Source of the DNA: an uncultured Actinomycetes bacterium
GTDB lineage: Bacteria; Actinomycetota; Actinomycetes; Streptosporangiales; Streptosporangiaceae
DNA: 64,000 bases
Assembly (NCBI GenBank): GCA_963722275.1
Contig: CAVRMX010000040.1
Coordinates: 50 to 64,049 of the forward strand
Reading direction: 5' to 3'
In this document: positions 1 through 64,000 of the stretch, in pieces
Numbering within the stretch: the first letter of the stretch is position 1
How the letters are laid out: every line of letters begins with the position of its first letter
The notes under the pieces: model-generated
Databases searched by the model: none
What the model was told of the DNA's origin: nothing
What the model saw: the letters and a program-made list of their open reading frames with translations, nothing else
Made by a program: the position numbers and the translations under genes

Positions 1-601
1 GCCGCTGCCGTCCGGCGCCCTGGTCCGGATAGCGCTGCTCCGGGTAATACTGCCCGGTGTAGTCGCCGACGTAATCCTGCGTGCTCTGCGGCGCCTGGAA
101 TCCTTGGGACGACGCCGGGCCGGGAGGAAGCGCCAGCGGGGCCGGGGGCAGCGCCCGGGCTACCTGCGGCGGGGCTGGCGGGGCTACCTGCGGCGGGGCT
201 GGAGCAAAAACCATCGTGCCGGCCGAGTCGTCGGATCGCAGCGCGCGGAAGTCTCCGGTGACCGGGCCGGTGAAATCCGTGTCGCGGCCGCCGTAACCGC
301 CAGGCAGCGCCGTCAGCCTCGGGTCGGTCGGCGCGCCAGGGAGCTGGCTGGCGTACGCACCTGAGCCGCGGGGGTCAGGGGCCTGCGCGCCGCGCTGCAA
401 GGCGTCGATCAGCCTCGGCAGTTCCTCCATCGGAAGCCGGAACGTGCCGGTGCAGGTGCCTCCCTGCCAGATGCTGAAGACAGAGACCCCGGTGTCCGCG
501 TACCAGCTCAGGCGCATGCTGCGGGAGCTGCCGCGTACGTCGAAGAAAACCTCGCCGAGCCGGGGCAGCGGCGCTGCGTCCGACGCTGACATGGTGCCCA
601 T
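1..601 (-). CDS. hypothetical protein (start inside the window, 3' end runs off the left edge); structured N-terminal domain, then a Pro/Gln/Tyr-rich tail
   Basis: Absent from the ORF track because no stop lies inside the window. Minus-strand ATG at 601-599 with GAAGGGAG about 10 nt upstream. My translation MGTMSASDAAPLPRLGEVFFDVRGSSRSMRLSWYADTGVSVFSIWQGGTCTGTFRLPMEELPRLIDAL... stays open to position 1. Confidence 0.5.
   Translation of the reverse strand, partial: MGTMSASDAAPLPRLGEVFFDVRGSSRSMRLSWYADTGVSVFSIWQGGTCTGTFRLPMEELPRLIDALQRGAQAPDPRGSGAYASQLPGAPTDPRLTALPGGYGGRDTDFTGPVTGDFRALRSDDSAGTMVFAPAPPQVAPPAPPQVARALPPAPLALPPGPASSQGFQAPQSTQDYVGDYTGQYYPEQRYPDQGAGRQR
157..204. repeat. 2 x 24-bp tandem repeat (gggctacctgcggcggggctggcg), in frame in the Pro-rich tail of the 1..601 ORF
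   Basis: Two adjacent copies identical at 23 of 24 positions. They encode the duplicated APPQVA-type segment on the minus strand. Confidence 0.8.
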
Positions 602-979
602 CGTGGCCTTGCTCCCTTCTCTTTGTCCAGTTCGTCACCAACACTCTCCAGCAGGCTAGCTGGAGGCCGGAATTCAGGTAGGGAATTTCGTCACCCCGCA
701 TGCAAGACCGGTGTCGCGGGTGGCATCATTATCGACGGGCATGCAGCGGCCTGCGCAAAGGTTTAGCAGAACGAGTGAACCGGTGCGCGGGCGCCAGCCG
801 TTCGGTATGGTAACCACTTACCTACGCGGTCGCCGTAGCCGGGCACGGGAACACTACGTCGCGAAGACGCGTTGTATCTTGCAACGGAGGCTTCCGGACA
901 GGGCATTGTTCGCGTGTTCACGAGCCTCCGCTCCACTGTAACGCACCATTTGATGCATCTTGGTTGAGGTGATTGATCC

Positions 980-1279
980 ATGTCTCAGGTACGTCGGCAG
1001 TCAGCTGTGCTTCCCCGCCCGAACTGGGGGTGGCAAGATGCTGCCGCGTGCAAGGGCGAAGACCTGTTGCTCTTCTTCGGCCCCGACGGTGAGCGCCAGC
1101 CGGAGCGGGAGATCAGGGAGCGGAAGGCCAAGGAAGTCTGCGCTGCTTGCCCGGTGCGGCTCGAATGCCTGAACTACGCGGTTTCGCGGCCGGAGAAGTA
1201 CGGCACGTGGGGTGGCCTGAACGAGGATGAGCGGTCGGCCGAGCGCCGCCGCCGCATGCGTCGCGCCAACGCCGCTTAG
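980..1279 (+). CDS. WhiB-family Fe-S transcriptional regulator
   Basis: 99 aa. Four Cys in the WhiB arrangement (C...C-x2-C-x5-C: AACKGED...VCAACPVRLEC), the GTWGGL turn and a basic C-terminal tail. A long, lower-GC upstream region (about 640-979) is typical of wbl promoters. Confidence 0.9.
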   Translation: MSQVRRQSAVLPRPNWGWQDAAACKGEDLLLFFGPDGERQPEREIRERKAKEVCAACPVRLECLNYAVSRPEKYGTWGGLNEDERSAERRRRMRRANAA

Positions 1280-1308
1280 GCCGGACCGCCTAGGCCTAAG
1301 AACCCGGC

Positions 1309-1971
1309 TCAGCCGAGCAGCGCCAGTACGTCGGCGTCGGTCAGCTGGCCGAACGATGTGTACCACTCCCCCACGGACCGGAACCGCCGGGGCGTCGCCA
1401 AGATGATCACTCGGTCGGCTTCCGCGTGCATCTCTTCCGCCGCGGCCGGCGCGGCGACCGGGATCGCTAGCACGAGATAGGCCGCCTGCGCCGCACGCAG
1501 CGACCGAAGCGCCGCCCGTGCGGTCGCGCCGGTCGCCAGGCCGTCATCCACCACGATCACGCACCATCCGGCGACCCGCGGCAGCGGGCGGCCGCCTCGG
1601 TACGCCTGCACCCGCCTGGCCAGCTCGACTTGCTCGGCGGCGACGACCGGAGCCAGGTCGGCTTGCGAGAGCGACAGCCGGCCGAGCAGATCGGCGTCGT
1701 ACACGGCCGTTCCCAGGCCCTCCGCGATGGCGCCCACGCCCAGTTCGGGCTGGCGTGGATAGCCGATCTTCCTGGTCACGATGACGTTCATCGGCACGCC
1801 CAGGGCGATGGCGACTTGTTTCGCCACGGCCACCCCGCCCCTGGGCAGGGCGAGCACCACGGTCCGTTCGGCCCAATCGTCCAGGGCCAGGGCACGAGCG
1901 AGCCGTTCCGCCAGCAAGGTCCCGGCGGTCCGTCGGTCCGGGAAGGGGAGCAGGTACTCACCCTGGCGCAT
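1309..1971 (-). CDS. phosphoribosyltransferase-family protein
   Basis: 220 aa. PRTase PRPP-binding loop VIVVDDGLATGATARAA, and an N-terminal ALPRGGVAVA motif. Confidence 0.8.
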   Translation of the reverse strand: MRQGEYLLPFPDRRTAGTLLAERLARALALDDWAERTVVLALPRGGVAVAKQVAIALGVPMNVIVTRKIGYPRQPELGVGAIAEGLGTAVYDADLLGRLSLSQADLAPVVAAEQVELARRVQAYRGGRPLPRVAGWCVIVVDDGLATGATARAALRSLRAAQAAYLVLAIPVAAPAAAEEMHAEADRVIILATPRRFRSVGEWYTSFGQLTDADVLALLG

Positions 1972-2005
1972 GTCCCGGATTTACCCGCGTAAGGGGACGC
2001 AATGC

Positions 2006-2170
2006 GTGGATGAGTCGCACAATGGAAACATGATCTGCGTCCCGTGCCGGAAGCGCCACCATGAGGAGTGCCCCGGCGGCACCTGGTGCGACTGCCAGCA
2101 CCTCCCGCCGGCCGGGCAGCCCGGGCTTACCGGGGCGGAGCCATCGCTCAGCTGGCTCCGCCAGGGTTAG
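2006..2170 (+). CDS. small Cys/His-rich (probable metal-binding) protein
   Basis: GTG 2006 with AAGGGGA 8 nt upstream (alternative ATG 2030). Translation VDESHNGNMICVPCRKRHHEECPGGTWCDCQH.... It is embedded in track ORF 1781..2170, whose upstream part is antisense to the PRTase gene. Confidence 0.45.
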   Translation: MDESHNGNMICVPCRKRHHEECPGGTWCDCQHLPPAGQPGLTGAEPSLSWLRQG

Positions 2171-2234
2171 GCCGGGAGACAGCAACGCCGGGAGACAGCA
2201 ACGCCGGGAGACAGCAACGCCGGGAGACAGCAAC
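2171..2234. repeat. perfect 4 x 16-bp tandem repeat (gccgggagacagcaac)
   Basis: Four exact head-to-tail copies start on the nucleotide after the stop of the small Cys-rich ORF. Unit length is not a multiple of 3, so the repeat is non-coding. Confidence 0.95.
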
Positions 2235-2592
2235 CGGGAATAGGGACCGGCATGGCCACGTTGCCACGCGTATGCCGCAGGATGTGACACTTCGCACCGT
2301 CCACATGACGGACGATGCCTGGACAGCCTGGTCCGTTACATGTGATCCTGGCGTCATGAGTGTTACGGACCCGCTGCTCGTCGTGCGACGGCACGTCGAC
2401 TTCCTGCGCGTCCGCAGTGCCATCTGTCTACTCGCCCGATAATCGCCGGCCCGGATTCTGCCACCGGGCGCGCGCGCGATGCCGGGCGCCATCCTGCTGG
2501 ACCCCGCGGCTGAGCCGCGTCTAAACGGGCGACCAGCGGAGCCCAGGTTCTCGTGACAGGCGCGTCCCCGAACCTGAAGGAACCCTCTCCAC

Positions 2593-4272
2593 ATGCCAGT
2601 CGTAACTGGGACCAAGCGTAAACGCGGCGAAGGCCAGTGGGCGCTCGGCTATCGCGAGCCGCTCAACAAGAACGAGGAAAGCAAGCGAAACGACGACGGG
2701 CTCAACGTCCGTCAGCGGATCATCGACATCTACTCGAAGTACGGCTTCGACTCCATCGACCCAGCCGACCTGCGCGGCCGGTTCCGCTGGTACGGGCTGT
2801 ACACCCAGCGCCGGCCCGGCATCGACGGCGGCAAGACCGCGGTGCTCGAGCCGGAGGAGCTCGACGACCGCTACTTCATGCTGCGGATCCGCATCGACGG
2901 CGGCCGGCTTTCCAACGACCAGCTGCGGGTCATCGCCTACATCTCGCGCCGGTACGCGCGCGGCACCGCGGACGTGACCGACCGGCAGAACATCCAGCTG
3001 CACTGGATCGAGATCGAGAGCGTCCCCGACATCTGGGAGGCGCTCGAGTCGGTGGGCCTGTCCACCACCGAGGCCTGCGGTGACACCCCGCGGGTGATCC
3101 TCGGCTGCCCGCTGGCCGGCATCGACGCAAACGAGATCATCGACGGCACGCCGGAGATCGCCGCCATCGGCGAGCGGTACATCGGCGACGCCGCGTTCTC
3201 CAACCTGCCGCGCAAGTTCAAGACCTCGATCAGCGGCTGCTCGGCGCAGTGCGCCATCCACGAGATCAACGACGTGGCGTTCGTGGGCGTGCTGAACGCG
3301 AACCAGGAGCCGGGCTACGACCTGTGGGTCGGCGGGGGCCTGTCCACCAACCCGATGATCGGCAAGCGGCTCGGCGCGTTCGTCCGGCCGGCCCAGGTGG
3401 CCGAGGTCTGGGCGGGCGTGGCCGGGCTGTTCAGGGACTACGGCTACCGGCGCCTGCGGCACCGGGCCAGGATCAAGTTCCTGGTCGCGGACTGGGGCCC
3501 GGAGAAGTTCCGCGAGGTACTGGAGAAGGAGTATCTCGGCTACGCCCTGCCAGACGGCCCGTCCCCCGACGCGCCGCGCGACGGGATCCGCGACCATGTG
3601 GGCGTGCACCGGCAGCGCGACGGCAACTACTACGTCGGCTTCGCGCCCGTCGTGGGCCGGCTGTCGGCCGACGCGCTCGACGTGATCGCCGACCTGGCGG
3701 CCAGGTACGGCAGCGGCCGGGTGCACACCACCACCGAGCAGAAGATGGTTATCCTCGACGTGCCACCGGAGCGCACCGACGAGCTCGTGGCCGAGCTGGA
3801 CAAGTCTGGCCTGCCGGCCCGCCCCAGCGCGTTCCGCAGGCACACGATGGCCTGCACCGGCATCGAGTTCTGCAAGCTGGCCATCGTCGAGACCAAGGCC
3901 AGGGCCGCCGACCTGATCAGCGAGCTCGAACGGCGCCTGCCCGGCTTCGACGCCCCGGTCACGATCAACGTGAACGGCTGCCCGAACTCCTGCGCCCGGA
4001 TCCAGACCGCTGACATCGGCCTGAAGGGCTCGCTGGTCACCGGTCCGGACGGGCAGCAGGTCGAGGGCTTCCAGGTGCACCTGGGCGGCAGCCTGAACGG
4101 CGGCGACGGCTCGGGCTCGGGCTTCGGCCGCAAGGTGCGCGGGCTCAAGACCACGGCCGAGGAACTGCCTGACTACGTGGAACGGGTGCTGCGCCGGTTC
4201 GACGCGGCCCGCCAGCCCGGCGAGAGCTTCGCCGCCTGGACCGTTCGGGCGAGCGAGGAGGAGCTCGCATGA
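2593..4272 (+). CDS. sirA: ferredoxin-dependent sulfite reductase (siroheme/4Fe-4S; SirA/NirA type)
   Basis: 559 aa. Nitrite/sulfite reductase architecture with the cysteine cluster MACTGIEFCKLA...NGCPNSCAR. Followed by cysH and cbiX, as in actinobacterial sulfate-assimilation operons. Confidence 0.9.
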   Translation: MPVVTGTKRKRGEGQWALGYREPLNKNEESKRNDDGLNVRQRIIDIYSKYGFDSIDPADLRGRFRWYGLYTQRRPGIDGGKTAVLEPEELDDRYFMLRIRIDGGRLSNDQLRVIAYISRRYARGTADVTDRQNIQLHWIEIESVPDIWEALESVGLSTTEACGDTPRVILGCPLAGIDANEIIDGTPEIAAIGERYIGDAAFSNLPRKFKTSISGCSAQCAIHEINDVAFVGVLNANQEPGYDLWVGGGLSTNPMIGKRLGAFVRPAQVAEVWAGVAGLFRDYGYRRLRHRARIKFLVADWGPEKFREVLEKEYLGYALPDGPSPDAPRDGIRDHVGVHRQRDGNYYVGFAPVVGRLSADALDVIADLAARYGSGRVHTTTEQKMVILDVPPERTDELVAELDKSGLPARPSAFRRHTMACTGIEFCKLAIVETKARAADLISELERRLPGFDAPVTINVNGCPNSCARIQTADIGLKGSLVTGPDGQQVEGFQVHLGGSLNGGDGSGSGFGRKVRGLKTTAEELPDYVERVLRRFDAARQPGESFAAWTVRASEEELA

Positions 4273-4415
4273 CTAACAGGGCCGTTCCTTTCTACTGCCC
4301 TTACTGCGGCGAGGAGGACCTCGAACCGCAAGGTGCGGCCGACGGTGAATGGCATTGCCGCAGTTGCACACGGTCTTTCCAGCTACGCTTTGCCGGAATA
4401 GGAGTCACACTGTGA
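4269..4415 (+). CDS. 48-aa zinc-ribbon protein of the sirA-cysH operon
   Basis: Below the ORF-track size cutoff. Its ATG overlaps the sirA stop (ATGA) and its stop overlaps the cysH GTG (GTGA). Translation MTNRAVPFYCPYCGEEDLEPQGAADGEWHCRSCTRSFQLRFAGIGVTL has two CxxC pairs. Confidence 0.6.
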   Translation: MTNRAVPFYCPYCGEEDLEPQGAADGEWHCRSCTRSFQLRFAGIGVTL

Positions 4416-5146
4416 GCCCCGTCGTAACGCGCGGCCTGGCGCAGCAGACCAGCCTGGAGGACCCCGAGCAGATGCGAACCCTCGCCGAACAGGCCGCGGA
4501 GGAACTTGCCGACGCGCCGGCCGAAGAGGTAATTCGCTGGGCGGTGGACACGTTCGGTGACCGGATCTGCATCACCTCCTCCATGACCGACGCGGTCATC
4601 ATCCATCTCGCCTCGTCCGTCCACCCGGGCATCGATGTGGTGTTCCTCGACACCGGCTACCACTTCGCCGAGACCATCGGCACCAGGGACGCCGTCGAGG
4701 TGGTGTACCCGATCCACCTGGTCAACGTCACCCCGTCGCGCACCGTGGCCGAACAGGACGCCGAACTCGGGCCGAGGCTGTTCGGGCGCAACCCGGACCT
4801 GTGCTGCTACCTGCGCAAGGTCGAGCCGCTCGAGCGGGCGCTGACCAACTACGACGCCTGGATCACCGGCGTGCGCCGGGACGAGACCAACAACCGCCGC
4901 CAGTCCCAGGTCGTCGAGTGGGACGACCGGCGGGAGATGGTCAAGGTCAACCCGATCGTCAGCTGGACGCAGAAGCAGGTGGACGAGTTCATCACCACCA
5001 ACAGCGTGCTGGTGAACCCGCTGGTCTACGACGGCTACCCGTCGATCGGCTGCGCGACCTGCACGCTCCGCGTCGAGCCGGGCGCGGACCCGCGCAGCGG
5101 CCGCTGGGCCGGGACCGGCAAGACGGAGTGCGGTATCCATGCCTGA
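4412..5146 (+). CDS. cysH: phosphoadenosine/adenosine phosphosulfate reductase (Fe-S type)
   Basis: GTG 4412 is in frame with track ORF 4349..5146. C-terminal ECGIH motif plus the CC...CxxC cysteines (DLCCYLRK, SIGCATCT) typical of Fe-S APS/PAPS reductases. Confidence 0.9.
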   Translation: MSPVVTRGLAQQTSLEDPEQMRTLAEQAAEELADAPAEEVIRWAVDTFGDRICITSSMTDAVIIHLASSVHPGIDVVFLDTGYHFAETIGTRDAVEVVYPIHLVNVTPSRTVAEQDAELGPRLFGRNPDLCCYLRKVEPLERALTNYDAWITGVRRDETNNRRQSQVVEWDDRREMVKVNPIVSWTQKQVDEFITTNSVLVNPLVYDGYPSIGCATCTLRVEPGADPRSGRWAGTGKTECGIHA

Positions 5147-6034
5147 AGGTGACTCTGCTAGCCCGGGGGGACCCATCCCCCCAGACTCCCCTTGGACCCC
5201 CTCGGCCACCCTGCGGGGGGTACTAGTCGCGGTCGCGCACGGCAGCACGGACCCGCGCGCCTCGGCCACCATCGCGGAGCTGGCGGCGGTGGCCAGGGAG
5301 CGCTCGCCCGGGCTGGACCTGCGTACCGCCTTCCTCGGCCATGCCCCGCCGTCGCTGCCTCAGGTCCTGGGCACGATCGAGGCGGACCGCGAGGTAACCG
5401 TCCTGCCGCTGCTGCTCACGGCGGCGTACCACAGCAAGGCCGACCTCCCCCGCATGCTGGCCAGGACTTCGCGGCGGGTCAGGTACGGCGACACCCTCGG
5501 GCCGCACCCGCTGTTGCTGAGTGCGCTGGAACGCCGCCTCGCTGAGGCAGATCCCGAAGGCCTCGAGGACCCGGCGCGCACCGCGGTGGTGCTCGCGGCG
5601 GCCGGCTCCAGCGACCCCGAGGCGAATGCCACCATCTCCCGGATGGCGGCGCAGTGGCGGGCCAGGACCGGATGGTTCGCGGTCCGGCCGGCTACGCCTC
5701 GGCCGCAGAGCCCTCCCCCGCGGCGGCGGTAGCCGGCCTGCTGCGGGACGGGGCGCCACGGGTGGCGGTCGCGACCTACCTGCTGGCCCCGGGCCTGTTC
5801 GCCGACCGGATCCGCCAGGCCGCGCTGGCCGCGGGCGCGGTCGCCGTGTCCCCCGCGCTCGGCGCCCGTGCCGAGGTGGCGGACGTCCTGCTGGACCGGT
5901 TTGCCGAAGCGAGATCACAGCGGCGCAGCGCAGCACGAGTCAGCGCAGCAGAGTCAGCGCAAGAGTCAGCGCAGCACGAGTCAGCGCAGCACGAGTCAGC
6001 GCAGCACGAGTCAGCGCAGCATAAGTCGGGGTGA
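5139..6034 (+). pseudogene. cbiX: sirohydrochlorin ferrochelatase (CbiX/SirB type); reading frame broken by an apparent 1-nt deletion near 5692
   Basis: The N-terminal half (VAVAHGSTDP...LLLTAAYHSKADLP...AAAGSSDPEANA) is in the 5139 frame. The C-terminal half (YASAAEPS...RVAVATYLLAPGLFADRI) is in the 5654 frame. One extra base between 5692 and 5693 would give ...FAVRPAYASAAEPS.... The N-terminus carries repeat copy A and the C-terminus carries ESAQH repeats. Confidence 0.75.
5163..5220. repeat. G6/C6-hairpin dispersed repeat, copy A
   Basis: Core ccggggggacccatccccccagactccccttgga (5163-5196). Near-identical cores lie at 19346-19379 and 26872-26906. GGGGGGA-CCCA-TCCCCCC forms a perfect 7-bp stem. 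Confidence 0.85.
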
Positions 6035-6075
6035 CGTAAGCCGGGGCGACGTAAGTCGGGCGGGTAAATCTGGGT
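5937..6075. repeat. two adjacent families of about 15-bp tandem repeats
   Basis: Six units of gagtcagcgcagcac-type repeat (5937-6022, encoding ESAQH x3-4 in the cbiX tail). Then aagtcggggtgacgt / aagccggggcgacgt / aagtcgggcgggt / aaatctgggt (6023-6075). Confidence 0.9.
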
Positions 6076-6219
6076 AAAACTCCCGATAACCCTCGAGAAA
6101 ACCGAGGAACCCCGACCCGCTGGTCACGATCCGGTATCGTACGTCCCTCCGGGCATACGCTAACCCGGTAGAATCGGCCGCTGGCCGAACGCGACCCGAC
6201 TGGCCGCCAAAGGGGGCGA

Positions 6220-8335
6220 TTGCGTATCTGGCCGGGAACGCCATACCCGCTTGGTGCGACATGGGACGGATGGGGCACGAATTTCACCCTTTTTTCCGAG
6301 GTCGCGGAACGCGTAGAGCTTTGCCTCTTCGACGAGGCCGACGAGGGTAACGGCTCGCTCACCGAGACCAGGGTCGAACTGACCGAGATCGACGGCTTCG
6401 TCTGGCACGGTTACCTGCCCGGCATCGCGCCGGGGCAGCGCTACGGCTATCGCGTGCACGGGCCGTACGATCCGCCGCGCGGGCTGCGCTGCGAAGGGTC
6501 CAAGCTGGTGCTCGACCCGTACGGCAAGGCGGTCGAGGGTGACCTGCGCTGGGACGAGTCCCTGTTCGACTACCAGTTCGCCCACCCCAGGAAGCGCAAT
6601 ACCAGGGACAGCGCGCCGTACATGCCGAAGAACGTGGTCATCAACCCGTTCTTCGACTGGGGCAACGACCGGGCGCCGCAGATCCCCTACCACGAGACGA
6701 TCATCTACGAGGCACACGTCCGCGGGCTGACGCTGTGCCATCCGGAGGTCCCGGCGGCTCAGCGCGGCACCTACGCCGGGCTCGCCCACCCCGCGGTGAT
6801 CGCGCACCTGCAGCGGCTCGGGGTGACCGCCGTCGAGCTCATGCCGGTGCACCAGTTCGTCGCCGAGCAGTCCCTGGTCGCCCGCGGCCTGACCAACTAC
6901 TGGGGCTACAACACGATCGGCTTCCTGGCCCCGCACAACAGGTACTCCTCGGCTGGCCAGCGCGGTGAGCAGGTCGGCGAGTTCAAGTCGATGGTGAAGG
7001 CGCTGCACGAGGCCGGCATCGAGGTCATCCTCAACGTGGTCTACAACCACACCGCCGAGGGCGACCACATGGGGCCCACGCTGTCCTTCCGCGGTATCGA
7101 CAACGCCGCCTACTACCGGCTGTCGGACTCCGAGCGCTGGCGCTACCTGGACTACACCGGCTGCGGGAACAGCCTCAACGCCCGCAACCCGCACTCGCTG
7201 CAGCTCGTCATGGACTCGCTGCGGTACTGGATCCTGGAGATGCACGTCGACGGGTTCCGGTTCGACCTGGCCGCCGCGCTGGCCAGGGAACTGCACGACG
7301 TGGACCGGCTGTCCACCTTCTTCAACCTGGTCCAGCAGGACCCGGTGGTCTCCCAGGTGAAGCTGATCGCCGAGCCGTGGGACGTCGGCGAGGGCGGCTA
7401 CCAGGTCGGCAACTTCCCGCCGCTGTGGACCGAATGGAACGGCAAGTACCGCGACGCGGTCCGCGACTTCTGGCGCGGCCGGCCATCCGCCGTGCCGGAC
7501 TTCGCGTCCCGGCTCACCGGCTCGAGCGACCTTTACGCGACGAGCGGGCGCCGCCCGGTCGCCTCGATCAACTTCGTCACCTGCCACGACGGGTTCACCC
7601 TGAACAACCTGGTCAGCTACAACCACAAGCACAACGAGGCCAACGGCGAGGGAAACCGGGACGGCGCCGACGACAACCGCTCGTGGAATTGCGGCGCGGA
7701 AGGACCAGCCGACGATCCCGCCATCAATGAGCTGCGGGCCAGGCAGAAGCGGAACTTCCTGGTCACCTTGTTCCTGTCGCAGGGCGTCCCGATGCTGCTG
7801 GCCGGTGACGAGATGGGCCGCACCCAGGCCGGCAACAACAACGGCTACTGCCAGGACACCCAGCTGTCCTGGCTGGACTGGGGCCTGGCCGCCGGCGAGC
7901 AGGACCTGCTGCAGTTCACCGAGACGCTGGCGGGCCTGCGCCGCGACCACCCGGTGTTCCGCAGGCGCCGGTTCTTCCGCGGCCCGGGCCCGGACGGCGA
8001 ACAAGGCGACATCGTTCTGGCTCACCCCGGCCGGCGAGGTGATGACCGACTCGGACTGGGGCGCCAGCTACGCGAAGTCGCTCGCGGTGTTCCTCAACGG
8101 GGACGCGATCAGCGAGCCCGACCCGCGCGGCGGGAAGATCAGCGACGCCAAGTTCCTGCTGCTGTTCAACGCGCACAGCAATCCGCTCACGTTCACCCTG
8201 CCCGAGGCCAGCTACGCGGCCGGCTGGGAGGTCGTCATCGACACCTCGCTCGGGGTGCCCGGGGCGATCCACCCGCCGAAGAAGGAAATCGAGGTCCGCG
8301 ACCGCGCCGTCGTCGTGCTACGGTCCACCCAGTGA
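6220..8335 (+). pseudogene. glgX: glycogen debranching enzyme GlgX (GH13); frame break near 8011-8017
   Basis: TTG 6220 with AAAGGGGG upstream. Translation [17 protein letters not shown]..., plus GH13 motifs [22 protein letters not shown] and [10 protein letters not shown]. The C-terminal roughly 105 aa ([16 protein letters not shown]...VVVLRSTQ) lie in the 7727..8335 frame. The track ORF 6220..9078 reads through by chance into the next gene. Confidence 0.85.
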
Positions 8336-9078
8336 GCCCGCGCCAGCTGTTCCCGGTCGCCGCAGACCAGCCGGACCTGCCCGCACTGTATGCCTATCCG
8401 GACGGCCGGTGGCTGCGCGCCAACATGGTGGCGAGCGCGGACGGCGCCGCGACCCTGGACGGCGCCTCGGCGGGCCTGTCCTCCGACACGGACCGGCGGG
8501 TGTTCGCGCTGCTGCGCACGCTGTCCGACGTCATCCTGGTCGGCGCCGCGACGGCGCGCGCCGAGCGGTACAAGCCGGTCAGGCCGCGAGAGCTCTGGCG
8601 TGACCTGCGGGACGAAGGGTCCGGCCGGACGCTGACCCCGCCGATCGCGGTGGTCACCCGGCGGCTCGACCTCGACCCGGACAGCCCGCTGATTACCGCG
8701 GCCCCGCCGGACGCCCGCACGATCGTCATCACCACGGCGAAGGCCCCGCGGGACGTCCGGACCGCCATCGAGCCGCACGCCGACGTGATCATCGCCGGCC
8801 AGGAGACTGTCGACTTCGAGGCCGCGGTGAACGCGCTGGCCGAACGCGGCCTCCGGCGGATCCTCGCCGAGGGAGGCCCGCGCCTGCTCGCCCAGTTGCT
8901 CGAGGCCGGACTGCTGGACGAACTGTGCCTGACCATCGGCCCGCTGCTGGCCGGCCCGGGCGCGGGCCGGATCGTGGCGGGAACGGGGCCGGCCACCCCG
9001 CCGTTGCCGCTGAACCTGGCTCACGTACTGGCGGACGACGGCTTCCTGCTCTGCCGGTACACCAGGAAAGACCATTAA
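8332..9078 (+). CDS. RibD C-terminal domain (pyrimidine/dihydrofolate reductase-like) family protein
   Basis: GTG 8332 overlaps the glgX stop (GTGA). Translation VSPRQLF...[22 protein letters not shown]...[22 protein letters not shown] is typical of RibD_C family proteins. Confidence 0.75.
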
Positions 9079-9118
9079 CCCGAACGGGCCGGGCGCGTGC
9101 CCCGGCCACGCATCATGT

Positions 9119-10183
9119 TCAGGGAAGCTGGCCCGGGCGGCTGACGATGGCGGTCTGCAGGAGGGCGTCCCCGCCTTCCTGCCCTTGCTCGCCCCAGGTG
9201 GTCAGGCCCAGGTAGGCGTACGTGCCGGGGTCGAAGATGTTGACTGCCTTGCTGCCCTCGAACGACCAGCCCACGCCCACGCCGGGGCGCCCGCCGATGT
9301 CGCGCACGTGGGGCTCGACGATCAGCCCGGGCGTCGTGGCCAGGAACTCATAGAGCGCAGCCCGCTGAGCGGGCAGGATGTAGTCGGACTGGAGCATGAA
9401 GCCGACCGTCTTGGCCAGGTCGTTCAGGTTGCCGGGCTGGATCCCCTGCGTCTGCTGCAGGTATGAGGCCATCGCGCTCGCGCTGGTCGGCATGTCGGGG
9501 AAGTACGCGAGCACCGGGGTGCAGTGCGTGGTGACGACGGGCCCGTCCATGGGCACGCTGGTCCCGTACTTCTGCTTGTACTGCTCGGGGGTCACCGGCT
9601 TGCCGCCGAGGTGTAGCGGCTTGCCGCCGATTCCGGGCGTGCGGAAGCGCAACTCCCCGGTAGGACAACCGGAGATGGCCGAGGACTGGACCTTCCCCTG
9701 CGGACTGGTGGTGACCACCATGCCGTTCCGCTTCCCGTCCACGGACAGCCACGTCTGCACTACCGATTGCCCAGGTCCTCCCCCCACCTTCGTATACACG
9801 AACTGATCCGCCCGGGGCGCGACCGCCGGCTCGCTCAGCGCCGCCCGGGCTGCCCGGTCCAGTACCTCCCGAGCCGTCAGCTGGGCCGGCACCACAGCAG
9901 GCGCCGTCCCCCCCGAGCGGGTCGACGCGTGCGTCCCCACCAGGACTCCCGCCGTAATAGCGACGGCGGCGGCCACCGTAACGCCACCGATCGCTACACG
10001 CGCAGCAGGGCCGTGCCATTTCCGTCGCCGGCGTTCGGCCGCCGGCGGCGGAAATGCGTGCCGGCCCTGCTCTCCGTAGACCGCGATTCCCGCCACAACG
10101 CGCTGCCGTGGTGCTGATAGATCACGAAGCGAAGGCAGAGGCGCGTCAGGTGCCGCGTCCCGGAGCAGGTCGAGGTCATTCAT
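9119..10183 (-). CDS. membrane-anchored protein co-transcribed with the ECF sigma factor (putative anti-sigma/sensor partner)
   Basis: 354 aa. Its start overlaps the sigma-factor stop by 8 nt. It has one central hydrophobic segment (VAIGGVTVAAAVAITAGVLV) and an extracytoplasmic C-terminal domain. Confidence 0.55.
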   Translation of the reverse strand: MNDLDLLRDAAPDAPLPSLRDLSAPRQRVVAGIAVYGEQGRHAFPPPAAERRRRKWHGPAARVAIGGVTVAAAVAITAGVLVGTHASTRSGGTAPAVVPAQLTAREVLDRAARAALSEPAVAPRADQFVYTKVGGGPGQSVVQTWLSVDGKRNGMVVTTSPQGKVQSSAISGCPTGELRFRTPGIGGKPLHLGGKPVTPEQYKQKYGTSVPMDGPVVTTHCTPVLAYFPDMPTSASAMASYLQQTQGIQPGNLNDLAKTVGFMLQSDYILPAQRAALYEFLATTPGLIVEPHVRDIGGRPGVGVGWSFEGSKAVNIFDPGTYAYLGLTTWGEQGQEGGDALLQTAIVSRPGQLP

Positions 10184-10766
10184 TGTTCAGGATCTCCTCG
10201 TAGGTCGCGGCGGCCGGGGTGCTGGCCAGGGCCTGACGTATCTTCGTCCGGGCGCGGTGCAGCCGGGACCTGACGGTGCCGACCGGGATGCCGAGCGCAC
10301 GGGCCACCTCGTCGTAGCTGAGCTGCTCCCAGGCGATCAGCAGCAGGACGTCCCTGTCGGGCTCGGCGAGCCCGGCGAGCGCCTTAGCCAGCAAGGCGCG
10401 AACGGATTGCGCGGTCAGGTCGACCACGGTCCGTTCGGCATAATCGTTCTGAACCAGGACGGGACCCGCGGCTTGCCGCAGCCGCAACTGGCGGACCTCG
10501 TCCCGCCGGTGCTGGCCGACGAGGTTGGTGGCGATGCCGTACAGCCACGGCCGGGCGTCCCGGAAGCGGGGGTCGTCGCCGGCCCGTTTCCCGAATGCCA
10601 CCAGGAACGTCTCCGCCACCAGGTCATCGGCGGCCTGGCCGCCGACCCGGCGGGCGAGATAGCGGTGGATGTGCGGCGCGTGGCGGTCAAAGAGGGACGC
10701 GAAGAGATCGGGTTCGGCGCGGGACGCCTCGATCACGGCCGCGTCGTCAAGGGTCAGTGGTGTCAT
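10176..10766 (-). CDS. ECF (sigma-70 family) RNA polymerase sigma factor
   Basis: 196 aa. Region 2 (DDLVAETFLVAF...PWLYGIATNLV) and region 4 HTH (LSYDEVARALGIPVGTVRSRLHRAR). Confidence 0.85.
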   Translation of the reverse strand: MTPLTLDDAAVIEASRAEPDLFASLFDRHAPHIHRYLARRVGGQAADDLVAETFLVAFGKRAGDDPRFRDARPWLYGIATNLVGQHRRDEVRQLRLRQAAGPVLVQNDYAERTVVDLTAQSVRALLAKALAGLAEPDRDVLLLIAWEQLSYDEVARALGIPVGTVRSRLHRARTKIRQALASTPAAATYEEILNNE

Positions 10767-11042
10767 GCTCCGTCTCTTCGCTGGGCGGCTTTACCCGCTA
10801 TCCGCAGCAGCCGCCGACGGAGTTCACGGTGCCTTGGTCATGGGCGGGGCAGCAGGCCGCGCTCAACCGTTCGGCTGACCCGGTCCTGCTCGGCTGGTTC
10901 AGGGACGGCGCCGGGCGGGCTAGCTCACTGCACGATGACACGCCCTCGGACCGAGACGCTAGCCTGACGGAGGAAAGGCTCACCACGGCCTGCCCGGGGG
11001 ATCAGGGCGCCCCAGCCATCCGCGGAGACGGGAGAAGGGTCC

Positions 11043-12446
11043 ATGCCGCTGCACACCCAGGTGGACGAGTCCACCCAGGACGCCGAACTCGACGTCAACC
11101 CGGTCTACGTCCGCGAGCTGAGTCAGCAGATCCCGCGGTACCGGCTGCCCGAGCACGGCATGCTGCCGGGCACCGCGCTGCAAGTCGTGCGGGACGAGCT
11201 GATCCTTGACGGCAACGCCCGGCTCAACCTGGCCACCTTCGTCACCACCTGGATGGAGCCTGAGGCCGAGAAGCTGATGGCGGAGTGCGCCGCCAAGAAC
11301 ATGATCGACAAGGATGAGTACCCGCAGACCGCCGAGCTCGAGCGGCGCTGCGTGAACATCATCAGCAACCTGTGGAACTCACCCGCAGGCGGCTCCGCTA
11401 CCGGCTGCTCCACCACCGGGTCGAGCGAGGCGTGCATGCTGGGCGGGATGGCGCTGCTCTGGCGGTGGCGCGCCCGGCGGCAGGCGGCGGGGCTCGACGC
11501 GGCCAGGCCGAACCTGGTGATGGGATCCAACGTCCAGGTGTGCTGGGAGAAGTTCTGCCGCTACTGGCAGGTCGAGCCGCGCTACGTACCGATGGTGCCG
11601 GGGCGGCTGCACCTGCGCGGCGCCGAGGCCGCGGCCAAGTGCGACGAGAACACCATCGGCGTGGTCGCGATCCTGGGCTCCACCATGGACGGCAGCTACG
11701 AGCCCGTGCTGGAGATCAGCCAGGCCCTGGACCGGCTGCAGGCCGAGCAGGGCCACGACGTGCCGGTCCACGTGGACGGGGCCTCCGGCGGGTTCGTCGC
11801 CCCGTTCCTGCAGCCGGACCTGGAATGGGACTTCCGGGTCCCGCGGGTGGCTTCGATCAACGCGTCGGGGCACAAGTACGGCCTGGTGTATCCCGGCGTG
11901 GGCTGGGTCCTGTGGCGGACCCCGGACGCCTTGCCTGAGGACCTGGTCTTCCGGGTGAATTACCTCGGCGGGGAGATGCCGACGTTCGCGCTCAACTTCT
12001 CCCGGCCCGGCGCACAGGTCGCCGCGCAGTACTACAACTTCGTCAGGCTCGGTCACCAGGGCTACAAGCGCGTCCAGCAGACCTGCCAGGATGTCGCGCT
12101 CCACCTGTCCGGCGAGATCGCCAAGATGGGGCCGTTCGAGCTTCTCACCGAGGGCAGGGACCTGCCGGTCTTCGCGTTCAAGCTGCGCGACGACATCACC
12201 GGCTACTCGGTATTCGACCTGTCGGAACGGCTGCGGATGCGGGGCTGGCAGGTGCCGGCCTACACCTTCCCCGCGGACATGACGGACACCGCCGTGATGC
12301 GGATCGTGATCAGGAACGGCTTCAGCATGGACCTGGCCGGCCTGCTGCTCAGTGACCTGCGGCTGCACATCCGGGTCCTCGAGCATCACCCGCATGCGCA
12401 GCCGCCGCCCGAGATCCAGCAGAAACGGCAGTCCTTCAAGCACTAG
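11043..12446 (+). CDS. gadB: glutamate decarboxylase (PLP-dependent)
   Basis: 467 aa. Colinear with bacterial GAD (NLATFVTTWMEPEAEKLM, DKDEYPQTAELE), with the PLP-lysine motif SGHKYGLVYPGVGWVLWR. Confidence 0.9.
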   Translation: MPLHTQVDESTQDAELDVNPVYVRELSQQIPRYRLPEHGMLPGTALQVVRDELILDGNARLNLATFVTTWMEPEAEKLMAECAAKNMIDKDEYPQTAELERRCVNIISNLWNSPAGGSATGCSTTGSSEACMLGGMALLWRWRARRQAAGLDAARPNLVMGSNVQVCWEKFCRYWQVEPRYVPMVPGRLHLRGAEAAAKCDENTIGVVAILGSTMDGSYEPVLEISQALDRLQAEQGHDVPVHVDGASGGFVAPFLQPDLEWDFRVPRVASINASGHKYGLVYPGVGWVLWRTPDALPEDLVFRVNYLGGEMPTFALNFSRPGAQVAAQYYNFVRLGHQGYKRVQQTCQDVALHLSGEIAKMGPFELLTEGRDLPVFAFKLRDDITGYSVFDLSERLRMRGWQVPAYTFPADMTDTAVMRIVIRNGFSMDLAGLLLSDLRLHIRVLEHHPHAQPPPEIQQKRQSFKH

Positions 12447-12531
12447 CCACCATGATGAGGGCTTCTGCTGCTGCGTCACCGGAGACGGGAAGATAGCGTA
12501 ACTGAGGGGACCGGCAGGTAAGGAGCTGACG

Positions 12532-14571
12532 ATGACGGCGCTGCGCAGCTACGTGAGCGGGGCATGGACCGAGCCCGCCGACGACGGGCGGCCCGTGCTC
12601 GACGCGGTGACCGGCGAGGAAGTCGCGCGGGTCTCGTCGGCCGGCATCGACCTGGGTGCGGCGCTCGGCTATGGCCGCACCGTCGGCGGGCCGGCGCTGC
12701 GCGAGCTGACCTTCCACCAGCGCGCGGCGCTGCTCAAGTCGCTCGGGCAGCTGCTGCGCGAGCACCGCCAGGAGCTCTACGCCCTGTCCGCCCGCACCGG
12801 CGCGACGCTCGGGGACGCCAAGTTCGATGTCGACGGCGGCATCGGCGTCCTGCTCAGCTACGCCAGCCGGGCCAAGCGCGAGCTGCCGAACGACACGATC
12901 CTGGCCGAGGGCCCCGTCGAGCCGCTCGGCAAGGGCGGGACCTTCGTCGGCCAGCACATCCTCACCCCGCTGCACGGGGTGGCGGTGCAGATCAATGCGT
13001 TCAACTTCCCGGTCTGGGGTCCGCTGGAGAAGTTCGCGCCGGCGTTCATCGCCGGCGTGCCGAGCCTGGTCAAGCCGGCCACCCAGACCGCGTACCTGAC
13101 GGCCCGGCTGGTCGAGCTGATGGTGGATTCCGGGCTGCTGCCGGAAGGCTCGATCCAGCTGGTCTGCGGCAGCGTCGGTGACCTGTTCGATCATCTCGGC
13201 GAGCAGGACCTGGTGTCGTTCACCGGGTCTGCCGCCACCGCCCGGCAGCTGCGCGCCCACCCGGTCATCATCGGGCGGTCGGTACGGTTCAACGCCGAGG
13301 CGGACTCGCTGAACTGCTCGGTCCTCGGTCCCGAGGCGGGCCCGGGCACGCCCGAGTTCGACCTGTACATCCGGCAGCTGGTCAGCGAGATGACGGTGAA
13401 GGCAGGCCAGAAGTGCACCGCGATCCGGCGCGCCCTGGTCCCGGCCGCGCTGGCCGGCCAGGTGGCGGAGGCGGCGCGCGACCGGCTGGCCAAGGTGGTG
13501 GTGGGCAACCCGGCGGAGGAAAGCGTGCGGATGGGCGCGCTGGCCGGCCTTGAGCAGCGCGAGGAGGTCCGCCGTTCGGTCAAGGCGCTGCTGTCGGCGA
13601 GCCGGATCGTGTCCGGTGACCCGGACCGGGTGGACGTCGTCGGAGCCAGCGCCGAGCGGGGCGCGTTCATGGCGCCGCTGCTGCTGCAGGCCGACGACGC
13701 CAGCCGCCCGGAGCCGCATCAGGTAGAGGCGTTCGGGCCGGTCAGCACGATTATCAGCTACCGCGACACCGGCGAGGTGATCGAGCTCGCGGCACGCGGC
13801 CGGGGCAGCCTGGCCGGATCGATCGTCACGGCCGACCCGTCCTTCGCCCGCGACGTGGTCCTCGGCCTGGCGCCGTGGCACGGCCGGCTGCTGGTGCTGG
13901 ACCGCGAGGACGGGGCCGAGTCCACCGGCCACGGGTCGCCGCTGCCCATGCTGGTGCACGGCGGCCCGGGACGGGCCGGCGGCGGCGAGGAGATGGGCGG
14001 CGTCCGCGGCGTGCTGCACCATATGCAGCGCACGGCCGTACAGGCCAGCCCGCGGGTCCTGTCCGCCGTGACCCGCCGCTGGATCCCGGGTGCCGAACGG
14101 ACTACCGATGGCGGCCACCCCTTCCGCAAGCCGCTCACGGAGCTGCGCATCGGCGACACGGTGATCGCCGGGCCGCGTCAGGTCACGCTCGCGGACATCG
14201 AGCACTTCGCCGAGTTCACCGGTGACACCTTCTACGCGCACATGGACGAGGAGGCCGCCCGGGCGAACCCGTTCTTCGACGGCCGGGTGGCCCACGGCTA
14301 CCTCATCCTCTCCTTCGCCGCGGGCCTGTTCGTCCAGCCCGATCCCGGTCCGGTGCTGGCCAACTACGGCCTGGAGAACCTGCGCTTCCTGACCCCGGTC
14401 TACCCGGGCGACGAGCTGACGGTGACGCTCACCTGCAAGCAGATCACCCCGCGCGAGGACGCCGCGCACGGCGAGGTCCGGTGGGACGCCACCGTGACCA
14501 ACCAGGACGGGAAGCCGGTGGCCACTTACGACGTGCTGACCCTGATGGCCAAACAGTGGCCGCCCGCCTAG
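12532..14571 (+). CDS. paaZ: PaaZ-like bifunctional aldehyde dehydrogenase / MaoC-type hydratase
   Basis: 679 aa. N-terminal ALDH domain (FNFPVWGPLEKFAPAFIAGVP, GQKCTAIRR) fused to a C-terminal hot-dog/MaoC domain (IEHFAEFTGDTFYAHMDEEAA). Confidence 0.8.
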   Translation: MTALRSYVSGAWTEPADDGRPVLDAVTGEEVARVSSAGIDLGAALGYGRTVGGPALRELTFHQRAALLKSLGQLLREHRQELYALSARTGATLGDAKFDVDGGIGVLLSYASRAKRELPNDTILAEGPVEPLGKGGTFVGQHILTPLHGVAVQINAFNFPVWGPLEKFAPAFIAGVPSLVKPATQTAYLTARLVELMVDSGLLPEGSIQLVCGSVGDLFDHLGEQDLVSFTGSAATARQLRAHPVIIGRSVRFNAEADSLNCSVLGPEAGPGTPEFDLYIRQLVSEMTVKAGQKCTAIRRALVPAALAGQVAEAARDRLAKVVVGNPAEESVRMGALAGLEQREEVRRSVKALLSASRIVSGDPDRVDVVGASAERGAFMAPLLLQADDASRPEPHQVEAFGPVSTIISYRDTGEVIELAARGRGSLAGSIVTADPSFARDVVLGLAPWHGRLLVLDREDGAESTGHGSPLPMLVHGGPGRAGGGEEMGGVRGVLHHMQRTAVQASPRVLSAVTRRWIPGAERTTDGGHPFRKPLTELRIGDTVIAGPRQVTLADIEHFAEFTGDTFYAHMDEEAARANPFFDGRVAHGYLILSFAAGLFVQPDPGPVLANYGLENLRFLTPVYPGDELTVTLTCKQITPREDAAHGEVRWDATVTNQDGKPVATYDVLTLMAKQWPPA

Positions 14572-14589
14572 CGGCGGGGCCCAGCGCCG

Positions 14590-14754
14590 TCAGCCGGGGG
14601 CGCCGTCCACACCGATAGGTGCGCGGGCTCCAGCGCCGCGTTGACCACGTCGAGTCATCGTGCTCACCACCGCGGTCCCCGCCAGCATCAGCATGGTGAC
14701 GATGCCCACCGCCAGCGCGGTTCCTGGCCTCACCACACGAGGACGGCGGAGCAC
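14590..14754 (-). CDS. possible 54-aa single-pass membrane protein
   Basis: GTG 14754 with GGGAGGG 9 nt upstream. Hydrophobic core ALAVGIVTMLMLAGTAVVS. No recognisable family. The longer track ORF 14590..14886 overlaps the reactivase 3' end. Confidence 0.25.
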   Translation of the reverse strand: MLRRPRVVRPGTALAVGIVTMLMLAGTAVVSTMTRRGQRGAGARAPIGVDGAPG

Positions 14755-14807
14755 GGTCTCGTTCCCTCCCACGGGTATCACGGTACGTGGGCGGCGTTCC
14801 GGGAACG

Positions 14808-16491
14808 TTACGGCGCCGGGGGCGCTGGGGCCAGGGCCAGGCCGAGCGCGACCGCGTAGCGGTGGCCGAGTGGTCCGCCCGGGCAAATGCCGCCTACGTC
14901 GCCGCGGCCGACAGCCACGTCATCCGGCAGCGAGCGGGCGAGCACGCCGAGCAGTTCCTCATCGCCGGCCGGGCCGCCGACCACGAGGACCTGCGCCGGG
15001 TCCTGGCCGAGCGTGTGCACCGCCCGGCGGAAGTTCGCCGCCAGCACGGCCTGCTTCAGCCGCAGCCGGATGGCCCGCCATTCCCCCGGGCCGTGGTGCC
15101 GGTCGAATGGCAGCCAGCCGCCCGGGCCTTCCACTGCGAGCATGCCCGCCGCGGAGGCGGGCGCCGGGCACGTCCAGGAAGCCGCGGCGGCCGTCCTCGC
15201 CCTCCCACCGCTGTCCGCCGTCCACCCGCACGCACGGCCCGCGCTTGACCCAGTCGGCAGACGCGCGCGGGATGCCGAGCATCTCCGCGACCGCGGCGGT
15301 GAGTAGATCGCCCGCGCCGGCGGCCACCACGCTGCGCCCCGACCAGATGACGTCGATCGTGCCGGCCCCCAAGTCGACCACGACCGCGTCCTCGCGGCCG
15401 CCCGGCGTGGTGAGGGCGCCGAGCCGGGCCGCAGCCGACTCGCTGACCGGGCTGTGCACCGGGACTTCCAGCAGGTCCCGCAGCATGGAGGCGGTGTCAT
15501 CGTCGCCCGCACGGCCCAGCGAGGCGACCAGGACCGCCCGGCCGGTGCTGCCCAGCCGGGCGGTGGCCGCTTCGGCCGCGGCGGCCAGGTCCACCGCGAA
15601 CAGGTCATCGACCTCGCTGGCCACGGCACCGGTGCCGTACGCGTGTATGGCACCGACCGGCCAGCCCGCTAGCCGCGGGCACGCGGCCCGCAGCGTGAGA
15701 CGGCCCTCCCCCGCGGTCAGCACCCACGGTTCGGCCGGGGTCTCGGGCACGCCGGGCGTCTCTGGCAGCAGGCCAACCACGGCGTTGGCCTGGTCGGCCA
15801 GCATCCGGCTCAGTGCGGCCGCGTCACCCGCCTCGGCCTCGTCCAGCGGATCCAAGCCGAGGCGGGCCCCGAGCGCGACCGGGTCGGCCAGCACCCGCAG
15901 GGTGTGCCCGGGCGGGCGTACCTCGACCGCGAGCAGACGGCACGCGGCGGCCACGTGCGCGTCAACCTGGTCGATGACCGGCAGGCCGCCAGGCAGCCGG
16001 TTCGCCACCAGCACGCCTTCGTCGCCCGCCACCAGCACCGCACCGATCCTGGTCCCGGCCGCCAGCAAGGCCCGCAGCCGCACGGCGGCCTCGTCGTAGC
16101 GCAGGCCGGCCGGGACGATAGCCACCACGTCCGCCGCGCCACCCGGCGCCGCATCACCGAGCCGAAACGGCGGCCCGACGCAGGCCCCGGTCCCGCCAGG
16201 GGTAGGCACGCCCGCGGCCAGCACGCGCAGCCGACCGTTTGGCGGGGCCGCGCCGGGCACGGTCACCACCGAGGTGATGACCGGCCGCAGCGGCGCGATC
16301 CTGACCTCGCCGACGGCGCACCCGAGCTGGCGTTCCATCCGCCGGACCAGCGCGGCCGCGGCACGCAGCGAGCCCGGCGATCCCTTCCGGCCGCGCGTCG
16401 GCACCCGTCCGGCGCCCAGGATCTTGCCGCCGGACACCAGCACGACCTCCGTCGTGGCGTTGCCGACGTCGACCCCGGCGATCACCGTCAC
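14808..16491 (-). pseudogene. diol/glycerol dehydratase reactivase large subunit (DdrA/PduG-like); frame break near 15140-15175
   Basis: The N-terminal roughly 440 aa (MTVIAGVDVGNATTEVVLV..., DLGAGTIDVI) are in ORF 14959..16491. The conserved C-terminus (...VLVVGGPAGDEELLGVLARSLP...GPLGHRYAVALGLAL) is in the frame of ORF 14808..15653. Confidence 0.8.
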
Positions 16492-16503
16492 CCGGCGGCC
16501 TCC

Positions 16504-16866
16504 CTAAGCGGACAGGCCGCGGCGGGCGTAGACCTCGGCCGCCTCCGTGACCAGGGCCGCGCAGCGCGGCAGCCCCCGCCCGGCCAGGGAGGCGGCCAGC
16601 GCGGTGAGCTGGGCGGGCGTGGACCGGCCGGGCCGCAGCGCCTCGTAGACGGCCAGCACCTCGTCGTCAGGCAGCCGGGTCAGCTCGGCCGCGCGGCGCA
16701 GGTTCCCGGCCAGCTGCGGGTTGCCGTGCTGCTCCGCCACCACCGCCTGCCGCTCCAGCGTGTCCGGGTGAATTCGCAGGTCCGCCACGCCGACCTCGCC
16801 CGCCCGCACCGCCTCCACAGTGAGCCCGTCTACGGGTTTGCCCGACAGCGCCCGCACACCAGTCAC
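16504..16866 (-). CDS. pduE: B12-dependent diol dehydratase small (gamma) subunit
   Basis: 120 aa. Colinear with PduE/DhaB3 core motifs (DLRIHPDTLERQAVVAEQHGNPQLAGNLRRAAELTRLPDDEVLAVYEALRPGRST). It lacks the N-terminal extension of BMC-targeted PduE. Confidence 0.8.
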   Translation of the reverse strand: MTGVRALSGKPVDGLTVEAVRAGEVGVADLRIHPDTLERQAVVAEQHGNPQLAGNLRRAAELTRLPDDEVLAVYEALRPGRSTPAQLTALAASLAGRGLPRCAALVTEAAEVYARRGLSA

Positions 16867-16897
16867 CTCAGCACCATCCAGTCCTGTCAGTCAACGG

Positions 16898-16952
16898 CAA
16901 CGATGGAGCATTGATGTCGTTCCAGCGACAACGATGGAGCATTGATGTCGTT
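16898..16952. repeat. direct repeat, 2 x 24 bp (caacgatggagcattgatgtcgtt), 31-bp period
   Basis: Identical copies at 16898-16921 and 16929-16952. Each copy has imperfect inverted ends (AACGAT...GTCGTT). Confidence 0.9.
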
Positions 16953-16962
16953 GGCGCAGGAC

Positions 16963-17062
16963 GCAGGCCGGGCGCGAGGGGCAGGCCGGGCGCGAGGGGC
17001 AGGCTGGGCGCGGGGGGCAGGCTGGGCGCGGGGCGGGGCTGGGCGGGAGGCCTGGGCGGGGG
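16963..17062. repeat. 18-bp tandem repeat array (gcaggccgggcgcgaggg), 4 clear units plus degenerate ones
   Basis: Units at 16963, 16981, 16999 and 17017, decaying toward 17062. Confidence 0.9.
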
Positions 17063-17067
17063 CCGAG

Positions 17068-17602
17068 TCACGTTAGTCCCTCCAGTGACAGCTCTTCGGG
17101 GGATGCCCCGGGGACCATGCGGCGGCGCTCCAGTTCCATCAGGGCGATCACGGTGGTGTGGTAGCGGGCCTCGATGGCCTCGTCGGAGTACGGGTTGCGG
17201 GCCGGGTCGGGCGTGCCGCCCTTGGCGTGCCGCGCGGCGTTGGCGCCGAGCAGCCGGTAGAGCTCGGGGGTGACCGAGGGCGCCACCGAGTACAGCTCCA
17301 GGTTCGCCAGCGGGGCCAGGTCGCGGCGATGGATCAGCGCGGTGCCCTTGCCCTGCAGCCCGATTCCGATCCCCAGCCGGCCAGCCTGGCCGCGGCCAGG
17401 CCGATCCGGCCCAGGTCGACGCTGGCGTTGAAGCGGACGACCCGTCCGGCGCAGCCTTCCTCCTCCAGGCCCGCCAGCATCTCCCGCAGCACGTCCGTCA
17501 CCGCCAGGCCGGACAGGCACCGCCACACGTCCCGGCCGACGGCGGGCGAGACGCCGATGACGACGTCGCGGGGGTCCTGCCCGGGCCGGCCGGGCCGCTC
17601 AC
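17068..17602 (-). pseudogene. pduD: B12-dependent diol dehydratase medium (beta) subunit; at least two frame problems
   Basis: DPRDVVIGVSPAVG...LREMLAGLEEEGCAGRVVRFNAS is in the frame of ORF 17334..17864. GIGIGLQGKGTALIHRRDLAPLANLELYSVAP...ARYHTTVIALME is in ORF 17068..17526. The frame switches at about 17375-17380. No start codon lies in frame upstream of the first fragment. A GTGA junction at 17599-17602 fits only if another indel exists near 17576-17580. Confidence 0.8.
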
Positions 17603-19276
17603 GCCGAGCAACGGCACCGCGAACCGCGCCTGCTCGGCCCGCAGGTCGGCGACCCCGCGGGCCTGGCGGATGGCGTCGATCTCGGCCTGCCGGGACGGCG
17701 AGGGTTCGTAGCCGGTGCCCGGGCCCGCGTAGTCGTTCGGGTCGGTGACCAGGGACAGCACGCGCAACTGCTCGTCGAAGATGGCGGACGTCTGCAGGTA
17801 GTCGCCGGACAGCCTGGCCCGGGCGAAGGCCATGGTCCGTTCGGCCTCGTGGGAGTAGCCGCACTCGTCCAGGGCGGCCACGATGTCCACCACGGTCAGC
17901 CCGCGCTGGCGGATGGCGTGCGCCGCGCCCAGCACGGCCAGGGTGTCGGTCTCCCCCAGGTCCTTCGACCCGGCCGCGTCCACCGCCAGCTCCACGTGCT
18001 CGTCGGTGAAGTCCGCCAGGCCCAGGTGGGCGTAGACCGCGCGGCAGGCCTGGGCCGCCTCGCGGCGCAGCTCACCGATCCGGGCGGGGTCAACCGTCCG
18101 CAGGCCGCCGTCGACGCCCCAGTCCCGCTGCATGGCCAGGAAGTCGTCGATGTCCTCGGCGTTGAAGTTGCTCGGGCCGAACATGTTGTCGTAGCGCTGG
18201 ATCGACCCGAACCCGCTGAACGCGAAGTCCGAGCCCGCCAGCACGATCGGCAGCGTGCGGGAGGTCCGGCGCATGTCAGACTCGCTCATCAGCGCGTCAT
18301 TGCCCGAGCAGGACTCCAGGTTGCGCATCATCACCATGACGTTCTCGGCCATCAGCTCGCGCAGCCCGCCCGGCACCGCGGCGGCCACGCTGGCACCGTC
18401 GATCCCGCCGTTCTGCACGCCCTGGGCGCCGATGGCCCGGGCCAGCGCCACGCAGCGCGCCTCCAGGTAGAGCATCGACTGGCCCTGCGCGCCGGCCATC
18501 AGGACCTCGGCGCCGGCCCCCGAGGACACCCGCATCTTCATGCCGCGGGAGGCGTAAGCGGAGGTGAGGAAGGCCTTCGACCACGGGGTATCGTCGCCGT
18601 CTGTGAACACCTGCTCGGTGCCGTACAGCGAGACGGTCTCGGCGTAGGAGGTCAGCCCGCGCATGCCGAGCTCGAGCTCCATGGCCTCCTCGACGGAGCA
18701 CTGGATGAGCACGCCGTCGGCGCCGAACGCCGCCCCGATCAGGCAGGCCACCGCGTTGCTCGGCGCGTCGCCGAGCACCGGCACGGTGGTCTCGACCTCG
18801 CGGAACCCGAACGCCGCCGCGGTGGCCGCGTCGGCGGCGAGCAGCAGCGGGTCGTCGAGCCGGTTGGTGACGTGCGCCTGGTTGCTTGGCGTGCGGCGGG
18901 CGCGCAGCTTGGTCATCGCCATGACCAGTTCGGGCGGGCGGAGCTGGGCCAGCACGCGGGCCAGCTTGGCCGGGGTGGCGCCGGCGCTCAGCCTGACGAT
19001 CTCGTGCCGCGGCACGGCGGGGTCGACCAGGAGGCGGGCGAACGCCACGTCGGACAGGGCCATCGCCTCGCCCGCGGCGCTCAGGTCGAGGCCGTGCCGG
19101 GCGATGTAGGTGTCGATCGAGTCGAACTCCGCCTCGGGCACGCCGTCCAGCTCGGTCACCCGGCCGCCGGCCACGGCCAGGCTGGCCGCCGGGTCGTTCG
19201 GCGAGCGGAGCGCGGCCAGCCCGAGTCCGGGGTCCTCGATGGCGAAACCGTCCAGGTTGACCCGCTGCCGGTCCAT
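17498..19276 (-). CDS. pduC: B12-dependent diol/glycerol dehydratase large (alpha) subunit
   Basis: Colinear with PduC/DhaB1 (SPNDPAASL, TELDG, QCSVEEAMELELGMRG, SGNDALMSESD, NDYAGPGTGY). Homology ends about 17650. The last roughly 50 codons of the literal ORF overlap the beta-subunit homology in another frame, so the true 3' end is uncertain. Confidence 0.85.
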   Translation of the reverse strand: MDRQRVNLDGFAIEDPGLGLAALRSPNDPAASLAVAGGRVTELDGVPEAEFDSIDTYIARHGLDLSAAGEAMALSDVAFARLLVDPAVPRHEIVRLSAGATPAKLARVLAQLRPPELVMAMTKLRARRTPSNQAHVTNRLDDPLLLAADAATAAAFGFREVETTVPVLGDAPSNAVACLIGAAFGADGVLIQCSVEEAMELELGMRGLTSYAETVSLYGTEQVFTDGDDTPWSKAFLTSAYASRGMKMRVSSGAGAEVLMAGAQGQSMLYLEARCVALARAIGAQGVQNGGIDGASVAAAVPGGLRELMAENVMVMMRNLESCSGNDALMSESDMRRTSRTLPIVLAGSDFAFSGFGSIQRYDNMFGPSNFNAEDIDDFLAMQRDWGVDGGLRTVDPARIGELRREAAQACRAVYAHLGLADFTDEHVELAVDAAGSKDLGETDTLAVLGAAHAIRQRGLTVVDIVAALDECGYSHEAERTMAFARARLSGDYLQTSAIFDEQLRVLSLVTDPNDYAGPGTGYEPSPSRQAEIDAIRQARGVADLRAEQARFAVPLLGVSGPAGPGRTPATSSSASRPPSAGTCGGACPAWR

Positions 19277-19308
19277 GAACCGTACTCTGCCGACTGGCGT
19301 GTTGGCGC

Positions 19309-19414
19309 GGGGGGGCGACCCCCCGGGATCCCCCCGCTGTTCCTGCCGGGGGGACCCATCCCCCCGGACCCCCTTGGGAGGGGCTGCCCGCCCCCCCGTT
19401 CCCCCCCGGCCCCC
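19309..19414. repeat. G6/C6-hairpin dispersed repeat, copy B (intergenic, between the GntR gene and the pduC-like gene)
   Basis: Core ccggggggacccatccccccggacccccttggga at 19346-19379. It is flanked by further GGGGGGG-N-CCCCCC modules and fills most of the 141-bp spacer. Confidence 0.85.
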
Positions 19415-19417
19415 TAG

Positions 19418-20206
19418 TCATACCGCCGCCTGGGGGTGCAGCTCGACGACCCGGGCCCGGCCGGGGACGGCGCGGGACGTGCCGCCCTCGGTGCGGACGA
19501 CGATCCGGGTCCGGTCGGCCCGGAACAGGTCGCGGGAGAACTCGATCGGCTCGCCGTCGGGGTCGCTGGTCGTCCTGGTGATGGCCATCAGCGGCGCTCC
19601 TGGGTCCACGTCGAGGATGGCCGCCTCGTCCGCCGAGGCGAGGACCACCTCGATCCGCTCCACCGCGCCGGTGGGCTCGGCGCCGAAGTGCTCCTCGAGC
19701 AGCTCGTAGACCGAACCCCCGAGCGGCAGCTCAAGCAGGCCGGGGAAGCGCCGGGCCGGGAACCTGGCGTGCTCCAGGGAGAACGGGCTGCCGTCCGCGA
19801 GCCTGATCCGCACCAGGTCGATGACCAGGTCGCCGGGCCGGGCATGCAGCGCCTGCGCGGTAATGTCGTCCGCCTCGGCCAGCCGGGCGCTGAGCACCCG
19901 GGTCCCGGCCACCACGCCCTGGCTGCGCAGCAGCGCGGGCACGCCGACGATCCGGGACAGGTCCCGCTCGATCTTGCCCTTGGCCACGAAGGTGCCGCCG
20001 CCGCGGCCAGGCACCCGGCGGACCACGCCGCCGTCGGCGAGAACCGCGAGCGCCTGGCGCAGCGTCGCCCGGCTGACCCCGAACTCCGCCGCGAGCGCCC
20101 GCTCGGCGCCCAGCCGCTGCCCGGGGCGCAGCCGGCCGCTGCCGATCTGCTCGGCCAGGGCGCGCCTGACCTCCTCCGGCGTCCGTGCTGGCGGACTCTC
20201 GGTCAC
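19418..20206 (-). CDS. GntR-family (HutC/UTRA subfamily) transcriptional regulator
   Basis: GTG 20206 overlaps the SDR stop (GTGA). Winged-helix region [43 protein letters not shown], then a UTRA-like effector domain. The upstream part of track ORF 19418..20614 is in-frame read-through over the SDR gene. Confidence 0.85.
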
Positions 20207-21006
20207 GCGGAACCCGCCGCCATCGCTTCGGGTGACTCGGGCAGCACCTGGCCGCCGTCCACCACGATCGTCTGGCCGGTGATGTAGGCGGCCTCGTCGG
20301 TGGCCAGGAACAGGGCGGCGTAGCCGATCTCGTCGACGGTGCCAAGCCGGCGCATCGGGATCGCGGCGGTCATCCCGCTCGCGTAGTTCGAGCCGAGGTC
20401 GGCCAGGCCTTCGGTGGCGATGTTGCCCGGCAGGACCGCGTTGACGGTGATGGCCTTGGGCGCCAGCTCGATCGCGGCGGTCCGCATGAAGCCGAGCTGG
20501 CCGGCCTTGCTCGCGCCGTAGTGCGTCCAGCCGGGGAAGCCGGTGATCGGCCCGGTGATGGACGAGGTGAGGATGACCCGGCCGCGGCCCGAGGCCGCCA
20601 GGGCAGGCAGGCACGCCTGGACGCTGAGCACCGTGCCCTTCAGGTTGGTGCCGAACACCTGGTCAAGATCGGATTCGGTCAGGTCCTCGAGGCGGGCCTC
20701 GGGGAAGATCCCGGCGTTGGCGCAGAGCACGTCGATGCCGCCGAGGCGCTCCCGGGCGATCGCGGCCATCCGGCGGCAGTCCTCCCGGCTGGCCACGTCG
20801 GCCAGCACGAACGAGACCTCACCGGGCGGGCCGGCCGCGGCGGCCAGGGCGTGCAGCTCCTCGGCGGCGGCCCGGGCGGTGTCCGAGTCCCGCCCGGTGA
20901 TCAGCACCTTCGCGCCGCTGCGGGCGAACACGCTGGCGATCCCCTTGCCGATCCCGCGGGTGCCGCCGGTCACCACCACGGCACGGCCCGCGATCGATGT
21001 GAACAT
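20203..21006 (-). CDS. short-chain dehydrogenase/reductase (candidate 1-amino-2-propanol/aminoacetone dehydrogenase)
   Basis: 267 aa. [12 protein letters not shown] cofactor motif and a Y-x3-K catalytic motif (YGASKAG). The specific role is inferred from the RMM-type locus context. Confidence 0.8.
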
Positions 21007-21018
21007 GGCAGGTCCCTC

Positions 21019-22026
21019 TCAGTGAGTGCTTAGGTACGACTCCGCAAGGTCACAGCTGCCCTGCGTGTATCCGGCGCCGAGTTCGGCGGCGATGTCCACG
21101 GCCCGGTGCGAGCCGATCCACGCGACCAGCAGCAGCCGCCGGAACATGATGAACGTCCAGATCTCCGCCTGGTCCTCGGCGGACAGCCGGCCGGCCTTCC
21201 GGTAGCCCTCGAGCCAGCTGTCCACCAGGGCGGGGACGCCGGGCTCGTGCTCGAAGAAGCTGACCGATGTGCCCAGGTCGTACAGGTACCAGCTGAATCC
21301 GGAGTCGTCGAAGTCGATGACGCTGACCGACCCGTCGTGCACCAGCAGGTTGGCCAGCCGGGTGTCCGCGTGCACCAGGCCGTACCGGGCCGGGCCTGAG
21401 CCGAACGCCCGCAGCCGGGCGCGGAGCACGTCGTCCAGCCGGGACAGGACCCGGTGCTCGGACGGCCCGACGCCGATGCCGTCCTGCCAGCGGCCCCAGC
21501 GGGCCTGGCGGCCGAACGCCGACGCGTAGTCCCAGTGGAACCGGGTGAACCAGGGCGGCCGGGACCATTCCCTGGCGTGCCGGTGCATCCGCGCGGTGAT
21601 CTCGCCCAGCTCGGCGAAATGGGTAGCCGCCAGCGCCGGTTCCCCGCCCGGTTCGGTGCCCGGCAGGAACTCGAACCGCACGCAGTACCGCTCCGCCGTG
21701 CTGCCCCGCTCCCGGACGGTGACCACCCGCCGCCCGTCGGCGGCCGGCACCACCCGCGGCGTGCGCACGCCGGCCTCCGCGCGCAGCGCGTCCATCCAGG
21801 CCAGCTCCGACGCGATCTCCTGCTCGGTGTGGTAGCCCAGCCGGTGCACGCGGAGCACCGTGGGCCCGGTCTCGGCGCCGGACACCAGGAAGGTCGCGTT
21901 CTCCGAGACGTTGAGCAGCTCGACGGACGCCCCGGGGTGACCGCCGTAGGCGGCCAGCGCGTCCTGCGCGCAGCCGCGGACCCGGTCCATGACGTCGCCG
22001 CCGGCCGACAGGTCGTGCTCGCTCAT
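21019..22026 (-). CDS. aminoglycoside-phosphotransferase-fold kinase (candidate 1-amino-2-propanol kinase)
   Basis: 335 aa. APH catalytic loop LVHADTRLANLLV and IDFDDSGFSWYLYDL. The substrate is inferred from the locus type. Confidence 0.8.
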   Translation of the reverse strand: MSEHDLSAGGDVMDRVRGCAQDALAAYGGHPGASVELLNVSENATFLVSGAETGPTVLRVHRLGYHTEQEIASELAWMDALRAEAGVRTPRVVPAADGRRVVTVRERGSTAERYCVRFEFLPGTEPGGEPALAATHFAELGEITARMHRHAREWSRPPWFTRFHWDYASAFGRQARWGRWQDGIGVGPSEHRVLSRLDDVLRARLRAFGSGPARYGLVHADTRLANLLVHDGSVSVIDFDDSGFSWYLYDLGTSVSFFEHEPGVPALVDSWLEGYRKAGRLSAEDQAEIWTFIMFRRLLLVAWIGSHRAVDIAAELGAGYTQGSCDLAESYLSTH

Positions 22027-22028
22027 GG

Positions 22029-22697
22029 CTACCCCGCGTGCTCCCGGCCGGCCACGGCGGTGAGCACCTCGAGGATCTCGCGCTGCGCGCGCCGGACCTC
22101 GGCGGTCGGCCCGCTCAGGTAGATCCGCCCGGCCGCGCCGATCATCGACACGTCGACCAGCGTAACGCCCGGCGCGGCCCGTTCGGCCTCGTTGGCCGCG
22201 ACCGCCGCGAACAGGGCCGGGGTGACCTCGCTGACGCCCAGCGTGTCCCCGGGGATGATCATGGAGCCGGAGCGGTTCCTGTTGATGATGATCGCGTGCG
22301 CGTCGGTCACGTCCTCGATCACGTCGGAGAACAGGATCCGCGGCCTCAGCTGGTCCTTCTCGTCGGCGCCCAGCCCGTCCAGGATCGCCTGCCCGGCCCG
22401 GCGCACGTCGCCGGAGTCCCGCCCGTGCACCTCGAGCACGCCGAACTGCCGCTCGACGAACACGATGCCCGGCTCGACCGCGGGCACCGCGCGCAGCGCC
22501 AGGTCGGTGACCCGCTCGATGGCCAGCGCGGGCGCCACCTCGACGATGAGCGCGTGCTGCCCGGCGAACGGCGGGTAGCCGCGGGCCCGGGTCGGGGTGC
22601 CCAGGTACGCGGCGAACTGCGGCTGCAGGTCGCGCACCAGGAGGTAGACCCGCAGCTCAGCCGCTCGCGGGTCGCCCGGGTCTGCGGCGCTAGTCAC
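22029..22697 (-). CDS. BMC shell protein with two BMC-like domains (tandem/BMC-T-like), paralogue 1
   Basis: 222 aa. The second half shows the BMC pattern ([41 protein letters not shown]). The first half is a divergent copy ([28 protein letters not shown]). Clear paralogue of 23669..24271. Confidence 0.75.
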
Positions 22698-22971
22698 CGC
22701 TGATCTTGAAGTGCCTGGCCAGGTCGGGGTGCGGGCGCGGGATCACGTGGACCGAGACGAGCTCGCCCACGGTCAACGCGGTCTCGGCGCCGGCCTCGGT
22801 GGCCGCCTTCACCGCGCCGACGTCCCCGACGATCGTCACGGACACCAGCCCGTCGCCGACCTCCTCGCGGCCGACGATCGTCACGTTCGCCGCCTTGACC
22901 ATGGCGTCTCCCGCCGCGAGCGCGGCCACGTACCCCTTGGTCTCGATCAGTCCGATCGCGTTATCCGCCAT
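22690..22971 (-). CDS. BMC-H hexameric shell protein (PduA/EutM-like)
   Basis: 93 aa. Canonical BMC domain sequence [63 protein letters not shown]. Confidence 0.95.
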
Positions 22972-22974
22972 CGT

Positions 22975-23241
22975 TCACTCTCCTTCCTGCTGGGTCCCCG
23001 GGTCCGGGTCGATAGAGCCGATGATCAGGGCGTCGACGGGCGGCGGCTTGCCGGCGAACCAGGCCGCCGCGACCGAGCCCTGGGTGATGAGCACGCGCTC
23101 GCCCACCCCGCTGCCGAGCACGTCGAAGGCGATCAGCCGCTGTCCGGTGCCCTCGGCCTCCACCTCGAGGAAGGCGCCGTTGGGCAATTCGGCCAGCCGG
23201 CGCGTGGCCCAGACGCTCCCGATCACCGTTGCGGTCAGCAT
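22975..23241 (-). CDS. BMC-P pentameric vertex protein (EutN/CcmL family)
   Basis: 88 aa. MLTATVIGSVWATRRL...AFDVLGSGVGERVLITQGSVAA...VDALIIGSID matches the EutN/CcmL pattern. Confidence 0.9.
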   Translation of the reverse strand: MLTATVIGSVWATRRLAELPNGAFLEVEAEGTGQRLIAFDVLGSGVGERVLITQGSVAAAWFAGKPPPVDALIIGSIDPDPGTQQEGE

Positions 23242-23668
23242 CAGCGCTCCTTCTCGATCTGCACGCCGCTCGCCCTGGCCCGGTCCCTGGCCAGCGGGGT
23301 GAGCACGGCACCGCGGCCGAGCACCAGCCGCTGGCCGGCCCGCGCCGCTGCTTTGATCACCGCTTCGGTCACCGCGCCGCGCTCGATGCGGCGCACCAGC
23401 GCGGATTCCCCGGCCCGTTCGGCCCCATGGGCGGCACCGGCCGGGACCGGCGCGGCGGCTGCGGCGGCGGATGGGGCGGCCAGCCTGAACCGTTTCCGGC
23501 CGGACCGGAGCTCCTCACGCTGATCCGGGTCAAGGTCCAGGAGGCGTGTCACGAACGCCGCCAGGCCTTCGTCGGTTGAAAGGTTAACCGTTTCGGTACC
23601 GGTCAGGCCGTTAGGCAGCACGTCCCGGAGGACCTCGCGAACCAGTGCGCGGAGCTCGTCGAGGTCGC

Positions 23669-23672
<4 letters not shown>
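23241..23672 (-). CDS. 143-aa BMC-locus protein: encapsulation-peptide-like N-terminus, Ala/Pro linker, small C-terminal domain of unknown function
   Basis: ATG 23672 overlaps the upstream stop (ATGA). N-terminus MSDLDELRALVREVLRDVL resembles the PduD targeting helix. Ala/Pro linker AAPSAAAAAAPVPAGAA. C-terminal domain ...AVTEAVIKAAARAGQRLVLGRGAVLTPLARDRARASGVQIE. Confidence 0.6.
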
Positions 23673-24271
<599 letters not shown>

Positions 24272-24273
24272 GG

Positions 24274-25881
24274 TCAGCCTCCGGCCAGCTGGGATAGCTC
24301 TTCGAGGATGAGCCTGCGGATCTCCTCGCGCAGCGCCGAGGTATCGGGCCCAGAACCATTAGGTTCCGAACGGCCCGGGCCGCCTGCCCGTTCTCCGCCG
24401 CCTGCGGGCGGCGGGCGGTCGCCCCGCTGGTTGGACGCCACCGGGTACGGGGGTACCGGGCCGGCCGGCGCCTGCCAGGGCACCAGCCCGGCGAAGTCGC
24501 CGAACGGCTCGGCCGGGTCGCGGTTGTAGGCCAGCCGCGTCCACTGCACCAGGTGGCTGGGGTGCAGGTTCTCCGCCACCGAGGACCGGCCGAAGAACCC
24601 GGTGCCGATCGTCATCGTGGGGGCCAGGTTGGTCTGGTAGCCCGCGCTGCCCAGGCTGCTGCCCACGTTGACGGCGACCCGCAGGACCTCGACCGCGGCC
24701 CCGTACTCCATGATCACCTGCGGGTCGGTGCTGTGGATGGCCGCCGAGTGGCCGCGGCCGGACAGCCGCAGCACGGCCCGCGCGGCGCCGATCCCGCGCC
24801 GGGCGGACGGCACCCGGACCAGGCCGAGCACCGGGCAGAGCTTCTCGTGGGCCAGCGGTTCCTCCGGCATCACCAGGTCGAACGGCGCGAGCAGGACACG
24901 GGTGCGGTTCGGTACCCGCAGGCCCGCCTCGGCCGCGATCCAGCTCGCGTCCTTGCCGACGAAGCGGATGTCGAACCGCCCGCCTGGGAACAGCATCGCG
25001 GATACGCGGTCCCGCTCGCCCGCCTCGAGCAGGTAGGCGCCGGCCTGCTTCAGCTGCCGCAGCAGCGGGGTCGCCGCCTGCTCGGCGACGATCAGCACCG
25101 ACTCGCTGGTGCACAGGACCGAGTTGTCGAAGCTCTTGCTGTCCACGATCCGCCTGGCCGCCTTGGCCAGGTCGGCGGTCGCGTCCACCAGCACCGGCAC
25201 GTTGCCCGGCCCGACGCCGAGGGCGGGCGTGCCCGAGCTGTAGGCGGCGCGCACCACGGGAACGCCGCCGGTCGCGACGATGACGCTGGTGCGCTCGTCG
25301 GTCATCAGCGCGTCGATCAGCGGCACCGACGGCTCGTCCACCACCTGGATGACGCCGTCGGGGGCACCCGCCGCGACGGCCGCGGCGCCGAGGGTGCGCG
25401 CGGCGTCGGCGCAGACCTCCTTGGCCAGCGGGTGCGGGCTGAGCACGACCACGCTGCGGGTCATCAGCGCGAGCAGGCACTTGAAGAACACCGTGGCGAC
25501 CGGGTTGGTCGACGGGGTAAGCGCCAGCACCACGCCCGCCGGGCGCGGCACCTCGACGATCTTGGCTTCGGCGTCGATCCGCGGCGTCACGTAGTCGTGG
25601 CCCGCGTAATAGTCCACGATCCCGGTGCTGCAGGCGATGTTCTTGAGCACCTTGTGCTCGGCCACGCCGAACCCGGTCTCGCGCACCGCCCAGTCCGCGT
25701 ACTCGCGGGCCTTGGCCGCGCCGGCCGCGGCGGCGGCGCGCACGATCGCGTCCACTCCAGCCTTGTCGTACCGGGCGAAGGCGCGCGCGGCCCACTCCGC
25801 CCGCTGCAGCATGGCCCGCGCCCGCGGCACCCCCGCCGGGTCGGTGAGCAGCTCGGCCACGCTGATCCGCGCCTCGGTCAC
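24274..25881 (-). CDS. CoA-acylating aldehyde dehydrogenase (PduP/EutE class) with a C-terminal encapsulation peptide
   Basis: GTG 25881 overlaps the upstream stop (GTGA). Catalytic-Cys motif SFDNSVLCTSES. C-terminal Pro/Gly linker, then the amphipathic helix SALREEIRRLILEELSQL. Confidence 0.9.
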   Translation of the reverse strand: MTEARISVAELLTDPAGVPRARAMLQRAEWAARAFARYDKAGVDAIVRAAAAAGAAKAREYADWAVRETGFGVAEHKVLKNIACSTGIVDYYAGHDYVTPRIDAEAKIVEVPRPAGVVLALTPSTNPVATVFFKCLLALMTRSVVVLSPHPLAKEVCADAARTLGAAAVAAGAPDGVIQVVDEPSVPLIDALMTDERTSVIVATGGVPVVRAAYSSGTPALGVGPGNVPVLVDATADLAKAARRIVDSKSFDNSVLCTSESVLIVAEQAATPLLRQLKQAGAYLLEAGERDRVSAMLFPGGRFDIRFVGKDASWIAAEAGLRVPNRTRVLLAPFDLVMPEEPLAHEKLCPVLGLVRVPSARRGIGAARAVLRLSGRGHSAAIHSTDPQVIMEYGAAVEVLRVAVNVGSSLGSAGYQTNLAPTMTIGTGFFGRSSVAENLHPSHLVQWTRLAYNRDPAEPFGDFAGLVPWQAPAGPVPPYPVASNQRGDRPPPAGGGERAGGPGRSEPNGSGPDTSALREEIRRLILEELSQLAGG

Positions 25882-27302
25882 CGCCGTCCCCCCTTGGCCG
25901 CGTCGTCCCTGGCCGTGGCGATGGCCACCTCGGTCCGCTCGAGCAGTTCCTCGCAGAGCGCCGGGGTGAGCAGGATGCCCGGCTTGTACTGCAGCACGCG
26001 GGAGTCGAGGGTGGAGAAGATCGCCCACACCCCGTTCTCGTAGAGCCGCTTCATGACGAACTTGGCGCCCTGCGGATGGCCGAACTCCAGGCCCATGACC
26101 AGCCCGTCCTGCCGGATGCCGGTGAACCAGTCCGGGTACTGGGCCTGGATCTGCGCCAGCCCGCCGGTGAACATCCCCGCGATGTAGTGCACCATCGACC
26201 TGACCTCGGGCCGGCAGGTGATCTCCAGCGTCTTGAGCGCCGTTACGCAGCCGAGCTCGGCACCGCCGAACGTGGACATGTGCGCGAAGCCGTCCTCGGT
26301 CAGCCAGCCCGCGGCGGCCTCCGTGGCCAGCACCACGCTGACCGGGTACATGCCGCCGGAGATGCCCTTTCCTGAGACCAGGATGTCCGGGTTGACGCCA
26401 TGCTTGCTGATGGCCCACAGCTCGCCGGTGCGCATCAGCCCGGTCTGCACCTCGTCGGCGATGTAGAGCGCGCCGTAGCGCTCACACAGCCGCTTGACCC
26501 CGGCCAGGTAGCCGGGCGCGGGCAGCGGGAAGCCGTAGGTGGCCGGGATCGTCTCCATGATCACCGCGGCCACGTCCCGGCCGCGCAGCGCCGCCTCCAT
26601 CGCGTCCAGGTCGTTGAACGGCACGTGGGTGAACTCGTCAGGACGGTCGGACAGGAACAGGGTCGCGAACCGCTCGTCGCCGGTGGCCACGGCCAGCCCG
26701 GTGTGCCCGTGGTAGGCCTTGGCCACCGAGACGATGCCGCGCTTCTTCGTAGCGTGACGCGCGCTCTTCAGCGCGATGTCGATCGCTTCCCCGCCACCGC
26801 TGCCGTACATCACCTTTGTTAGCCGCGTTGCCTCGGGGGGAACGATCCCCCCAGACCCCCCTGCTCCTTTTCCGGGGGGACCCATCCCCCCGGACCCCCC
26901 TTGGGAGAGACCCATCCTCCCAGACCCCCCCTGGGAGGCCCCTTGCGGGGCCCCCGATGCCGGTGCGGCCGCCGCCGCCGTGGCGTTGACCAGGGCTTCG
27001 GCGAGGGCGGTGCGGGCCAGGCTCGGGAAGTGATGGTTGCCGATGTCGAAGCGCTGCATGGCCGCGGTCACGGCGGCGGCCACCTCGGGGTTGCGGTGGC
27101 CGAGGTTGTAGGTGCCGCCGTTGAGGTGGACGTCGATGAGGCGCTTGCCCTCGACGTCGTAGATGAAGTAGCCCTCGCGGCGGTCGATGACCAGCGGGAC
27201 CCCGGAGTCGATCCAGAACTGCGTCTTGTCCGGGTTCCAGAACTGCTTGGACTTCGCCAGCATGTCCTGCTTCGAGGCGAATGAGATCAGTTCCTCGGTC
27301 AC
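25878..27302 (-). CDS. class-III aminotransferase-fold PLP enzyme (candidate 1-amino-2-propanol O-phosphate phospho-lyase) carrying an insertion of about 45 aa
   Basis: Aminotran_3 motifs (HLNGGTYNLGHRNPEV, ADEVQTGLMRTGELWA, SGKGISGGMYP). Start chosen at GTG 27302 (GGAGG 6 nt upstream). GTG 27317 and the track start 27437 are alternatives. The insert comes from repeat copy C. Confidence 0.85.
   Translation of the reverse strand: MTEELISFASKQDMLAKSKQFWNPDKTQFWIDSGVPLVIDRREGYFIYDVEGKRLIDVHLNGGTYNLGHRNPEVAAAVTAAMQRFDIGNHHFPSLARTALAEALVNATAAAAAPASGAPQGASQGGSGRMGLSQGGSGGMGPPGKGAGGSGGIVPPEATRLTKVMYGSGGGEAIDIALKSARHATKKRGIVSVAKAYHGHTGLAVATGDERFATLFLSDRPDEFTHVPFNDLDAMEAALRGRDVAAVIMETIPATYGFPLPAPGYLAGVKRLCERYGALYIADEVQTGLMRTGELWAISKHGVNPDILVSGKGISGGMYPVSVVLATEAAAGWLTEDGFAHMSTFGGAELGCVTALKTLEITCRPEVRSMVHYIAGMFTGGLAQIQAQYPDWFTGIRQDGLVMGLEFGHPQGAKFVMKRLYENGVWAIFSTLDSRVLQYKPGILLTPALCEELLERTEVAIATARDDAAKGGRR
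26835..26955. repeat. G6/C6-hairpin dispersed repeat, copy C (inside the aminotransferase-fold gene, in frame)
   Basis: Core ccggggggacccatccccccggaccccccttggga at 26872-26906, plus related modules (ggggggaacgatcccccc, gagacccatcctcccagacccccc). On the minus strand it translates as APQGASQGGSGRMGLSQGGSGGMGPPGKGAGGSGGIVPP. Confidence 0.85.
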
Positions 27303-27485
27303 CGCGACCTCCGTCACCGTTCGCGGGCGCCGCAACCATATGGCTCGTTCGGCTAAACCAAAGAAGTACCGCCCTGACCGTTTGATGTCAAGAGGTTCTG
27401 TTTCACTCTGATTAACTGAACCAGAACTCTTGATCATGGTTCCCGCAGGCTGTTACGCTCCCCGCAAATGCGCCGGAGGTGTACC
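27303..27485. promoter_or_regulatory. divergent promoter/operator region between the BMC operon and the permease gene
   Basis: GC content is clearly lower than the flanks. Palindrome CCATATGG at 27336-27343. Inverted repeat GAACCA(27418-23)-N13-TGGTTC(27437-42). GGTTCTG (27394-400) pairs with CAGAAC (27422-27). Protein binding is not demonstrated. Confidence 0.4.
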
Positions 27486-29033
27486 ATGGCACATCCCCAG
27501 GTCCCCGAAGTCCCCCGCCTGCCCGTGCGGCCGCCTGCCGAGGACTTTGACGTCTCGCAGCGCTCGGACGTAGCCAAGCTCCGCAAGGGCGCGATCGGGC
27601 TCGGCGGCGTCCTGTTCCTGACCGTGACCGGGTCGGCCCCGATCTCGGCCATGCTGTTCAATGTCCCGATCATGGTGGGCTTCGGACAGGGCGTCGGCGC
27701 CCCGGCCGCCTTCGAGTTCGCGGCGGTCGTGCTCGTCGTGTTCGCGGTCGGCTACGTCGCAATGGCCAGGAAGAAGACCACGGCGGGCGGCTTCTACTCC
27801 TACATCAGTCACGGGCTCGGCCGGGAACTGGGCATCGGCACGGGCTACGCCTCGGTGGTCGCGTACTCCGTGTTCGAAGCGTCCCTGGCCGGCGGTTTCG
27901 CCTACTTCCTCAGCCTGAAGCTGAACCAGTTCGGGGTGACCATCGCCTGGCCCTGGCTGGCCCTGGCCATGGTGGTGATTATCAGCATCCTGACCTACTT
28001 CGACGTCCGGATCTCCAGCATGGTGCTCGCGATCGGGCTGATCAGCGAGATCGTCATCCTGCTCATCTTCGACGTCTTCCTGTTCGCCCGCGGGCACGTG
28101 ACCGCGGCCCCGCTCAACCCCGTGAACGCCTTCAAGAGCTTCCCGGCGCAGGGTACGCTCGCAGCCGGCGCGATCGGCATCGGCCTGTTCTTCGCCTTCT
28201 GGTCCTGGGTCGGCTTCGAGATGGCACCGAACTACGGCGAGGAATCCCGCGACCCCAAGCGGATCGTCCCCCGCGCCCTGTACATCTCGGTGATCGGGCT
28301 CGGCGTCTTCTACACGGTCACGGCCTGGGCCTCGCTCGCCGGGTACCCGACCACAAGGGCCGCCGCCGCCGTGTCGCAACACAACGCGGCCCAGTACTTC
28401 CTCACCCCGGCCGGCCACTATGCCGGGCAATGGGTGGCCTCGGTGATGAGCTACCTGATCATCACCGGCTCGTTCGCCTGCGGCATGGCCTTCCACAACA
28501 CCACCGCGCGGTACATGTACTCACTCGGCCGTGAGGGCCTGGCCCCGCGGGCGCTCGGCAAGACCCACCCCAAGTGGAAGAGCCCGCACATCGCGTCCCT
28601 CACCCAGTCGGTCGTCGCCGCCATCATCATCGGGCTTTTCGCCATCTTCACCGGCAGCAACAACCCCAACACGCAGGCCTACATCCAGCTCTACGGCCTG
28701 ATGGCGGTGATGGGCGTGATCATCATCCTGTCGGTGCAGGCGGTGGTCTCGCTCAGCGTGCTGGTCTACTACGAGCGCTTCCACCGGGACGAGGCGCACT
28801 GGTGGCGGACCAGGCTGGCCCCGCTGCTCTCGTTCATCTCCCAGGCCTTCGTGGTGTACCTGCTGTTCACGAACATCGATTTCCTGGGCGCCGGCAGCTA
28901 CAGCTACGCGAACTGGCTGGGTCCGATCGACGCCGTGGTGGTCCTGGCCGGCGTCGGCACCGCCTTCTATTTCAAGAAATACAAGCCCGCCAAGTACGAG
29001 CAGGCCGGCCGCCTGATCAACGAGGGTCTCTGA
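27486..29033 (+). CDS. APC-family amino acid/amine permease
   Basis: ATG 27486 with GGAGG 7 nt upstream. About 12 hydrophobic segments. APC-type N-terminal motif GAIGLGGVLFLTVTGSAPISAM. Confidence 0.85.
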   Translation: MAHPQVPEVPRLPVRPPAEDFDVSQRSDVAKLRKGAIGLGGVLFLTVTGSAPISAMLFNVPIMVGFGQGVGAPAAFEFAAVVLVVFAVGYVAMARKKTTAGGFYSYISHGLGRELGIGTGYASVVAYSVFEASLAGGFAYFLSLKLNQFGVTIAWPWLALAMVVIISILTYFDVRISSMVLAIGLISEIVILLIFDVFLFARGHVTAAPLNPVNAFKSFPAQGTLAAGAIGIGLFFAFWSWVGFEMAPNYGEESRDPKRIVPRALYISVIGLGVFYTVTAWASLAGYPTTRAAAAVSQHNAAQYFLTPAGHYAGQWVASVMSYLIITGSFACGMAFHNTTARYMYSLGREGLAPRALGKTHPKWKSPHIASLTQSVVAAIIIGLFAIFTGSNNPNTQAYIQLYGLMAVMGVIIILSVQAVVSLSVLVYYERFHRDEAHWWRTRLAPLLSFISQAFVVYLLFTNIDFLGAGSYSYANWLGPIDAVVVLAGVGTAFYFKKYKPAKYEQAGRLINEGL

Positions 29034-29110
29034 CCGTGACCACAGCACTGTGGGCCGTTACCACCCGCCTAGCGGGGGTAACGGCCCACGGTCGTTGCTG
29101 ACGAGCGGCC

Positions 29111-29443
29111 TCAGGCGCCGCGGAGGCGGGCCAGGGCCTCGGCCAGGATGGCCTCGCCGTCGGAGTCGCTGCGGCGCTCCTTCACGTAGGCGAGGTGCGT
29201 CTTGTACGGCTCGACGCGGGGCGGTTTCGGCGGGGCCTGCTCATTCTGGCCCGCGGGATTGCCGCACCGGGGGCACTCCCAGGTGTCAGGGATCGCGGCG
29301 TCGGTCGCGAAGCTCGGACGCGTCTCGTGCTTGTTCGCGCACCAGAACGAGACCCAGACGCGAGGCGCAGCCTCGCCGCGCTCGGCCTCTCCCATCGGAC
29401 CCGCGCCGACCCTGCTGCCGCGGATGGCGTTGCCACTACTCAC
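29111..29443 (-). CDS. rbpA: RNA polymerase-binding protein RbpA
   Basis: 110 aa. Translation ...RVWVSFWCANKHETRPSFATDAAIPDTWECPRCGNPAGQ...PYKTHLAYVKERRSD is the RbpA signature. Confidence 0.9.
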   Translation of the reverse strand: MSSGNAIRGSRVGAGPMGEAERGEAAPRVWVSFWCANKHETRPSFATDAAIPDTWECPRCGNPAGQNEQAPPKPPRVEPYKTHLAYVKERRSDSDGEAILAEALARLRGA

Positions 29444-29524
29444 AGATCACCCCTTTGAAGGCCATAGAGCTATCAAGCCAGAACTTCGATGCGGGATAAC
29501 GACGGTGCGGGATAGAGCTACAGG

Positions 29525-29755
29525 CTAGCGATTGATCAGCAAGTTGAGGGCGATAATGCAGACGAACCACAGGACCCCGAAGAAAATCGTGATGCGGTCC
29601 AGGTTCCGCTCGACGACCGAGGAAGAGCCGAGGGTAGAGCTCACCCCGCCGCCGAACAAGTCAGACAGCCCGCCGCCCTTTCCCTTGTGCAGCAGGACGA
29701 GCAAGACCATCACGAGGCTCGTGATGACCAGGACAACGGAGAGCCCGACGACCAT
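29525..29755 (-). CDS. secG: preprotein translocase subunit SecG
   Basis: 76 aa. Two TM helices flank the motif HKGKGGGLSDLFGGG. Conserved position next to tpiA. Confidence 0.9.
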   Translation of the reverse strand: MVVGLSVVLVITSLVMVLLVLLHKGKGGGLSDLFGGGVSSTLGSSSVVERNLDRITIFFGVLWFVCIIALNLLINR

Positions 29756-29803
29756 AGCTGCTATCCATCTCCCGCGAGTGACAAGGGCATTGCTGATGTA
29801 AGC

Positions 29804-30616
29804 CTACGCTGCCAGTTCACGATACCGGCAGATCTGAGCGAACTGCCCGGCGTTGAGGCTGGCTCCGCCGACGAGGGCGCCGTCAACGTCCGGCTGCGCC
29901 ATGATCGGCGCGATGTTGTCGGGCTTGACGGACCCGCCATACAGGATACGCACACTCGTGGCCGTTTCGGCGCCATGAAACTCCGAAACCCGTGACCTGA
30001 TCGCCGCGCACGTCTCCTGAGCGTCCTCCGGGGTGGCCACCATGCCGGTGCCGATGGCCCAGACCGGCTCGTACGCGATCACCATCGCCGCCACCGCGTC
30101 GGCCGGGAACCCCTTGAGACCTTCGTCGAGCTGGCCCATGCAGTGACCGAGCTGCTGCCTGGCCTGGCGGACCTCCAGCGGCTCCCCCAGGCACAAGATC
30201 GGCGTGAGCCCGGACCGCAGCGCGGCCAGCGCCTTGGCGTTGACCACGTCGTCGGTCTCCGCGTGGTACTGCCGCCGCTCGGAGTGCCCGGCCAGCACGT
30301 ACTGGCAGCCCAGCTTGGCCAGCATCGGCCCGGACACGTCGCCGGTGTAGGCACCGGAGTCGAACTGGGAAATATCCTGCGCGCCGTAGGCGATCCGCAG
30401 CTTGTCCCCGTCGATCAGGGTCTGCACGCTGCGCAGCGCGGTGAACGGCGGCAGCACGGCCACCTCGACCGCGTCGAAGTCCTTCCCGGTCAGGGTGAAC
30501 GCGAGCTTCTGGACCAGCGCGATCGCCTCGAGGTGGTTCTCATGCATCTTCCAGTTCCCGGCCATCAGCGGCAGCCGCTTCCCGGAACCCCCGGACGTGC
30601 GGGCGCTGGCCATCAC
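29804..30616 (-). CDS. tpiA: triosephosphate isomerase
   Basis: Motifs [31 protein letters not shown] and YGGSV. Confidence 0.95.
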
Positions 30617-31829
30617 GAATCCGCCTCGAGCGCTACCAGCCCGGGCAGCGTCTTGCCTTCGAGGTACTCGAGGCTGGCGCCGCCGCCGGTGGAGATGTGA
30701 CTGTAGGACTTCTCCGGGATGCCCAGCGCGCGGACGGCCGCGGCCGAGTCTCCGCCGCCCACCACGGTCAGCCCGTCGACCGCCGCGACCGCCTCGGCCA
30801 CCGCGCGGGTGCCCGCGGCGAAGGCCGGGAACTCGAACACCCCGACCGGCCCGTTCCAGAACACGGTCTTTGCGTCGGCCAGCTTCTCCGCGAACAGCGC
30901 CCGGGTCCGCGGGCCCGCGTCCACGCCCTCCCGGTCGGCCGGGAAGTCGGTCACCGGCACGACGGAATGTTCCGCGTCGGGCGCGAAGCGGGTCGCCGCG
31001 ACCAGGTCGACGGGGAGGACGAGTTCGACCCCGCGCCGTTCGGCCTCGGCCATGACCTCCTTGACGGCGGGAATCTGGTCAGCCTCGAGCACCGAGTGGC
31101 CGACCTCGTATCCCTGCGCGGCCAGGAACGTGTACCCCATGCCGCCGCCGATCAGGATGCGGTCCGCCAGGTTCAGCAGGTTGCCGATCACGGCGAGCTT
31201 GTCCGACGGCTTCTTGCCGCCGAGGATCACCACGAAGGGCCGAGCCGGGTCGGTGGTGAGCCGGCGCAGCACCGCCACCTCGTCCCGCACCAGGTCGCCC
31301 GCGGCGTGCGGGAGCAGCGCGGGCAGGTCGTACACCGAGGCGTGCTTGCGGTGCACGGCACCGAACCCGTCGCCCACGTACAGCTCGCCGAAGCGGGCCA
31401 GCCGCTGCGCGAAAGCGCCGCGCTCGGCGTCGTCCTTGCTGGTTTCCGCGGGCTCGAAGCGCACGTTCTCCAGTACCGCCACGTCCTCGTCGCCGAGGCT
31501 GAACGCGGTCTCCTCCGCCGAAGGCCCGGCCACGTCGGCGGCGAACGAGACGGGCCGCCCGAGCAGCTCGCCCAGCCGCGCCGCCACCGGCCGCAGCGAC
31601 GGGCCGCCGGCCGCACGCTCCTCGAACGTGGCGCCCTTGGGCCGGCCGAGGTGCGCGAGGACGATCACCCGCGCGCCCCGGTCGGACAGCTTGCTGATCA
31701 CCGGGAGGCTGGCCCGGATCCGGCCGTCGTCGGTGATCTCCCCGGTGCCGGTCAGGTCGAGCGGGACGTTCAGGTCCGACCGCAGCAGCACGCGGCGGCC
31801 CATGACCTCCAGCTCGTCGATCGAGTGCA

Positions 31830-31830
<1 letters not shown>
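30613..31830 (-). CDS. pgk: phosphoglycerate kinase
   Basis: ATG 31830 ([25 protein letters not shown]) overlaps the gap stop by 1 nt. The track ORF extends 44 codons upstream into gap. The [15 protein letters not shown] motif is present. Confidence 0.95.
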
Positions 31831-32891
<1,061 letters not shown>

Positions 32892-33153
32892 CTATCGGAC
32901 GCCGCCCCACGGGGATGACCCGGAGGCGGCACCTGGCCCGCGCGTCCCGGAGCCTGTCGTGACCCCTGTACCGGGCAGGCAGGACAGAATCCTGAGGTCT
33001 AGACCTTATCAAAAGAACAAAGTCAGGGATCCGAACGGCCCGGGCGCGTGCCCCGCGCCCGGGCCTTGCGGCCTGTCGATCCGCGTCCGATGGATTCGTA
33101 TAGGGGTAAAGGCCGGCCCGAAGGGCCGGCGTAGCCTCAGGAGGATGACCGAG

Positions 33154-33507
33154 ATGAAGCAGTACATGCTCAGCATCTACCAGCCGGACGGGGATCCGCC
33201 GCCGCCCGAGATCCTCGAGCCGGTCATGCGGGACATCGACGCGCTGGACGCCGAGATGAGGGCCGCGGGCGCCTGGGTGTTCACCGGCGGCCTGCACCCG
33301 CCGGACACGGCCACCGTGCTGCGGGCGGACGGCGGCAACGTGGTCGTCACCGACGGGCCGTTCGCCGAGGGCAAGGAGCACGTCGGCGGGTTCTGGATCA
33401 TCAGGGCGCCGGATCTGGACGCCGCGCTCGGCTGGGCCCGCAAGGCCACGGTGGCGTGCACGCTGCCGGTCGAGGTCCGGCCGATGGTGGACATGGCGGA
33501 GGGCTGA
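33154..33507 (+). CDS. YciI-family protein
   Basis: ATG 33154 with GGAGGA 10 nt upstream. [11 protein letters not shown]...[18 protein letters not shown] is typical of YciI/DGPF proteins that sit next to SigG-like ECF sigma genes. Confidence 0.8.
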
Positions 33508-33512
33508 CCCTG

Positions 33513-33584
33513 CCCATGCCCATGCCCGGTCCCGCGCCTGTGCCTGTGCCTGCGCCTGCGCCTGCGCCTGCGCCTGCGCCTGCG
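33513..33584. repeat. hexanucleotide microsatellite (cccatg)2 ... (cctgyg)8
   Basis: Eight consecutive cctgtg/cctgcg units at 33537-33584 encode [16 protein letters not shown] at the sigma-factor N-terminus. Confidence 0.9.
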
Positions 33585-34892
33585 CTCGCCGGCGTCGAGC
33601 GCGTCTTCCGCCAGGAGTATGGCCGTGCCGTGGCCGTCCTGACCCGTGTCTTCGGCGACATCGACACCGCCGAGGACGCGGTCCAGGATGCCTTCGCCGA
33701 GGCGGCCAGGCGGTGGCCGTCGGCCGGGCTGCCGCCGAGCCCGGCCGGGTGGATCATCACCACCGCGCGCAACCGGGCCATCGACCGGCTGCGCCGCGAG
33801 GCGGCCCGCGACGGCAAGCACGCCCAGGCCGCGTTTCTGCACGCCCAGGACGAGCCTGTGGAGGAGGAAGGCCCGGTGCGCGATGACCGGCTGCGGCTCA
33901 TCTTCACCTGCTGTCACCCGGCGCTCGCCCCCGCCGCGCGGGTGGCGCTGACGCTCCGGCTGCTCGGCGGCCTCACCACGGCCGAGATCGCGCACGCGTT
34001 CCTGGTACCGGAACCGACCATGGCCCAGCGGCTGGTCCGGGCCAAGGCCAAGATCCGGGACGCGCGAATCCCCTACCGCATCCCGGCGGACGCGGACCTG
34101 CCCGGCCGGATCTCAGCCGTGCTCGCCGTCGTCTACCTCATCTTCAACGAGGGGTACACGGCGAGTTCGGGTACGGCGCTGGCGCGCGACAGCCTGTGCG
34201 CCGAGGCGATCCGGCTCGGGCGGCTGCTGGCCCAGCTGATGCCGGACGAGCCGGAGGTGCTGGGCCTCCTCGCGCTGATGCTGCTCACCGAGTCACGGCG
34301 GGCGGCCCGCACGTCCGCGGACGGCGACCTCGTGCTGCTCGCGGACCAGGACCGGAGCCGCTGGGACGGGGCCCTGATCGCCGAGGGCCAGGCCATCGTC
34401 CGGCAGTGCCTGCGGCGCAACCAGCCCGGCCCGTACCAGATCCAGGCGGCGATCAACGCCGTGCACAGCGACGCGGCGGTCGCATCCGGCACCGATTGGG
34501 ATCAGATCCTGCGGCTGTACGACCAGCTGCTCGCGGTCGCGCCCAGCCCGGTGGTGGCGCTCAACCGGGCCGTGGCGATCACCGAGGTCGACGGCCCGGC
34601 CGCCGCGCTCGCGCTGGTCGACGGCCTGGATCTGGGTAGCTATTACCTGTTCCACGCCATCCGCGCCGACCTGCTCCAGCGGCTGGGCCGGACCGCCGAG
34701 GCCCGGGCCGCCTACGAGACCGCGATCGCGCAGACCGGCAACGCGGCCGAGCGCGCGCACCTAATCGCGGCGAAGGAACGCCTGCGCGACCCGGACGGCG
34801 TATCCGGCGGCCAAGGCCAGGCAGGCCACGACGCCGAGGCCGGGAACGCAGGACAACTCGGTGCGGCTCATATTGAGCACGAAGAATCCTAG
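33516..34892 (+). CDS. ECF sigma factor with a long C-terminal extension (SigG-like class) and an N-terminal (Pro-Ala/Val)n tract
   Basis: Region 2 ([17 protein letters not shown]...[19 protein letters not shown]), region 4 ([29 protein letters not shown]) and a C-terminal domain of about 230 aa. The first usable start codons all lie upstream of or inside the hexanucleotide repeat. Confidence 0.8.
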
Positions 34893-35132
34893 AGCGCCGG
34901 AGCGCTGGTCAGGTAACTAGGGTAAGTCCAGTCCGCCTGGCATCACGGGCCCCATGAGCTCGGAGGTGGACGGCGGGCCGATGCCTAGCGAATCTAGGTG
35001 TCAAGCAAACCCGGGTCGTCGAGGATCGGCTGCCACGCGAGCTCGGCCGCGCCGACGAGGCTGCCGTTCTCCAGCACGCAGCCGAGCACCGGAACGCTGC
35101 TGCCGCAGACGCCTCCCCCAAGGCCTGACATC

Positions 35133-35185
35133 CATGATCGTGGATCGTTACACCCCAATGGGGGGTATTTGTATCCACGATGATG
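35133..35185. terminator. long imperfect palindrome between the convergent sigma-factor and whiA genes (candidate bidirectional terminator)
   Basis: catgatcgtggat (35133-45) pairs with atccacgatgatg (35173-85) at 12 of 13 positions. The arms enclose an inner CCCC-aat-GGGGGG hairpin. There is no U-tract. Confidence 0.35.
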
Positions 35186-35208
35186 CTGCCCTCTGGTTCA
35201 GGACCGGG

Positions 35209-36192
35209 TCAGGGGAGCATGTCGACGGTGAGGGTGGATTCGGTGCTCGGGATGCCCTGATCGGCCGCCCGGCGGTCGGCCATGGCCAGCAGGCGGCGGA
35301 TGCGGCCGGCGATCGCGTCCTTGGTCAGCGGCGGGTCGGCGAGCTGGCCGAGTTCCTCCAGGCTGGCCTGCCGGTGTGCCATCCGCAGCTGGCCCGCCAT
35401 GGTCAGGTGCTGCGGCGCGTCCGGGCCGAGGATCTCCAGGGCACGCTCCACCCGCGCGCCCGCGGCCACCGCGGCGCGCGCGCTGCGGCGCAGGTTGGCG
35501 TCGTCGAAGTTGGCCAGCCGGTTGGCGGTGGCCCGGACCTCGCGGCGCATCCGGCGCTCCTCCCAGGCCAGCACGGCCTGGTGCGCACCGAGCCGGGTCA
35601 GCATGGCGCTGATCGCCTCGCCGTCCCTGATCACCACCCGGTCCACGCCGCGCACGTCACGCGCTTTGGCGTGCACCTTCAGCCGCCGCGCCGCGCCGAC
35701 CAGGGCGAGCGCCGCCTCCGACCCGGGGCAGGTGATCTCGAGCGCCATCGAGCGGCCCGGCTCGGTCAGCGACCCGTGGGCCAGGAACGCGCCGCGCCAG
35801 GCGGCCTCGCAGTCGCAGGCCAAACCCGACACCACCTGCCGGGGCAGGCCGCGCACCGGGCGGCCGTAGCTGTCGATCAGCCCGGCCTGGCGGGCCAGGC
35901 TCTCGCCGGCCTGCCCCTTGCTCACGCGCACCAGGTAGCGGTTGCCCTTGCGCAGGCCGCTCGGCGAGAGCACCAGGAACTCGGCCGGGTGGCCGAACAC
36001 CTCGGCGATGCTCGCGCGCAGCCGCCGGGCCGCCGCGCCGGTGTCGAGTTCGGCCTCGATGACCACCCGGCCCTCGGACAGGTGCAGGCCGCCGGCGAAT
36101 CTGAGCAGCGTGGAGACCTCGGCCTTACGGCAGCAGGGCTTGATCACCTGGACCCGGCTGAGCTCGTCCTTCACCACGCTGGTCATCGCCAT
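35209..36192 (-). CDS. whiA: sporulation/cell-division transcription factor WhiA
   Basis: 327 aa. [37 protein letters not shown].... Conserved yvcK-whiA synteny. Confidence 0.95.
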
Positions 36193-36198
36193 GCGGCG

Positions 36199-37197
36199 TC
36201 ACTCCCCCCAATTAGGTCCCGGCCCAGGATGCCCCGGCACCGCGCGGTAGCTCCCGAAGATCTGCGCGTACATCCCCGCCAGCAGCCTCGGGTCATGCTT
36301 GGGCGTGCCGTCGGCCGCGGCCACGTCCGCCATCACCAGCCGCGCCCCGAGCACCGCGGCTGCCTTCTCCAGGTCGGCCAGGTTACCGGTTCCGGCTGCC
36401 TTGGTGTCGGCGAGGACGATATCCACAGTAAGCGCAGGCGCGTGCCCGGCAAGGACCTCGAGGTGCTTGTGGGGCGAAAATCCCTCCGTCTCGCCCGGCT
36501 GCGGCGCCAGGTTGAGGACGAGCAGCCGCCGGGCCGTGGTGACGTGCAGCGCGGAGGAGAGCTCGGGCACCAGCAGGTGCGGCAGCACGCTGGTGAACCA
36601 CGAGCCAGGGCCGAACACCACCCACTCCGCCTCCAGCACCGCGCGCACCGCCTCGGGCACCGCGGGCGGGTCCGGTGGCAGCAGCGTGATCGACCGCACC
36701 TGGCCGGGCGTGCTGGCGCACGCCGCCTGGCCGCGGACCGTGCTGACCTCGTCGGGCCGGGCCGGATCGGCGCCGACCACTTCCGCGACGATATCCAGCG
36801 GCACTGCGGCCATGGGCAGCACCCGGCCGCCGGTGCCGAGCAGCCTGCCCACCCAATCCAGGCCCGCGACCGTGTCGCCGAGCAGGTCCCACAGCGCGAC
36901 GATGAGCAGGTTGCCGACGGCATGGCCGGCCAGCTCGCGGTCGCCGTCGAAGCGGTGCTGCACGACCTTGCTCCAGGTGGTGCCCCACTCGTCGTCACCG
37001 CACAGCGCGGCCAGCGCCATCCGCAGGTCACCGGGGGGGAGCACGCCGAAGTCGCGGCGCAGCCGCCCGCTCGACCCGCCGTCGTCCGCCACCGTGACGA
37101 TCGCGGTCAGATCATCGGTCACCCGGCGCAGGGCCGACAGCGACGCCGCCAGCCCGTGTCCGCCGCCGAGCGCTACCGCCCTGAGGCCAGTCCCCAA
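36199..37197 (-). CDS. yvcK: gluconeogenesis factor YvcK (CofD-like, UPF0052)
   Basis: Motifs ALGGGHGLAASLSALRR, IVTVADDGGSSGRLR and LPPGDLRMALAAL. Confidence 0.9.
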   Translation of the reverse strand: MGTGLRAVALGGGHGLAASLSALRRVTDDLTAIVTVADDGGSSGRLRRDFGVLPPGDLRMALAALCGDDEWGTTWSKVVQHRFDGDRELAGHAVGNLLIVALWDLLGDTVAGLDWVGRLLGTGGRVLPMAAVPLDIVAEVVGADPARPDEVSTVRGQAACASTPGQVRSITLLPPDPPAVPEAVRAVLEAEWVVFGPGSWFTSVLPHLLVPELSSALHVTTARRLLVLNLAPQPGETEGFSPHKHLEVLAGHAPALTVDIVLADTKAAGTGNLADLEKAAAVLGARLVMADVAAADGTPKHDPRLLAGMYAQIFGSYRAVPGHPGPGPNWGE

Positions 37198-37201
37198 CTG
37201 C

Positions 37202-38095
37202 TCACTCCCGACCCAGATCCCGGTGCACCACCTGCACCTCGGCCCCGACCGCAGAACTACCGAGCGCGCCGGCCACGCGCGCCGCCAGTTCGTCGGCTAT
37301 CGCCACGCTGCGGTGCTTGCCGCCGGTGCAGCCGACCGCGAGAGTGACGAACCGCTTGCCCTCCCGTTCATAGCCGGGCAGCACCACATGGAGCAACTCC
37401 GCGTAATAGCGCAAGAACTCCTTGGCGCCAGGCTGGGCAAGAATGTACTCGCGGACCGGCTCGTCCTGCCCCGTCATGGGGGCAAGCTCGGGGATCCAGT
37501 GCGGGTTGGGCAGGAAGCGGCAGTCGGCCACCAGGTCGGCGTCGACCGGGAGGCCGTATTTGTAGCCGAACGAGACGACGCTGAGCCTCAGCCCGGCGGC
37601 CGTGCCGCCGCCGAAGAAGTCGCGCATCCTGGCCCGCAGCTCGTGCACGTTGAGCCTGGTCGTGTCCAGTACCAGGTCGGCGTCGCCGCGCGCCTCGCGA
37701 AGCAGTTCGCGCTCGGCCGTGATGCCGTCGGTGACCCGGCCGGTGCCCTGCAGCGGGTGCGGCCGCCGTTCGCTGTCGAACCGGCGCACCAGCGTGTCCT
37801 CGGCGGCCTCGAGGTAGACGACGCGCGCGGTCGCGCCGCGCGCGCCGAGGTCGCTGATCGCCGACTTCAGGTCGGTGCTGAAGGCGCGGCTGCGCACGTC
37901 GACGACCGCGGCCATCCGGCTGACCGCGCCGTTGGACCTGGCCGCGAGGTCCACCATGGTCGGCAGCAGGCCCGGTGGCAGGTTGTCGACCACGAACCAG
38001 CCCAGATCCTCCAGCGATTTGGCCGCGGTGGACCGCCCCGCCCCGGACATGCCGGTGATGACGACGATGTCCGCCGGGTCGTCAGCCGTCCTCAT
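37202..38095 (-). CDS. rapZ: RNase adapter / nucleotide-binding protein RapZ (YvcJ)
   Basis: ATG 38095 ([40 protein letters not shown]) overlaps the uvrC 3' end by 14 nt. C-terminal motif CTGGKHRSV. Confidence 0.9.
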
Positions 38096-40052
38096 GGCTT
38101 CCCCCTGTGTCGGTGGCCTCGGCCTGGTTCGAGCCCAGGGCGGCGGCGATGGTGGCGGCCAGCCGGGGGCCGATGCCCGGCACCGCCGCGATCTGGACGA
38201 TGCTCGCCGCGCTGAGCTTACGCACCGAACCGAAGTGCTTGAGCAGGGCCTTGCGCCGGGCCGGGCCCAGCCCGGGCAGGTCGTCGAGCGCGCTGGTGGT
38301 GGCGGCCTTGCCGCGCTTCTGCCGGTGGTAGGCGATCGCGAACCTGTGCGCCTCGTCCCGCACCCGCTGCAGCAGGTAGAGCCCCTCGCTGCTGCGAGGC
38401 AGGATGACCGGGTACTCCTCGCCGGGCTGCCAGACCTCTTCCAGGCGCTTGGCCAGGCCGCAGACGGCGACGTCGTCGATGCCCAGCTCGGCCAGGGCCC
38501 GCGCCGCCGCCTCGGCTTGCAGCGGCCCGCCGTCGACGACCACCAGGTTGGGCGGGTAGGCAAATTTCTTCCGCGTGCTTACGTCTTCTTCCTCGGGGTC
38601 CGGGTCACCGAGGGTGTCTAGCTCGCCAGTCTTCTCGCGTTCGGCCAGGTAGCGGCGGAACCGCCGGGTAATTACCTCGTGAATCGCGGAGATGTCGTCG
38701 GTGCCGTCGGTGCCCTTGACCGCGAACCGGCGGTACTCGCTCTTGCGGGCCAGGCCGTCCTCGAACACGACCATCGACGCGACCACGTGCGTGCCCTGCA
38801 GGTTCGAGACGTCATAGCACTCGATCCGCAGCGGGGCATCGTCTAGGTCCAGCGCCTCCTGGATCTCGCTGAGCGCCTTGCTCCGGGTGGTCAGGTCGCT
38901 GGCGCGGCGGGTCTTGTGCAGGGCGAGCGACTGGCCGGCGTTCCTGGCCACGGTCTCCAGCAGGGACTTCTTGTCGCCGCGCCGAGGTACCCGCAGGCTG
39001 ACCGGGCCGCCGCGGCGCTCGGCCAGCCACTGGGTCATGGTCTCCGGGTCCGGCGGAAGCTCGGGCACCAGGACCTCGCGCGGGATGCCGGCGTTGACCG
39101 CCTCCGCCCCGGCCGGGCTGTCCGCGTATACCTGGCCGAGGAACTGCTCCACCAGCCCGGCCGGCGTCACTTCCTCGATCTTGTCCAGGACCCAGCCGCG
39201 CTGGCCGCGGACCCGGCCGCCGCGTACGTAGAACACCTGGACGGCCGCCTCGAGCTGGTCCTCGGCCAGCGCGATCACGTCGCAGTCGGTGCCGTCGCCG
39301 AGCACCACCGCCTGCTTCTCGATCGCCCGCTCCAGCGCCCGCAGGTCGTCACGGAGCCGGGCGGCGCGCTCGAACTCCTCCTCGGCGGCGGCCTGCTTCA
39401 TCTCGGCTTCGAGACGCCCGGCGAACCGGCTGGTCTGCCCGGCCATGAAGTCGCAGAAATCCTCGGCCAGCCGGCGGTGCTCCTCCGCGCTGACCCGCTT
39501 GACGCACGGCGCGGAGCACTTGCCGATGTAGCCAAGCAGGCAGGGGCGGCCGATCTGGCCGGACCGCTTGAACACCCCCGCCGAGCAGGTGCGCACCGGG
39601 AACACCCGGAGCAGCGTGTCCACCGTGTCGCGGATGGCCCAGGCGTGGCTGTACGGGCCGAAGTACCTGGTGCCCTTGCGCTTGGCACCGCGCATGACCT
39701 GGACCCGCGGGTACTCTTCGCCCATGGTGACGGCCAGGTAGGGGTAGCTCTTGTCGTCCCGGTACTTGATGTTGAACCGGGGGTCGAACTCCTTGATCCA
39801 GGAGTACTCCAGCTGCAGCGCCTCGACCTCGGTGCCGACCACGGTCCACTCGACGCCCGCCGCGGTCTGGAGCATCATCTGGGTGCGCGGGTGCAGGCTG
39901 GCGAAGTCGGCGAAGTACTGATTGAGCCGCTGCCGGAGCGACTTGGCCTTGCCGACGTAGATCACCCGGCCGCGCTGATCGCGGAACCTGTAGACCCCTG
40001 GGGATTCGGGAATCTCGCCCGGCGCCGGCCGGTAGCCGTGCGGATCTGCCAC
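38082..40052 (-). CDS. uvrC: excinuclease ABC subunit C
   Basis: 656 aa. GIY-YIG N-terminus ([26 protein letters not shown]), a UvrBC domain and a C-terminal (HhH)2. Confidence 0.95.
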
Positions 40053-40106
40053 GAAGCAACTTTACGCGCTCCCAGATCTAACAGGCCCGCGCTCCGGCCG
40101 GCCACG

Positions 40107-42545
40107 ATGGGCTTCGTGGGTATCTTCGCCGCGGCCGGGCGGCTGTCCGTCCGCTTCCGCTGGGCCATCGTGCTCGCCTGGGTGGCCGGCGCGACCGCGG
40201 CGATGGCGCTGCTGCCGTCCCTGTCGGGCGTGACGCAGAGCGATAACACCTCGTTCCTGCCGGCCAGCGCGCCCAGCGAGCAGGCGGCCCGGCTGGCTTC
40301 GCCGCTGCAGGGGGCCACACTGACCGCGGTCACGGTGGTGGCCGCCCAGCCGGGCAGAACGCTGTCCGGCCCGGACCAGGCATTCGTCGCGCGGCTGGCG
40401 GGTTCGCTGTCCCGGGTCGCCAGGGTGGTCGCGGTGCGGGACGCCGGCCAGTCGGCCGACGGGCAGGCCGAGCAGCTCACGGTGCTGGCCGCGCTGGCCC
40501 AGTCCGGCGGCCTCGCCGCGTCCCAGCAGGCCACCCTGGTGACGGACGTGCGTGACGCGATCCGCGCGGCGGGGCCGCCGCCGGGGTTCTCGGTGCACAC
40601 GGCGGGCACGGTGGCCACCAGGGTGGACACCAACGCCACCTCGACCAAGACCGGCGGCCAGGTCCAGTGGTTCTCCATCATCTTCGTGATCGCGCTGCTC
40701 ATCGCGGTGTTCCGGTCGGCGCTGGCGCCGCTGATCGCGGTGCTGCCCGCGGTGGTGGTGGTGCTGGTCGCCGAGCGGCTCACCGCCGAGGCCGCGGTGC
40801 ACGGGCTGGGCGTGTCGCAGATCGCCTCGCTGCTGCTGATCGTGCTGGTGCTCGGCGCGGGCACGGACTACGCGCTGTTCCTGATGTTCCGGGTGCGGGA
40901 GGAGATGCGGGCCGGGCTGGGCTGCCACGAGGCGATCGTGCTCTCGGTGGCGCGGGTCGGCGAGACGATTACGTTCTCCGCGGGCATTCTCATCGCCGCG
41001 CTCCTGTCACTGGCCAGCGCCACCTTCAGCCTGTACTCGGGGCTGGCGGCGCCGCTGGCCATCGCGATCGGGCTGATGCTCATCGCCGGGCTCACCCTGC
41101 TGCCGGCGCTGCTCGCGATCTGCGGCCCGGTCGCGTTCTGGCCGTCCTCGGTCCGCCCGGGCACCGGGCGGGCCGGCTGGTGGGGGCCGGCCTGCTCGCG
41201 GATCGTACGGCGGCCGCTGGCGACGCTGGTCATCGGCCTCGTCGTCTTCTGCGCGCTCGCGGTGGCCTCGGCGGGCTACCTGGCCGCCGGGTTCGGCGGC
41301 GCGGTGACCGGGCCGGCGGGCAGCGACTCTGCGGCCGGTGACGCCCTGCTGAACAGGCACTTCCCGCAGACAGCGGCCAACCCGACGGTCATCGTGCTGC
41401 GCCTGCGGCAGCCCGCCTGGGCGGTCGCCGCTTCGGTGGCCGCCGCCGGGCGGCAGCTGACCGCCGACCCGGCGTTCACCTCGGTCTCGGGGCCGCTGAA
41501 CGCCAACGGGACGGCGCTGACCGCGGTCCAGTACGCCGCGCTGTACGCCGCCTACGGCCCGCCGCGGGCGATTCCGGCCGCGGCCGCGGCCCGGGTCCCG
41601 CGGGCGAAGCTGGCCGCGTACCAGTCCTACCGGGCCAGCGGCTCGTACGTGAGCGCGGACGGGCGCACGATCTCGTTCGCCGCTTCGCTCGCGGCGGGGA
41701 GCGCGACCAGTACCGCCGCGGCGCAGGCGGTGCCGGCCGTCCGGGCCGCGGCCGCCCGTGCGGCGCGGGCCGCCGGCGCCCCGGCCTCCGGGGTCACCGG
41801 GCAGGCGGCGTTCACCTACGACGTCGCCCAGCTGTCCGACAACGACCTGCGCACCGTCATCCCGATCGCCATCGCGGTCATCGCGGTGCTGCTCGCGCTG
41901 GTCATGCGGAGCCTGATCGCGCCGCTGTACCTGATCCTCTCGGTGGTGCTCTCCTACTTCTCCGCCCTCGGGCTGACCGTGCTGGTGTTCATCAAGGGCG
42001 CCGGCCAGCCGGGGCTGACGTTCATCCTGCCGTTCCTGCTGTTCATGTTCCTGCTGGCGCTGGGCGAGGACTACAACATCCTGGTCATGACGCGGATCAG
42101 GGAAGAGGCCCACCACCTGCCGCTGCGCGAGGCGGTGGGCCGGGCGCTCAGCGTCACCGGGACGACGGTGACCTCGGCGGGGCTGGTGCTGGCCGGGACG
42201 TTCGGGGTGCTGGCGATCGTGGGCTCGGGCAGCGCCGGGGCGCAGAACGTCCGGACGATCGTGGACGTGGGCGTCGGCCTCGCGCTCGGCGTACTGATGG
42301 ACACCTTCCTGGTCCGGACGCTGCTGGTGCCGTCGGCGGCGGTGCTGATCGGGCGGTGGAACTGGTGGCCGTCGGCGCTGGGCCGGGCGCGGCCGGCCAC
42401 CCAGCCGCCCGCCGGGGCCGGGGGCACCTCCTTTACAACACTCAAGTTATTACTTAAGATAGCGCCCGAGGGCTGCGGGGCCGGAGGCTACGGGGCCGGA
42501 GGCTACGGGGCCGGGGCTACGGGGCCGGGGGGCTCGCTGAGCTGA
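40107..42545 (+). CDS. MMPL/RND-family membrane transporter
   Basis: ATG 40107. Two blocks of about 6 hydrophobic helices are separated by soluble domains, with the motif GTDYALFLMFRVREE. The first 1.2 kb of track ORF 38916..42545 is antisense to uvrC and is rejected. The C-terminus carries GAGGY repeats. Confidence 0.85.
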   Translation: MGFVGIFAAAGRLSVRFRWAIVLAWVAGATAAMALLPSLSGVTQSDNTSFLPASAPSEQAARLASPLQGATLTAVTVVAAQPGRTLSGPDQAFVARLAGSLSRVARVVAVRDAGQSADGQAEQLTVLAALAQSGGLAASQQATLVTDVRDAIRAAGPPPGFSVHTAGTVATRVDTNATSTKTGGQVQWFSIIFVIALLIAVFRSALAPLIAVLPAVVVVLVAERLTAEAAVHGLGVSQIASLLLIVLVLGAGTDYALFLMFRVREEMRAGLGCHEAIVLSVARVGETITFSAGILIAALLSLASATFSLYSGLAAPLAIAIGLMLIAGLTLLPALLAICGPVAFWPSSVRPGTGRAGWWGPACSRIVRRPLATLVIGLVVFCALAVASAGYLAAGFGGAVTGPAGSDSAAGDALLNRHFPQTAANPTVIVLRLRQPAWAVAASVAAAGRQLTADPAFTSVSGPLNANGTALTAVQYAALYAAYGPPRAIPAAAAARVPRAKLAAYQSYRASGSYVSADGRTISFAASLAAGSATSTAAAQAVPAVRAAAARAARAAGAPASGVTGQAAFTYDVAQLSDNDLRTVIPIAIAVIAVLLALVMRSLIAPLYLILSVVLSYFSALGLTVLVFIKGAGQPGLTFILPFLLFMFLLALGEDYNILVMTRIREEAHHLPLREAVGRALSVTGTTVTSAGLVLAGTFGVLAIVGSGSAGAQNVRTIVDVGVGLALGVLMDTFLVRTLLVPSAAVLIGRWNWWPSALGRARPATQPPAGAGGTSFTTLKLLLKIAPEGCGAGGYGAGGYGAGATGPGGSLS
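42432..42460 (+). promoter_or_regulatory. candidate sigma-70-type promoter in an AT-rich island (TTTACA-N17-TAAGAT) upstream of the P450 gene
   Basis: A 35-nt AT-rich stretch (ctttacaacactcaagttattacttaagata) stands out in otherwise GC-rich sequence. It lies inside the last codons of the MMPL ORF, about 95 nt upstream of the P450 ATG. Confidence 0.3.
42477..42532. repeat. 15-bp tandem repeat (ggggccggaggctac), about 3.5 units
   Basis: Exact copies at 42477 and 42492, with a 14-nt variant at 42507. They encode GAGGYGAGGYGAG at the MMPL C-terminus. Confidence 0.9.
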
Positions 42546-42557
42546 CGAGGGGCACAC

Positions 42558-43763
42558 ATGGCCGCGCCGCATATGGCTGCCGAACACCTGGGCGCCGAGT
42601 ACTTCCAGGATCCCTATTCCGTGCACGCCAGGCTGCGGAAGCAGCGCCCGGTCACGGCCGTGATCATGCCAGGCGGGATGTCCGCGTGGCTGGTCACCGG
42701 GTACGCGGAGGCGCGCGCGGCGCTGGCCGATCCGCGGCTGGGCAAGCGCATGCCGGGCTGGGACCCGGAGCCGGACTCGATCTTCGCCGCCCTCGAAATG
42801 CACATGCTCAACAGCGACCCGCCGGACCACGAGCGACTGCGCAGGCTGGTGAACAAGGCCTTCACCGCGCGCCGCGTCGAACGCCTCAGGCCGCGGATCA
42901 CCGCGATCACGACGGGTCTGCTTGACGACATGTCGGCCCTCGGGAGCCGGCCCGAGGTGGACCTGCTCGCGTCGTTCGCGTTCCCGCTGCCGATCACGGT
43001 GATCTGCGAGCTGCTCGGCGTCCCGGTGGCCGACCGGGACGACTTCCGCACCTGGTCGGCCACCGCCGTCTCGGACACGGCCCCGCCCGAGCTGTCCCGT
43101 ATACACGCCGCCGCGCTGATCCGCTACTTCATGACCCTGCTGGCCGCCAAGCGGCGCGAGCCCGCCGACGATCTGCTGTCGGCCCTGATCACGGCCCGGG
43201 ACGACGGGGACAGGCTCAGCGAGAACGAGCTGGTGTCGATGGCCTTCCTGCTGCTGGTAGCCGGGCACGAGACCACCGTCAACCTGATCGCCGGCGGCGT
43301 GCTCGCGCTGCTGCTCAACCCGGCCGAGCTCGCCCGGCTGCGAGCCGACCCCTCGCTGATCGGCGGTGCGGTGGAGGAATTCCTCCGGTACGTGAGCCCG
43401 GTCAACAACGCGACGTTCCGGCACGCGGCCGAGACGCTCGAGATCGGCGGCGTGCGCATCGGCCGGGGCGACCTGGTGCTCGTGGCGCTGAGCGCGGCGA
43501 ACCGGGACCCGGCCCGGTTCGGCGGCCCGGAGCGGCTGGAACCCGGCCGGGACAGCTCGGGGCACCTGGCGTTCGGCCACGGCATCCACTACTGCCTGGG
43601 CGCGCCGCTGGCCCGGCTGGAGGCGGAGATCGCCTTCTCCGGCCTGCTGGCGAGGTTCGGCTCGATCCGGCTGGCGGTGCCGGCGAACACGTTGCGGTGG
43701 CGGCCGAGCACGCTCATCCACGGCCTCGAGGCGCTGCCCGTCCGGCTGGCCCCCGCCCCGTGA
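42558..43763 (+). CDS. cytochrome P450
   Basis: 401 aa. Heme-thiolate loop FGHGIHYCLGAPLARLE, the EEFLR (ExxR) motif and I-helix AGHETT. Confidence 0.9.
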   Translation: MAAPHMAAEHLGAEYFQDPYSVHARLRKQRPVTAVIMPGGMSAWLVTGYAEARAALADPRLGKRMPGWDPEPDSIFAALEMHMLNSDPPDHERLRRLVNKAFTARRVERLRPRITAITTGLLDDMSALGSRPEVDLLASFAFPLPITVICELLGVPVADRDDFRTWSATAVSDTAPPELSRIHAAALIRYFMTLLAAKRREPADDLLSALITARDDGDRLSENELVSMAFLLLVAGHETTVNLIAGGVLALLLNPAELARLRADPSLIGGAVEEFLRYVSPVNNATFRHAAETLEIGGVRIGRGDLVLVALSAANRDPARFGGPERLEPGRDSSGHLAFGHGIHYCLGAPLARLEAEIAFSGLLARFGSIRLAVPANTLRWRPSTLIHGLEALPVRLAPAP

Positions 43764-43825
43764 AACCGATTCCCGGCCCGTGACACCGCTTCCCCGATGG
43801 CGCCGGCCTGTGACAACATGCCCGG

Positions 43826-44599
43826 ATGGGAAGGTTGGCGGAGATCGCCCCCGGAGTGCTCGTCGGCACCAGCTCGTACGCCACCACCACGACCACCGTG
43901 GTGGCAGGCCCGGCCGGGACCTGCCTGCTCATCGACCCGGCCGTGACCGTGGCGGACCTGACCGCGCTGGCCGGTGAGCTAGCCGCCATGGGGCTGCGGC
44001 CGGCAGCGGGCTGGTCGACTCATCCGCACTGGGATCACGTGCTGTGGAGCCGGGAGCTCGGGGACGTGCCCAGGTACGCCGCGCCTGCCGCCATCACCCT
44101 CGCCGAGACCGAGCGGGACGGCATCCTCAACGGCGTCCGGCAATCCGCGCCCGGGCACGATCTCGAGCTGGTCGGGCGGATGCGGTCGCTGGACGATCCG
44201 GTCATCCCGTGGGAAGGGCCGGAGGCCCGGCTGATCGTGCACGACGGGCACGCGCCCGGGCACGGCGCCGTGTTCCTGCCGGACAGCGGCGTCCTGATCG
44301 CCGGGGACATGTGTTCTGACATAGAGATTCCGCTGCTGGACACCGTGGCCCCGGATCCGCTCGGCGACTACCGCGCCGGGCTGCAGCGGCTGGTGTCCGT
44401 GCCCGGCGTGCGTCAGGTGGTGCCCGGCCACGGCCACGTCGGGGACGCCGGCGAACTCCGCAGGCGGCTTGCCCTCGATGCCGCCTACCTGGACGCCGTG
44501 TCCGCGGGCCAGCCGTACGACGACCCGCGGCTGACGGCGGACAGCCCGAAGTGGATGCGGGTCATGCACGAGGAGCAGATGCGGTACTTCAAGGGTTAG
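43826..44599 (+). CDS. MBL-fold metallo-hydrolase
   Basis: 257 aa. HPHWDHV (HxHxDH) motif plus downstream His/Asp ligands (VHDGHAPGH, PGHGH). Confidence 0.8.
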   Translation: MGRLAEIAPGVLVGTSSYATTTTTVVAGPAGTCLLIDPAVTVADLTALAGELAAMGLRPAAGWSTHPHWDHVLWSRELGDVPRYAAPAAITLAETERDGILNGVRQSAPGHDLELVGRMRSLDDPVIPWEGPEARLIVHDGHAPGHGAVFLPDSGVLIAGDMCSDIEIPLLDTVAPDPLGDYRAGLQRLVSVPGVRQVVPGHGHVGDAGELRRRLALDAAYLDAVSAGQPYDDPRLTADSPKWMRVMHEEQMRYFKG

Positions 44600-44643
44600 C
44601 GCCTGGCCGCGGACGCAATCGGGAAGGACCTGGGCGGGTACCC

Positions 44644-44681
44644 GGACCGTTCGGGAAAAATCTGACTATCCCGAACGGTCC
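44644..44681. terminator. perfect 12-bp-stem hairpin between convergent genes (candidate bidirectional terminator)
   Basis: ggaccgttcggg (44644-55), a 14-nt A-rich loop, then cccgaacggtcc (44670-81). The right arm overlaps the last codons of the CocE-type gene. Confidence 0.5.
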
Positions 44682-46413
44682 GTGGTGCTACGTTCCGCCG
44701 CCGGCAGCAGCAGCGCCGATGGGTGTTCCGCGGCCAGGCTGATCTCGTACTGGGTGGTCACGAGATCCTCGGCGGCCGCGTCGAGGAGGCCGTTGCCCGG
44801 GTTGCGGGCGAAGCGCGGATGGGCTCCCCCGGCCACCTGGAGCCTGATCCGGTGCCCGCGGCCGAACCGGTGGGCCGCGCCGAACATGCTCACCCGCGTG
44901 GTTCCGGTCAGCGGGTCGGCCCCGGTGAGCCGCACGATGCCGTCGCAGATGTTCCGCGACCGGCCTTGCGGGTCCACGTCGCACAGCCGCACGAACAGGT
45001 CCGCGTACGGGTTGTCGCGGGTGGCGGCGAGCTCGGCCGCGACCTCGCCGATGACCTCGAGCGGCTCGTCCAGCGGATCGCTGCTGAACACCAGCACGTC
45101 CAGCCGGCGCTCCACGGCACGGTTGTCGCGGCTTCCCCCGGTCCGGGCCAGGATCGCGCCGCCCGGCGACGGCGTAGGGTCGGCCGGGTCATAGCGGAAG
45201 CTGGAGGCCGGCGCATCCGGGGACGGCTTCCCGGTGCTAAGCGAGCCGTGCGCGCCGAGGTACCAGCGCTGCTGCGTGGCGCCTGGCGGCGGCCAGCCGG
45301 GGATCTCGCGCCACTCCCCCGCGCCCTCGCCGCCCACCCAGATGCGTACCGAGTGGTCCGGGTGAGCGGCCCCGGCCGGGCCGGCCGGGGACCGGTCTTG
45401 CCTGGGCTGGCGTAACGGTCGAGCCAGGCGAGGCTCTCGACGACCGCGGCGCCGCCCTTGTTCGTCAGGTCCAGGTGAGCCCAAGGCCCGACCAGCAGCC
45501 GGGTAGGCACCTCCCGCGCGGCGAGCGTGCGGTACTGCTCGAGAGTCTGCTCGATGAACAAGTCGTGCCAGCCGCCCACCACCAGGACCGGGACCGTGAT
45601 CCGTTCCAGGGCGGCACCGCACTGCAGCGGCGCCCAGAACGGGTCGCTGAGCTGCGGGTGCTCCAGCCACCTCTCGGACGATGTCGGCTCGCGCCCGAGC
45701 AGGTCACGGACGCCCGCCTCGACCGGCAGCCGGTCGAGCACCGGGCGCAGCCGCCGTTCGGCCGTAGCCAGGCGCACGAGGGCTGGCAGCGCCCTGGTGC
45801 TCTCCTGGTGAGCGACCAGGTCGCTCCAGCTGACGTAGTTGTACAGGTCGAAGACACCGTGACGGTACGCGGTCCGGCTGAAGTCGTGCGGGCCTATGTG
45901 CACGATGGCCGCGACCAGCTCCGGCGGCGGGTCCATGGCCAGCGCCCACTGCACGAACCCGAGGTAGCTGGCGCCGTAGGTGGCTAGCCGTCCCTCGAAC
46001 CAGCTCTGCTCACGCAGCCAGGCGACGGTGTCCTGCCCGTCCGCGATCTCGTGGCGCATCGGCTCGAACTCCCCGCCGGACCCGAACGTACCGCGGCAGC
46101 TCTGCAGCAGCACGTGGTAGCCGCGTTCGGCGAGGATCTGCGCGTTCTGCAGGGCGAACGGGCCGCTGCGGCCGTACGGGCAGCGGACCAGCACGGTGGC
46201 CGCCGACGCCACGCTGACCGGCAGGTAGTGGTCGGCCAGCAGCACCGTGCCGTCGGACATCGGCACCTGGATGTCGCGCTCGACCGCAACCCGGTTCCGC
46301 TGCGGCGGCAGCGACCATGCCCGGGACAGCATCCTGCCGAACGCGGTCGCCCCAGGGCTCAGCGGGCGGGCCGTGACGGCCTTATGACCGCTCATCACGC
46401 TCTGCTGGCGCAT
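44666..46413 (-). pseudogene. CocE/NonD-family (X-Pro dipeptidyl-peptidase S15) hydrolase; frame break near 45365-45400
   Basis: The N-terminal alpha/beta-hydrolase part (GASYLGFVQW, GGWHDLF) is in ORF 44908..46413. The C-terminal beta-sandwich part (RIWVGGEGAGEWREIPGWPP...VLVFSSDPLDEPLEVIG...HRIRLQVAGG) is in ORF 44666..45670. The switch falls inside a ccggcc/gggg run. Confidence 0.8.
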
Positions 46414-48268
46414 CCGCCGTCCTTTCCGTTACGACGACCCCGGCCGGGACCGGCTGGGCGTAGAGCAGTTCGACCAGCGCCGCGCGGTTGGCGAGGACCT
46501 GCCGCTGGTTGACGTAACCCTTGTCGGTGATCTCGCCGTCGTCAAGGCCGGCCGGGCGGGCCATCACCAGCAGCCGCTCGATCCGGGCCGCGGAGCCCGC
46601 GGTGGCATTGTGCCCGGCCAGCGCGCGGGCGAGTTCCGCGCGGATGGTCTCGTCGGTGATCAGCTCACCTTCAGCGTGCGGTGGCCGGCCGAGGAACTTG
46701 CCCGCCTCGGCCGCGTTCAGCCAGGCCAGCGCGCACACCGCCCCGCGCTCCTCGCCCGCGATCACCGCGTCGGCCAGGAGCGGCGCGGCGGACAGCAGGG
46801 CCGTGCGGACCGCGCCGACCCGGACGAACGTGCCGGTGTCGAGCTTGAAGTCCTCCGCGATCCGGCCGCGGAACACCAGCCCGGCGTTCAGGTCGTCCGG
46901 ATCGGCCAGGCCGACGGCGTCGCCGGTGCGGTAGAAGCCCTGGGCGTCGAACGCGGCCGCGGTGAGATCCGGCCGGGCGAAGTACCCGGGGGTGACCATC
47001 GGGCCCTTCACCCGGATCTCGTACGCGCCCTCGACGGGGACCAGCTTGACCTCGGCGCCCGGCAACGGCACGCCGATGCAGCGGGCGTCGGCGAAGTCGA
47101 AGTGCGCGCTGGTCACCGCCGGGGCGGTCTCCGTCGCGCCCCAGGAGCCGGTGACCGGGACGGGATGCCCGGCCGTCTGCACGGCGAGGTCGCCCAGCCG
47201 CTGGCGCAGCGTGGCCGGCAGCGCCGCCGCGGCGTTGAACATCAGCCGCAGCCGGGAGAAGAAGCGGGCCGCGAACGCGGCGTCGGCTTCCAGGGCGGGC
47301 ACGAGCTGGGCGTACCCGGCGGGGACGTTGAAATAGATGGTCGGCCGGACCTCGGCCAGGTTGGCGATGCTCTGGGCGAACATCCCGGGCACGGGCCGGC
47401 CGCCGTCGACGTAGAGCGTGCCGCCCGCGGTGAGCGCCATGTTCACGTTGTGGTTGCCGCCGAACGTGTGGCTCCACGGCAGCCAGTCCACGATCACCGG
47501 CCGCTCGGTACGCAGGAACGGCCAGGCCTGCCGGATCATCTGCTGATTGGCGGCGAGCATCCGGTGGGTATTGAGCACTCCCTTCGGCGCGCCGGTGGAG
47601 CCGGAGGTGAACAAGATCTTCGCGACCGCGTCCCGGTCCGCGGCCGCGACGGCCGGGCCGGGCACGGTGGCCATGAGGTCCTCCAGCCGTTCCGCTCCCG
47701 GCCGGGCCCCGTCCCGCACGATGGCCGGCACCGCGCTGATCGCGTCCAGCGCCGCCGCGAACCGCTCCGCGTCACCGGCGAACACCGCTCCCGGGCGGAT
47801 CAGCCCGGTGATCGCCCTGATCCGGGCGTGGTCATGACTCTGCAGCGAGTACGCCACGCTGACCGGCGCGACCGGGACCCCGGCGGTCATGGCCCCGAGG
47901 GTGAGCAGCAGGTGGTCCACGCCGTTGCCGGACAGCACGAGCAGCGGCCGCCCGGGACCCAGCCCGCGCTCGAGCAGCGCCTGGCCGATGGCGTCCGCGG
48001 CGGCCACCGCCTCGCCGTAGCGGCAGATCCGCCATCCGCCGCCGGCGTCGCGCTCGGCCACCAGCGGATGGGCGGGATCGGCCGCGGCCCAGGCCCGCAC
48101 GCTGTCCATCACGGTCGCCGGGTAACCGGCCAGCGGTTCGGCCGAGCGGATGAGCAGGCTGCCGTCCTCGGCGCCGCCCTCGCCCACGGCGGCGGTCACG
48201 CTGGGCACCGCGAACAGCGGCGTTGTGATGCCGGTTTCCATGACCATAGCCCGGCCCTTCGACATCAC
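46382..48268 (-). CDS. AMP-dependent synthetase/ligase of the feruloyl-CoA-synthase-like class
   Basis: 628 aa. AMP-binding motif ILFTSGSTGAPKGV. The N-terminal region (LLIRSAEPLAGYP...WAAADPAHPLVAERDAGGGWR) resembles this ligase subfamily. The start codon is uncertain (MMSKGRAMVMETG). Confidence 0.75.
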   Translation of the reverse strand: MMSKGRAMVMETGITTPLFAVPSVTAAVGEGGAEDGSLLIRSAEPLAGYPATVMDSVRAWAAADPAHPLVAERDAGGGWRICRYGEAVAAADAIGQALLERGLGPGRPLLVLSGNGVDHLLLTLGAMTAGVPVAPVSVAYSLQSHDHARIRAITGLIRPGAVFAGDAERFAAALDAISAVPAIVRDGARPGAERLEDLMATVPGPAVAAADRDAVAKILFTSGSTGAPKGVLNTHRMLAANQQMIRQAWPFLRTERPVIVDWLPWSHTFGGNHNVNMALTAGGTLYVDGGRPVPGMFAQSIANLAEVRPTIYFNVPAGYAQLVPALEADAAFAARFFSRLRLMFNAAAALPATLRQRLGDLAVQTAGHPVPVTGSWGATETAPAVTSAHFDFADARCIGVPLPGAEVKLVPVEGAYEIRVKGPMVTPGYFARPDLTAAAFDAQGFYRTGDAVGLADPDDLNAGLVFRGRIAEDFKLDTGTFVRVGAVRTALLSAAPLLADAVIAGEERGAVCALAWLNAAEAGKFLGRPPHAEGELITDETIRAELARALAGHNATAGSAARIERLLVMARPAGLDDGEITDKGYVNQRQVLANRAALVELLYAQPVPAGVVVTERTADAPAERDERS

Positions 48269-48475
48269 CGGCTGGCCGTCAGGACGGCGCCCGCCCGGCC
48301 AGCCGAATATTCGACAAGAACACCATCACCCGACATCTCTTTGTAGCGCTTATAGCCGGCGTGGCGCAAGCGCTGACGTGACGCTGGTCGTCGCGGGCGG
48401 GCCGGGCCCGGAGCCATGCGGCCACAGCCGCGTCAGCCAGGGCCGGCTGGCGGACGCGGATCCGGGGAACCGCCG

Positions 48476-49882
48476 TCAGAGGGCGGAACTTCCGCCGTCG
48501 CCGGCGGCGCGGCTGGGCGCGGTCTCGAAGGCCGGCGTCAGGCCGTCGCCGGTGTCGTCGGCCGGGCTCTCGCCAGCCTGGGTCTCGCCTGCTGGCGTCT
48601 CGCCAGCCTGGGTCTCGCCCGCTGGCGTCTCGCCAGCCTGGGTCTCGCCTGCTGGCGTCTCGCTGGCGAGGTCGTCGAGCGGCGCGGCGTCCGAGCCGTA
48701 GGCGCCGCCCGGCAGGACCGTGGCCGCGGCGGCCGGATCAGGCGTGAAGAGCATCCACGCGCACGAGACGATCAGCGCGACGAGGAACCCGCAGTAGACC
48801 CAGAAGGCCAGCGTCATGCCGGAGCTGATCGTGAGCCCGAGCTGCGAGGCTTGCGCGGACGAGATGCCGAACTGGGCGGGCGAGGGCGTCTGGCCGGCCT
48901 GGACGAGAGCCGAGATGGCCTGGGCCGCCATCGGGATCGCGGCCCCGGCGAGCAGCACCGCCCCGTGCCGGACCGGGCGCCAGAGCGCGGCCACCACGAC
49001 CACCGCCGCGAACGCGACCATCACGGCGACGTCCCCGGCGATGACCAGTCCCGGGTTGGCGAAGGCGTTACCCAAGGTCACCGACTGCGACTGCCCGGCG
49101 GACGTGCGCAGCGTGAAGGTGTCCCAGGCCGGCGCGAACGCGGCGGCCACCCCCAGGCCGGCCAGCACCAGCATCACCATGGGACCGAGCGCGGATCCGC
49201 GCGGCCGCGCCAGCGGGCCCGGGTGACCCGGCTGGGCGTCCGGAGCCGGCGCGCTGGCCGGGCGGACACCGAACGCGACCACCGACCCCGCGGCGCAGGC
49301 CAGCCAGCCGAGGAGGGCGAGCACGAGCCCGGCGCCGCCGGCGTTCCCCGCCCCCGCGATGGCCGTGCCTGCGTCCGCGAAGAACAGGCCGAACGTAACC
49401 ACGCTCAGCCCCAGGCCGAGCAGCGCGCCGAGCCGCAGGCGGGCGCCGCCGAGGAGGATGAGCACGGCGCTCGCGGTCCAGACGGCCAGGTAGATGGCGT
49501 GCGGGACGAGCAGTTCGGCCTGCTGGGCGAGGCTGGAACCGCCGAGGTACGACGGGAAGAGCCCGGCGACCCCCAGCGCGACCCCGAGGCCGAGCAGCGC
49601 CGCCGCGGCGATCGCGGCGGCCTTCCCGCTGAGCGCCGGACGGCTCACCCGCGCGGCGCCGGAGCCAGCCGGCGCGGTGTGCCGGCCCACCGGGACGATC
49701 GTGCCAGGCGCCTCGATGCTCGCGAACCGGGTCCACGCGGCCGACCAGCCCTCGGGGGTCTCTGGCCACCGCTCGAGCGGCTGGGACCGCGGCGCTCCGG
49801 ACGTCCAGATGCCGTAGAAGTCCCAGCCCCGCCCGATCTCGTACTTGGCTCCGCGGTACGTGATGGTCACTTTGTCAAACAC
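48476..49882 (-). CDS. integral membrane protein with a small N-terminal soluble domain and an acidic repeat tail
   Basis: GTG 49882 with AGGAAAGG 8 nt upstream. VFDKVTITYRGAKYEIGRGWDFYGIW..., then about 10 hydrophobic segments and C-terminal (ETPAG/ETQAG)x6. The upstream 245 codons of track ORF 48476..50617 are rejected. Confidence 0.6.
   Translation of the reverse strand: MFDKVTITYRGAKYEIGRGWDFYGIWTSGAPRSQPLERWPETPEGWSAAWTRFASIEAPGTIVPVGRHTAPAGSGAARVSRPALSGKAAAIAAAALLGLGVALGVAGLFPSYLGGSSLAQQAELLVPHAIYLAVWTASAVLILLGGARLRLGALLGLGLSVVTFGLFFADAGTAIAGAGNAGGAGLVLALLGWLACAAGSVVAFGVRPASAPAPDAQPGHPGPLARPRGSALGPMVMLVLAGLGVAAAFAPAWDTFTLRTSAGQSQSVTLGNAFANPGLVIAGDVAVMVAFAAVVVVAALWRPVRHGAVLLAGAAIPMAAQAISALVQAGQTPSPAQFGISSAQASQLGLTISSGMTLAFWVYCGFLVALIVSCAWMLFTPDPAAAATVLPGGAYGSDAAPLDDLASETPAGETQAGETPAGETQAGETPAGETQAGESPADDTGDGLTPAFETAPSRAAGDGGSSAL
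48568..48661. repeat. 15/30-bp tandem repeat array (tctcgccagcctggg / tctcgcctgctggcg)
   Basis: Three near-identical 30-mers make six 15-mers. They encode ETPAGETQAG x3 on the minus strand. Confidence 0.9.
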
Positions 49883-50004
49883 GGTCCAAGCCTTTCCTGC
49901 CGCTGCCACAGCCGCCCCTCGCGTCCTGTCCGAACCTAGCCGAAACCATATGCAGCCGGCCTGTAGGCCGGCTGTGCGGTCTCTCAAGCATTCCTGACTC
50001 TTTG

Positions 50005-50746
50005 ATCCGCGGCTGCAAGCCACCTGGGCGGCCGCCAATGGGACGCGGTGATCGAGGTTTCCTGGCAGCCCGGCCTCGTCCGCGGTGCCCTGGCCGCCCT
50101 GGGCGAGCGGGCGGCGCACTGGACGTACGTCTCCTCGGGCAGCGTCTACGCGTCCCACGCGGCCATCGGCGCCGACGAGTCCGCGCCGCTGCTCGCCCCG
50201 GACGACCGCGACGAGGCGGATGCCGAGCGGTACGGCGAGGCGAAGGTGGCGTGCGAGCAGGCATCGGCCGCGGCCGCCGGCGACCGCCTGCTGATCGCGC
50301 GCGCCGGGCTGATCGGCGGCCCGGGCGATCACACCGGCCGATCCGGCTACTGGGCCGCGCGCGCGGCGCGCGACCCGCGCGGGCCGATGCTCGTGCGGCC
50401 GTCCCGGACATGCCGACGCAGGTGGTGGACGTCCGCGATTGCCTGGATGCGCGCAGGCCGGGGCGGGCACACCGGGCCGGTCGGCGGAGCGTGGCTGCTC
50501 GGCCAGGCGTCGCGAGTACTGGGCCCGGAATCGCTGCCGATGTGGGTGGCCGAACCGGGCTGGGAGGGCTTTTCCGCGCGCAGCGGCCAGGCCGCGGCGG
50601 CCGCCGGACTGCGGCACCGGCCGCGATCCGAGCTCCAGGCCGACGTGCTGGGGTGGGAACGCGCGCAGGGACTTGACCGGCCGCGACCGGCGGGCCTGAG
50701 CGCGGGACGCGAACGCGAGCTGCTAGCCGCGCTCGGTACGGCTTAA
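50005..50746 (+). pseudogene. remnant of an NAD-dependent epimerase/dehydratase-family gene (N-terminal Rossmann part missing, at least 3 frame breaks)
   Basis: HLGGRQW | [20 protein letters not shown]...YVSSGSVYA. The frame shifts at the GGGG run 50039-42. The [12 protein letters not shown] segment lies in a second frame (about 50400-50445). The C-terminal part (...[22 protein letters not shown]) is back in the 50048 frame. No GxxGxxG region is present. Confidence 0.6.
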
Positions 50747-50762
50747 GCCGCGCGCCGCGCTC

Positions 50763-50807
50763 GTCAGCATATGTTGACGAGATGCTGGTGTCAGCATATG
50801 CTGACAC
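50763..50807 (+). promoter_or_regulatory. promoter with two palindromic operators for HTH/Clp_N module 1
   Basis: gtcagcatatgttgac (50763-78) contains the -35 TTGACG (50774-79). The 20-bp perfect palindrome gtgtcagcatatgctgacac (50788-807) contains the -10 TATGCT (50797-802). The -35/-10 spacer is 17 nt. The ATG 50810 lies 7 nt after the -10, implying a leaderless transcript. Confidence 0.6.
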
Positions 50808-50809
50808 AC

Positions 50810-51031
50810 ATGGAACCAGTACTTGAAATCGCCGAGGGCGCCACCAGCAACGACCCCGATGTCGGGCTACGCGCGGTGGCGGCCCTGCGCGCGCTGGCCG
50901 AGCGGCTGGAGGTGCTGCAGGTGCAGACCGCACGCGAGCTCGGCTGGTCGTGGCAGGACATCGCGGAACGCCTCGGCGTGACCAAGCAGACCGTGCACCG
51001 CAAGTACGGCCGGCGGATCGGGAGGCGATGA
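50810..51031 (+). CDS. small helix-turn-helix protein (sigma-70 region-4-like), module 1
   Basis: Translation MEPVLEIAEG...GLRAVAALRALAERLEVLQVQTARELGWSWQDIAERLGVTKQTVHRKYGRR. Paralogue of 56901..57140. The track start 50771 lies inside the operator. Confidence 0.7.
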   Translation: MEPVLEIAEGATSNDPDVGLRAVAALRALAERLEVLQVQTARELGWSWQDIAERLGVTKQTVHRKYGRRIGRR

Positions 51032-51741
51032 TGTTCGAGCGCTTCAGCCAGGACGCTCGCACCGTTGTCAGGCAAGCCGTCGAGCACGCCCGTCGGCTCG
51101 GCCACCGCTACGTGGGCGGCGAGCACATCCTGCTCGCCGCCGTGTCCACCAGCCAGCCGGCCAGCGCGGTCATGCGGGCGCACGGCGTCACGCCGGAGCT
51201 GGTCGAGGAGGAGATAGTCCGCCGGGTCGGGCTGGGCGCCGGAGCAGGCCTGTTCGGCGGCCTGGACCGGGACGCGCTGGCCACGATCGGGATCGACCTG
51301 GATGCGGTGCGGGCCAGGATCGAGGCGTCCTTCGGCCCGCAGGCGCTCAGCAACGCCGCCCAGGCGGCGTACCGGGGCCGGCGCAGCCGCCCGGGCCCGC
51401 GGCCGCCCCGGATCGTGCGCAACTGGCGGCGCAGGCGCCGGGCCCGGCGGGCCATGGCACACGCGCCCGGTCCCCGGCCTCCCGCGGCCGCCGGCCGCTA
51501 CCGCGCGGCCGGCCCGCCGCCCGGCGGGCATATCCCGTTCACCCCGGCCGCCAAGAAGATCCTCGAGCTCACCCTGCGCGAGTCGCTCGCCATGAACGAC
51601 TCGCACATCGGCGTCGAGCACATCGCGCTCGCCCTCACCACGGTCGCGAGCGGGCTGGTGCCCCCCATCGTGTCGGCGGCGGGCGCGACGGCACCGGGGC
51701 TGCGCGCCGCCATCCTCGACCGGTACCGGCAGGCGAGCTGA
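51031..51741 (+). CDS. Clp amino-terminal (Clp_N repeat) domain protein, module 1
   Basis: MFERFSQDARTVVRQAVEHARRLGHRYVGGEHILLA..., with a second repeat FTPAAKKILELTLRESLAMNDSHIGVEHIALAL. The two repeats are separated by an Arg-rich insert. GGGAGG lies 5 nt upstream, and the start is coupled to the HTH stop. Confidence 0.8.
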   Translation: MFERFSQDARTVVRQAVEHARRLGHRYVGGEHILLAAVSTSQPASAVMRAHGVTPELVEEEIVRRVGLGAGAGLFGGLDRDALATIGIDLDAVRARIEASFGPQALSNAAQAAYRGRRSRPGPRPPRIVRNWRRRRRARRAMAHAPGPRPPAAAGRYRAAGPPPGGHIPFTPAAKKILELTLRESLAMNDSHIGVEHIALALTTVASGLVPPIVSAAGATAPGLRAAILDRYRQAS

Positions 51742-51889
51742 CCCGGGAACCGCTCACGGACCGCGATACAGGCTGGTGAGCAGCCCGACATCGCGCCGCC
51801 AATGGTCGGGGGCCACGGACATGCCGGCACAGGTCTTCATGTCGAAGGGCATCATGCTCCTGGCCCGGACACCGCCGACGACGGCCGTG

Positions 51890-52873
51890 TTAGTGGGCGC
51901 GGCCACCGTCGGTAATCCCGTTCCCGGACGAGCAGGTCCTGGTCGTCCTGTTCATTTGCGTCGAGTTCCGGTCCGCCCGAACGGTGAGGGCCACGGCCGT
52001 GCCGATGAGGGCCGCGCCCGCCATCCCGGCCGCGCTCAGCCGCTCGCCGAGCAGCAGGGCCGCGAGGATGGCGCCGGTCAGCGGCTCGAGCAGGGCCAGC
52101 AGGGCGGCCGTGCCGGCGGCGGCCGAGCGCAGGCCGCGGAAGAACAGCGTGTAGGCCACGGCGGTCGGGCCGGTGCCCAGCGCGACCAGCAGGCCGATGG
52201 CCGCGGGGCCAGGCCTGAAGCCGATGCCCCCCGCCAGCTGCGCCAGCGGCAGCAGCGCCAGGCCGCCGATGGTGAAGCCGAAGCCGGTCACGGTGAGGTC
52301 GTCGAGTCCGGGCACCGGGCGGGAGCCGGTCAGGGTGACCGCGGCGAAGCCCGCCGCGGCCAGCACGGCCATGCCCGCGCTGGCCAGGACCGCGGTTTCG
52401 GGGAATCCGGACGGCAGGCCCACGAGCAAGCCGAGGCCGGTGACCGCCAGGCCGGTGGTCGCGACCGCGGACCGGCCGACCTGCCGCCCGGCCAGCCGGT
52501 CGGCGCCCAGCACGATGACCGGGGCGGCACCGATCGCGACCAGAGTGGCCAGCGGCACCGAGGTCAGCGACACGGCCGTGAAGTAGCAGCTCTGGTAGAA
52601 CGCGGCCAGCAGGCCGATGACGGTGATCCGGGTCCAGGCCGCCCGGCCCGTCGGCCAGGGCCTGCGGGTCACGATGAGAAGGGCGACGATCAGCACGCCG
52701 CCGGCGGTAAGCCGGCAGGCGGCGACGGCAATCGCCGACAGGCCGGCCACCCGGCCGAGCAGGCTGCCGGTGAGGCCGCCCGTCCCCCACAGCAAGCCGG
52801 ATATCACTAGGCAGAGAAGGCCAGTACCGGGCCGGCGGCGGGCGGCCGCGGACCCCGTGGTGAACGCACGCAT
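51890..52873 (-). CDS. EamA/DMT-family transporter
   Basis: Start taken at MRAFTTGSAAARRR... (52873). Two homologous halves of about five hydrophobic helices each, typical of EamA. Confidence 0.75.
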   Translation of the reverse strand: MRAFTTGSAAARRRPGTGLLCLVISGLLWGTGGLTGSLLGRVAGLSAIAVAACRLTAGGVLIVALLIVTRRPWPTGRAAWTRITVIGLLAAFYQSCYFTAVSLTSVPLATLVAIGAAPVIVLGADRLAGRQVGRSAVATTGLAVTGLGLLVGLPSGFPETAVLASAGMAVLAAAGFAAVTLTGSRPVPGLDDLTVTGFGFTIGGLALLPLAQLAGGIGFRPGPAAIGLLVALGTGPTAVAYTLFFRGLRSAAAGTAALLALLEPLTGAILAALLLGERLSAAGMAGAALIGTAVALTVRADRNSTQMNRTTRTCSSGNGITDGGRAH

Positions 52874-53400
52874 CGGGAAACGCTCCTGCGACGAGAAGGG
52901 AATGGTCGCGGAAGCGGGGCGCACCGAAATCACCCAGGCGGCAGCACAAGATGGGTGCTCGCCGGGCAGGGGGAGCGCGTCAGCTCAGCCCACGGTGCTC
53001 AGCCGGCCGTACTCGATGGCTGGCTCTGTACTCGACGCACCGGGCCCGACGCGCGGACTATCGCCCCGCTAGGAGCGGGGCGGCGGGGTGATGGGGAAAC
53101 ACCGGTGCATGACGATCATGCTACCCGGGCGTGAGCCGGGCGCGCGAACGAGTTCTGGTCACTCCCCGCCCGGAGCCGGATCCGGCGCGGGCGGGCACCG
53201 GCCAGCGGCTGCCGGCTGCCGAGACGCCGGGACAGCAGGTCAAGGGGGCCGCCGCCTTCCAGCCCGAGCAGCTCCCAGGACCGCGCGATGCCGATGCCGA
53301 ACAGGAGGTACAGGAACGTCACGCTCATGCTGTCCAGGCTGCTCTGCGTGCGGAGCAGGATCCCGCTGCACCGGGCGGGCCAGCGTAGGATCACCGTGAC

Positions 53401-53933
53401 ATGCTGCTGACGTTCGGGCACGGGACCGCCACGGCCGAGCGGATGACCGAACTGCTCCGGGGGCCGGCGTGGCCGTGCTCATCGACGTCAGGACGGCTCC
53501 CGGCAGCCGCCGTCATCCGCACGTGGTGCGCGCCGAGCTGGAACGCTGGCTGCCCGAAGCCGGAATCTTCTACCGCTGGGACAAGCGGCTCGGCGGCTTC
53601 AGGAAGGCCGCCCCTGACTCACCGGACACCGCCTGGCGTGAGGACATGTTCCGGGGTTACGCCGCGCACATGCGGACGGACGGCTTCCTGGCCGCGGCGG
53701 ACGAGGCGCTCGCCCAGGCTCGCATCGAGCCGACGGTGGTGATGTGCGCCGAGAGCCTGTGGTGGCGCTGCCACCGCCGGCTGCTCGCCGACTTCGTGGT
53801 GGCGGCACGCGGCGTGCCGGTCCGGCATCTCCTGCACGACGGGCGGCTCGAGGAGCATCGTCTCTCCCCAGGGCTGCGGCGGCGCGACGACGGCCTGCTC
53901 GTCTACGACGCGGGCCAGCCGACCCTGCTCTGA
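53401..53933 (+). pseudogene. DUF488-family protein; frame break in the G5 run 53459-53463
   Basis: MLLTFGHGTATAERMTELLRG is in the 53401 frame. It continues as AGVAVLIDVRTAPGSRRHPHV...VMCAESLWWRCHRRLLADF in the 53469 frame. One additional G would restore the frame. Confidence 0.7.
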
Positions 53934-53946
53934 GCGAGCCGGCGGG

Positions 53947-54708
53947 TCAGCCCAGGTACCTGCCGAAGCCGCTGGTCTGCCAGGTCGCGCCGGCCGCGGT
54001 GACGGCGAACGCCTCGTAGCCGTCCAGGCCCTCTACCCACTCGCAGGCGGCGGATCCCATCGCGAACGCCGCCGTGGCGTAGGCGTCCGTCTCGGCCAGC
54101 CGTGCCCCGACCACCGTGACGCTGGCCAGGCCGGCCGGGGGCTGCCCGGTGTAAGGGTCGATGATATGAGCCCCTCGCTCGGCGACGCCCGACGTGGCCA
54201 CGGCGAAGTCCCGGCCAGCTACCACGAGCGCCAGCCTGCCCGGGTGCAGCGGGTCGGCGATTCCTACCCGCCACACCCGGTCGCCGGTGCACTGGATGTC
54301 GCCGCCGCCGTTGACGCTGTGCTCGGCCGAGCCCGCCGCGGTGAGGATGGCGGCCGCCCGCTCGATCGCCCATCCCTTCACGTACCCGGAGGGGTCGAAC
54401 GTGCCGCCGGGCGTGGTGGTGAAGTACCCGCCGCTCTGCGCGCTGATGGCCGCGCACGCCTCGAGCACCTCGGCGAGTTCGGGCGCGCAGTCCGTCAGCG
54501 GCACCGAACCGCGGCCGAACCGGGCGACGTCGCTGTCGTCCCGGTACGGCGAGAAGGTGGCGTCCACCCAGTGCAGCCAGCGCACCGCCTGGCCGAGAGA
54601 TCCGTCACCGTGCGGCTCCCCGGCGCGGGCGGGCACGTCGAAGGAGACGACCGTGCCCATCACGTGCTCGGCGTGCCTGCGCCGCCCGGGCGCCCCGCCG
54701 TCCGTCAT
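53947..54708 (-). CDS. apbE: FAD:protein FMN transferase (ApbE family)
   Basis: 253 aa. MGTVVSFDV...FSPYRDDSDV...DPSGYVKGWAIERAA...VATSG..ERG.HIIDP is the ApbE pattern. Confidence 0.85.
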   Translation of the reverse strand: MTDGGAPGRRRHAEHVMGTVVSFDVPARAGEPHGDGSLGQAVRWLHWVDATFSPYRDDSDVARFGRGSVPLTDCAPELAEVLEACAAISAQSGGYFTTTPGGTFDPSGYVKGWAIERAAAILTAAGSAEHSVNGGGDIQCTGDRVWRVGIADPLHPGRLALVVAGRDFAVATSGVAERGAHIIDPYTGQPPAGLASVTVVGARLAETDAYATAAFAMGSAACEWVEGLDGYEAFAVTAAGATWQTSGFGRYLG

Positions 54709-54714
54709 GCGGGC

Positions 54715-55203
54715 TCAGCCGCGCTTGTCCAGTGCGCTCTGCAGCGACTGGATGTAGCCGCCGCTGGTGTAGGTGGCGCCGGACACCGCGTCGATCTTGC
54801 CATTCTGCGACGTCAGCGTCTCGCTGATCAGCTTGGGGAAAGCCATCGCGCCGATCTGGATGTCGTGGAGGGTGTTGGCCGGCTGCACCAGGACCGCGAC
54901 CTTGACGATCTTGCTGTTCCGCTCGATCAGCTGGATCTGCACCGGCCCGTAGGCGGTGTTGGCCGCCTTCCCGTCGACCGCGGTCTCGCCCGCGGGCAGG
55001 TTCTTGGCCAGCGACCCCTGCGGGAATTCTCCGGGCACGGTCGTAGTCTGGCCGCCCGACGAGGAAGAGGAGGACGACGACGAGCTGCCGCCCGACCCGC
55101 CGGTCGTGGCCGCCACCGGGACGGACGGGACGTGCGACTTGAACGACAGCAGGGCCACCAGGCCGGCGATGGTGCCGGTGACGGCCAGGATAACCCGGCG
55201 CAT
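54715..55203 (-). CDS. secreted/membrane-anchored FMN-binding domain protein
   Basis: N-terminal TM/signal segment, a Ser/Gly linker, and an FMN_bind motif with the flavinylation site SGATYTSGGY. Confidence 0.8.
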   Translation of the reverse strand: MRRVILAVTGTIAGLVALLSFKSHVPSVPVAATTGGSGGSSSSSSSSSSGGQTTTVPGEFPQGSLAKNLPAGETAVDGKAANTAYGPVQIQLIERNSKIVKVAVLVQPANTLHDIQIGAMAFPKLISETLTSQNGKIDAVSGATYTSGGYIQSLQSALDKRG

Positions 55204-55220
55204 TTCGCCGATCCTCTCCC

Positions 55221-56675
55221 TCAGAACTCGAACGACTCGACGTGGATGGACTGCCCGGGCACCCCGGCGGCGCGCAGCGCGCGGACCGCGGAGGCGGTCA
55301 TGCCGGCCGGCCCGCAGACGTAGGCGTCCTGCTGGTCCAGGCCGGGCACCAGCGACCGCAGCACCCGGGGAGACAGCGGGTCGCCGCCGATCTCGGCCCG
55401 GGAGCCGACCAGGTAGTGCACGGTCGCGCCGCGCGCGGCCGCGATGGCGTCCAGCTCGTCGCGGAACACGAGGTCCCGCTCGCTGCTGGCGCGGTAGATC
55501 AAGGTGACGTGCCCGGGCAGCGTCGCGAAGATGGCCCGCAGCGGGGTGATGCCGACCCCGCCGGCCAGCAGCAGCACCCCGCGGCCGGAATCGGCGGGGG
55601 TGAACGCGCCGTAGGGACCCTCGGCGAAGACGCGGGTCCCCGGCTGGAGCCGCGCCAGCGCCTGGCTGTGGTCACCCAGGTTCTTCACGGTGATCCGCAG
55701 CACGTCGGACCCCGGCGCGGCGGAGAGCGAGAACGGGTGCGAGGACCACCACAGCGATCTGGTCAGGAACCGCCAGCGGAAGAACTGCCCGGGCTCGGCG
55801 TCCAGCTCGTCGAACCGCCCGCCGCCGATGTAGATCGAGATGACTCCCGGCGCCTCCGCCTTCACCCCGAGAACCTCGAAGCGGTGCCTGCGGTACGCGA
55901 GCAGCGGGACCGCGACGCGGTACCACAGCACCAGGACCAGCACCGTCAGGTACATCGCGGACCACCAGAACCGCGCGGCCAGATTGCTGACGAACGCAGC
56001 GCCATCGGCCAGCTGGTGGCTGAACGCCAGGGCGATCGCGAGGTAGGTGTACAGGTGCAGGAAATACCACGTCTCGTAGCGGACCCGGCGCCGGGCGGCG
56101 CGCATCGAGACGATGCCGATGCCGAGCAGCAGGAAACCGGCCACGGTCGCCATCAGCACGTCCGGATACTGAGTGAGCAGCGTCGCGGTCTCGCTCACCA
56201 CGCTGGCGTGCGCGGTGACCGCGTAGCCCCACACGATGAGCAGGCCGTGCGCGACCACCAGGCTGACGATGTACCGCCCGCCCATAGCGTGCCAGCGAGC
56301 TAGCTTGTCGCTGCCCAGGCCTCGCTCGAGCGGCGGCAGCCGCGACATCAGCGCGACCAGGACCACCACGCCGTACCCGCACAGCAGGCCTAGGACCTCG
56401 CCCGCGCCGGTCAGCCAGCCGCCGAGCCCGTGGACGCCGGGCGTGCTGTGCCACCACAGGGCGACGACCACCAGCGCGCCCGCGATGATGACCGCGAGCG
56501 CGCCGCGCGCGCCGACACGGGCCGGACGGCTCCCGGGCCGCACGGGCGCCGGTCTCGCCTGCGGACGGCGGGACGGACCCGGACGGGGCGACGGCGCCTG
56601 CCGTGGCCCGGGGTACGTCTCCGCACCGGCATGGCGAGCCGGGCCAGATCGCCTGGCAACGCTGGTCACCCGCAC
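55221..56675 (-). CDS. ferric-reductase-like transmembrane protein fused to an FAD/NAD(P)-binding reductase domain
   Basis: N-terminal heme-type 6-TM region with conserved His residues, then an FNR-like domain (RWRF...HPFSLS, LLAGGVGITP, YVCGP). Confidence 0.8.
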   Translation of the reverse strand: MRVTSVARRSGPARHAGAETYPGPRQAPSPRPGPSRRPQARPAPVRPGSRPARVGARGALAVIIAGALVVVALWWHSTPGVHGLGGWLTGAGEVLGLLCGYGVVVLVALMSRLPPLERGLGSDKLARWHAMGGRYIVSLVVAHGLLIVWGYAVTAHASVVSETATLLTQYPDVLMATVAGFLLLGIGIVSMRAARRRVRYETWYFLHLYTYLAIALAFSHQLADGAAFVSNLAARFWWSAMYLTVLVLVLWYRVAVPLLAYRRHRFEVLGVKAEAPGVISIYIGGGRFDELDAEPGQFFRWRFLTRSLWWSSHPFSLSAAPGSDVLRITVKNLGDHSQALARLQPGTRVFAEGPYGAFTPADSGRGVLLLAGGVGITPLRAIFATLPGHVTLIYRASSERDLVFRDELDAIAAARGATVHYLVGSRAEIGGDPLSPRVLRSLVPGLDQQDAYVCGPAGMTASAVRALRAAGVPGQSIHVESFEF

Positions 56676-56853
56676 CTCCCGTTAGGACTGCCTAGCTGGA
56701 ATCGTATGCTCAGCCGAGCAGGGTGGTCCCGTTCTGGATCCCGACGGGCACGGTCAGACCCGGCCCTCCTCCCCTAGTTATGACTACGTAGCGCGATCTT
56801 GCACGGTTCAGCCAGCTCTCGTAAGCGCTTCGTAATCGGGCCAGCCGCCCCGC

Positions 56854-56897
56854 TGTCAACTCAGGTTGACACCGGGCGGTTGTCAACGTAAATTGAC
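56854..56897 (+). promoter_or_regulatory. promoter with two palindromic operators for HTH/Clp_N module 2
   Basis: tgtcaactcaggttgaca (56854-71) contains the -35 TTGACA (56866-71). gtcaacgtaaattgac (56882-97) contains the -10 TAAATT (56889-94). The -35/-10 spacer is 17 nt. The ATG 56901 lies 6 nt after the -10. Operator centres are 27 bp apart, as in module 1. Confidence 0.6.
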
Positions 56898-56900
56898 GCC

Positions 56901-57140
56901 ATGGACAACGCACCCGCCCTGGCGGCCGCGGCCGACAGCTCAGACCCGCGCACCGGGCTCCGGGCCGTCGCCGCCCTCCGCAGGCTGCTGGAGCAGCTCG
57001 AGGCGCTCCAGGTGGACAACGCACGGCAACATGGCTGGTCCTGGCAGGAGATCGCGGCGATCCTCGGCGTGTCCAGGCAGGCCGTCCACAAGAAGCACGC
57101 CCGCCGGGCGGACGGCAGCCGTCCCGCCCGCGTTCGCTGA
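56901..57140 (+). CDS. small helix-turn-helix protein (sigma-70 region-4-like), module 2
   Basis: Translation ...DPRTGLRAVAALRRLLEQLEALQVDNARQHGWSWQEIAAILGVSRQAVHKKHARR. Paralogue of 50810..51031. Confidence 0.7.
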   Translation: MDNAPALAAAADSSDPRTGLRAVAALRRLLEQLEALQVDNARQHGWSWQEIAAILGVSRQAVHKKHARRADGSRPARVR

Positions 57141-57158
57141 CCTGAGGGGATACCGACG

Positions 57159-57752
57159 ATGTTCGAGCGATTCACCGGCAAGGCCAGGACCGTGGTGATC
57201 CTGGCCAGGGCCAAGGCCGCCGAGCGCGGCGACCAGATCCGCCCGGTGTACATGCTGCACGCGCTGGCGTCCGGAGACGGCGTGGCCGCCCGGGCGCTGG
57301 GCGGCCTGGGCATCGACCCGGACGCGGTCGAGCGCCAGCTGGACCGAACCGCGCCGCTGGGCAATCCGCTCGGCGCCGGAACGGCCAGCGGCGACGCCGA
57401 GGCACTGGCCGCGATCGGCATCGACCTTGATGAGATCAAGCGCAAGGTCGAGGAGGGCTTCGGGCCCGGCGCGCTCGAGCGGGCGCCGCTGACCTCACAG
57501 GACCCGCTGAACTGGACCGGGCGGATATCGCTGACCCGGGAGGCGAAGCAGTCGCTGGGGCTCGCCCTCAAGGAAGCCCGGGCCCTGCACCACAGTTACA
57601 TCGGCACCGAGCACCTGCTGCTCGGCCTGCTCGGCGCGGCTGAGCGCAACCCGCGCGGGGACTTTACCCCAGACACCCTCCGCGACCTGGGCATCGATCC
57701 CGTCCAGGCACGGCAGCGCGTCCTCGACGAGCTGCGGCACGCCTCCGCGTAG
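57159..57752 (+). CDS. Clp amino-terminal (Clp_N repeat) domain protein, module 2
   Basis: MFERFTGKARTVVILARAKAAERGDQIRPVYMLHAL..., with a second repeat LTREAKQSLGLALKEARALHHSYIGTEHLLLGLL. Confidence 0.8.
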   Translation: MFERFTGKARTVVILARAKAAERGDQIRPVYMLHALASGDGVAARALGGLGIDPDAVERQLDRTAPLGNPLGAGTASGDAEALAAIGIDLDEIKRKVEEGFGPGALERAPLTSQDPLNWTGRISLTREAKQSLGLALKEARALHHSYIGTEHLLLGLLGAAERNPRGDFTPDTLRDLGIDPVQARQRVLDELRHASA

Positions 57753-57837
57753 CCTGCCCCTGCGGACATACTTACGTTCTAGTTAGATCTTACTAACCGT
57801 TAGGACAGGACACACTGACCTTACGGAGAGTATCTAG

Positions 57838-58380
57838 ATGAATACACAGAGCCATAACCTGTCATTGGGGATATCACGGATAGGATATGGTCAAATGCTC
57901 AGAGTAAGCGACGTTTGGGAGAGAGCGCTCCACACACCCGCCACGGCCGTCGCCAGACCAGGAGACGTCATCGTCATCCGCTCCGGCGGCGGCTATGACG
58001 GCAAGCAGGGCATGAGCCTGGCTACCGGCGTGAGCAGCCGGTCCGCGGGCGCCCAGGCCCTGTGCCTGCACCTGGTGACGATTCCTCCCGGGACCCGCGG
58101 CGTGCCGCACGTCCACAGCGGGCACGAGTCCGCCATCTACACGGTCAGCGGAGAAACCGAGGTGTGGCACGGCGAGGGCCTGCTGCAGCGCACCGTGGTC
58201 CAGGCCGGCGACTTCATGTACGTACCGCCGGGCACCCCGCATCTCCCGGTGAACCGCAGCGACGTGATGACGGTGGCCGTGGTCGCCCGTACCGACCCCC
58301 AGGAGCAGGAGAGCGTGGTTACCATGAGCCTGCCTCCGCACCTCGCTGACCTGGAAGCCTTCCCCGTCGCCAGCCAGTAA
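57838..58380 (+). CDS. cupin-domain protein
   Basis: Cupin motifs GVPHVHSGHESAIYTVSGE and GDFMYVPPGTPHLPVN. The 5' region (57765-57910) has unusually low GC, so the start could instead be the in-frame ATG at 57895. Confidence 0.7.
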   Translation: MNTQSHNLSLGISRIGYGQMLRVSDVWERALHTPATAVARPGDVIVIRSGGGYDGKQGMSLATGVSSRSAGAQALCLHLVTIPPGTRGVPHVHSGHESAIYTVSGETEVWHGEGLLQRTVVQAGDFMYVPPGTPHLPVNRSDVMTVAVVARTDPQEQESVVTMSLPPHLADLEAFPVASQ

Positions 58381-58556
58381 CCGCCGTTCCCGCGAGCCAA
58401 AGGACCGCGGCAACGCCTGGTGTCGAGCAAGGCGCTGACGAAGCGCTGGGGCGGGCGGGAAGAAGTCGCGAGCTGCCGCTCACCCCCGCGCTCACGGGTC
58501 CCGTGATACCAGGCGGACCGGACTTACCCCAGTTACCTGACCAGCGCTCCAGCGCT

Positions 58557-61379
58557 CTAGGTAAATGCCTCCGGCGGCGGGCACGCGCAGATCAGGTTCC
58601 TGTCGCCGTAGGCCTGGTCGACGCGCCGCACCGGCGGCCAGTACTTGGCCCGGCGGTCCAGGCCGGCCGGGTAGGCGGCCTCCTCGGCGTCGTACGGGTG
58701 CTTCCACTCCCCCGCGATCAGCATCTCCGCGGTGTGCGGGGCGTTCTTCAGCGGGTTGTCGTGCGCGTCGTACTCGCCGGAAGCCACCTGGGCGATCTCC
58801 GCCCGGATCGCGATCATCGCCTCGCAGAACCGGTCGAGCTCGGCCAGGCTCTCGCTCTCGGTGGGCTCGATCATGAACGTGCCCGCGACCGGGAACAACA
58901 TCGTCGGTGCGTGGAAGCCGTAGTCGATCAGCCGCTTGGCCACGTCCTCCACGGTGATACCGGTCTGGCGGGCCAGTGGCCGCAGGTCGATGACGCACTC
59001 GTGCGCGACCAGCTCGTTCCGCCCGGTGTACAGCACCGGGTAGTGCGGCGCCAGCCGCCGGGCCACGTAGTTGGCGGACAGCACCGCGACCTGGGTCGCC
59101 TGCCGGAGCCCGGCCGCCCCCATCATCGCGACGTAGGCCCAGGAGATGGGCAGGATGCCGGCCGACCCGTAGGGCGCGGCCGCAACCGGGCCCGTGCCGC
59201 CGCGGCCCGGCAGGAAGTCCGCCAGGTGCGCGCGGACCGCGACAGGGCCGACGCCGGGGCCGCCGCCGCCGTGCGGGATGCAGAACGTCTTGTGCAGGTT
59301 CAGATGCGACACGTCGGCGCCGAACGACGGCAGGGTGGCCACCCCGACCAGCGCGTTGAGGTTCGCACCGTCGATGTACACCTGGCCGCCCGCCGCATGC
59401 ACGGCCGCGCAGATGTCGGTGACGTTCTGCTCGTAGACGCCGGCCGTGGACGGGTAGGTGATCATGATCGCCGCGACGTGCCCCTCGTGCGCCGCCAGCT
59501 TGCCCTGCAGGTCGCCGAGGTCGACGGCACCGCCGGCGTCGCATTTGACCACCGCGACGCGCAGCCCGGCCAGCACCGCGCTGGCCGCGTTGGTGCCGTG
59601 CGCCGACTCCGGGATCAGGCAGACGTCGCGGCCGTCCTCGCCGCGCGAGGCGTGGTACCCGCGGATGGCGAGCAGGCCGGCCAGCTCGCCCTGGGAGCCG
59701 GCGTTCGGCTGCACCGAGACCGCGTCGTAGCCGGTGAGCCGGGCCAGCCGGAGCTCGAGCGACTCGATCAGCTCGAGGTAGCCGCCCGCCTGGGCGGCCG
59801 GCGCGAACGGGTGCATCCCGGCGAACTCCGGCCAGCTGACCGGCTCCATCTCTGCCGTCGCGTTCAGCTTCATCGTGCACGAGCCGAGCGGGATCATCGA
59901 CCGGTCGAGGGCGATGTCGAAGTCCGCCAGCCGCCGCAGGTAGCGCAGCATCGCGGTCTCGCTGCGGTGCTCGCGGAACACCGGGTGGGTGAGGAACTCC
60001 GAGGTGCGCCGCAGCGACCCGGGCAGCACGTCGGGCGAACCGTCCGATAGCTGCACGTCAGCGGGGTTTTCCAGCCAGCAGATGGCGGCCACGAGCTCGC
60101 GCAGCTGCTCGTCGGTGGTGGTCTCGTCGCAGCTGACCTGGACCGCGTCATCGGACGCCAGGTAGAGGTTGTACCCGGCGGCGTGCGCACGTTCCAGGGC
60201 GGCCGCCGCTTCATGGCGACCGCCGTCAAAGGCAATCCGGATCGTGTCGAAGAAGTCACCCGCGCTCGTTCGGTGCCCGAAATCGCGCAGCGTCGCGGAC
60301 AGGACCGCGGCGCTGCGGTGAGCGGCCCGGGCGATGGCGGCCAGCCCGTCAGGACCGTGGTAAGCGGCATACATGGCCGCGGTCACGGCCAGCAGGACCT
60401 GCGCGGTGCAGATGTTGCTCGTCGCCTTCTCCCGGCGGATGTGCTGCTCGCGGGCCTGCAGCGCGAGCCGGTAGGCGGGCTGGCCGTCGGCGTCCACCGA
60501 CACCCCGACCAGCCGGCCCGGCAGCTGGCGCTTCAGCGCGTCGCTGACCGCGATGTAGCCGGCGTGCGGCCCGCCGAACCACAGCGGCACGCCGAACCGC
60601 TGGGTCGAGCCCACCGCGACGTCCGCGCCTGCCTCGCCGGGCGGCTGGAGCAGGGTCAGCGCCAGCAGGTCGGCGGCCACCGCGGCCAGCGCCCCCGCGG
60701 CGTGCGCCGCCTCGATCAGCGGCGCGGGGTCGCGGATGACGCCGGAGGCCCCGGGGAACTGCAGCAGCACGCCGAACAAGTCGCTCTGCCGGGCGATGGC
60801 CTCGGCGGTCACCGGCTCGACGACCAGGTGGATGCCGAGCGGCTCGGCCCGGGTGCGCAGCACGGCCAGCGTCTGCGGCAGGCAGTCGGCGTCAGCCAGG
60901 AACACGTGGCCCTTCTTCGTGGCCCGCCGGGCCAGCGTCATCGCCTCGGCGGCCGCGGTCGCCTCGTCGAGCAGTGACGCGCCGGCCCACGGCAGCCCGG
61001 TCAGGTCGGCGACCATGGTCTGGAAGTTCAGCAGCGCCTCGAGCCTGCCCTGCGAGATCTCCGGCTGGTACGGGGTGTACGCGGTGTACCAGGCCGGGTT
61101 CTCAAGCACGTTGCGGCGGATCACGGCCGGGGTGATCGTGTCGTAGTAGCCCAGGCCGATCATCGAGGTCAGCACCTGGTTCCGGCCGGCCATCCGGCGC
61201 AGTTCGGCCAGCGCCTGGGTCTCGGTCAGCGGATCGGGCAGACGCAGGTCAGCGGGGGGTGTCCCCTCCGGCAGGGCGGCGGCGGTGAGCTCGTCGAGCG
61301 AGGCGTACCCCAGGCTGTCGAGCATGTGCCGCTGTTCGGCGGGCGCCGGGCCTATGTGGCGAATGGCGAAGTCTGTCAA
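58557..61379 (-). CDS. gcvP: glycine dehydrogenase (aminomethyl-transferring), glycine cleavage system P protein
   Basis: Colinear with single-chain GcvP. Start moved to TTG 61379 (GGGAGG 5 nt upstream, giving [11 protein letters not shown]...), because the track start at 61430 lies inside the riboswitch. Confidence 0.95.
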
Positions 61380-61390
61380 TGGAGCCTCCC

Positions 61391-61560
61391 CGGAACGAGC
61401 GCGGTCGCTGGCTGGCTCCCCGTCTGTCACGGCGCCCAGATGGCAACACCCGCTCCAGAGATGCCTGTTCCGTCCGGTTCGTGTGCCTGAGAGGTTCCGG
61501 GGATGTTGCCCCTTCGGCGCCCGCGGATTTACGCGGAGACTCTCCCGGCCGGTGTCATCG
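61391..61560 (-). promoter_or_regulatory. glycine riboswitch (one canonical aptamer plus a degenerate second half)
   Basis: The minus strand reads ...CCGGGAGAGtctccgcgtaaatccgcgggCGCCGAAGGGGCAAcatccccggaaCCTCTCAGGCAcacgaaccGGAC..., then CTCTGGAGcggg.... It matches the GGAGAG / CGCCGAAGGGGCAA / CTCAGGCA...GGAC consensus I know for this riboswitch class, in the expected place upstream of gcvP. Confidence 0.8.
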
Positions 61561-61619
61561 GCACTTGCGATCTTACCTGAGTGAAAACCAGATGGCGGGA
61601 CGCGCGCCGCTAAGCCGGG

Positions 61620-62243
61620 TCAGCTGGTGCGGCGCAGCCGGCGCTTGGCCAGGTCGTCCTGACTACCAGGCGGCACCGCCACGAAGCCGTCCTCGGCCCG
61701 GACCGAGGGCAGCACGGCCAGGTCACCCTCGACCTCACGCCAGACCCGGCCGAGCGCGATGCCGAACACGCCCTGGCCGCCCTGGAGCAGGTCGACGACC
61801 TCATCGGTAGACGTGCACTCGTAGACGCTGACCCCGTCGCTCATCAGCGTCACCTGGGCCAGGTCGGCGCTGCCGCGGTCGCGCAGATGCTGGACGGCGG
61901 CCCGGATCTGCTGCAGCGAGATCCCCGTGTCGAGCAGCCGCTTGACCACCTTCAGCACGAGGATATCGCGGAAGCTGTAGAGCCGCTGCGAGCCCGATCC
62001 GCGGGCGGCGCGCACGCTCGGCTCGACCAGCGCGGTGCGGGCCCAGTAGTCCAGCTGACGATAGGTGATGCCGGCAGCGGAACAGGCGGTCGGCCCGCGG
62101 TACCCGATCTCGTCGGAGTCCACGCTGGGCTGACCGGAGACACCGGGTTCACCGGGGACACCGGGCAAGCCCGGGACCTCGCTGTCATCGAACAGGGTGC
62201 CCTGCGAGCTGACCACGGCGGAGGGCCTGCTGTCCTGGCCCAT
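61620..62243 (-). CDS. MerR-family transcriptional regulator (Rv1830-like position)
   Basis: HTH ITYRQLDYWARTALVEPSVRAARGSGSQRLYSFRDILVLKVVKRLLDTGISLQQIR. Start taken at ATG 62243; the track start is 62285. Confidence 0.8.
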   Translation of the reverse strand: MGQDSRPSAVVSSQGTLFDDSEVPGLPGVPGEPGVSGQPSVDSDEIGYRGPTACSAAGITYRQLDYWARTALVEPSVRAARGSGSQRLYSFRDILVLKVVKRLLDTGISLQQIRAAVQHLRDRGSADLAQVTLMSDGVSVYECTSTDEVVDLLQGGQGVFGIALGRVWREVEGDLAVLPSVRAEDGFVAVPPGSQDDLAKRRLRRTS

Positions 62244-62402
62244 ATCTCCGTCGTCACCCCTGGTTACCGCCACGCCCACCTCCACGGGAGCTGACTACCC
62301 ACGGTACTCGCACCGTAAGCCGGCCCACACCGTGGCGTCAACGACCACCCACGGCGCGTCGTGACATTCCGGCGGCTTTGAGCTATGCCGGCACGCAGCC
62401 GG

Positions 62403-62873
62403 TCAGGTGGCCCGGCCGAAGTCCTCCGGCGAGATGGTGTCGAGGAACTCCCGGAACTTCTCCACCTCGTCTTCCTGCTCGTCCGGGATGGCCACGCCCG
62501 CCTCGTCCAGGATTTCCTCGCTGGCGAATATCTGCGCGCCGGTGCGCAGAGCCAGCGCGATCGAGTCCGACGGCCGCGCGCTCACCTCCGCGCCGTTGGA
62601 GAAGACCAGGTCCGCGTAGAAGATCCCGTCCCGCAGCGCGGTGATGTTCACCGTACGCAGCTGGACGTTCAGCACTTCGAGTACGTCGCGGAATAGATCA
62701 TGCGTGAGCGGCCGAAGGGAAACCATGCCCTGCTGGGCGAAGGCGATCGCCGTTGCCTCGACCGCCCCGATCCAGATCGGCAGGTACCTGTCACCCTGCG
62801 CCTCTTTAAGCAAGACGATGGGGCTGTTTGATGGCATCTCGACCCGGACGCCGATGACCTCCATCTGCCGCAC
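62403..62873 (-). CDS. bifunctional nuclease family protein (DUF151; Rv1829-like)
   Basis: GTG 62873 (GGAG 5 nt upstream) or ATG 62864. MEVIGVRVEMPSNSPIVLLKEAQGDRYLPIWIGAVEATAIAFAQQG...SARPSDSIALALRTGAQIF.... Confidence 0.85.
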   Translation of the reverse strand: MRQMEVIGVRVEMPSNSPIVLLKEAQGDRYLPIWIGAVEATAIAFAQQGMVSLRPLTHDLFRDVLEVLNVQLRTVNITALRDGIFYADLVFSNGAEVSARPSDSIALALRTGAQIFASEEILDEAGVAIPDEQEDEVEKFREFLDTISPEDFGRAT

Positions 62874-63755
62874 TACAGCTCCGTCCTCACGTGCCTGGGG
62901 AACCTCGGTTTGGCCACCACTCCCTTTGCCAAGGTACACCCGTAATCGCCCGGAGGCCGACCGCAGCCCCCCGGGCGCGGGTCCCTTCGCGTCCGGAGCG
63001 GGACCTGCTTCGGCCGGGTCCAGGGCGTCCAGCTCGAGGGCGCGGGCGCGCAGGGGCGCCGACGCGAGCCCGGCTTCGGCGAGCGCCGACTCGACCAGCG
63101 TCGCGTGCAGTTGCAGGGTCAGGTCGGCGATCTGCCACGCGGTCCTGGCCGCCGCGTCGCGCGCGCCCGCGCCACGCTGGCGTAGCTGCGGTGCCACCAC
63201 CTGCTCGACCAGGTTCGCTTCCCGGTCGGCGGCCGCCTTGACCGCACGCAGGTGCCTGGCCTGCACTCCGTACTGCCGCAGCGCGGCCAGGGCCCGGGCC
63301 ACCGCCAGCGCCTCCCCGCCGTACATCCGGCCCACCCGGCGGATCAGGCCGTAGTCCTCGAGCTCGGTCAGCTCCGCCTCGCTGATCTCGGCCGTGTCAA
63401 GCAGCTGGCGGCGGGTCATGTCGGCGGGCGTCCGGCCCTCCGGGTCCTGGCCGTTGGCCGTCTCGGCCCCGTCCGCCAGCCGCTCCTTGATCACCCGCAG
63501 CGGCAGGTAGGAATCCCGCTGCATGGTCAGGATGTACCGGAGACGCTCGATGTCGGCGGCGGAGAACCGCCGGTATCCCGAGCGGGACCTGGCCGGCTCG
63601 ATCAGTCCCTCGGCCTCCAGGTAACGGATCTTGGACGTGCTGATGTCATCGGCAAATTCGGGGCGGAGCTGGGCGAGCACCTCGCCGATGCCGAACTGCC
63701 CGCGCGCGTACTGGTCGCTCATGGCCGGACTCCTGCGCGCTTCCGGGGCGCTCAT
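62874..63755 (-). CDS. MerR-family regulator (Rv1828-like); no in-frame stop before the nuclease gene in this assembly
   Basis: MSAPEARRSPAMSDQYARGQFGIGEVLAQLRPEFADDISTSKIRYLEAEGLIEPARSRSGYRRFSAADIERLRYILTMQRDSYLPL.... The literal ORF 62403..63755 fuses it to the nuclease. The 3' boundary given here is nominal. Confidence 0.75.
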
Positions 63756-64000
63756 GCGTAGTCCTGGGCGCCCCTGCCTCGGCGGTCGGCGGACGGCGCC
63801 GGGCCGAGGTCCTGGCTGGTCAGGAACAGCAGCCGGAACTTGCCGATCTGCACCTCGTCCCCGCCGGTCAGCTCGGCCTCCTCGATCCGCTCCCGGTTCA
63901 CGTAGGTGCCGTTGAGGCTGCCCACATCGCGGACGGTGAACCTGGCGCCGTGCCGGTAGAACTCGGCGTGCCGCCGGGAGACGGTCACGTCGTCGAGGAA
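63752..64000 (-). CDS. garA: FHA-domain protein (GarA/OdhI-like); N-terminus beyond the right window edge
   Basis: FHA core ...VSRRHAEFYRHGARFTVRDVGSLNGTYVNRERIEEAELTGGDEVQIGKFRLLF. The reading frame is open to position 64000. Conserved garA-MerR-nuclease-MerR-gcvP synteny. Confidence 0.85.
   Translation of the reverse strand, partial: FLDDVTVSRRHAEFYRHGARFTVRDVGSLNGTYVNRERIEEAELTGGDEVQIGKFRLLFLTSQDLGPAPSADRRGRGAQDYA

Follow-up and report, generated by a model that had tools for sequence, protein, structure and literature searches.

A modular family of G6/C6-hairpin repeats within and between genes of uncultured soil Streptosporangiaceae

The window, by which we mean the whole 64-kb stretch of DNA analysed, carries three copies of a G6/C6-hairpin repeat (Table 1). 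Copy A lies in cbiX, copy B between a GntR-type regulator gene and a diol-dehydratase gene, and copy C in an aminotransferase gene. The exact 20-mer CCGGGGGGACCCATCCCCCC occurs at 5163, 19346 and 26872, always on the plus strand, against a random expectation of 0.05 matches per window; a count of 4 was reached in none of 100 shuffled controls. Two degenerate units are found at 26833 and 26902. A search with a profile of 105 related units returned these five units at the three loci and no others in the window, and a scan for chains of G5+/C5+ runs recovered only the loci of copies A, B and C. The three-copy hairpin repeat that the sequence-only reading had reported is confirmed as real. Its core of about 34 nt recurs exactly, but is a single unit within larger mosaics of G6-loop-C6 hairpin units, which span 70-133 nt per copy. 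The shared orientation is correct, but not significant (chance p = 0.25 for three copies); at same-contig loci in relatives, adjacent pairs are concordant in 4 cases and discordant in 5. In copies B and C, further G6-N-C6 modules lie beside the core. The claimed perfect stem-loop folds as described, with stems reaching 9-10 bp in copies B and C, and fold prediction returned the expected hairpins (z = -3.8 for copy C).

Table 1. Repeat copies and the genes in or beside which they lie, with positions in the window.
Feature	Coordinates	Strand	Remarks
cbiX/sirB (sirohydrochlorin ferrochelatase)	5139..6034	+	Pfam CbiX; host of copy A
Copy A mosaic element	~5153..5222	+	in cbiX codons ~4-28, peptide DSASPGGPIPPDSPWTPSATLRGV; parts 5' to 3': left end CTCTGCTAGCCC, H2 hairpin, tail AGACTCCCCTTGG, right module ACCCCCTCGGCCACCCTGCGGGGGGTA
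Copy A H2 hairpin	5165..5182	+	GGGGGGA-CCCA-TCCCCCC
Diol/glycerol dehydratase large-subunit gene	17498..19276	-	transcriptionally downstream of copy B
Copy B intergenic mosaic element	19297..19417	+	abuts GntR stop codon; left end GCGTGTTGGCGC, H1 (GGGGGGGCGACCCCCC), GGGAT-C6, linker GCTGTTCCTGCC, H2, GGAC-C5-TTGG, H3 (GAGGGGCTGCCCGCCCCCCC), GTT-C7, GGCCCCCTAG
Copy B H2 hairpin	19348..19365	+	stem extended to CCGGGGGGA/TCCCCCCGG
GntR/UTRA regulator gene	19418..20200	-	stop adjoins copy B; start position uncertain
Class-III aminotransferase (P0001, 474 aa)	25878..27302	-	host of copy C
Copy C mosaic element	26823..26955	+	antisense to host gene; left end CCGCGTTGCCTC, H1' (26835-26852), AGA-C6, linker TGCTCCTTTTCC, H2 (26874-26891), GGA-C6-TTG, degenerate H2 (26904-26921), AGA-C7-TGG, terminal GGCCCC-TTGC-GGGGCC hairpin

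The start codon of cbiX, an ATG at 5139, overlaps the stop codon of cysH (ATGCCTGA), and this start position is common to orthologues. No in-frame ATG, GTG or TTG follows it before the conserved VLVAVAHGS, which bears out the claim that the gene has no alternative start past the element. Element-free orthologues have an N-terminus of 4-5 residues; across orthologues, the CbiX N-terminus varies by +0 to +47 residues at the element site. An alignment of this site includes an empty orthologue (L121), a solo-left-end remnant (L123) and a locus in which the element has the opposite orientation to that in the window and in L122 (L124). Separately, cbiX in the window contains a 1-nt frameshift near 5692, which is unrelated to copy A.

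Copy B occupies, as had been proposed, the 141-nt spacer that separates the GntR/UTRA stop codon (19418-19420) from position 19276, where the diol-dehydratase large-subunit gene starts. It was checked for a terminator-like site and for Rfam families, and neither was found. The open reading frame of the regulator (19418..20614) exceeds the length needed for the GntR and UTRA domains.

Copy C leaves the frame of the aminotransferase gene on the opposite strand unbroken, in agreement with the sequence-only reading; two of the three copies (A and C) are therefore read in frame. It contains zero stop codons in all six frames and encodes the peptide ...QGASQGGSGRMGLSQGGSGGMGPPGKGAGGSGGIVPPEATR. Through copy C, an ancestral 11-residue loop (ALVSSAPEGLT), which element-free orthologues keep, is enlarged by 49 residues. 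When aligned with the solved chain of E. coli putrescine aminotransferase, query residues 107-164 match just 9 residues (134-142). The loop varies from +0 to +49 residues across orthologues, and this variation is patchy over the tree. Empty and filled sites face each other between close relatives: flank identity is 95-97% for an empty site against one with a single unit (L117 vs L118), and 96-98% for an empty site against one with a full element (L119 vs L120). A paralogous aminotransferase (L095) carries an element in the homologous loop in reversed orientation. Judged from these sequences, the opposite orientations at the cbiX site and in this paralogue would represent independent insertions.

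The family has a modular anatomy. A unit begins with a G6-loop-C6 hairpin, continues with the trinucleotide RGA and another C6 run, and ends in a short linker. A 12-nt left end (CWGTGYTRGCCC) precedes the units, which follow one another head to tail; arrays of 2-5 units with a period of 30 nt occur, and the right end is CCCCCCTTG(G). TGYTAGCC sites are attached to elements in 17-20 of 26 cases. At stem positions -1/+1, 53 copies have T-A, 60 have C-G and 4 depart from this pattern (Fisher p = 2e-28); part of this covariation may come from the existence of two subfamilies instead of numerous independent events. At positions -2/+2, C-G is found in 120 copies and T-G in 12, and the inner stem pairs show compensating variation (e.g. 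GGGGC..GCCCC vs GGGAC..GTCCC). All six frames of the hairpin units are free of stop codons. Those of whole elements sometimes are not, as the left-end CTAG is a stop in one frame per strand. Frequent unit lengths are 30, 33 and 39 nt, all multiples of three; inter-hairpin distances are divisible by three in just 51% of cases.

We conclude that copies A, B and C represent a hitherto undescribed family of short modular repeats in uncultured soil Streptosporangiaceae. Among the matches listed, the exact 18-nt hairpin occurs in at least 116 stretches, of which about 112 are family members, distributed over about 40 species-level MAGs, with as many as 10 loci in a single MAG. The hosts among these matches are nearly all uncultured Streptosporangiaceae or "Actinomycetes" from soil, and the viral, phage and plasmid collections searched did not contain the exact hairpin. 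The suggested pattern search for the core in relatives thus yielded more than 100 unrelated loci. Element-free cbiX and aminotransferase genes exist among orthologues, the opposite of what would speak against an inserted element. The unbiased density is ~45 elements per Mb, based on 3 in the 64-kb window and ~40 extra elements in 875 kb of fetched loci.

The family is mostly intragenic, and its copies form in-frame Gly/Pro-rich loops and protein tails, like the Rickettsia palindromic elements. About two thirds of the elements that clearly have coding sequence on both sides show in-frame read-through. Of 79 elements flanked on each side by confidently assigned coding sequence, 40 sit in frame inside a gene and only 2 separate convergent or divergent genes. 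For another 13, the upstream stop codon falls 13-48 nt past the element, mostly in NTGA stop-start overlaps, and ~8 more sit just after the start codon at a coupled junction. Tolerance as a Gly/Pro/Ser-rich peptide, which had been postulated, holds more widely: in the fetched loci, 40-49 elements are in frame within the open reading frames of unrelated enzymes, and ~20 others lengthen proteins at the C- or N-terminus at junctions of coupled genes. Host proteins include ArgJ, GltB, NuoG, a MurC-like ligase, Lhr, UvrD-like and DinG-like helicases, xanthine dehydrogenase, glycogen phosphorylase, tricorn protease and isochorismate synthase, with insertions mostly between Pfam domains. Five of the six possible reading frames are used for translation, the elements running sense to transcription in 15 cases and antisense in 13, and the resulting peptides are unrelated (GGMGPP, GGTHPP, RGDPSP, RGDGSP and PGGPIPP). 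Of 28 in-frame cores, 19 use the GG..PP phase (GGTHPP or GGMGPP). The inserts of orthologous GltB genes (L066 vs L068) do not share the same internal frame. Some elements classed as lying in a different frame may reflect homopolymer errors in nanopore MAGs.

Several known repeat systems resemble this family in part. The Rickettsia palindromic elements (RPE-1 to RPE-10; Ogata et al. 2000), as far as they are summarised in PMC10969869 and PMC3733652, are likewise short palindromic repeats dispersed in one lineage and inserted in frame, at fold-compatible places, into many unrelated housekeeping genes; in both families about half of the copies are translated and no dedicated transposase is known. 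According to these summaries, they are single palindromes of ~100-150 bp in an AT-rich obligate intracellular alpha-proteobacterium, whereas the elements described here are head-to-tail G6/C6 mosaics with a 30-nt array period in a free-living soil actinobacterial clade of 72% G+C, encode Gly/Pro-rich peptides and often lie at coupled gene junctions. There is no evident sequence relationship. With the REP/BIME elements surveyed in PMC3733652 (GTAG- and CGTC-tagged REPs), the family shares stem-loop units of 20-40 nt with covarying stems, hundreds of copies, and mosaics with other short motifs; neither has terminal inverted repeats or target duplications. Some species (Opitutus terrae, R. conorii) are known to have intragenic REPs, but most REPs are extragenic, and head-to-tail units are rare or absent among them, head-head or tail-tail dimers prevailing (PMC3733652). 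The GTAG/CGTC tags are missing from our family, and a search of about 1 Mb of related sequence turned up neither a transposase nor a RAYT-like gene. The text of that survey does not include the Actinomycetota. Mycobacterial interspersed repetitive units (MIRUs; Supply et al. 1997), in the summary given in PMC12548453, are also actinobacterial, short direct-repeat units between co-directional genes, polymorphic in number, whose open frame joins or overlaps the neighbouring stop and start and preserves translational coupling. By that account, they are non-palindromic, 40-100 bp long and confined to intergenic junctions, in contrast to the hairpin-based repeats found here, which also lie deep in genes; the sequences show no evident relationship. 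Like MITEs (e.g. Correia, ERIC, Nezha), the elements are small, non-autonomous, structured and dispersed, with occasional in-frame fusions. However, searches for the defining MITE features, terminal inverted repeats and target-site duplications, found neither, and no parent insertion sequence is known. The earlier REP/MITE-like label is therefore apt in its REP half only.

Taken together, the elements are probably lineage-specific, short interspersed mosaic palindromic repeats of the REP/RPE kind, selfish and tolerated in coding sequence, which agrees with and supports the interpretation of the sequence-only reading. It is unlikely that the hairpins are instead functional host cis-elements of DNA or RNA structure (an mRNA stabiliser, an attenuator, a spacer or Shine-Dalgarno donor at coupled junctions, or a binding site for a nucleoid or topology protein) retained by selection. 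The covarying stem, an 18-mer identical between species with diverged flanks, the T-G at -2/+2 that would pair on one strand only, and the many copies 13-33 nt upstream of a coupled start codon, where purine-rich GGGAG(G) or GGGAA from the element ends fills the Shine-Dalgarno position, all fit such a role. It accords poorly with the use of both orientations relative to transcription, the copies in loops and linkers of unrelated enzymes, near relatives that work without the element, the lack of any U-tract terminator or Rfam match, and the free variation of copy number and composition at a given site.

A non-mobile origin, in which G/C hairpin tracts re-arise in place by slippage or template switching at G/C-rich sites of a 72% G+C genome, is already disfavoured and very improbable. 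Unit number clearly changes, probably by slippage or recombination, empty sites are rich in C-runs and G-runs (e.g. GCACCCGAGGGC), and filled alleles resemble replacements rather than clean insertions. Yet the ACCCAT loop, the GCTCCT and TCTTTCC linkers, the 12-nt left end and the RGA-C6-TTG tail are identical at more than 100 unrelated loci, the 20-mer has a random expectation of 0.05 per window, and TGYTAGCC is almost exclusively attached to elements. Still less credible, and likewise already disfavoured, is a Gly/Pro-rich protein linker or motif under peptide-level selection and spread by recombination: despite the prevalent GG..PP phase and the preference for linkers and termini, five frames give unrelated peptides, a large share of elements, including copy B, is intergenic or has a non-coding flank, and conservation is at the DNA rather than the peptide level, as in the GltB inserts. 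G6/C6 homopolymers are error-prone in nanopore assemblies and several elements show apparent frame changes, but a sequencing or assembly artefact, such as chimeric or adapter-like G/C-rich sequence, can be practically dismissed, as the elements turn up across separate projects sequenced with different technologies (MFD long-read MAGs, JGI and ENA Illumina metagenomes, SPRUCE and JOPF MAGs), in frame, at conserved orthologous positions and with structured variation.

The dispersal of the family is directly observed; from it we infer a mobile, selfish spreading mechanism. As REP/RPE-like selfish repeats, the elements would behave much like REPs/BIMEs and Rickettsia palindromic elements, as non-autonomous DNA spreading through the genomes of an uncultured Streptosporangiaceae clade. 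Since hairpin units are stop-free and unit lengths come in threes, insertions may survive selection at permissive sites (surface loops, inter-domain linkers, first or last codons of coupled genes), where they would be read as Gly/Pro/Ser-rich peptide. The covarying closing base pair suggests that the hairpin itself is the selected or copied feature. In filled alleles, ~18 nt of native sequence are replaced in addition to the insertion, which is no clean cut-and-paste signature. Elements that lack both terminal inverted repeats and target duplications are not what a classical DDE transposase would be expected to leave; a hairpin-recognising single-strand mechanism or templated repair would be the likelier copying route. 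A replication-strand orientation bias, as in IS200/IS605-type elements, is not convincing here (p = 0.06 for GC skew; 28 agreements against 15 disagreements between neighbouring elements). Nor is very recent transposition evident, as no long identical copy pairs were seen at non-orthologous loci. Homologous recombination may shuffle filled and empty alleles among strains. The alternative offered by the sequence-only reading, a slippage or recombination hotspot, leaves dispersal unexplained, but holds as a process of unit-number change, probably acting on number and composition between G/C runs and 30-nt units. Unit number does differ between relatives: 30-nt arrays reach up to 4-5 units, and at the cbiX site L122 carries the window's copy A plus one extra 33-nt unit.

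The repeat family to which copies A, B and C belong is dispersed, structured and modular; most of its genic copies are read through in frame, and both site occupancy and unit number vary between close relatives. The observation behind the sequence-only reading, one core at three sites in one orientation, is confirmed: the 20-mer CCGGGGGGACCCATCCCCCC occurs exactly at 5163, 19346 and 26872, always on the + strand, where 0.05 matches would be expected by chance in the window. Two degenerate units accompany it. A profile of 105 related units found five units at three loci in the window and nothing else, and a scan for chains of G5+/C5+ runs agrees on the same three loci. Pfam backs the labels of the surrounding genes (PAPS reductase, CbiX, GntR/UTRA, diol-dehydratase large subunit, class-III aminotransferase). 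The stem-loop GGGGGGA-CCCA-TCCCCCC is borne out by folding, with a stem of 9-10 bp in copies B and C. Against dinucleotide shuffles, copy C has a fold z-score of -3.8, and the scores of copies A and B are modest because such shuffles retain the G and C runs. Rfam gave no match at the elements (gathering thresholds for the whole window, permissive settings for copy B), its sole match being an unrelated glycine riboswitch, and a terminator and promoter scan of copy B was empty.

The repeat itself is not the core of about 34 nt that had been proposed. Comparison of 135 occurrences of the 18-nt hairpin, from the window and 116 fetched loci (L-numbered below), instead reveals a mosaic element. It begins with a 12-nt left end, C-W-G-T-G-Y-T-D-S-C-Y-C (CWGTGYTRGCCC in the position tables), directly 5' of the first G run; bases farther out are random. 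TGYTAGCC occurs 26 times in 0.94 Mb and is joined to elements in 17-20 of these cases, and the left end is therefore part of the element rather than a target site. Units follow head to tail in all multi-unit elements, each consisting of G6-loop-C6, then RGA, C6 and a linker (GCTCCT, TCTTTYCC or TTG). Arrays of the H2 type have a 30-nt period and reach 4-5 copies (L023, L030, L085, L098). The tail reads RGA-C6-TTG(G), and the right end is CCCCCC-TTG(G) and nothing more. No terminal inverted repeats were found in the position tables, the ends being asymmetric; solely in the sporadic copies L103, L005 and L022 does the right flank resemble an inverted left end.

Elements, hairpin unit types and other features with their positions in the window
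Feature	Position	Strand	Description
Copy A	about 5153-5222	+	composite of family modules
Copy B	19297-19417	+	composite of family modules
Copy C	26823-26955	+	composite of family modules
Degenerate unit	26833		
Degenerate unit	26902		
H1 unit			GGGGGG-ACGA/GCGA-CCCCCC
H2 unit			GGGGGGA-CCCA-TCCCCCC
H3 unit			GGGGC-TGCCC-GCCCC; compensated variant GGGAC-TGCCC-GTCCC
Tandem repeat GCCGGGAGACAGCAAC	2171-2234		perfect, 16 nt, 4 copies
cbiX frameshift	~5692/5693 (within 5685-5700)		1-nt deletion
Tandem repeat GCACGAGTCAGCGCA	5918-6033		15 nt, ~5 copies
Similar stretches	22093-22554 and 23715-24167		several of 47-83 nt, 71-81% identity, ~1.62 kb apart
Tandem repeat (GGTCTCGCCNGCTGG)n	48521-48670		imperfect, 15/30 nt, at least 6 copies
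Glycine riboswitch aptamer	61465-61557	-	Rfam RF00504, 62.7 bits, E = 1.3e-10

The hairpin, with a stem of 7-9 bp and a loop of 4 nt, is the conserved feature of the family. The pair closing the H2 stem (-1/+1) covaries, being T-A in 53 copies and C-G in 60 with 4 exceptions, and the next pair outward is C-G (120 copies) or T-G (12 copies); this covariation may in part be a product of two subfamilies. Distances between hairpins peak at 30, 33, 32 and 39 nt, with 51% of them divisible by three. The hairpin units contain no stop codon in any frame, and on each strand the left-end CTAG creates a stop in one frame. Over its 132 nt, copy C has no stop in any of the six frames, a result matched by 2-3% of controls.

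A search for the 18-mer in one genome per GTDB species matched at least 116 stretches. About 112 of the matches listed are true family members, from some 40 MAG assemblies with at most 10 loci per assembly. The matches listed carry, nearly without exception, the labels Streptosporangiaceae or uncultured Actinomycetes/Actinomycetota and derive from Danish soils (MFD), peat (SPRUCE) and other soils; four (two from Oscillibacter, L087 and L090) look like chance. Searches of IMG/VR viral contigs and of phage and plasmid collections gave no copy of the 18-mer. With the seeding matches left out, the density is about 45 elements per Mb in the window and the fetched loci alike, which by extrapolation would give a few hundred copies per genome. 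An artefact is ruled out by the independent projects and sequencing technologies involved. No recent identical copies at different loci were found in the fetched loci compared. Two contigs of the MAG CAWDBS, L063 (3521-3653) and L075 (196-327), have a 433-nt stretch in common at 99% identity, element and flanks included, which is probably assembly redundancy and not recent transposition. A few short contigs binned elsewhere also carry family elements, namely L022 (a 1.8-kb contig in a Myxococcaceae MAG, with complete left end, H1, H2 and tail) and L062 (in a Solibacteraceae MAG). Here, mis-binning is probably the likelier source, ahead of horizontal transfer.

Coding context was assessed by GC3 frame analysis of 144 evaluable elements. 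Forty lie within an ORF with the same frame on both sides and no stop, two have the same frame with a stop present, and 35 have co-directional coding flanks in differing frames; one element lies between convergent genes, one between divergent genes, and for 65 at least one flank is not confidently coding. At least 53 of the 79 elements flanked by coding sequence are read through in frame; 2 of the 79 separate convergent or divergent genes, and 40-49 copies are found deep inside ORFs. By a second set of criteria the co-directional, different-frame class comprises 36 cases. In 13 of them the upstream frame crosses the element and stops 13-48 nt past it, in 10-12 instances at an ATGA, GTGA or TGATG stop-start overlap, so that the upstream protein ends in an element-encoded C-terminal tail. 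In 11 others the stop lies 3-16 nt ahead of the element, and about 8 of these have a start codon at the same junction, making the element the N-terminus of the downstream protein, as in copy A. The remaining 12 may be homopolymer frameshifts, either real or due to nanopore error. At the junction copies, Shine-Dalgarno-like element ends lie 13-33 nt from the coupled starts.

The in-frame cores are read in sense (15) and antisense (13) and use five of the six frames, the phase giving GG..PP accounting for 19 of 28; QGGSGGMGPPGK is an example of a predicted element-encoded peptide joined to host-protein sequence. The hosts are unrelated and include a PAS/HisKA kinase, ArgJ, DinG-like, UvrD-like and Lhr helicases, a GH38 mannosidase, xanthine dehydrogenase, glycogen phosphorylase, tricorn protease, GltB, S9 peptidases, NuoG, a LuxR regulator, a dGTPase, an ArgD-like aminotransferase, a MurC-like ligase and isochorismate synthase. 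Some 12-13 of 20 insertions sit in the gaps separating Pfam domain envelopes; the others split a domain at a loop. An orthologous inter-domain site of GltB is filled in two species (L066, 1751-1852; L068, 5370-5452). The two inserts are read in different internal frames (RGVRGDGSPRE and QGGSGGQGGLGG) with the frame restored at the ends, which points to compensated indels within the G/C runs.

The sequence-only reading called for orthologues lacking the element, and such orthologues exist for the aminotransferase (L117, L119) and for cbiX (L121). At the aminotransferase site, 109 orthologues with at least 77% identity all have a loop flanked by SLARTALAE and K-V-MYGSGGGE. This loop measures 11 residues (ALVSSAPEGLT) in 46 of the 109; in others it has 22-60 residues and contains element peptides such as QGGSGGMGPPG, GGKGFPPG and GGLGGIVPPE. 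The flanks of the empty L117 and the one-unit L118 are 95-97% identical, and those of the empty L119 and the full L120 are 96-98% identical. The insertion is not clean, about 18 native nt being replaced; in L120, native CGCCAGGCC (codons G-L-A) is swapped for the synonymous left end TGCTAGCCC. On a tree computed from the remainder of the protein, elements are scattered patchily. Homologous recombination between strains fits this pattern equally well, and precise excision can therefore not be deduced from it.

Sequence alignment of P0001, the window aminotransferase that hosts copy C, with the solved E. coli putrescine aminotransferase sets residues 107-164 opposite nine residues of the structure and places the insert between a helix and the strand that leads to the SG-x-E motif. 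An AlphaFold model of P0001, built on a shallow alignment, had a pLDDT of 45 and was unusable. The product of the 519-aa ORF is not on record because the annotated start lies 45 codons downstream, and P0001 is the recorded form. The 51-aa insert peptide had no match at E <= 1e-3 among 1.8 billion protein representatives, a negative that carries no information because the query is short and of low complexity. In a paralogous aminotransferase (L095), the homologous loop contains an oppositely oriented element.

At the site of copy A, empty CbiX orthologues begin M-x-x-x-(x)-VLVAVAHGS with an ATG that overlaps the cysH stop, and other orthologues have 3 to 43 additional residues between codon 3 and VLVAVAHGS. 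L121, a contig probably from the closest relative, is empty here. L122 combines left end, H1', H2 and right module, and thus equals copy A plus one 33-nt unit; L123 retains the left end alone. In L124 the element lies in the opposite orientation, which requires at least two independent insertions at this site. The repeated filling of these sites is consistent with strong filtering for permissive positions, and a target preference could act as well. Away from the repeat, the cbiX of the window is frameshifted (CCGGC-TACGCC, where L122 has CGGCTTAC and L121 CGGCCTAT) and its C-terminal half goes on in the frame of ORF 5654..6034; this may be either a genuine pseudogene or a fault of the assembly. 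The C-terminal end of the reading frame holds the repeat GCACGAGTCAGCGCA, which codes for a repetitive (SAQHE)n tail.

The label REP/MITE-like given by the sequence-only reading holds in part: the stem-loop with its covarying stem stands, and inverted repeats and target duplication were not found. Like REPs, the family has a palindromic stem-loop unit of 20-40 nt with compensatory stem variation. It lacks the unpaired GTAG or CGTC tag, CGTC being present solely within the H1 loop on the other strand. REPs are mainly extragenic, downstream of ORFs, and mainly arranged as head-head or tail-tail dimers with head-to-tail order rare, whereas this family is mostly intragenic and entirely head to tail. 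REPs flank their companion RAYT, a Y1/HUH transposase; a tblastn search with E. coli RayT of the window and all fetched loci (about 1 Mb) gave no match. With no tag, head-to-tail order and mostly intragenic positions, the family is not part of the tagged REP super-families. Nor is it a MITE, since its asymmetric ends form no terminal inverted repeats and no target-site duplication was seen in L118 versus L117, L120 versus L119, or the window or L122 versus L121, where native bases are replaced instead. CTAG was rejected as a duplication or target: it lies on both sides of copy A (5158, 5223) and is not general across the family.

In its behaviour the family resembles Rickettsia palindromic elements and the intragenic REPs of Opitutus and Rickettsia (PMC10969869, PMC3733652). 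The Rickettsia elements likewise occur in frame in many unrelated protein-coding genes. Given the pure G/C stem composition and the host, homology to RPE-1..10 is very unlikely and the likeness appears to be one of analogy, not membership. The gene-junction copies behave like mycobacterial MIRUs (PMC12548453). A subset including copy A has the co-directional junction and the frame overlapping the neighbours' stop or start. MIRUs, however, are non-palindromic, intergenic-only direct repeats with 40-100-bp units, whereas this family consists of hairpins with 40-49 copies inside ORFs. IS200/IS605-type HUH elements (PATE-like) have subterminal hairpins, asymmetric ends and the absence of inverted repeats and duplications in common with the family. 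Their replication-strand bias is weak and inconsistent here and not convincing: GC skew against orientation gives p = 0.06, neighbouring elements agree in orientation 28 to 15, and loci on the same contig agree in 4 cases and disagree in 5. No earlier description turned up in full-text literature searches for the sequences or for Streptosporangiaceae combined with REP. We file the elements as a new family, a new architectural variant among short interspersed palindromic repeats.

Taken together, the results support the main interpretation of a structured element that is tolerated in genes. We propose a non-autonomous, selfish DNA element that reaches new sites by being copied, or did so until recently, and of whose insertions selection would retain solely those that keep frame and fold. 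Unit number would be altered by slippage or by recombination among the G/C runs and the 30-nt units, and homologous recombination between strains would shuffle the alleles. The competing suggestion of a recombination or slippage hotspot generating the repeats in place cannot explain their dispersal, as identical non-repetitive loops, linkers and ends are found at more than 100 loci. A peptide module under selection is contradicted by translation in five different frames. For the intergenic and junction copies, a host-functional RNA or DNA element is a possible reading that the position of the Shine-Dalgarno-like ends favours; orientation independence, intragenic positions and dispensability in close relatives speak against it.

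As to how a selfish element of this kind would be copied, clustering of 665 ORFs from the loci gave no recurrent element-linked family, and neither RAYT nor another recurrent gene was found in about 1 Mb of related sequence. The junction replacements leave room for repair- or template-based copying. A bolder version, which we consider improbable, is a mobile element specially adapted to coding sequence. Here, units without stops in six frames and with lengths tending to multiples of three would suit coding sequence, and outward ends resembling Shine-Dalgarno would allow landing in translationally coupled junctions without breakage. Copying would proceed by hairpin- or microhomology-templated repair rather than by a transposase, which would account for native bases replaced by synonymous element sequence and for the missing inverted repeats and duplications. 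If so, hundreds of housekeeping genes in a widespread, uncultured lineage of soil actinobacteria would keep gaining new loops, linkers and protein tails from these elements, together with G/C-homopolymer frameshift switches.

To our knowledge, in-frame colonisation of coding sequence has been documented mainly in Rickettsia and for some intragenic REPs. The present family, abundant and mostly in frame, would be a second, independent and much larger natural case of selfish palindromic DNA doing so. Here the genome is large and belongs to a free-living soil actinobacterium of high G+C content, so that the relaxed selection of a reduced intracellular genome is no explanation. The insertions are a natural experiment on which loops, linkers and termini of conserved enzymes (GltB, NuoG, ArgJ, a MurC-like ligase, aminotransferases, helicases) bear 10-50 extra residues. 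In MAG work, the elements provide a sequence marker for this lineage; their hypervariable indels mislead orthologue alignment, clustering and start-codon calling, and the G6/C6 runs are likely spots of frameshifts, real and artefactual, in long-read assemblies. Having no terminal repeats, target duplications or known transposase, the family is also a place where new mobilisation mechanisms may turn up.

Other repeats and a structured RNA are present in the window (Table). The GCCGGGAGACAGCAAC repeat precedes the sulfite/nitrite reductase ORF 2593..4272 by about 360 nt, and (GGTCTCGCCNGCTGG)n is probably a repetitive coding stretch. The similarity between 22093-22554 and 23715-24167 suggests two tandem paralogous genes.

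Follow-up and report, generated by a model that had tools for sequence, protein, structure and literature searches.

Gene content of the locus

The window (the whole stretch of 64,000 nucleotides that was analysed) comes from a soil actinobacterium of the Streptosporangiales that is uncultured and close to Streptosporangiaceae/Trebonia MAGs. Positions 14808 to 29033 contain a full set of RMM/AAUM-type microcompartment genes; diol dehydratase genes and a reactivase gene come after it on the same strand (Table 1). An earlier note on this DNA had described an RMM-type locus and a B12-dependent diol dehydratase cluster fused on one strand, and the family matches and the gene order both bear this out. 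The products matched Mycobacterium smegmatis RMM proteins in the Pfam, NCBIfam and PDB comparisons (kinase 6EF6, SDR 6CI8/6CI9, BMC-H 5L38 and BMC-T 5L39). Judged by homology, the locus is an RMM/AAUM-type microcompartment operon, predicted to serve aminoacetone / 1-amino-2-propanol utilisation, with a B12-dependent diol-dehydratase module at its 3' end.

[quoted passage not shown] Because alpha and beta were ancestrally a single gene, the operon has 13 genes and not fourteen as originally counted. Its first gene encodes the aminotransferase-fold enzyme, in which homology to relatives begins near V46, at 27302. The permease gene is transcribed divergently and its position is kept in relatives, and the two BMC-T genes are paralogs. 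No PTAC/PduL, adenosyltransferase or Fe-ADH domains were found in the 30 further large ORFs of the window, and a tblastn search for the reactivase small subunit gave no match, in agreement with the previously claimed absence of PduL, PduO, PduQ and the reactivase small subunit. The claim of a single acylating aldehyde dehydrogenase and a single shell set holds for the BMC-type enzyme within the locus; PaaZ, encoded next to the locus, also has an Aldedh domain.

Table 1. Features of the locus, with positions in the window and the basis of each assignment.
Feature	Position	Strand	Basis
Amino-acid (GabP-like) permease	27468-29033	+	Pfam AA_permease_2 / AA_permease; divergent from operon
Class-III aminotransferase-fold enzyme, presumed amino-alcohol-phosphate phospho-lyase	25878-27302	-	Pfam Aminotran_3, two stretches
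In-frame 55-codon insertion, G/C-rich repeat element, inside aminotransferase gene	26823-26987	-	Comparison with relatives
BMC-type aldehyde dehydrogenase	24274-25881	-	Pfam Aldedh
BMC-T, double-stacking type, MSM0275 homolog	23669-24271	-	PDB 5L39, E 3.5e-91; NCBIfam CcmP-like
143-aa protein, family unassigned	23241-23672	-	No Pfam, NCBIfam or PDB match
BMC-P (EutN/CcmL) vertex protein	22975-23241	-	Pfam EutN_CcmL
BMC-H hexamer protein, MSM0272 homolog	22690-22971	-	Pfam BMC; PDB 5L38, E 1.9e-40
Second BMC-T, double-stacking type	22029-22697	-	NCBIfam CcmP-like, E 3.7e-59
APH-fold kinase, homolog of M. smegmatis (S)-1-amino-2-propanol kinase	21019-22026	-	PDB 6EF6, E 3.7e-95; Pfam APH
SDR, homolog of M. 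smegmatis RMM amino-propanol dehydrogenase	20203-21006	-	PDB 6CI8/6CI9, E ~1e-99; Pfam adh_short
GntR/UTRA regulator	19418-20206	-	Pfam GntR + UTRA; GTG start overlaps SDR stop
Repeat-element insertion ("spacer")	19277-19417	-	Nucleotide comparison with relatives
Fused alpha-beta subunit, B12-dependent diol/glycerol-family dehydratase	17068-19276	-	Pfam Dehydratase_LU + Dehydratase_MU
Inserted spacer, repeat-filled	16867-17067	-	Repeat analysis; junctions in relatives
Dehydratase small (gamma) subunit, no N-terminal extension	16504-16866	-	Pfam Dehydratase_SU
Reactivase large subunit (DdrA/PduG-like)	14808-16491	-	Pfam DDR + DDR_swiveling, in two frames

Repeat insertions at gene junctions

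Apart from the two repeat-filled spacers, neighbouring genes of the operon adjoin each other or share 1-4 nt. The spacers had been described as the sole sizeable gaps, and both are real, but they are lineage-specific insertions and not ancestral operon boundaries. The upstream spacer falls in what was ancestrally the 5' end of the dehydratase gene, where it separates the ancestral start codon (ATG 19419-19421, overlapping the GntR stop codon and out of frame in the window) from the Met codon at 19276. By nucleotide comparison this insertion is missing in four relatives (L001, L002, L009 and L012), and a fifth (L006) has the same element in frame. The downstream spacer contains an 18-nt tandem repeat in 4.9 copies (16963-17050), a 24-nt unit in two copies and GTGACT flanks. 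Among relatives the GntR stop and dehydratase start codons overlap (ATGA/GTGA) in at least 16 of 41 loci, and the stop codon of the medium (beta) subunit overlaps the start codon of the small (gamma) subunit in 16 of 39. The comparison indicates that both spacers arose secondarily, by insertion of repeats into junctions at which relatives have stop/start overlaps, and that the ancestral state was a single predicted transcription unit of 13 genes with such overlaps, including the GntR-dehydratase and beta-gamma junctions.

The insertion in the aminotransferase gene is missing in L001, L009, L055 and L065. The genes of L003 and L029 also have an insertion at this site, that of L003 matching the element, and the repeat recurs in the window at 19346 and 5163.

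Conservation of the locus in relatives

The identical same-strand order was found in 27 of 57 evaluable species-level loci; relatives thus keep the linkage of the two clusters, the unlinking of which had been named as the outcome that would speak against their association. The large part of the dehydratase is more conserved than the kinase (84-95% against 70-92% amino acid identity). Five more loci, one of them from the isolate Trebonia kvetii, have the aminotransferase, kinase, SDR, GntR and dehydratase genes, with the shell genes missing and no dedicated aldehyde dehydrogenase. Given that these loci keep enzymes, regulator and dehydratase without a shell, the dehydratase is tied to the amino-alcohol enzymes and not to the shell. 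In Microbispora the dehydratase is part of the divergent arm, where it follows the permease, and a distant dehydratase of the same active-site type (Asp301, see below) likewise adjoins RMM-like shell genes.

Frame breaks in the dehydratase module

The three frame breaks reported earlier are real in the window sequence. The alpha-beta gene lies in three frames, with 1-nt deletions at ~17584-17589 and 17374, and the reactivase gene is split by a 1-nt insertion at ~15165-15169; with these indels and the displaced start codon the dehydratase cannot be made from the window as assembled. Each indel was judged against six relatives, and all three were private to this assembly and absent from a near-identical strain. 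The private substitutions at conserved sites in the dehydratase genes of the window (2 in ~777 sites, a count that leaves out six in the DDMa fragment ascribed, with positions unchecked, to read-through past the second deletion) were not in excess, and dN/dS was 0.09-0.38 between two diverged alleles of the module. With indels private to the assembly and no relaxed constraint on the genes, the decay of the dehydratase that had been suggested is not established.

Either the module lost its function very recently or the MAG consensus is in error, and the two are indistinguishable. We give roughly even chances to the possibility that the organism has an intact module and that errors in the consensus of a long-read metagenome assembly produced both the out-of-frame start and the three frame breaks. 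The sister assemblies L081 and L087 contain many broken genes, and L087, which does not share the indels of the window, has frame-breaking indels of its own in the aldehyde dehydrogenase and kinase genes, where its sequence is otherwise 100% identical to that of the window. Moreover, the SDR 3' end, GntR and dehydratase genes form a sharply bounded block that is ~6% divergent between two otherwise near-identical genomes, and the indels fall inside this one block of such divergence between co-occurring strains, where consensus polishing is prone to fail; the low number of private substitutions points the same way. However, all three indels are found within 4.5 kb, whereas across the remaining ~59 kb the large ORFs that were examined (PGK, TIM, GAPDH, UvrC, GcvP and an MMPL protein among them) matched their families over the full length, and no break was noticed. 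In addition, two of the three indels are not homopolymer-length changes, and the clade has often lost parts of the locus, with 16 kinase-only remnants and 3 partial loci.

Targeting signals and the compartment

The beta and gamma subunits had been noted to begin at their cores without targeting extensions. A terminal extension is indeed lacking, but the reading of beta as a separate protein did not hold: in relatives alpha-beta is a single ORF of 740-770 aa, fused in every one of them, and beta has no N-terminal extension because it is joined to alpha in one gene. Whether or not a locus has a shell, the N-termini of the gamma subunit, reactivase and fusion do not differ, and the sole helix motif found in the dehydratase is located in the beta core. 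Most likely no terminal peptide targets the dehydratase, which would therefore be cytosolic or loosely shell-associated; an internal or non-canonical signal is possible, for example in the conserved alpha-beta linker (...DLRAEQA.xAVPLL...).

The aldehyde dehydrogenase ends in a Pro/Gly-rich linker and a C-terminal amphipathic helix (tail '...DTSALREEIRRLILEELSQLAGG', read from the sequence), which resembles an encapsulation peptide and may have a targeting role. The N-terminal helix of the 143-aa protein (motif LRALVREVLRDVL), which has >3000 homologs, none with a name, also resembles such a peptide. This protein had been named as a possible route for recruiting the dehydratase. Its gene is gone together with the shell and aldehyde dehydrogenase genes in the shell-less loci that retain the dehydratase and is present in Microbispora RMM loci without a dehydratase within reach, and a tie to dehydratase recruitment is therefore not borne out.

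A bifunctional compartment has been raised explicitly for RMM2 loci (Axen 2014, PMC4207490). Here the dehydratase would be encapsulated beside the phospho-lyase, so that a single shell and a single aldehyde dehydrogenase handle the propionaldehyde from both 1,2-propanediol and 1-amino-2-propanol. The translationally coupled operon, its one BMC-type aldehyde dehydrogenase and one shell set, and the linkage of dehydratase and RMM genes in three layouts are compatible with such a compartment, but we regard it as unlikely given that all the dehydratase proteins lack a terminal extension, that the fusion eliminates the free beta N-terminus where the PduD signal is located, that the same dehydratase is unchanged in the five shell-less loci and that B12 recycling genes (adenosyltransferase, reductase) are absent from the locus.

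Active site and substrate of the dehydratase

In the alpha-beta gene the equivalents of residues 301 and 336 are Asp (18398-18400) and Ala (18293-18295), as throughout this dehydratase clade, where the canonical enzyme has Ser301 and Gln336. The equivalents of Gln141, His143, Glu170, Glu221, Gln296, Asp335 and Ser362 are kept in comparison with the Klebsiella enzymes. The QNGGIDG motif, which contains Asp301, and a residue other than Gln at 336 were invariant in 120/120 close homologs and in Microbispora, and define a broad class that differs from the canonical QNGS(I/V)SC + NDQ class. In the Klebsiella enzyme positions 301 and 336 face substrate C3, Ser301 faces the C3-OH of glycerol, and the S301A and Q336A replacements alter the kinetics (PMC7674605). 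Since the clade differs at the residues facing C3, its substrate is uncertain.

These residues might suggest that the enzyme does not act on propanediol and that the subfamily uses an amine-bearing diol or an amino alcohol, as an integral step of amino-alcohol catabolism and not as a parallel entry. The subfamily adjoins amino-alcohol genes with or without a shell, and a PLP decarboxylase is encoded inside the operon of one distant Asp301-type member. Nevertheless, we find this improbable, as the residues that bind Ca2+ and catalyse the reaction of a vicinal diol are fully conserved, the argument is drawn from two residues alone, and amine-related neighbours are absent in two of five distant contexts.

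Relation to known loci

The RMM1/AAUM locus of M. smegmatis mc2 155 (Mallette & Kimber 2017, 2018; Sutter 2021) has the same class-III aminotransferase-fold enzyme, APH kinase, SDR and BMC-type aldehyde dehydrogenase, as well as the same regulator and permease. Its shell genes likewise comprise one BMC-H, one BMC-P and two double-stacking BMC-T, and like the window it lacks PTAC and alcohol dehydrogenase. Unlike RMM1, the window operon continues past GntR into the four-domain module of B12 dehydratase and reactivase, shows no hydrolase genes in the locus and has the in-frame repeat insertion in the aminotransferase. The earlier remark that an RMM subtype with dehydratase genes may already be catalogued was correct: RMM2 ('RMM2/PDU2'; Axen 2014, PMC4207490) combines, as here, an RMM set and diol dehydratase homologs in one locus without hydrolases. 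[quoted passage not shown] The window layout is thus a variant of a catalogued locus type, and its same-strand arrangement differs from the catalogued RMM2.

With the Pdu system (PduCDE-GH of Salmonella / Citrobacter) the window shares a homologous B12 dehydratase, the reactivase large subunit and, by prediction, an aldehyde intermediate used by a PduP-like dehydrogenase inside a BMC shell. It differs in the fused alpha/beta, the lack of N-terminal targeting extensions on the medium and small subunits, the RMM-type shell, the Asp301/Ala336 pair and the absence of PduH, PduL, PduQ, PduO and PduS. Natural alpha-beta fused ('alpha-gamma heterodimer') glycerol/diol dehydratases have been described from M. 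smegmatis and Mesorhizobium loti (Liu et al. 2010, as cited in PMC7674605) and, like engineered Klebsiella fusions (PDB 9VII etc.), carry beta-homologous sequence at the large-subunit C-terminus as in the window. The parts of PMC7674605 consulted do not describe the RMM-operon association or the Asp301/Ala336 signature, both of which are found in the window clade.

In a later catalogue RMM2 was redefined as mostly proteobacterial with a different gene order, and its dehydratase association was dismissed, PDU signature enzymes being near only 4/32 RMM2 loci (Sutter 2021). It is very improbable here that the dehydratase cluster just happens to lie beside the RMM genes and has no functional connection to them: two Microbispora RMM loci have no dehydratase within reach and the SDR 3' end/GntR/dehydratase block recombines as a separate unit, but same-strand synteny in 27 species, overlapping stop/start codons, retention of the dehydratase in shell-less derivatives and recurrence of the linkage in two other layouts all argue against it.

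Proposed working of the locus

Taken as a whole, the locus is probably best explained as an RMM/AAUM operon with an ancestrally co-transcribed dehydratase module that is not targeted by a terminal peptide. The divergent permease would import an amino alcohol or aminoacetone, which the SDR, the kinase and the aminotransferase-fold phospho-lyase would convert to propionaldehyde. A kinase/lyase pathway to propionaldehyde reportedly operates in M. smegmatis, and by analogy with it a propionaldehyde shared between the two enzyme sets is plausible. For the kinase/lyase route an alternative reconstruction has also been published (PMC6620236). The aldehyde dehydrogenase, with its presumed C-terminal targeting helix, would use up the aldehyde within a shell whose components are a single BMC-H, a single BMC-P and two BMC-T proteins, and the co-expressed dehydratase would convert a vicinal diol to an aldehyde, most simply 1,2-propanediol to propionaldehyde.

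Gene content of the locus

The window has a base composition of about 72% G+C. An earlier note had described an RMM-type microcompartment locus joined to a B12-dependent diol dehydratase cluster; its list of genes was confirmed by sequence searches of Pfam, NCBIfam and PDB, and from these searches and from synteny among relatives the arrangement is real and was described correctly (see table). The operon encodes an Aminotran_3 enzyme and an Aldedh enzyme (Pfam), for which phospho-lyase and acylating roles are predicted, and the aldehyde dehydrogenase has an amphipathic helix at its C-terminus as well as a Pro/Gly linker. The kinase matched the (S)-1-amino-2-propanol kinase (PDB 6EF6, E 3.7e-95, residues 14-334), the SDR matched the RMM amino-propanol dehydrogenase (PDB 6CI8/6CI9, E about 1e-99), and BMC-H and one BMC-T matched PDB 5L38 and 5L39, respectively, all of which are M. 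smegmatis RMM proteins (E 1.9e-40 to about 1e-99). Because of these matches, membership of the locus in the RMM/AAUM family is secure. The combination by which this family is recognized was also found, i.e. a GntR regulator and an amino-acid permease with neither PTAC nor alcohol dehydrogenase. The shell genes comprise one BMC-H, one BMC-P and two BMC-T of the double-stacking type, a set that agrees with the description of RMM1 in the Sutter et al. 2021 supplement.

The dehydratase module contains large, medium and small subunit domains (PF02286, PF02288 and PF02287) and is also matched by NCBIfam subfamily models. Propionaldehyde could be an intermediate shared by the dehydratase and the kinase plus phospho-lyase set. 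Among 30 other large ORFs of the window searched for domains there was no PTAC, adenosyltransferase or Fe-ADH and no further shell gene, and tblastn gave no small subunit of the reactivase; compared with a Pdu microcompartment, PduL, PduQ, PduO/PduS and PduH are thus all missing from the window. The remainder is ordinary chromosome, including cysI/cysH-like genes, PaaZ, RbpA, tpi-pgk-gap, whiA, uvrC and gcvP. One 968-aa ORF with CBM48 and alpha-amylase (GlgX-like) domains and a C-terminal RibD_C domain represents an unusual fusion, or else two genes merged through a lost stop codon.

Coordinates of features in the window and in related loci (L numbers denote loci of related genomes)
Feature	Position	Strand	Remarks
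Operon, 13 genes	27302 down to 14808	-	Pfam, NCBIfam and PDB searches; order 5' to 3': class-III aminotransferase-fold enzyme, BMC-type aldehyde dehydrogenase, BMC-T, 143-aa protein, BMC-P, BMC-H, second BMC-T, APH kinase, SDR, GntR/UTRA regulator, diol dehydratase large, medium and small subunit domains, reactivase large subunit
Permease	27468-29033		divergent
CBM48/alpha-amylase/RibD_C ORF	6172-9078	+	968 aa
PLP-dependent decarboxylase and PaaZ-type bifunctional aldehyde dehydrogenase/MaoC hydratase	10968-14571	+	convergent on the end of the dehydratase module
Glycine riboswitch aptamer	61465-61557	-	RF00504, 62.7 bits; upstream of the glycine dehydrogenase gene
Ancestral dehydratase ATG	19419-19421	-	
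Present Met	19276	-	
GntR/dehydratase spacer	19277-19417	-	
Beta/gamma spacer	16867-17067	-	
18-nt tandem repeat, x4.9	16963-17050		inside the beta/gamma spacer
Repeat with core GGGGGGATGGGTCCCCCC	5163-5187, 19290-19415, 26823-26987		
Same repeat, related loci	L003 5624, L006 12682, L014 3176, L016 2448, L018 945		
First 1-nt deletion	about 17584-17589		relative to six relatives
Second 1-nt deletion	17374		relative to six relatives
1-nt insertion	about 15165-15169		relative to six relatives
Block divergent from L087	14847-20790		
Asp301 codon	18398-18400	-	
Ala336 codon	18293-18295	-	
Shell-less operon of Trebonia kvetii 15TR583	L055 8532-16664		
Distant Asp301-type operon	L083 10001-17147		
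Kinase-only remnants	around 10001		L005, L018, L021, L030, L036 and 11 others

Conservation and erosion among relatives

Alignment of the kinase retrieved 80 species-representative loci, most of them from Streptosporangiaceae/Trebonia-like soil MAGs, and 57 of these had enough flanking sequence for tblastn synteny. The exact order and strand of the window were present in 27/57 loci, the common order being RbpA, permease (divergent), aminotransferase-fold gene, aldehyde dehydrogenase, BMC-T, 143-aa protein, BMC-P, BMC-H, BMC-T, kinase, SDR, GntR, dehydratase and reactivase, with PaaZ convergent. The two clusters are therefore linked in relatives also, and the expectation by which the earlier note could have been refuted, that relatives keep them apart, did not hold. 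The PaaZ gene, which in the window is accompanied by a PLP-dependent decarboxylase gene, is a member of the conserved backbone flanking the locus.

Five of the 57 loci had aminotransferase-fold gene, kinase, SDR, GntR and dehydratase but lacked the aldehyde dehydrogenase, the 143-aa protein and the shell. One of these is from the isolate Trebonia kvetii, in which the locus lies elsewhere in the genome, in a different neighbourhood, and forms a compact operon ending with the fused dehydratase, gamma and reactivase genes, with the lyase gene abutting the kinase gene. To judge from this compact, shell-less organization, a cassette of six genes, for the aldehyde dehydrogenase, the shell and the 143-aa protein, may have been gained or lost between lyase and kinase. 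The dehydratase was on the other strand, downstream of the permease, in four loci (three Microbispora species and one uncultured MAG), and RMM genes without a dehydratase within reach were seen in two. Only the kinase was left, with or without the SDR, in 16 loci and three were partial, these last classes being subject to ascertainment since the loci were found through the kinase. The sixteen remnants sit between RbpA and PaaZ, and with everything else lost in so many species, erosion of the locus is common in the Streptosporangiaceae/Trebonia-like clade.

A fused dehydratase in an overlapping operon

In every relative the matches to the large and medium subunits lay in one frame within a single ORF of about 740-770 aa, and PF02286 and PF02288 occurred together in all of more than 120 homolog clusters. 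The earlier observation that the beta part begins at its conserved core was borne out, and the reason is that alpha and beta are naturally one fused gene in the relatives. According to PMC7674605, which cites Liu et al. 2010, M. smegmatis and Mesorhizobium loti have natural alpha-beta fusions.

Where relatives have no insertion, the stop codon of GntR and the start codon of the dehydratase overlap (ATGA/GTGA), the protein starting M..PVGRIRF-MDRQRV, and the beta stop overlaps the gamma start in 16/39 loci. These overlaps indicate that the dehydratase ancestrally belongs to a translationally coupled operon with the RMM genes, which would presumably be co-transcribed. Both junctions are interrupted in the window. 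At the first, a G/C-rich repeat element of about 105 nt lies between the ancestral ATG and the present Met and throws the ancestral ATG out of frame; locus L006 carries the same element in frame. The second spacer was inserted where the stop and start codons formerly overlapped; GTGACT lies on both sides of it, and besides a tandem repeat it contains two copies of the 24-nt unit AACGACATCAATGCTCCATCGTTG. Predicted RNA folds of the two spacers were no more stable than those of shuffled sequence (z -0.33 and +0.16). A scan of 14.4-29.3 kb gave no promoter-like sites and terminator-like sites at chance level, none of them inside the two spacers. No cobalamin riboswitch was found with Rfam, the sole Rfam match being a distant glycine riboswitch. 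The G/C-rich palindromic repeat with core GGGGGGATGGGTCCCCCC is dispersed, with copies elsewhere in the window and in five related loci, and adds 55 in-frame codons in a loop of the window's aminotransferase-fold gene; it is also the element that interrupts the dehydratase gene near its 5' end.

Frame breaks and a divergent block

The three frame breaks reported earlier in the dehydratase module are present as two 1-nt deletions and one 1-nt insertion, and repair of the three indels gives a 736-aa fusion and a 560-aa reactivase. A search with the 143-aa protein gave a 99% match on ENA contig_14751 (L087), which lacks all three indels. The window and L087 differ by 12 mismatches in about 14 kb outside 14,847-20,790 (about 0.1% or less in the flanks) vs about 6% inside it, where 363 of the 375 mismatches fall (dN/dS 0.09-0.50). 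This block spans the SDR 3' end, the GntR gene and the entire module of dehydratase and reactivase, and with its sharp borders it resembles a tract of allelic replacement; judged by distance to L081, another close assembly, the window's allele looks native and that of L087 imported.

Frame-breaking indels of its own also occur in L087, including in the aldehyde dehydrogenase and kinase, and since it is otherwise identical to the window there, this points to indel errors in assemblies such as L081 and L087. In L081 the permease and PaaZ are split, and the genes split in one or other of these two long ENA contigs are those of the permease, PaaZ, aldehyde dehydrogenase, kinase, GntR and dehydratase. 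For the breaks in the window the chances are about even that they are strain-private and very recent, or that they are consensus errors where co-occurring haplotypes differ, and the window's own dehydratase copy is possibly non-functional or mis-assembled. Sequencing error throughout the window was not supported: the other large ORFs examined matched their families over the full length, and none was noticed to have a broken frame. Old pseudogenisation was rejected by a relaxed-constraint test, in which the window's dehydratase genes had no excess of private substitutions at sites conserved among relatives; only one fragment, DDMa, had an excess (6/47 sites), which was ascribed, without a check of the positions, to the query running past the second deletion. 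Programmed frameshifting was ruled out by the uninterrupted frames at all three sites in every relative.

Targeting of the dehydratase and the 143-aa protein

In the Pdu system PduD and PduE have N-terminal encapsulation peptides, whereas here beta is fused to alpha and gamma starts at its core in all loci. Whether or not a locus has shell genes, its gamma subunit, reactivase and fusion have the same starting residues. The dehydratase has a single helix motif, namely the beta core's first helix, and Klebsiella has this helix as well. We therefore favour a dehydratase that is not targeted to the shell and would not be encapsulated, although an internal targeting signal may exist.

The N-terminus of the 143-aa protein, LRALVREVLRDVL, resembles an encapsulation peptide, and the protein had no relative in Pfam, NCBIfam or PDB even at permissive thresholds. 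It had been mentioned as a possible means of recruiting the dehydratase, a role contradicted by its distribution: loci that have dropped the shell and aldehyde dehydrogenase but kept the dehydratase have lost it too, and it is present in Microbispora RMM loci without a dehydratase within reach. This pattern marks it as a predicted companion of the shell or of the aldehyde dehydrogenase.

An Asp301/Ala336 subfamily of dehydratases

When the sequence is aligned with those of Klebsiella, the residues for Ca2+ binding and catalysis, Gln141, His143, Glu170, Glu221, Gln296, Asp335 and Ser362 in the numbering of the K. oxytoca enzyme, are found to be conserved. From its domains and these residues the module is predicted to have B12-dependent diol/glycerol dehydratase activity. 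The pocket differs from the Ser301/Gln336 type in having Asp at 301 and Ala at 336, and both substitutions were found in 120/120 close homologs and in Microbispora. In the canonical enzyme Ser301 faces the glycerol C3-OH, and S301A and Q336A alter the kinetics (PMC7674605). Large subunits (50%-identity representatives) form two classes, QNGS(I/V)SC with NDQ (canonical) vs QNGGIDG with ND followed by A, T, S or N, and in sequence terms the latter is a broad subfamily distinct from canonical Pdu and glycerol dehydratases. The substrate of the Asp301/Ala336 enzyme is possibly different and amine-bearing, which would imply a new specificity.

The contexts of five distant Asp301-type genes were mixed: one gene was convergent with RMM-like shell genes, one lay near a class-III aminotransferase gene and an SDR fragment, one had a PLP decarboxylase within its operon and two were uninformative. 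The L083 operon encodes a small subunit fused to a Peptidase_S58 domain, together with a PLP-dependent decarboxylase and two reactivase proteins, the large subunit and a separate small one of 98 aa.

Relation to catalogued loci and implications

The association of RMM loci with dehydratase genes is already catalogued (Axen et al. 2014; Sutter et al. 2021), and the subtype mentioned in the earlier note exists as RMM2 of Axen et al. (PMC4207490), in which, as in the window, diol dehydratase genes lie within an RMM locus. In RMM2 of these authors, however, the dehydratase is on the strand opposite to the ancillary genes, an arrangement used as an argument against co-expression; they argued that the compartment does not use the dehydratase and allowed a bifunctional compartment as possible (PMC4207490). 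In the window and 27 relatives the genes are on the same strand, and among the relatives' loci the opposite-strand layout was seen only in those of the Microbispora type. In Sutter et al. 2021, PDU enzymes are near only 4/32 RMM2 loci and are set aside as rare and called unlikely to be important, and RMM2 has a gene order unlike RMM1 and is mostly from Proteobacteria, whereas the host here is an actinobacterium. Four features are absent from these two texts: the co-directional layout with overlapping stop and start codons, which a large uncultured clade conserves; shell-less derivatives that retain the dehydratase; the Asp301/Ala336 signature; and recombination of the segment from the SDR 3' end through GntR and the dehydratase as a unit of its own.

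The role of diol dehydratase genes beside RMM loci has been debated since 2014. Given the translational coupling of the dehydratase to the RMM operon in dozens of species and its retention in shell-less derivatives, this question is now testable, the choices being an aldehyde organelle with two points of entry, a feeder enzyme in the cytosol, or a dehydratase whose specificity is new and related to amines. Cultured handles are available in Trebonia kvetii and, for the divergent layout, in Microbispora species, and a naturally alpha-beta fused, Asp301/Ala336 dehydratase is offered to enzymology. It is conceivable, but in our estimate unlikely, that the QNGGIDG dehydratases are a distinct B12 eliminase subfamily for an amine-bearing diol or amino alcohol that has co-evolved with the kinase, phospho-lyase, SDR and GntR as one pathway, with an optional, self-contained aldehyde dehydrogenase and shell cassette between the lyase and kinase genes. 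If this were true, the RMM compartment of the clade would serve an undescribed two-enzyme amino-alcohol pathway.

Follow-up and report, generated by a model that had tools for sequence, protein, structure and literature searches.

A probable RMM2-type metabolosome locus with an adjoining B12 diol-dehydratase module in an uncultured actinomycete

The window, a stretch of DNA of 64,000 nucleotides, raises the question of which kind of bacterial microcompartment it encodes, how far the locus extends, and which chemistry the enclosed enzymes may perform. An earlier note on this DNA had described ten tightly coupled minus-strand genes and a divergent permease gene at 19418-29033 as a complete microcompartment locus of the RMM (Rhodococcus/Mycobacterium), or aminoacetone-utilisation, type. 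All these genes are present, their families were confirmed with Pfam and NCBIfam, and the junctions are overlaps of 1-8 nt or gaps of 2-12 nt. The locus is not complete within these limits, as the low-coordinate boundary was misplaced. The same strand continues for 4.6 kb, to 14808, with B12 diol-dehydratase and reactivase genes (14808-19276, minus strand) that had been missed. The presence of this module on the same strand places the locus in the RMM2 subtype (Axen et al. 2014, PMC4207490). Taken as a whole, the region 14808-29033 is very probably one RMM2-type metabolosome locus (Table 1). The type itself is an already well-described kind of microcompartment associated with amino-alcohols; RMM is also called AAUM, for amino-alcohol/aminoacetone microcompartment. 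The host is an uncultured soil actinomycete related to metagenome-assembled genomes (MAGs) labelled Streptosporangiaceae, and the locus is chromosomal.

Table 1. Features of the locus, by position in the window
Feature	Position	Strand	Evidence
Diol-dehydratase reactivase, alpha-like subunit	14808-16491	-	PF08841 + PF18427
Diol-dehydratase small subunit, short, without N-terminal extension	16504-16866	-	PF02287 E 6e-35
18-nt tandem repeat, 4.9 copies, spacer between fused dehydratase and small-subunit genes	16963-17050		TRF score 120
B12-dependent diol/glycerol dehydratase, large + medium subunits	17068-19276	-	PF02286 E 4e-230; PF02288 fragments in two frames
G-run/C-run hairpin repeat cluster between gntR stop and dehydratase start	19309-19410		Repeat and motif searches
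GntR/HutC-type regulator (wHTH + UTRA)	19418-20206	-	PF00392 + PF07702
SDR, orthologue of M. smegmatis 6CI8/6CI9	20203-21006	-	PF13561 + PF00106; PDB 6CI8 E 1e-99
APH-fold kinase, orthologue of M. smegmatis 6EF6	21019-22026	-	PF01636 E 3e-30; PDB 6EF6 E 3.7e-95, full length
BMC-T (tandem, CcmP/CsoS1D-like), MSM0271 orthologue	22029-22697	-	PDB 5SUH E 8.5e-91; NCBIfam CcmP-like E 4e-59
BMC-H hexamer, MSM0272 orthologue	22690-22971	-	PF00936 E 1e-25; PDB 5L38 E 1.9e-40
BMC-P (EutN/CcmL pentamer), MSM0273 orthologue	22975-23241	-	PF03319 E 2e-19; PDB 5L37 E 1.2e-35
143-aa protein (p143), probable PduM homologue	23241-23672	-	hhalign vs PduM profile; position before pentamer gene
BMC-T (tandem, CcmP/CsoS1D-like), MSM0275 orthologue	23669-24271	-	PDB 5L39 E 3.5e-91; NCBIfam CcmP-like E 7e-62
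CoA-acylating aldehyde dehydrogenase (AldDH)	24274-25881	-	PF00171; NCBIfam EutE/AdhE-type E 1e-111 to 1e-127
Class-III aminotransferase-fold enzyme, 474 aa, presumed signature enzyme	25878-27302	-	PF00202 E 1e-66
G-run/C-run hairpin repeat insertion (GGGGGGACCCATCCCCCCGGACCCCC family) in aminotransferase gene	26823-26978		Repeat family D4/D8
Divergent control region with conserved blocks	27303-27485		Alignment of ~20 relatives
Amino-acid/amine permease, divergent	27486-29033	+	PF13520 E 4e-33; PF00324

Shell, gene order and control region

The shell set comprises one BMC-H, one BMC-P and a pair of CcmP-like BMC-T proteins, each with its own orthologue among MSM0271-0275. The best natural PDB match of every shell protein is the corresponding M. 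smegmatis RMM structure (MSM0275, MSM0271, MSM0272, MSM0273); for BMC-H, one engineered BMC-H fusion outscores the natural MSM0272 match. These structures, together with those of the kinase and SDR (5L37, 5L38, 5L39, 5SUH, 6EF6 and 6CI8/9), are reportedly due to Mallette and Kimber. Within 22029-24271, PF00936 and PF03319 both found matches. The Pfam BMC model gave none for the BMC-T protein at 22029-22697; both BMC-T proteins match the NCBIfam CcmP-like model. With E-values of 1e-35 to 1e-100 between the four shell proteins, kinase and SDR and the solved M. smegmatis RMM proteins, and with a conserved gene order, the RMM-type identity proposed in the earlier note is strongly supported. Among 80 other loci, all from GTDB representatives, the order Perm(-)-AT-AldDH-T-p143-P-H-T-APH-SDR-GntR holds as far as each contig reaches; apart from rearrangements, pRHL2 of Rhodococcus jostii RHA1 has it too.

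The locus adjoins rbpA, tpiA, pgk and gap, and secG is called at that place in the close relative L001. The same junction with gap-pgk-tpiA-rbpA is found in about 25 close relatives, which indicates an old, clade-wide arrangement; the proposed embedding in the core chromosome is correct. As had been stated, neither mobility genes nor tRNAs were recognised at the edges: a scan of flanking ORFs showed no integrase or transposase domain, and the single tRNA of the window is at position 38071.

The p143 protein consists of an N-terminal amphipathic helix of targeting type (LRALVREVLRDVL), a helical hairpin, a disordered linker and a C-terminal β-α-β-α-β domain. Its homologues number 3041. Sequence searches of Pfam, NCBIfam and the PDB gave no match, the protein lying below the Pfam PduM threshold. 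The C-terminal part aligns with the PduM profile (hhalign 88-90%, E 1.5e-6; reversed control 12%), and this is also where the AF2 model is best defined (pLDDT ~82, against 64 overall). The p143 gene precedes the pentamer gene, as the PduM gene lies directly upstream of pduN. From these similarities, p143 is probably a PduM homologue acting as a core-shell organiser; the role of PduM and its N-terminal signal sequence have been described (PMC12108088).

Two start codons were corrected. The permease begins at ATG 27486, after a GGAGG site conserved among relatives, and the aminotransferase, which had been started at 27437, begins at GTG 27302, likewise preceded by GGAGG. Between them lies an inverted repeat, GTTCTGGTTCA-N11-TGAAACAGAAC (27395-27427), with 91% complementarity, beside a TTGACA element. 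In the alignment of about 20 relatives its arms covary, with GGTTC/GAACC in the window and GGTTG/CAACC in others. The inverted repeat and TTGACA are a candidate GntR operator and promoter. A consensus promoter scan returned nothing in the control region, and no terminator was detected either. Induction of the RMM by amino-2-propanol via GntR has been described together with the definitions of RMM1 and RMM2 (PMC4207490).

The signature enzyme and the proposed pathway

The kinase 6EF6 is taken here to be an (S)-1-amino-2-propanol kinase, and the SDR 6CI8/6CI9 is presumably a 1-amino-2-propanol dehydrogenase. Of the route via a phospho-lyase put forward in the earlier note, the kinase and dehydrogenase parts are backed by orthologues, and the lyase step has no specific support from sequence. 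The nearest PDB relatives of the aminotransferase-fold enzyme are putrescine and ornithine (also acetylornithine) transaminases, so that the phospho-lyase step is one we infer from the M. smegmatis model, as we do its aldehyde-forming chemistry in general. No solved phospho-lyase matches the enzyme at E<1e-30, and it reaches no NCBIfam equivalog cut-off.

The enzyme would instead be a genuine omega-transaminase if aminoacetone, 1-amino-2-propanol or its phosphate were converted to methylglyoxal, lactaldehyde or phospholactaldehyde, and the resulting aldehyde acylated by the encapsulated AldDH. The methylglyoxal route was first proposed by Axen et al. 2014 (PMC4207490), the closest relatives among solved and curated proteins are aminotransferases for putrescine, ornithine and acetylornithine, and the translation shows an intact PLP-lysine motif region, SGKGISGG. 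However, overall similarity cannot separate class-III transaminases from phospho-lyases, and the operon invariably includes the dedicated 6EF6-like kinase, which is most simply explained if a lyase expels the phosphate as its leaving group. We therefore consider a transaminase quite unlikely.

The AldDH matches EutE/AdhE-type families below their equivalog cut-offs. It ends, behind a disordered linker, with an encapsulation peptide (…ALREEIRRLILEELSQLAGG), and this C-terminal helix is kept in 17/17 sampled relatives and in RHA1.

The pathway considered most plausible follows the general model of metabolosomes and the work on M. smegmatis, RMM being listed as 1-amino-2-propanol utilising (PMC6787980). 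The amine would be imported by the permease. In the cytosol, the SDR would interconvert aminoacetone and 1-amino-2-propanol, and the kinase would phosphorylate the alcohol. Inside the shell, the aminotransferase-fold enzyme would generate an aldehyde, propionaldehyde if it is a phospho-lyase, to be captured by the peptide-tagged AldDH and converted to acyl-CoA. As a PduM-like, peptide-tagged structural factor, p143 may couple the cargo core to the shell, and GntR would keep the divergent promoters repressed in the absence of the amino alcohol. Among the scanned genes of the locus, none was found to encode a phosphotransacylase or an alcohol dehydrogenase that could recycle cofactors.

The dehydratase module and its integrity

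In relatives, the large and medium dehydratase subunits form a single fused ORF of ~745 aa, which is intact in 11/11 closest relatives checked, in further MAGs and in one isolate, and full-length in 54 loci. No reactivase beta-subunit gene was seen beside the alpha-like gene. Axen et al. preferred to read the dehydratase of RMM2 as independent (PMC4207490), that is, as a neighbour performing ordinary 1,2-propanediol or glycerol dehydration without working with the microcompartment. Consistent with this, no N-terminal extension resembling an encapsulation peptide is visible, the medium part being joined to the large subunit by a short linker, and the small subunit has just ~120 aa, against 173 aa in Salmonella PduE. 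The module is on the opposite strand or beyond the permease in some loci, and missing from a few, such as L057 and L074. On the other hand, it is adjacent in ~65/80 loci, and in most close relatives the dehydratase start abuts or overlaps the gntR stop, which makes the dehydratase part of the operon; the gntR GTG start overlaps the SDR stop (GTGA). Without exception, the 54 intact RMM2-linked dehydratases retain their catalytic and Ca2+ residues, and in every one of them pocket residues Ser301/Gln336/His340 are replaced by Asp/Ala/Glu. By their sequences these enzymes are a distinct subfamily. Asp301 and Glu340 are also present in a proteobacterial fused dehydratase that lies beside SDR, phosphotransferase, class-III aminotransferase and GntR genes, with no shell genes. 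An independent module thus appears somewhat unlikely. Presumably co-transcribed, with an acidified substrate pocket and no targeting extensions, the dehydratase would probably feed the same pathway from a second entry point in the cytosol.

In the window, two 1-nt deletions, one near 17585 and one near 17379, interrupt the dehydratase. The reactivase carries a 1-nt insertion near 15170, where a tblastn comparison with the intact protein of L005 changes frame. The hairpin motif was found four times in a motif search (0 expected). Its copy in the aminotransferase gene is in frame and inserts a Gly/Pro-rich loop of 49 aa where ~55/64 homologues have a 3-residue loop, mostly PPG; the full insert is common only to the window and L001, with shorter versions in L010 and L016. 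The cluster preceding the dehydratase is missing in L002 (115-nt gap), and in the window it has displaced the conserved dehydratase N-terminus. The length of the 18-nt tandem repeat differs among L001, L002 and the window.

Real frameshifts, repeat insertions and a tandem repeat within the operon could be signs that the locus is undergoing decay in this genome, at least in its dehydratase half. A stretch of 4.7 kb with the dehydratase and reactivase genes contains three frameshifts, against none in ~14 kb of neighbouring genes, and one of the three is shared with L002. The reactivase is damaged in relatives too: that of L006 has an internal deletion, and in L001 the frame is broken at several points. 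Repeats have entered both the signature enzyme and the gntR-pduCD junction. Against decay, every RMM core gene is intact, and the 49-aa insertion preserves the frame in a loop of variable length in other relatives. The third frameshift site resembles a hybrid of two variants found in relatives. Moreover, single-base indels are scattered through the two closest relatives, which are ENA metagenome assemblies, and affect even tpiA, AldDH, SDR and gntR; this is typical of assembly error. Decay is accordingly regarded as doubtful, and the three frameshifts are possibly assembly errors.

Comparison with known systems

The M. smegmatis RMM1/AAUM locus (MSMEG_0268-0278 region) shares with the window the shell set (H, 2x T, P), in which each protein matches its positional counterpart, and also the kinase, SDR, AldDH, class-III aminotransferase, GntR regulator and permease. 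The window differs by its host lineage, the 49-aa aminotransferase insert and the dehydratase/reactivase module. RMM1 has hydrolases and no adjacent diol dehydratase, and diol-dehydratase homologues are the defining difference of RMM2 (Axen et al., PMC4207490). RMM genes accompanied by such homologues, as in the window, constitute the RMM2 type (PMC4207490; Sutter et al. 2021, PMC8217296). Axen et al. described the RMM2 dehydratase genes as lying on the opposite strand and judged them not co-transcribed (PMC4207490), whereas in the window and most of the 80 loci they are co-directional and follow gntR directly, often with overlapping stop and start.

The pRHL2 locus of R. jostii RHA1 (NC_008270.1) shares AldDH, BMC-T, a p143 homologue, EutN, BMC-H, a further BMC-T, aminotransferase, GntR and phosphotransferase, with identities of 72% (BMC-T a), 76% (BMC-H) and 39% (p143). 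It is plasmid-borne and rearranged, with part of the shell block duplicated and no dehydratase, and its aminotransferase is just 28% identical to that of the window. Its p143 homologue is annotated "hypothetical protein".

With Salmonella Pdu (pduA-X) the window shares a B12 diol dehydratase and reactivase, an acylating AldDH with an encapsulation peptide, BMC-H/T/P, and a PduM-type protein encoded immediately upstream of the pentamer gene. It lacks PduL, PduQ, PduO and PduS, its BMC-T proteins are of the CcmP-like, stacking types, and the AldDH peptide is C-terminal instead of N-terminal. The dehydratase is alpha-beta fused, without the N-terminal targeting extensions of PduD/PduE, and the RMM2-linked enzymes have the altered pocket. 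According to the passage of PMC7674605 that cites Liu et al. 2010, alpha-beta-fused B12 glycerol/diol dehydratases occur naturally in M. smegmatis and Mesorhizobium loti. As described there, these likewise contain the medium-subunit sequence in the large subunit and have a separate small subunit; the likeness is one of subunit layout, and the RMM2-linked set is marked by its invariant Asp301/Ala336/Glu340 pocket.

Gene content and assignment to RMM2

Genes were called from an ORF listing combined with third-position GC; the G+C content of the window is about 72%. Ten minus-strand genes and a divergent plus-strand permease gene lie within 19418-29033, separated by GTGA/ATGA overlaps or by gaps of 2-12 nt. 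Every gene family named for this stretch in the earlier note was confirmed by Pfam and NCBIfam. The end of the locus, which had been placed at 19418, was not borne out: a B12 dehydratase module of four elements, on the same strand and directly downstream of gntR, carries the locus to 14808. Alignment with relatives set the starts of the aminotransferase-fold enzyme and of the permease at GTG 27302 and ATG 27486, each behind a GGAGG site.

Genes of the microcompartment locus and of the adjoining dehydratase module
Feature	Position	Strand	Family match
Reactivase alpha-like gene	14808-16491	-	PF08841 + PF18427
Dehydratase small subunit	within 14808-19276	-	PF02287
Dehydratase medium-subunit sequence, split over two frames	within 14808-19276	-	PF02288
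B12 diol/glycerol dehydratase large subunit	within 14808-19276	-	PF02286, E 4e-230
GntR/UTRA regulator	19418-20206	-	Pfam/NCBIfam
SDR	20203-21006	-	Pfam/NCBIfam
APH-fold kinase	21019-22026	-	Pfam/NCBIfam
CcmP-like tandem BMC	22029-22697	-	NCBIfam
BMC-H	22690-22971	-	Pfam/NCBIfam
EutN/CcmL (BMC-P)	22975-23241	-	Pfam/NCBIfam
143-residue protein (p143), no family	23241-23672	-	
Second tandem BMC	23669-24271	-	Pfam/NCBIfam
EutE/AdhE-type aldehyde dehydrogenase	24274-25881	-	PF00171, NCBIfam
Class-III aminotransferase	25878-27302	-	PF00202, E 1e-66
APC-type permease	27486-29033	+	Pfam/NCBIfam

The shell set comprises one BMC-H, two BMC-T and one BMC-P, and each of these proteins pairs with the positionally equivalent shell protein of the Rhodococcus/Mycobacterium microcompartment (RMM) of M. 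smegmatis. The best natural PDB matches are MSM0275 (5L39, E 3.5e-91) for the second tandem BMC protein, MSM0271 (5SUH, E 8.5e-91) for the CcmP-like one, MSM0272 (5L38, E 1.9e-40) for BMC-H and MSM0273 (5L37, E 1.2e-35) for BMC-P; for BMC-H, the engineered tandem protein 6NER outscores 5L38. For the kinase, 6EF6 is a full-length match (E 3.7e-95), and for the SDR the matches are 6CI8/6CI9 (E 1e-99); we take these proteins to be the M. smegmatis 1-amino-2-propanol kinase and 1-amino-2-propanol dehydrogenase, respectively (Mallette & Kimber 2018).

The aldehyde dehydrogenase is predicted to be CoA-acylating from its PF00171 and EutE/AdhE-type NCBIfam matches. Its C-terminus consists of a variable, disordered Pro/Gly-rich linker followed by ALREEIRRLILEELSQLAGG. 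The C-terminal helix, ALREEIRRLIxEEL, is kept in 17 diverse relatives and in R. jostii RHA1, and the tail is a predicted encapsulation peptide of the textbook C-terminal kind.

The shell set, the orthology of the kinase and SDR, the presence of the GntR regulator and permease, and the conserved gene order all uphold the proposal of an RMM-type locus. RMM2 has been described as the RMM gene set with diol-dehydratase homologues (Axen et al., PMC4207490). As such homologues adjoin the RMM genes here, the locus is RMM2 and not the M. smegmatis-type RMM1. It is real, correctly identified and of a catalogued type, and by itself constitutes one more example of that organelle in an uncultured soil actinomycete. 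Three open points on RMM compartments are sharpened by the comparison with relatives: the membership of the dehydratase, the identity of p143 and the chemistry of the signature enzyme.

The metabolosome core is incomplete, as neither a phosphotransacylase (PduL/Pta) nor an Fe/Zn alcohol dehydrogenase was found among all called genes scanned between 14808 and 29033. The Pdu metabolosome, in contrast, has PduL, PduQ, PduP with an N-terminal encapsulation peptide, and targeting extensions on PduD and PduE, none of which is present in the window locus. Convergent to the locus end lies a gene for a PaaZ-like aldehyde dehydrogenase-MaoC hydratase fusion (12532-14571, plus strand), which is kept at this place in about 20 close relatives; a PLP-dependent decarboxylase gene (11043-12446, plus strand) stands beside it.

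Related loci, chromosomal position and control region

Scanning one genome per GTDB species with p143 yielded 80 loci. Nearly all belong to soil MAGs labelled uncultured Actinomycetes or Streptosporangiaceae, and two are from isolates, Pseudonocardia acaciae and Nocardioides bigeumensis. As far as the contigs reach, tblastn with the window proteins gave the same order throughout: permease (divergent, -), aminotransferase, aldehyde dehydrogenase, BMC-T, p143, BMC-P, BMC-H, BMC-T, APH-fold kinase, SDR and GntR. The exception is the MAG locus L039 (CAVTZG010000026.1), which keeps the permease and shell genes, has no match to the aminotransferase or the aldehyde dehydrogenase, and matches p143 over residues 1-71 only; it may be a deletion variant. 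Upstream of the aminotransferase gene, loci L017 and L019 have an additional APH-fold kinase gene, which is joined there by an additional SDR gene in L017; L019 has an additional GntR gene. The locus on plasmid pRHL2 of R. jostii RHA1 (L083, 8375-13864) contains two identical copies of a block comprising BMC-T, a hypothetical protein (the p143 homologue), EutN and BMC-H, and its aminotransferase is just 28% identical to that of the window. Closest to the window are two ENA metagenome contigs (98% and 95% identity over 20 kb), in which scattered single-base indels are numerous.

The locus is directly followed by rbpA, tpiA, pgk and gap, in agreement with the earlier note; in L001, a close relative, a secG gene, which the note had also listed, is called between tpiA and rbpA. 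The junction with gap-pgk-tpiA-rbpA is common to about 25 of the closest loci, and the chromosomal position is therefore old in the clade. It had also been remarked that the locus edges are free of tRNA, integrase and transposase genes; this holds for the flanking ORFs scanned, and the sole tRNA of the window is at 38071. The GC content dips mildly, over the permease and the control region. Horizontal acquisition was considered and rejected in view of these edges, the mildness of the GC dip and the junction common to about 25 relatives. Nothing at the locus edges suggests recent mobility.

The divergent region between the aminotransferase and permease genes (27303-27485, 182 nt) is strongly conserved. 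It contains an inverted repeat, GTTCTGGTTCA-N11-TGAAACAGAAC, at 27395-27427, directly followed by TTGACA. The arms of this repeat covary between lineages, and it is put forward as a candidate operator for GntR. Neither a promoter nor a terminator emerged from consensus scans of the control region and the dehydratase half.

The B12 dehydratase and its reactivase

About 65 of the 80 loci have the dehydratase module next to the RMM genes. As a rule it follows gntR in the same direction, but in some loci it is inverted or lies on the far side of the permease. The conserved N-terminal sequence of the dehydratase, M-T-x-x-P-V-G-R-I-R-F-M-D, begins at the gntR stop or within a few bases of it in most close relatives, and the dehydratase is therefore in the operon. 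[quoted passage not shown] The opposite-strand arrangement described the first RMM2 examples and is not a defining criterion.

In the Nocardioides isolate and in MAGs assembled from short reads, a single ORF (pduCD, about 745 residues) encodes both the large and the medium subunit. A natural fusion of this kind was noted earlier for M. smegmatis and Mesorhizobium loti (PMC7674605). The window-type dehydratase has no N-terminal targeting extension of the PduD or PduE type, and its linker is short; the small subunit has about 120 residues, compared with 173 for Salmonella PduE. An 18-nt tandem repeat (GCAGGCTGGGCGCGAGGG, 4.9 copies, 16963-17050) separates the fused gene from that of the small subunit; its length differs among the window and the related loci L001 and L002.

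Compared with intact relatives, the window pduCD carries two 1-nt deletions, at about 17585 and about 17379, the latter common to the window and L002, and a 1-nt insertion is present in the reactivase gene, at about 15170. Assembly error is a plausible cause, since even tpiA has indels in the closest assemblies and the third frameshift site resembles a blend of two variants. The frameshifts could instead record a real decay of the dehydratase and reactivase genes: all three fall inside 4.7 kb, the neighbouring genes are clean over about 14 kb, and reactivase damage is seen in relatives too.

The reactivase consists of one alpha-like protein of about 570 residues, and no gene for a beta subunit is seen in this lineage, in the window or in the related loci, whereas Salmonella and Halomarina have the canonical alpha and beta pair. 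The reactivase evolves faster than the dehydratase (67-92% versus 89-97% identity among close relatives), and that of locus L006 has an internal deletion.

The Ca2+-binding and catalytic residues of the dehydratase (Gln141, His143, Glu170, Glu221, Gln296, Asp335 and Ser362) are kept in the window and in 54 of 54 linked enzymes. Five other positions are uniformly substituted in all 54 full-length linked dehydratases, namely Ser301 to Asp, Gln336 to Ala, Thr337 to Leu, Phe338 to Met and His340 to Glu (diol-dehydratase numbering); the canonical propanediol/glycerol pocket residues Ser301 and Gln336 are thus kept in none of them. With glycerol bound, Ser301 points towards its C3 substituent, and the S301A and Q336A substitutions alter specificity and inactivation (PMC7674605). 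The canonical, unfused dehydratase of the archaeon Halomarina retains Ser, Gln and His, and the fused enzyme of a Shinella plasmid has Asp, Thr and Glu at 301, 336 and 340. The RMM2-linked dehydratase is read as a putative distinct subfamily, functionally tied to amino-alcohol kinase/aminotransferase modules. Its operon structure and subfamily-specific pocket indicate that it probably belongs to the organelle pathway, and its substrate may, at a guess, be an amino-substituted diol. A conversion of 3-amino-1,2-propanediol to aminoacetone was set aside as chemically unlikely, because known diol dehydratases take hydrogen from C1 and yield an aldehyde.

No close relative of the RMM2-type dehydratase was found in the plasmid collection, where all matches are at most 53% identical and only those of Shinella and Agrobacterium are fused. 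The Shinella zoogloeoides plasmid NZ_CP132313.1 (L084, 5959-13611) encodes a fused large and medium subunit (Asp301/Glu340) and a small subunit. These adjoin SDR, phosphotransferase, class-III aminotransferase and GntR genes, with no shell genes, in a cluster that also includes an ABC transporter, an FGGY kinase and a HAD phosphatase. The dehydratase of an Agrobacterium cucumeris plasmid is 93% identical to the Shinella one. The Shinella SDR and aminotransferase are about 30% identical to those of the window, and the phosphotransferase has no match among the window proteins at 1e-6. The sequence comparison makes the Shinella cluster an analogue of the RMM module and not its orthologue.

The signature enzyme and the 143-residue protein

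The closest relatives of the class-III aminotransferase-fold enzyme are putrescine, ornithine and acetylornithine aminotransferases. No solved phospho-lyase is among its PDB matches at E<1e-30, and no NCBIfam equivalog cut-off is reached. In the accepted model the enzyme would be a 1-amino-2-propanol-phosphate phospho-lyase, an assignment resting on the invariably co-encoded kinase and not on sequence. A true transaminase, as originally proposed by Axen et al., is a live rival, and the closest characterised relatives are transaminases.

In the window and in L001 the enzyme contains a Gly/Pro/Ser-rich insertion of 49 residues, at a site occupied by a three-residue loop, mostly PPG, in about 55 of 64 homologues. 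The insertion has 32 residues in loci L010 and L016, and short versions are found in three others. Its DNA (26823-26978) is made of copies of a G-run/C-run hairpin repeat with the core GGGGGGACCCATCCCCCCGGACCCCC, the reading frame being kept. The repeat also occurs between genes, in the gntR-pduCD spacer (19309-19410) and at 5165-5190; a motif search gave four matches, with none expected by chance. Insertions of differing length are found in related loci at the same loop of the enzyme and at the same gntR-pduCD junction.

The p143 family is highly conserved and comprises 3041 homologues (602 clusters at 50% identity), and the RHA1 member is annotated as hypothetical in RefSeq. The window protein has no match in Pfam, NCBIfam or PDB sequences, and a PDB sequence search with the family profile gave nothing below E 0.07. 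The AF2 model has a mean pLDDT of 64, with about 82 at the C-terminus and low confidence elsewhere; Foldseek returned only insignificant matches to small alpha/beta structures (IF2-C1-like, E>0.05). Together with the family alignment, the model consists of an N-terminal amphipathic helix (residues 3-18, LRALVREVLRDVL pattern), a helical hairpin, a disordered Ala/Pro linker and a C-terminal beta-alpha-beta-alpha-beta unit with the motif VLTPLARD.

The gathering score of PF15953 (PduM) was not reached: the window p143 has no match to this model, and two of 39 family members match it weakly (E about 0.1). Profile alignment of p143 with PduM by hhalign gave 63% with five PduM sequences. The figure rose to 88-90% (E 1.5e-6 to 3e-6) when 117 PduM sequences were used, the aligned part being the C-terminal 43-48 residues, and a reversed control reached 12%; the alignment is confident over the C-terminal third only. 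The p143 gene precedes the EutN gene in 80 of 80 loci, and pduM is immediately upstream of pduN/EutN in five enterobacterial records. PduM is needed to hold core and shell together, its N-terminal amphipathic helix is a demonstrated targeting signal, and it has no known homologues outside Pdu systems (PMC12108088).

A joint reading of the dehydratase and p143 data is put forward tentatively, and is rather unlikely to hold as a whole. The dehydratase would form a non-propanediol/glycerol subfamily, with a pocket suited to a cationic amino-substituted diol or amino alcohol. Its link to the kinase and aminotransferase-fold module would be older than the shell, since the Shinella plasmid carries this combination with no shell genes, and p143 would be the first PduM homologue outside Pdu. 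If true, the RMM2 organelle would gain a second, B12-dependent entry route. Considered separately, p143 is quite likely to be the RMM counterpart of PduM, and this sole unannotated core protein of RMM is probably a core-shell organiser of the PduM type. Like p143, PduM is small, has an N-terminal amphipathic helix and is encoded just upstream of the pentamer gene.
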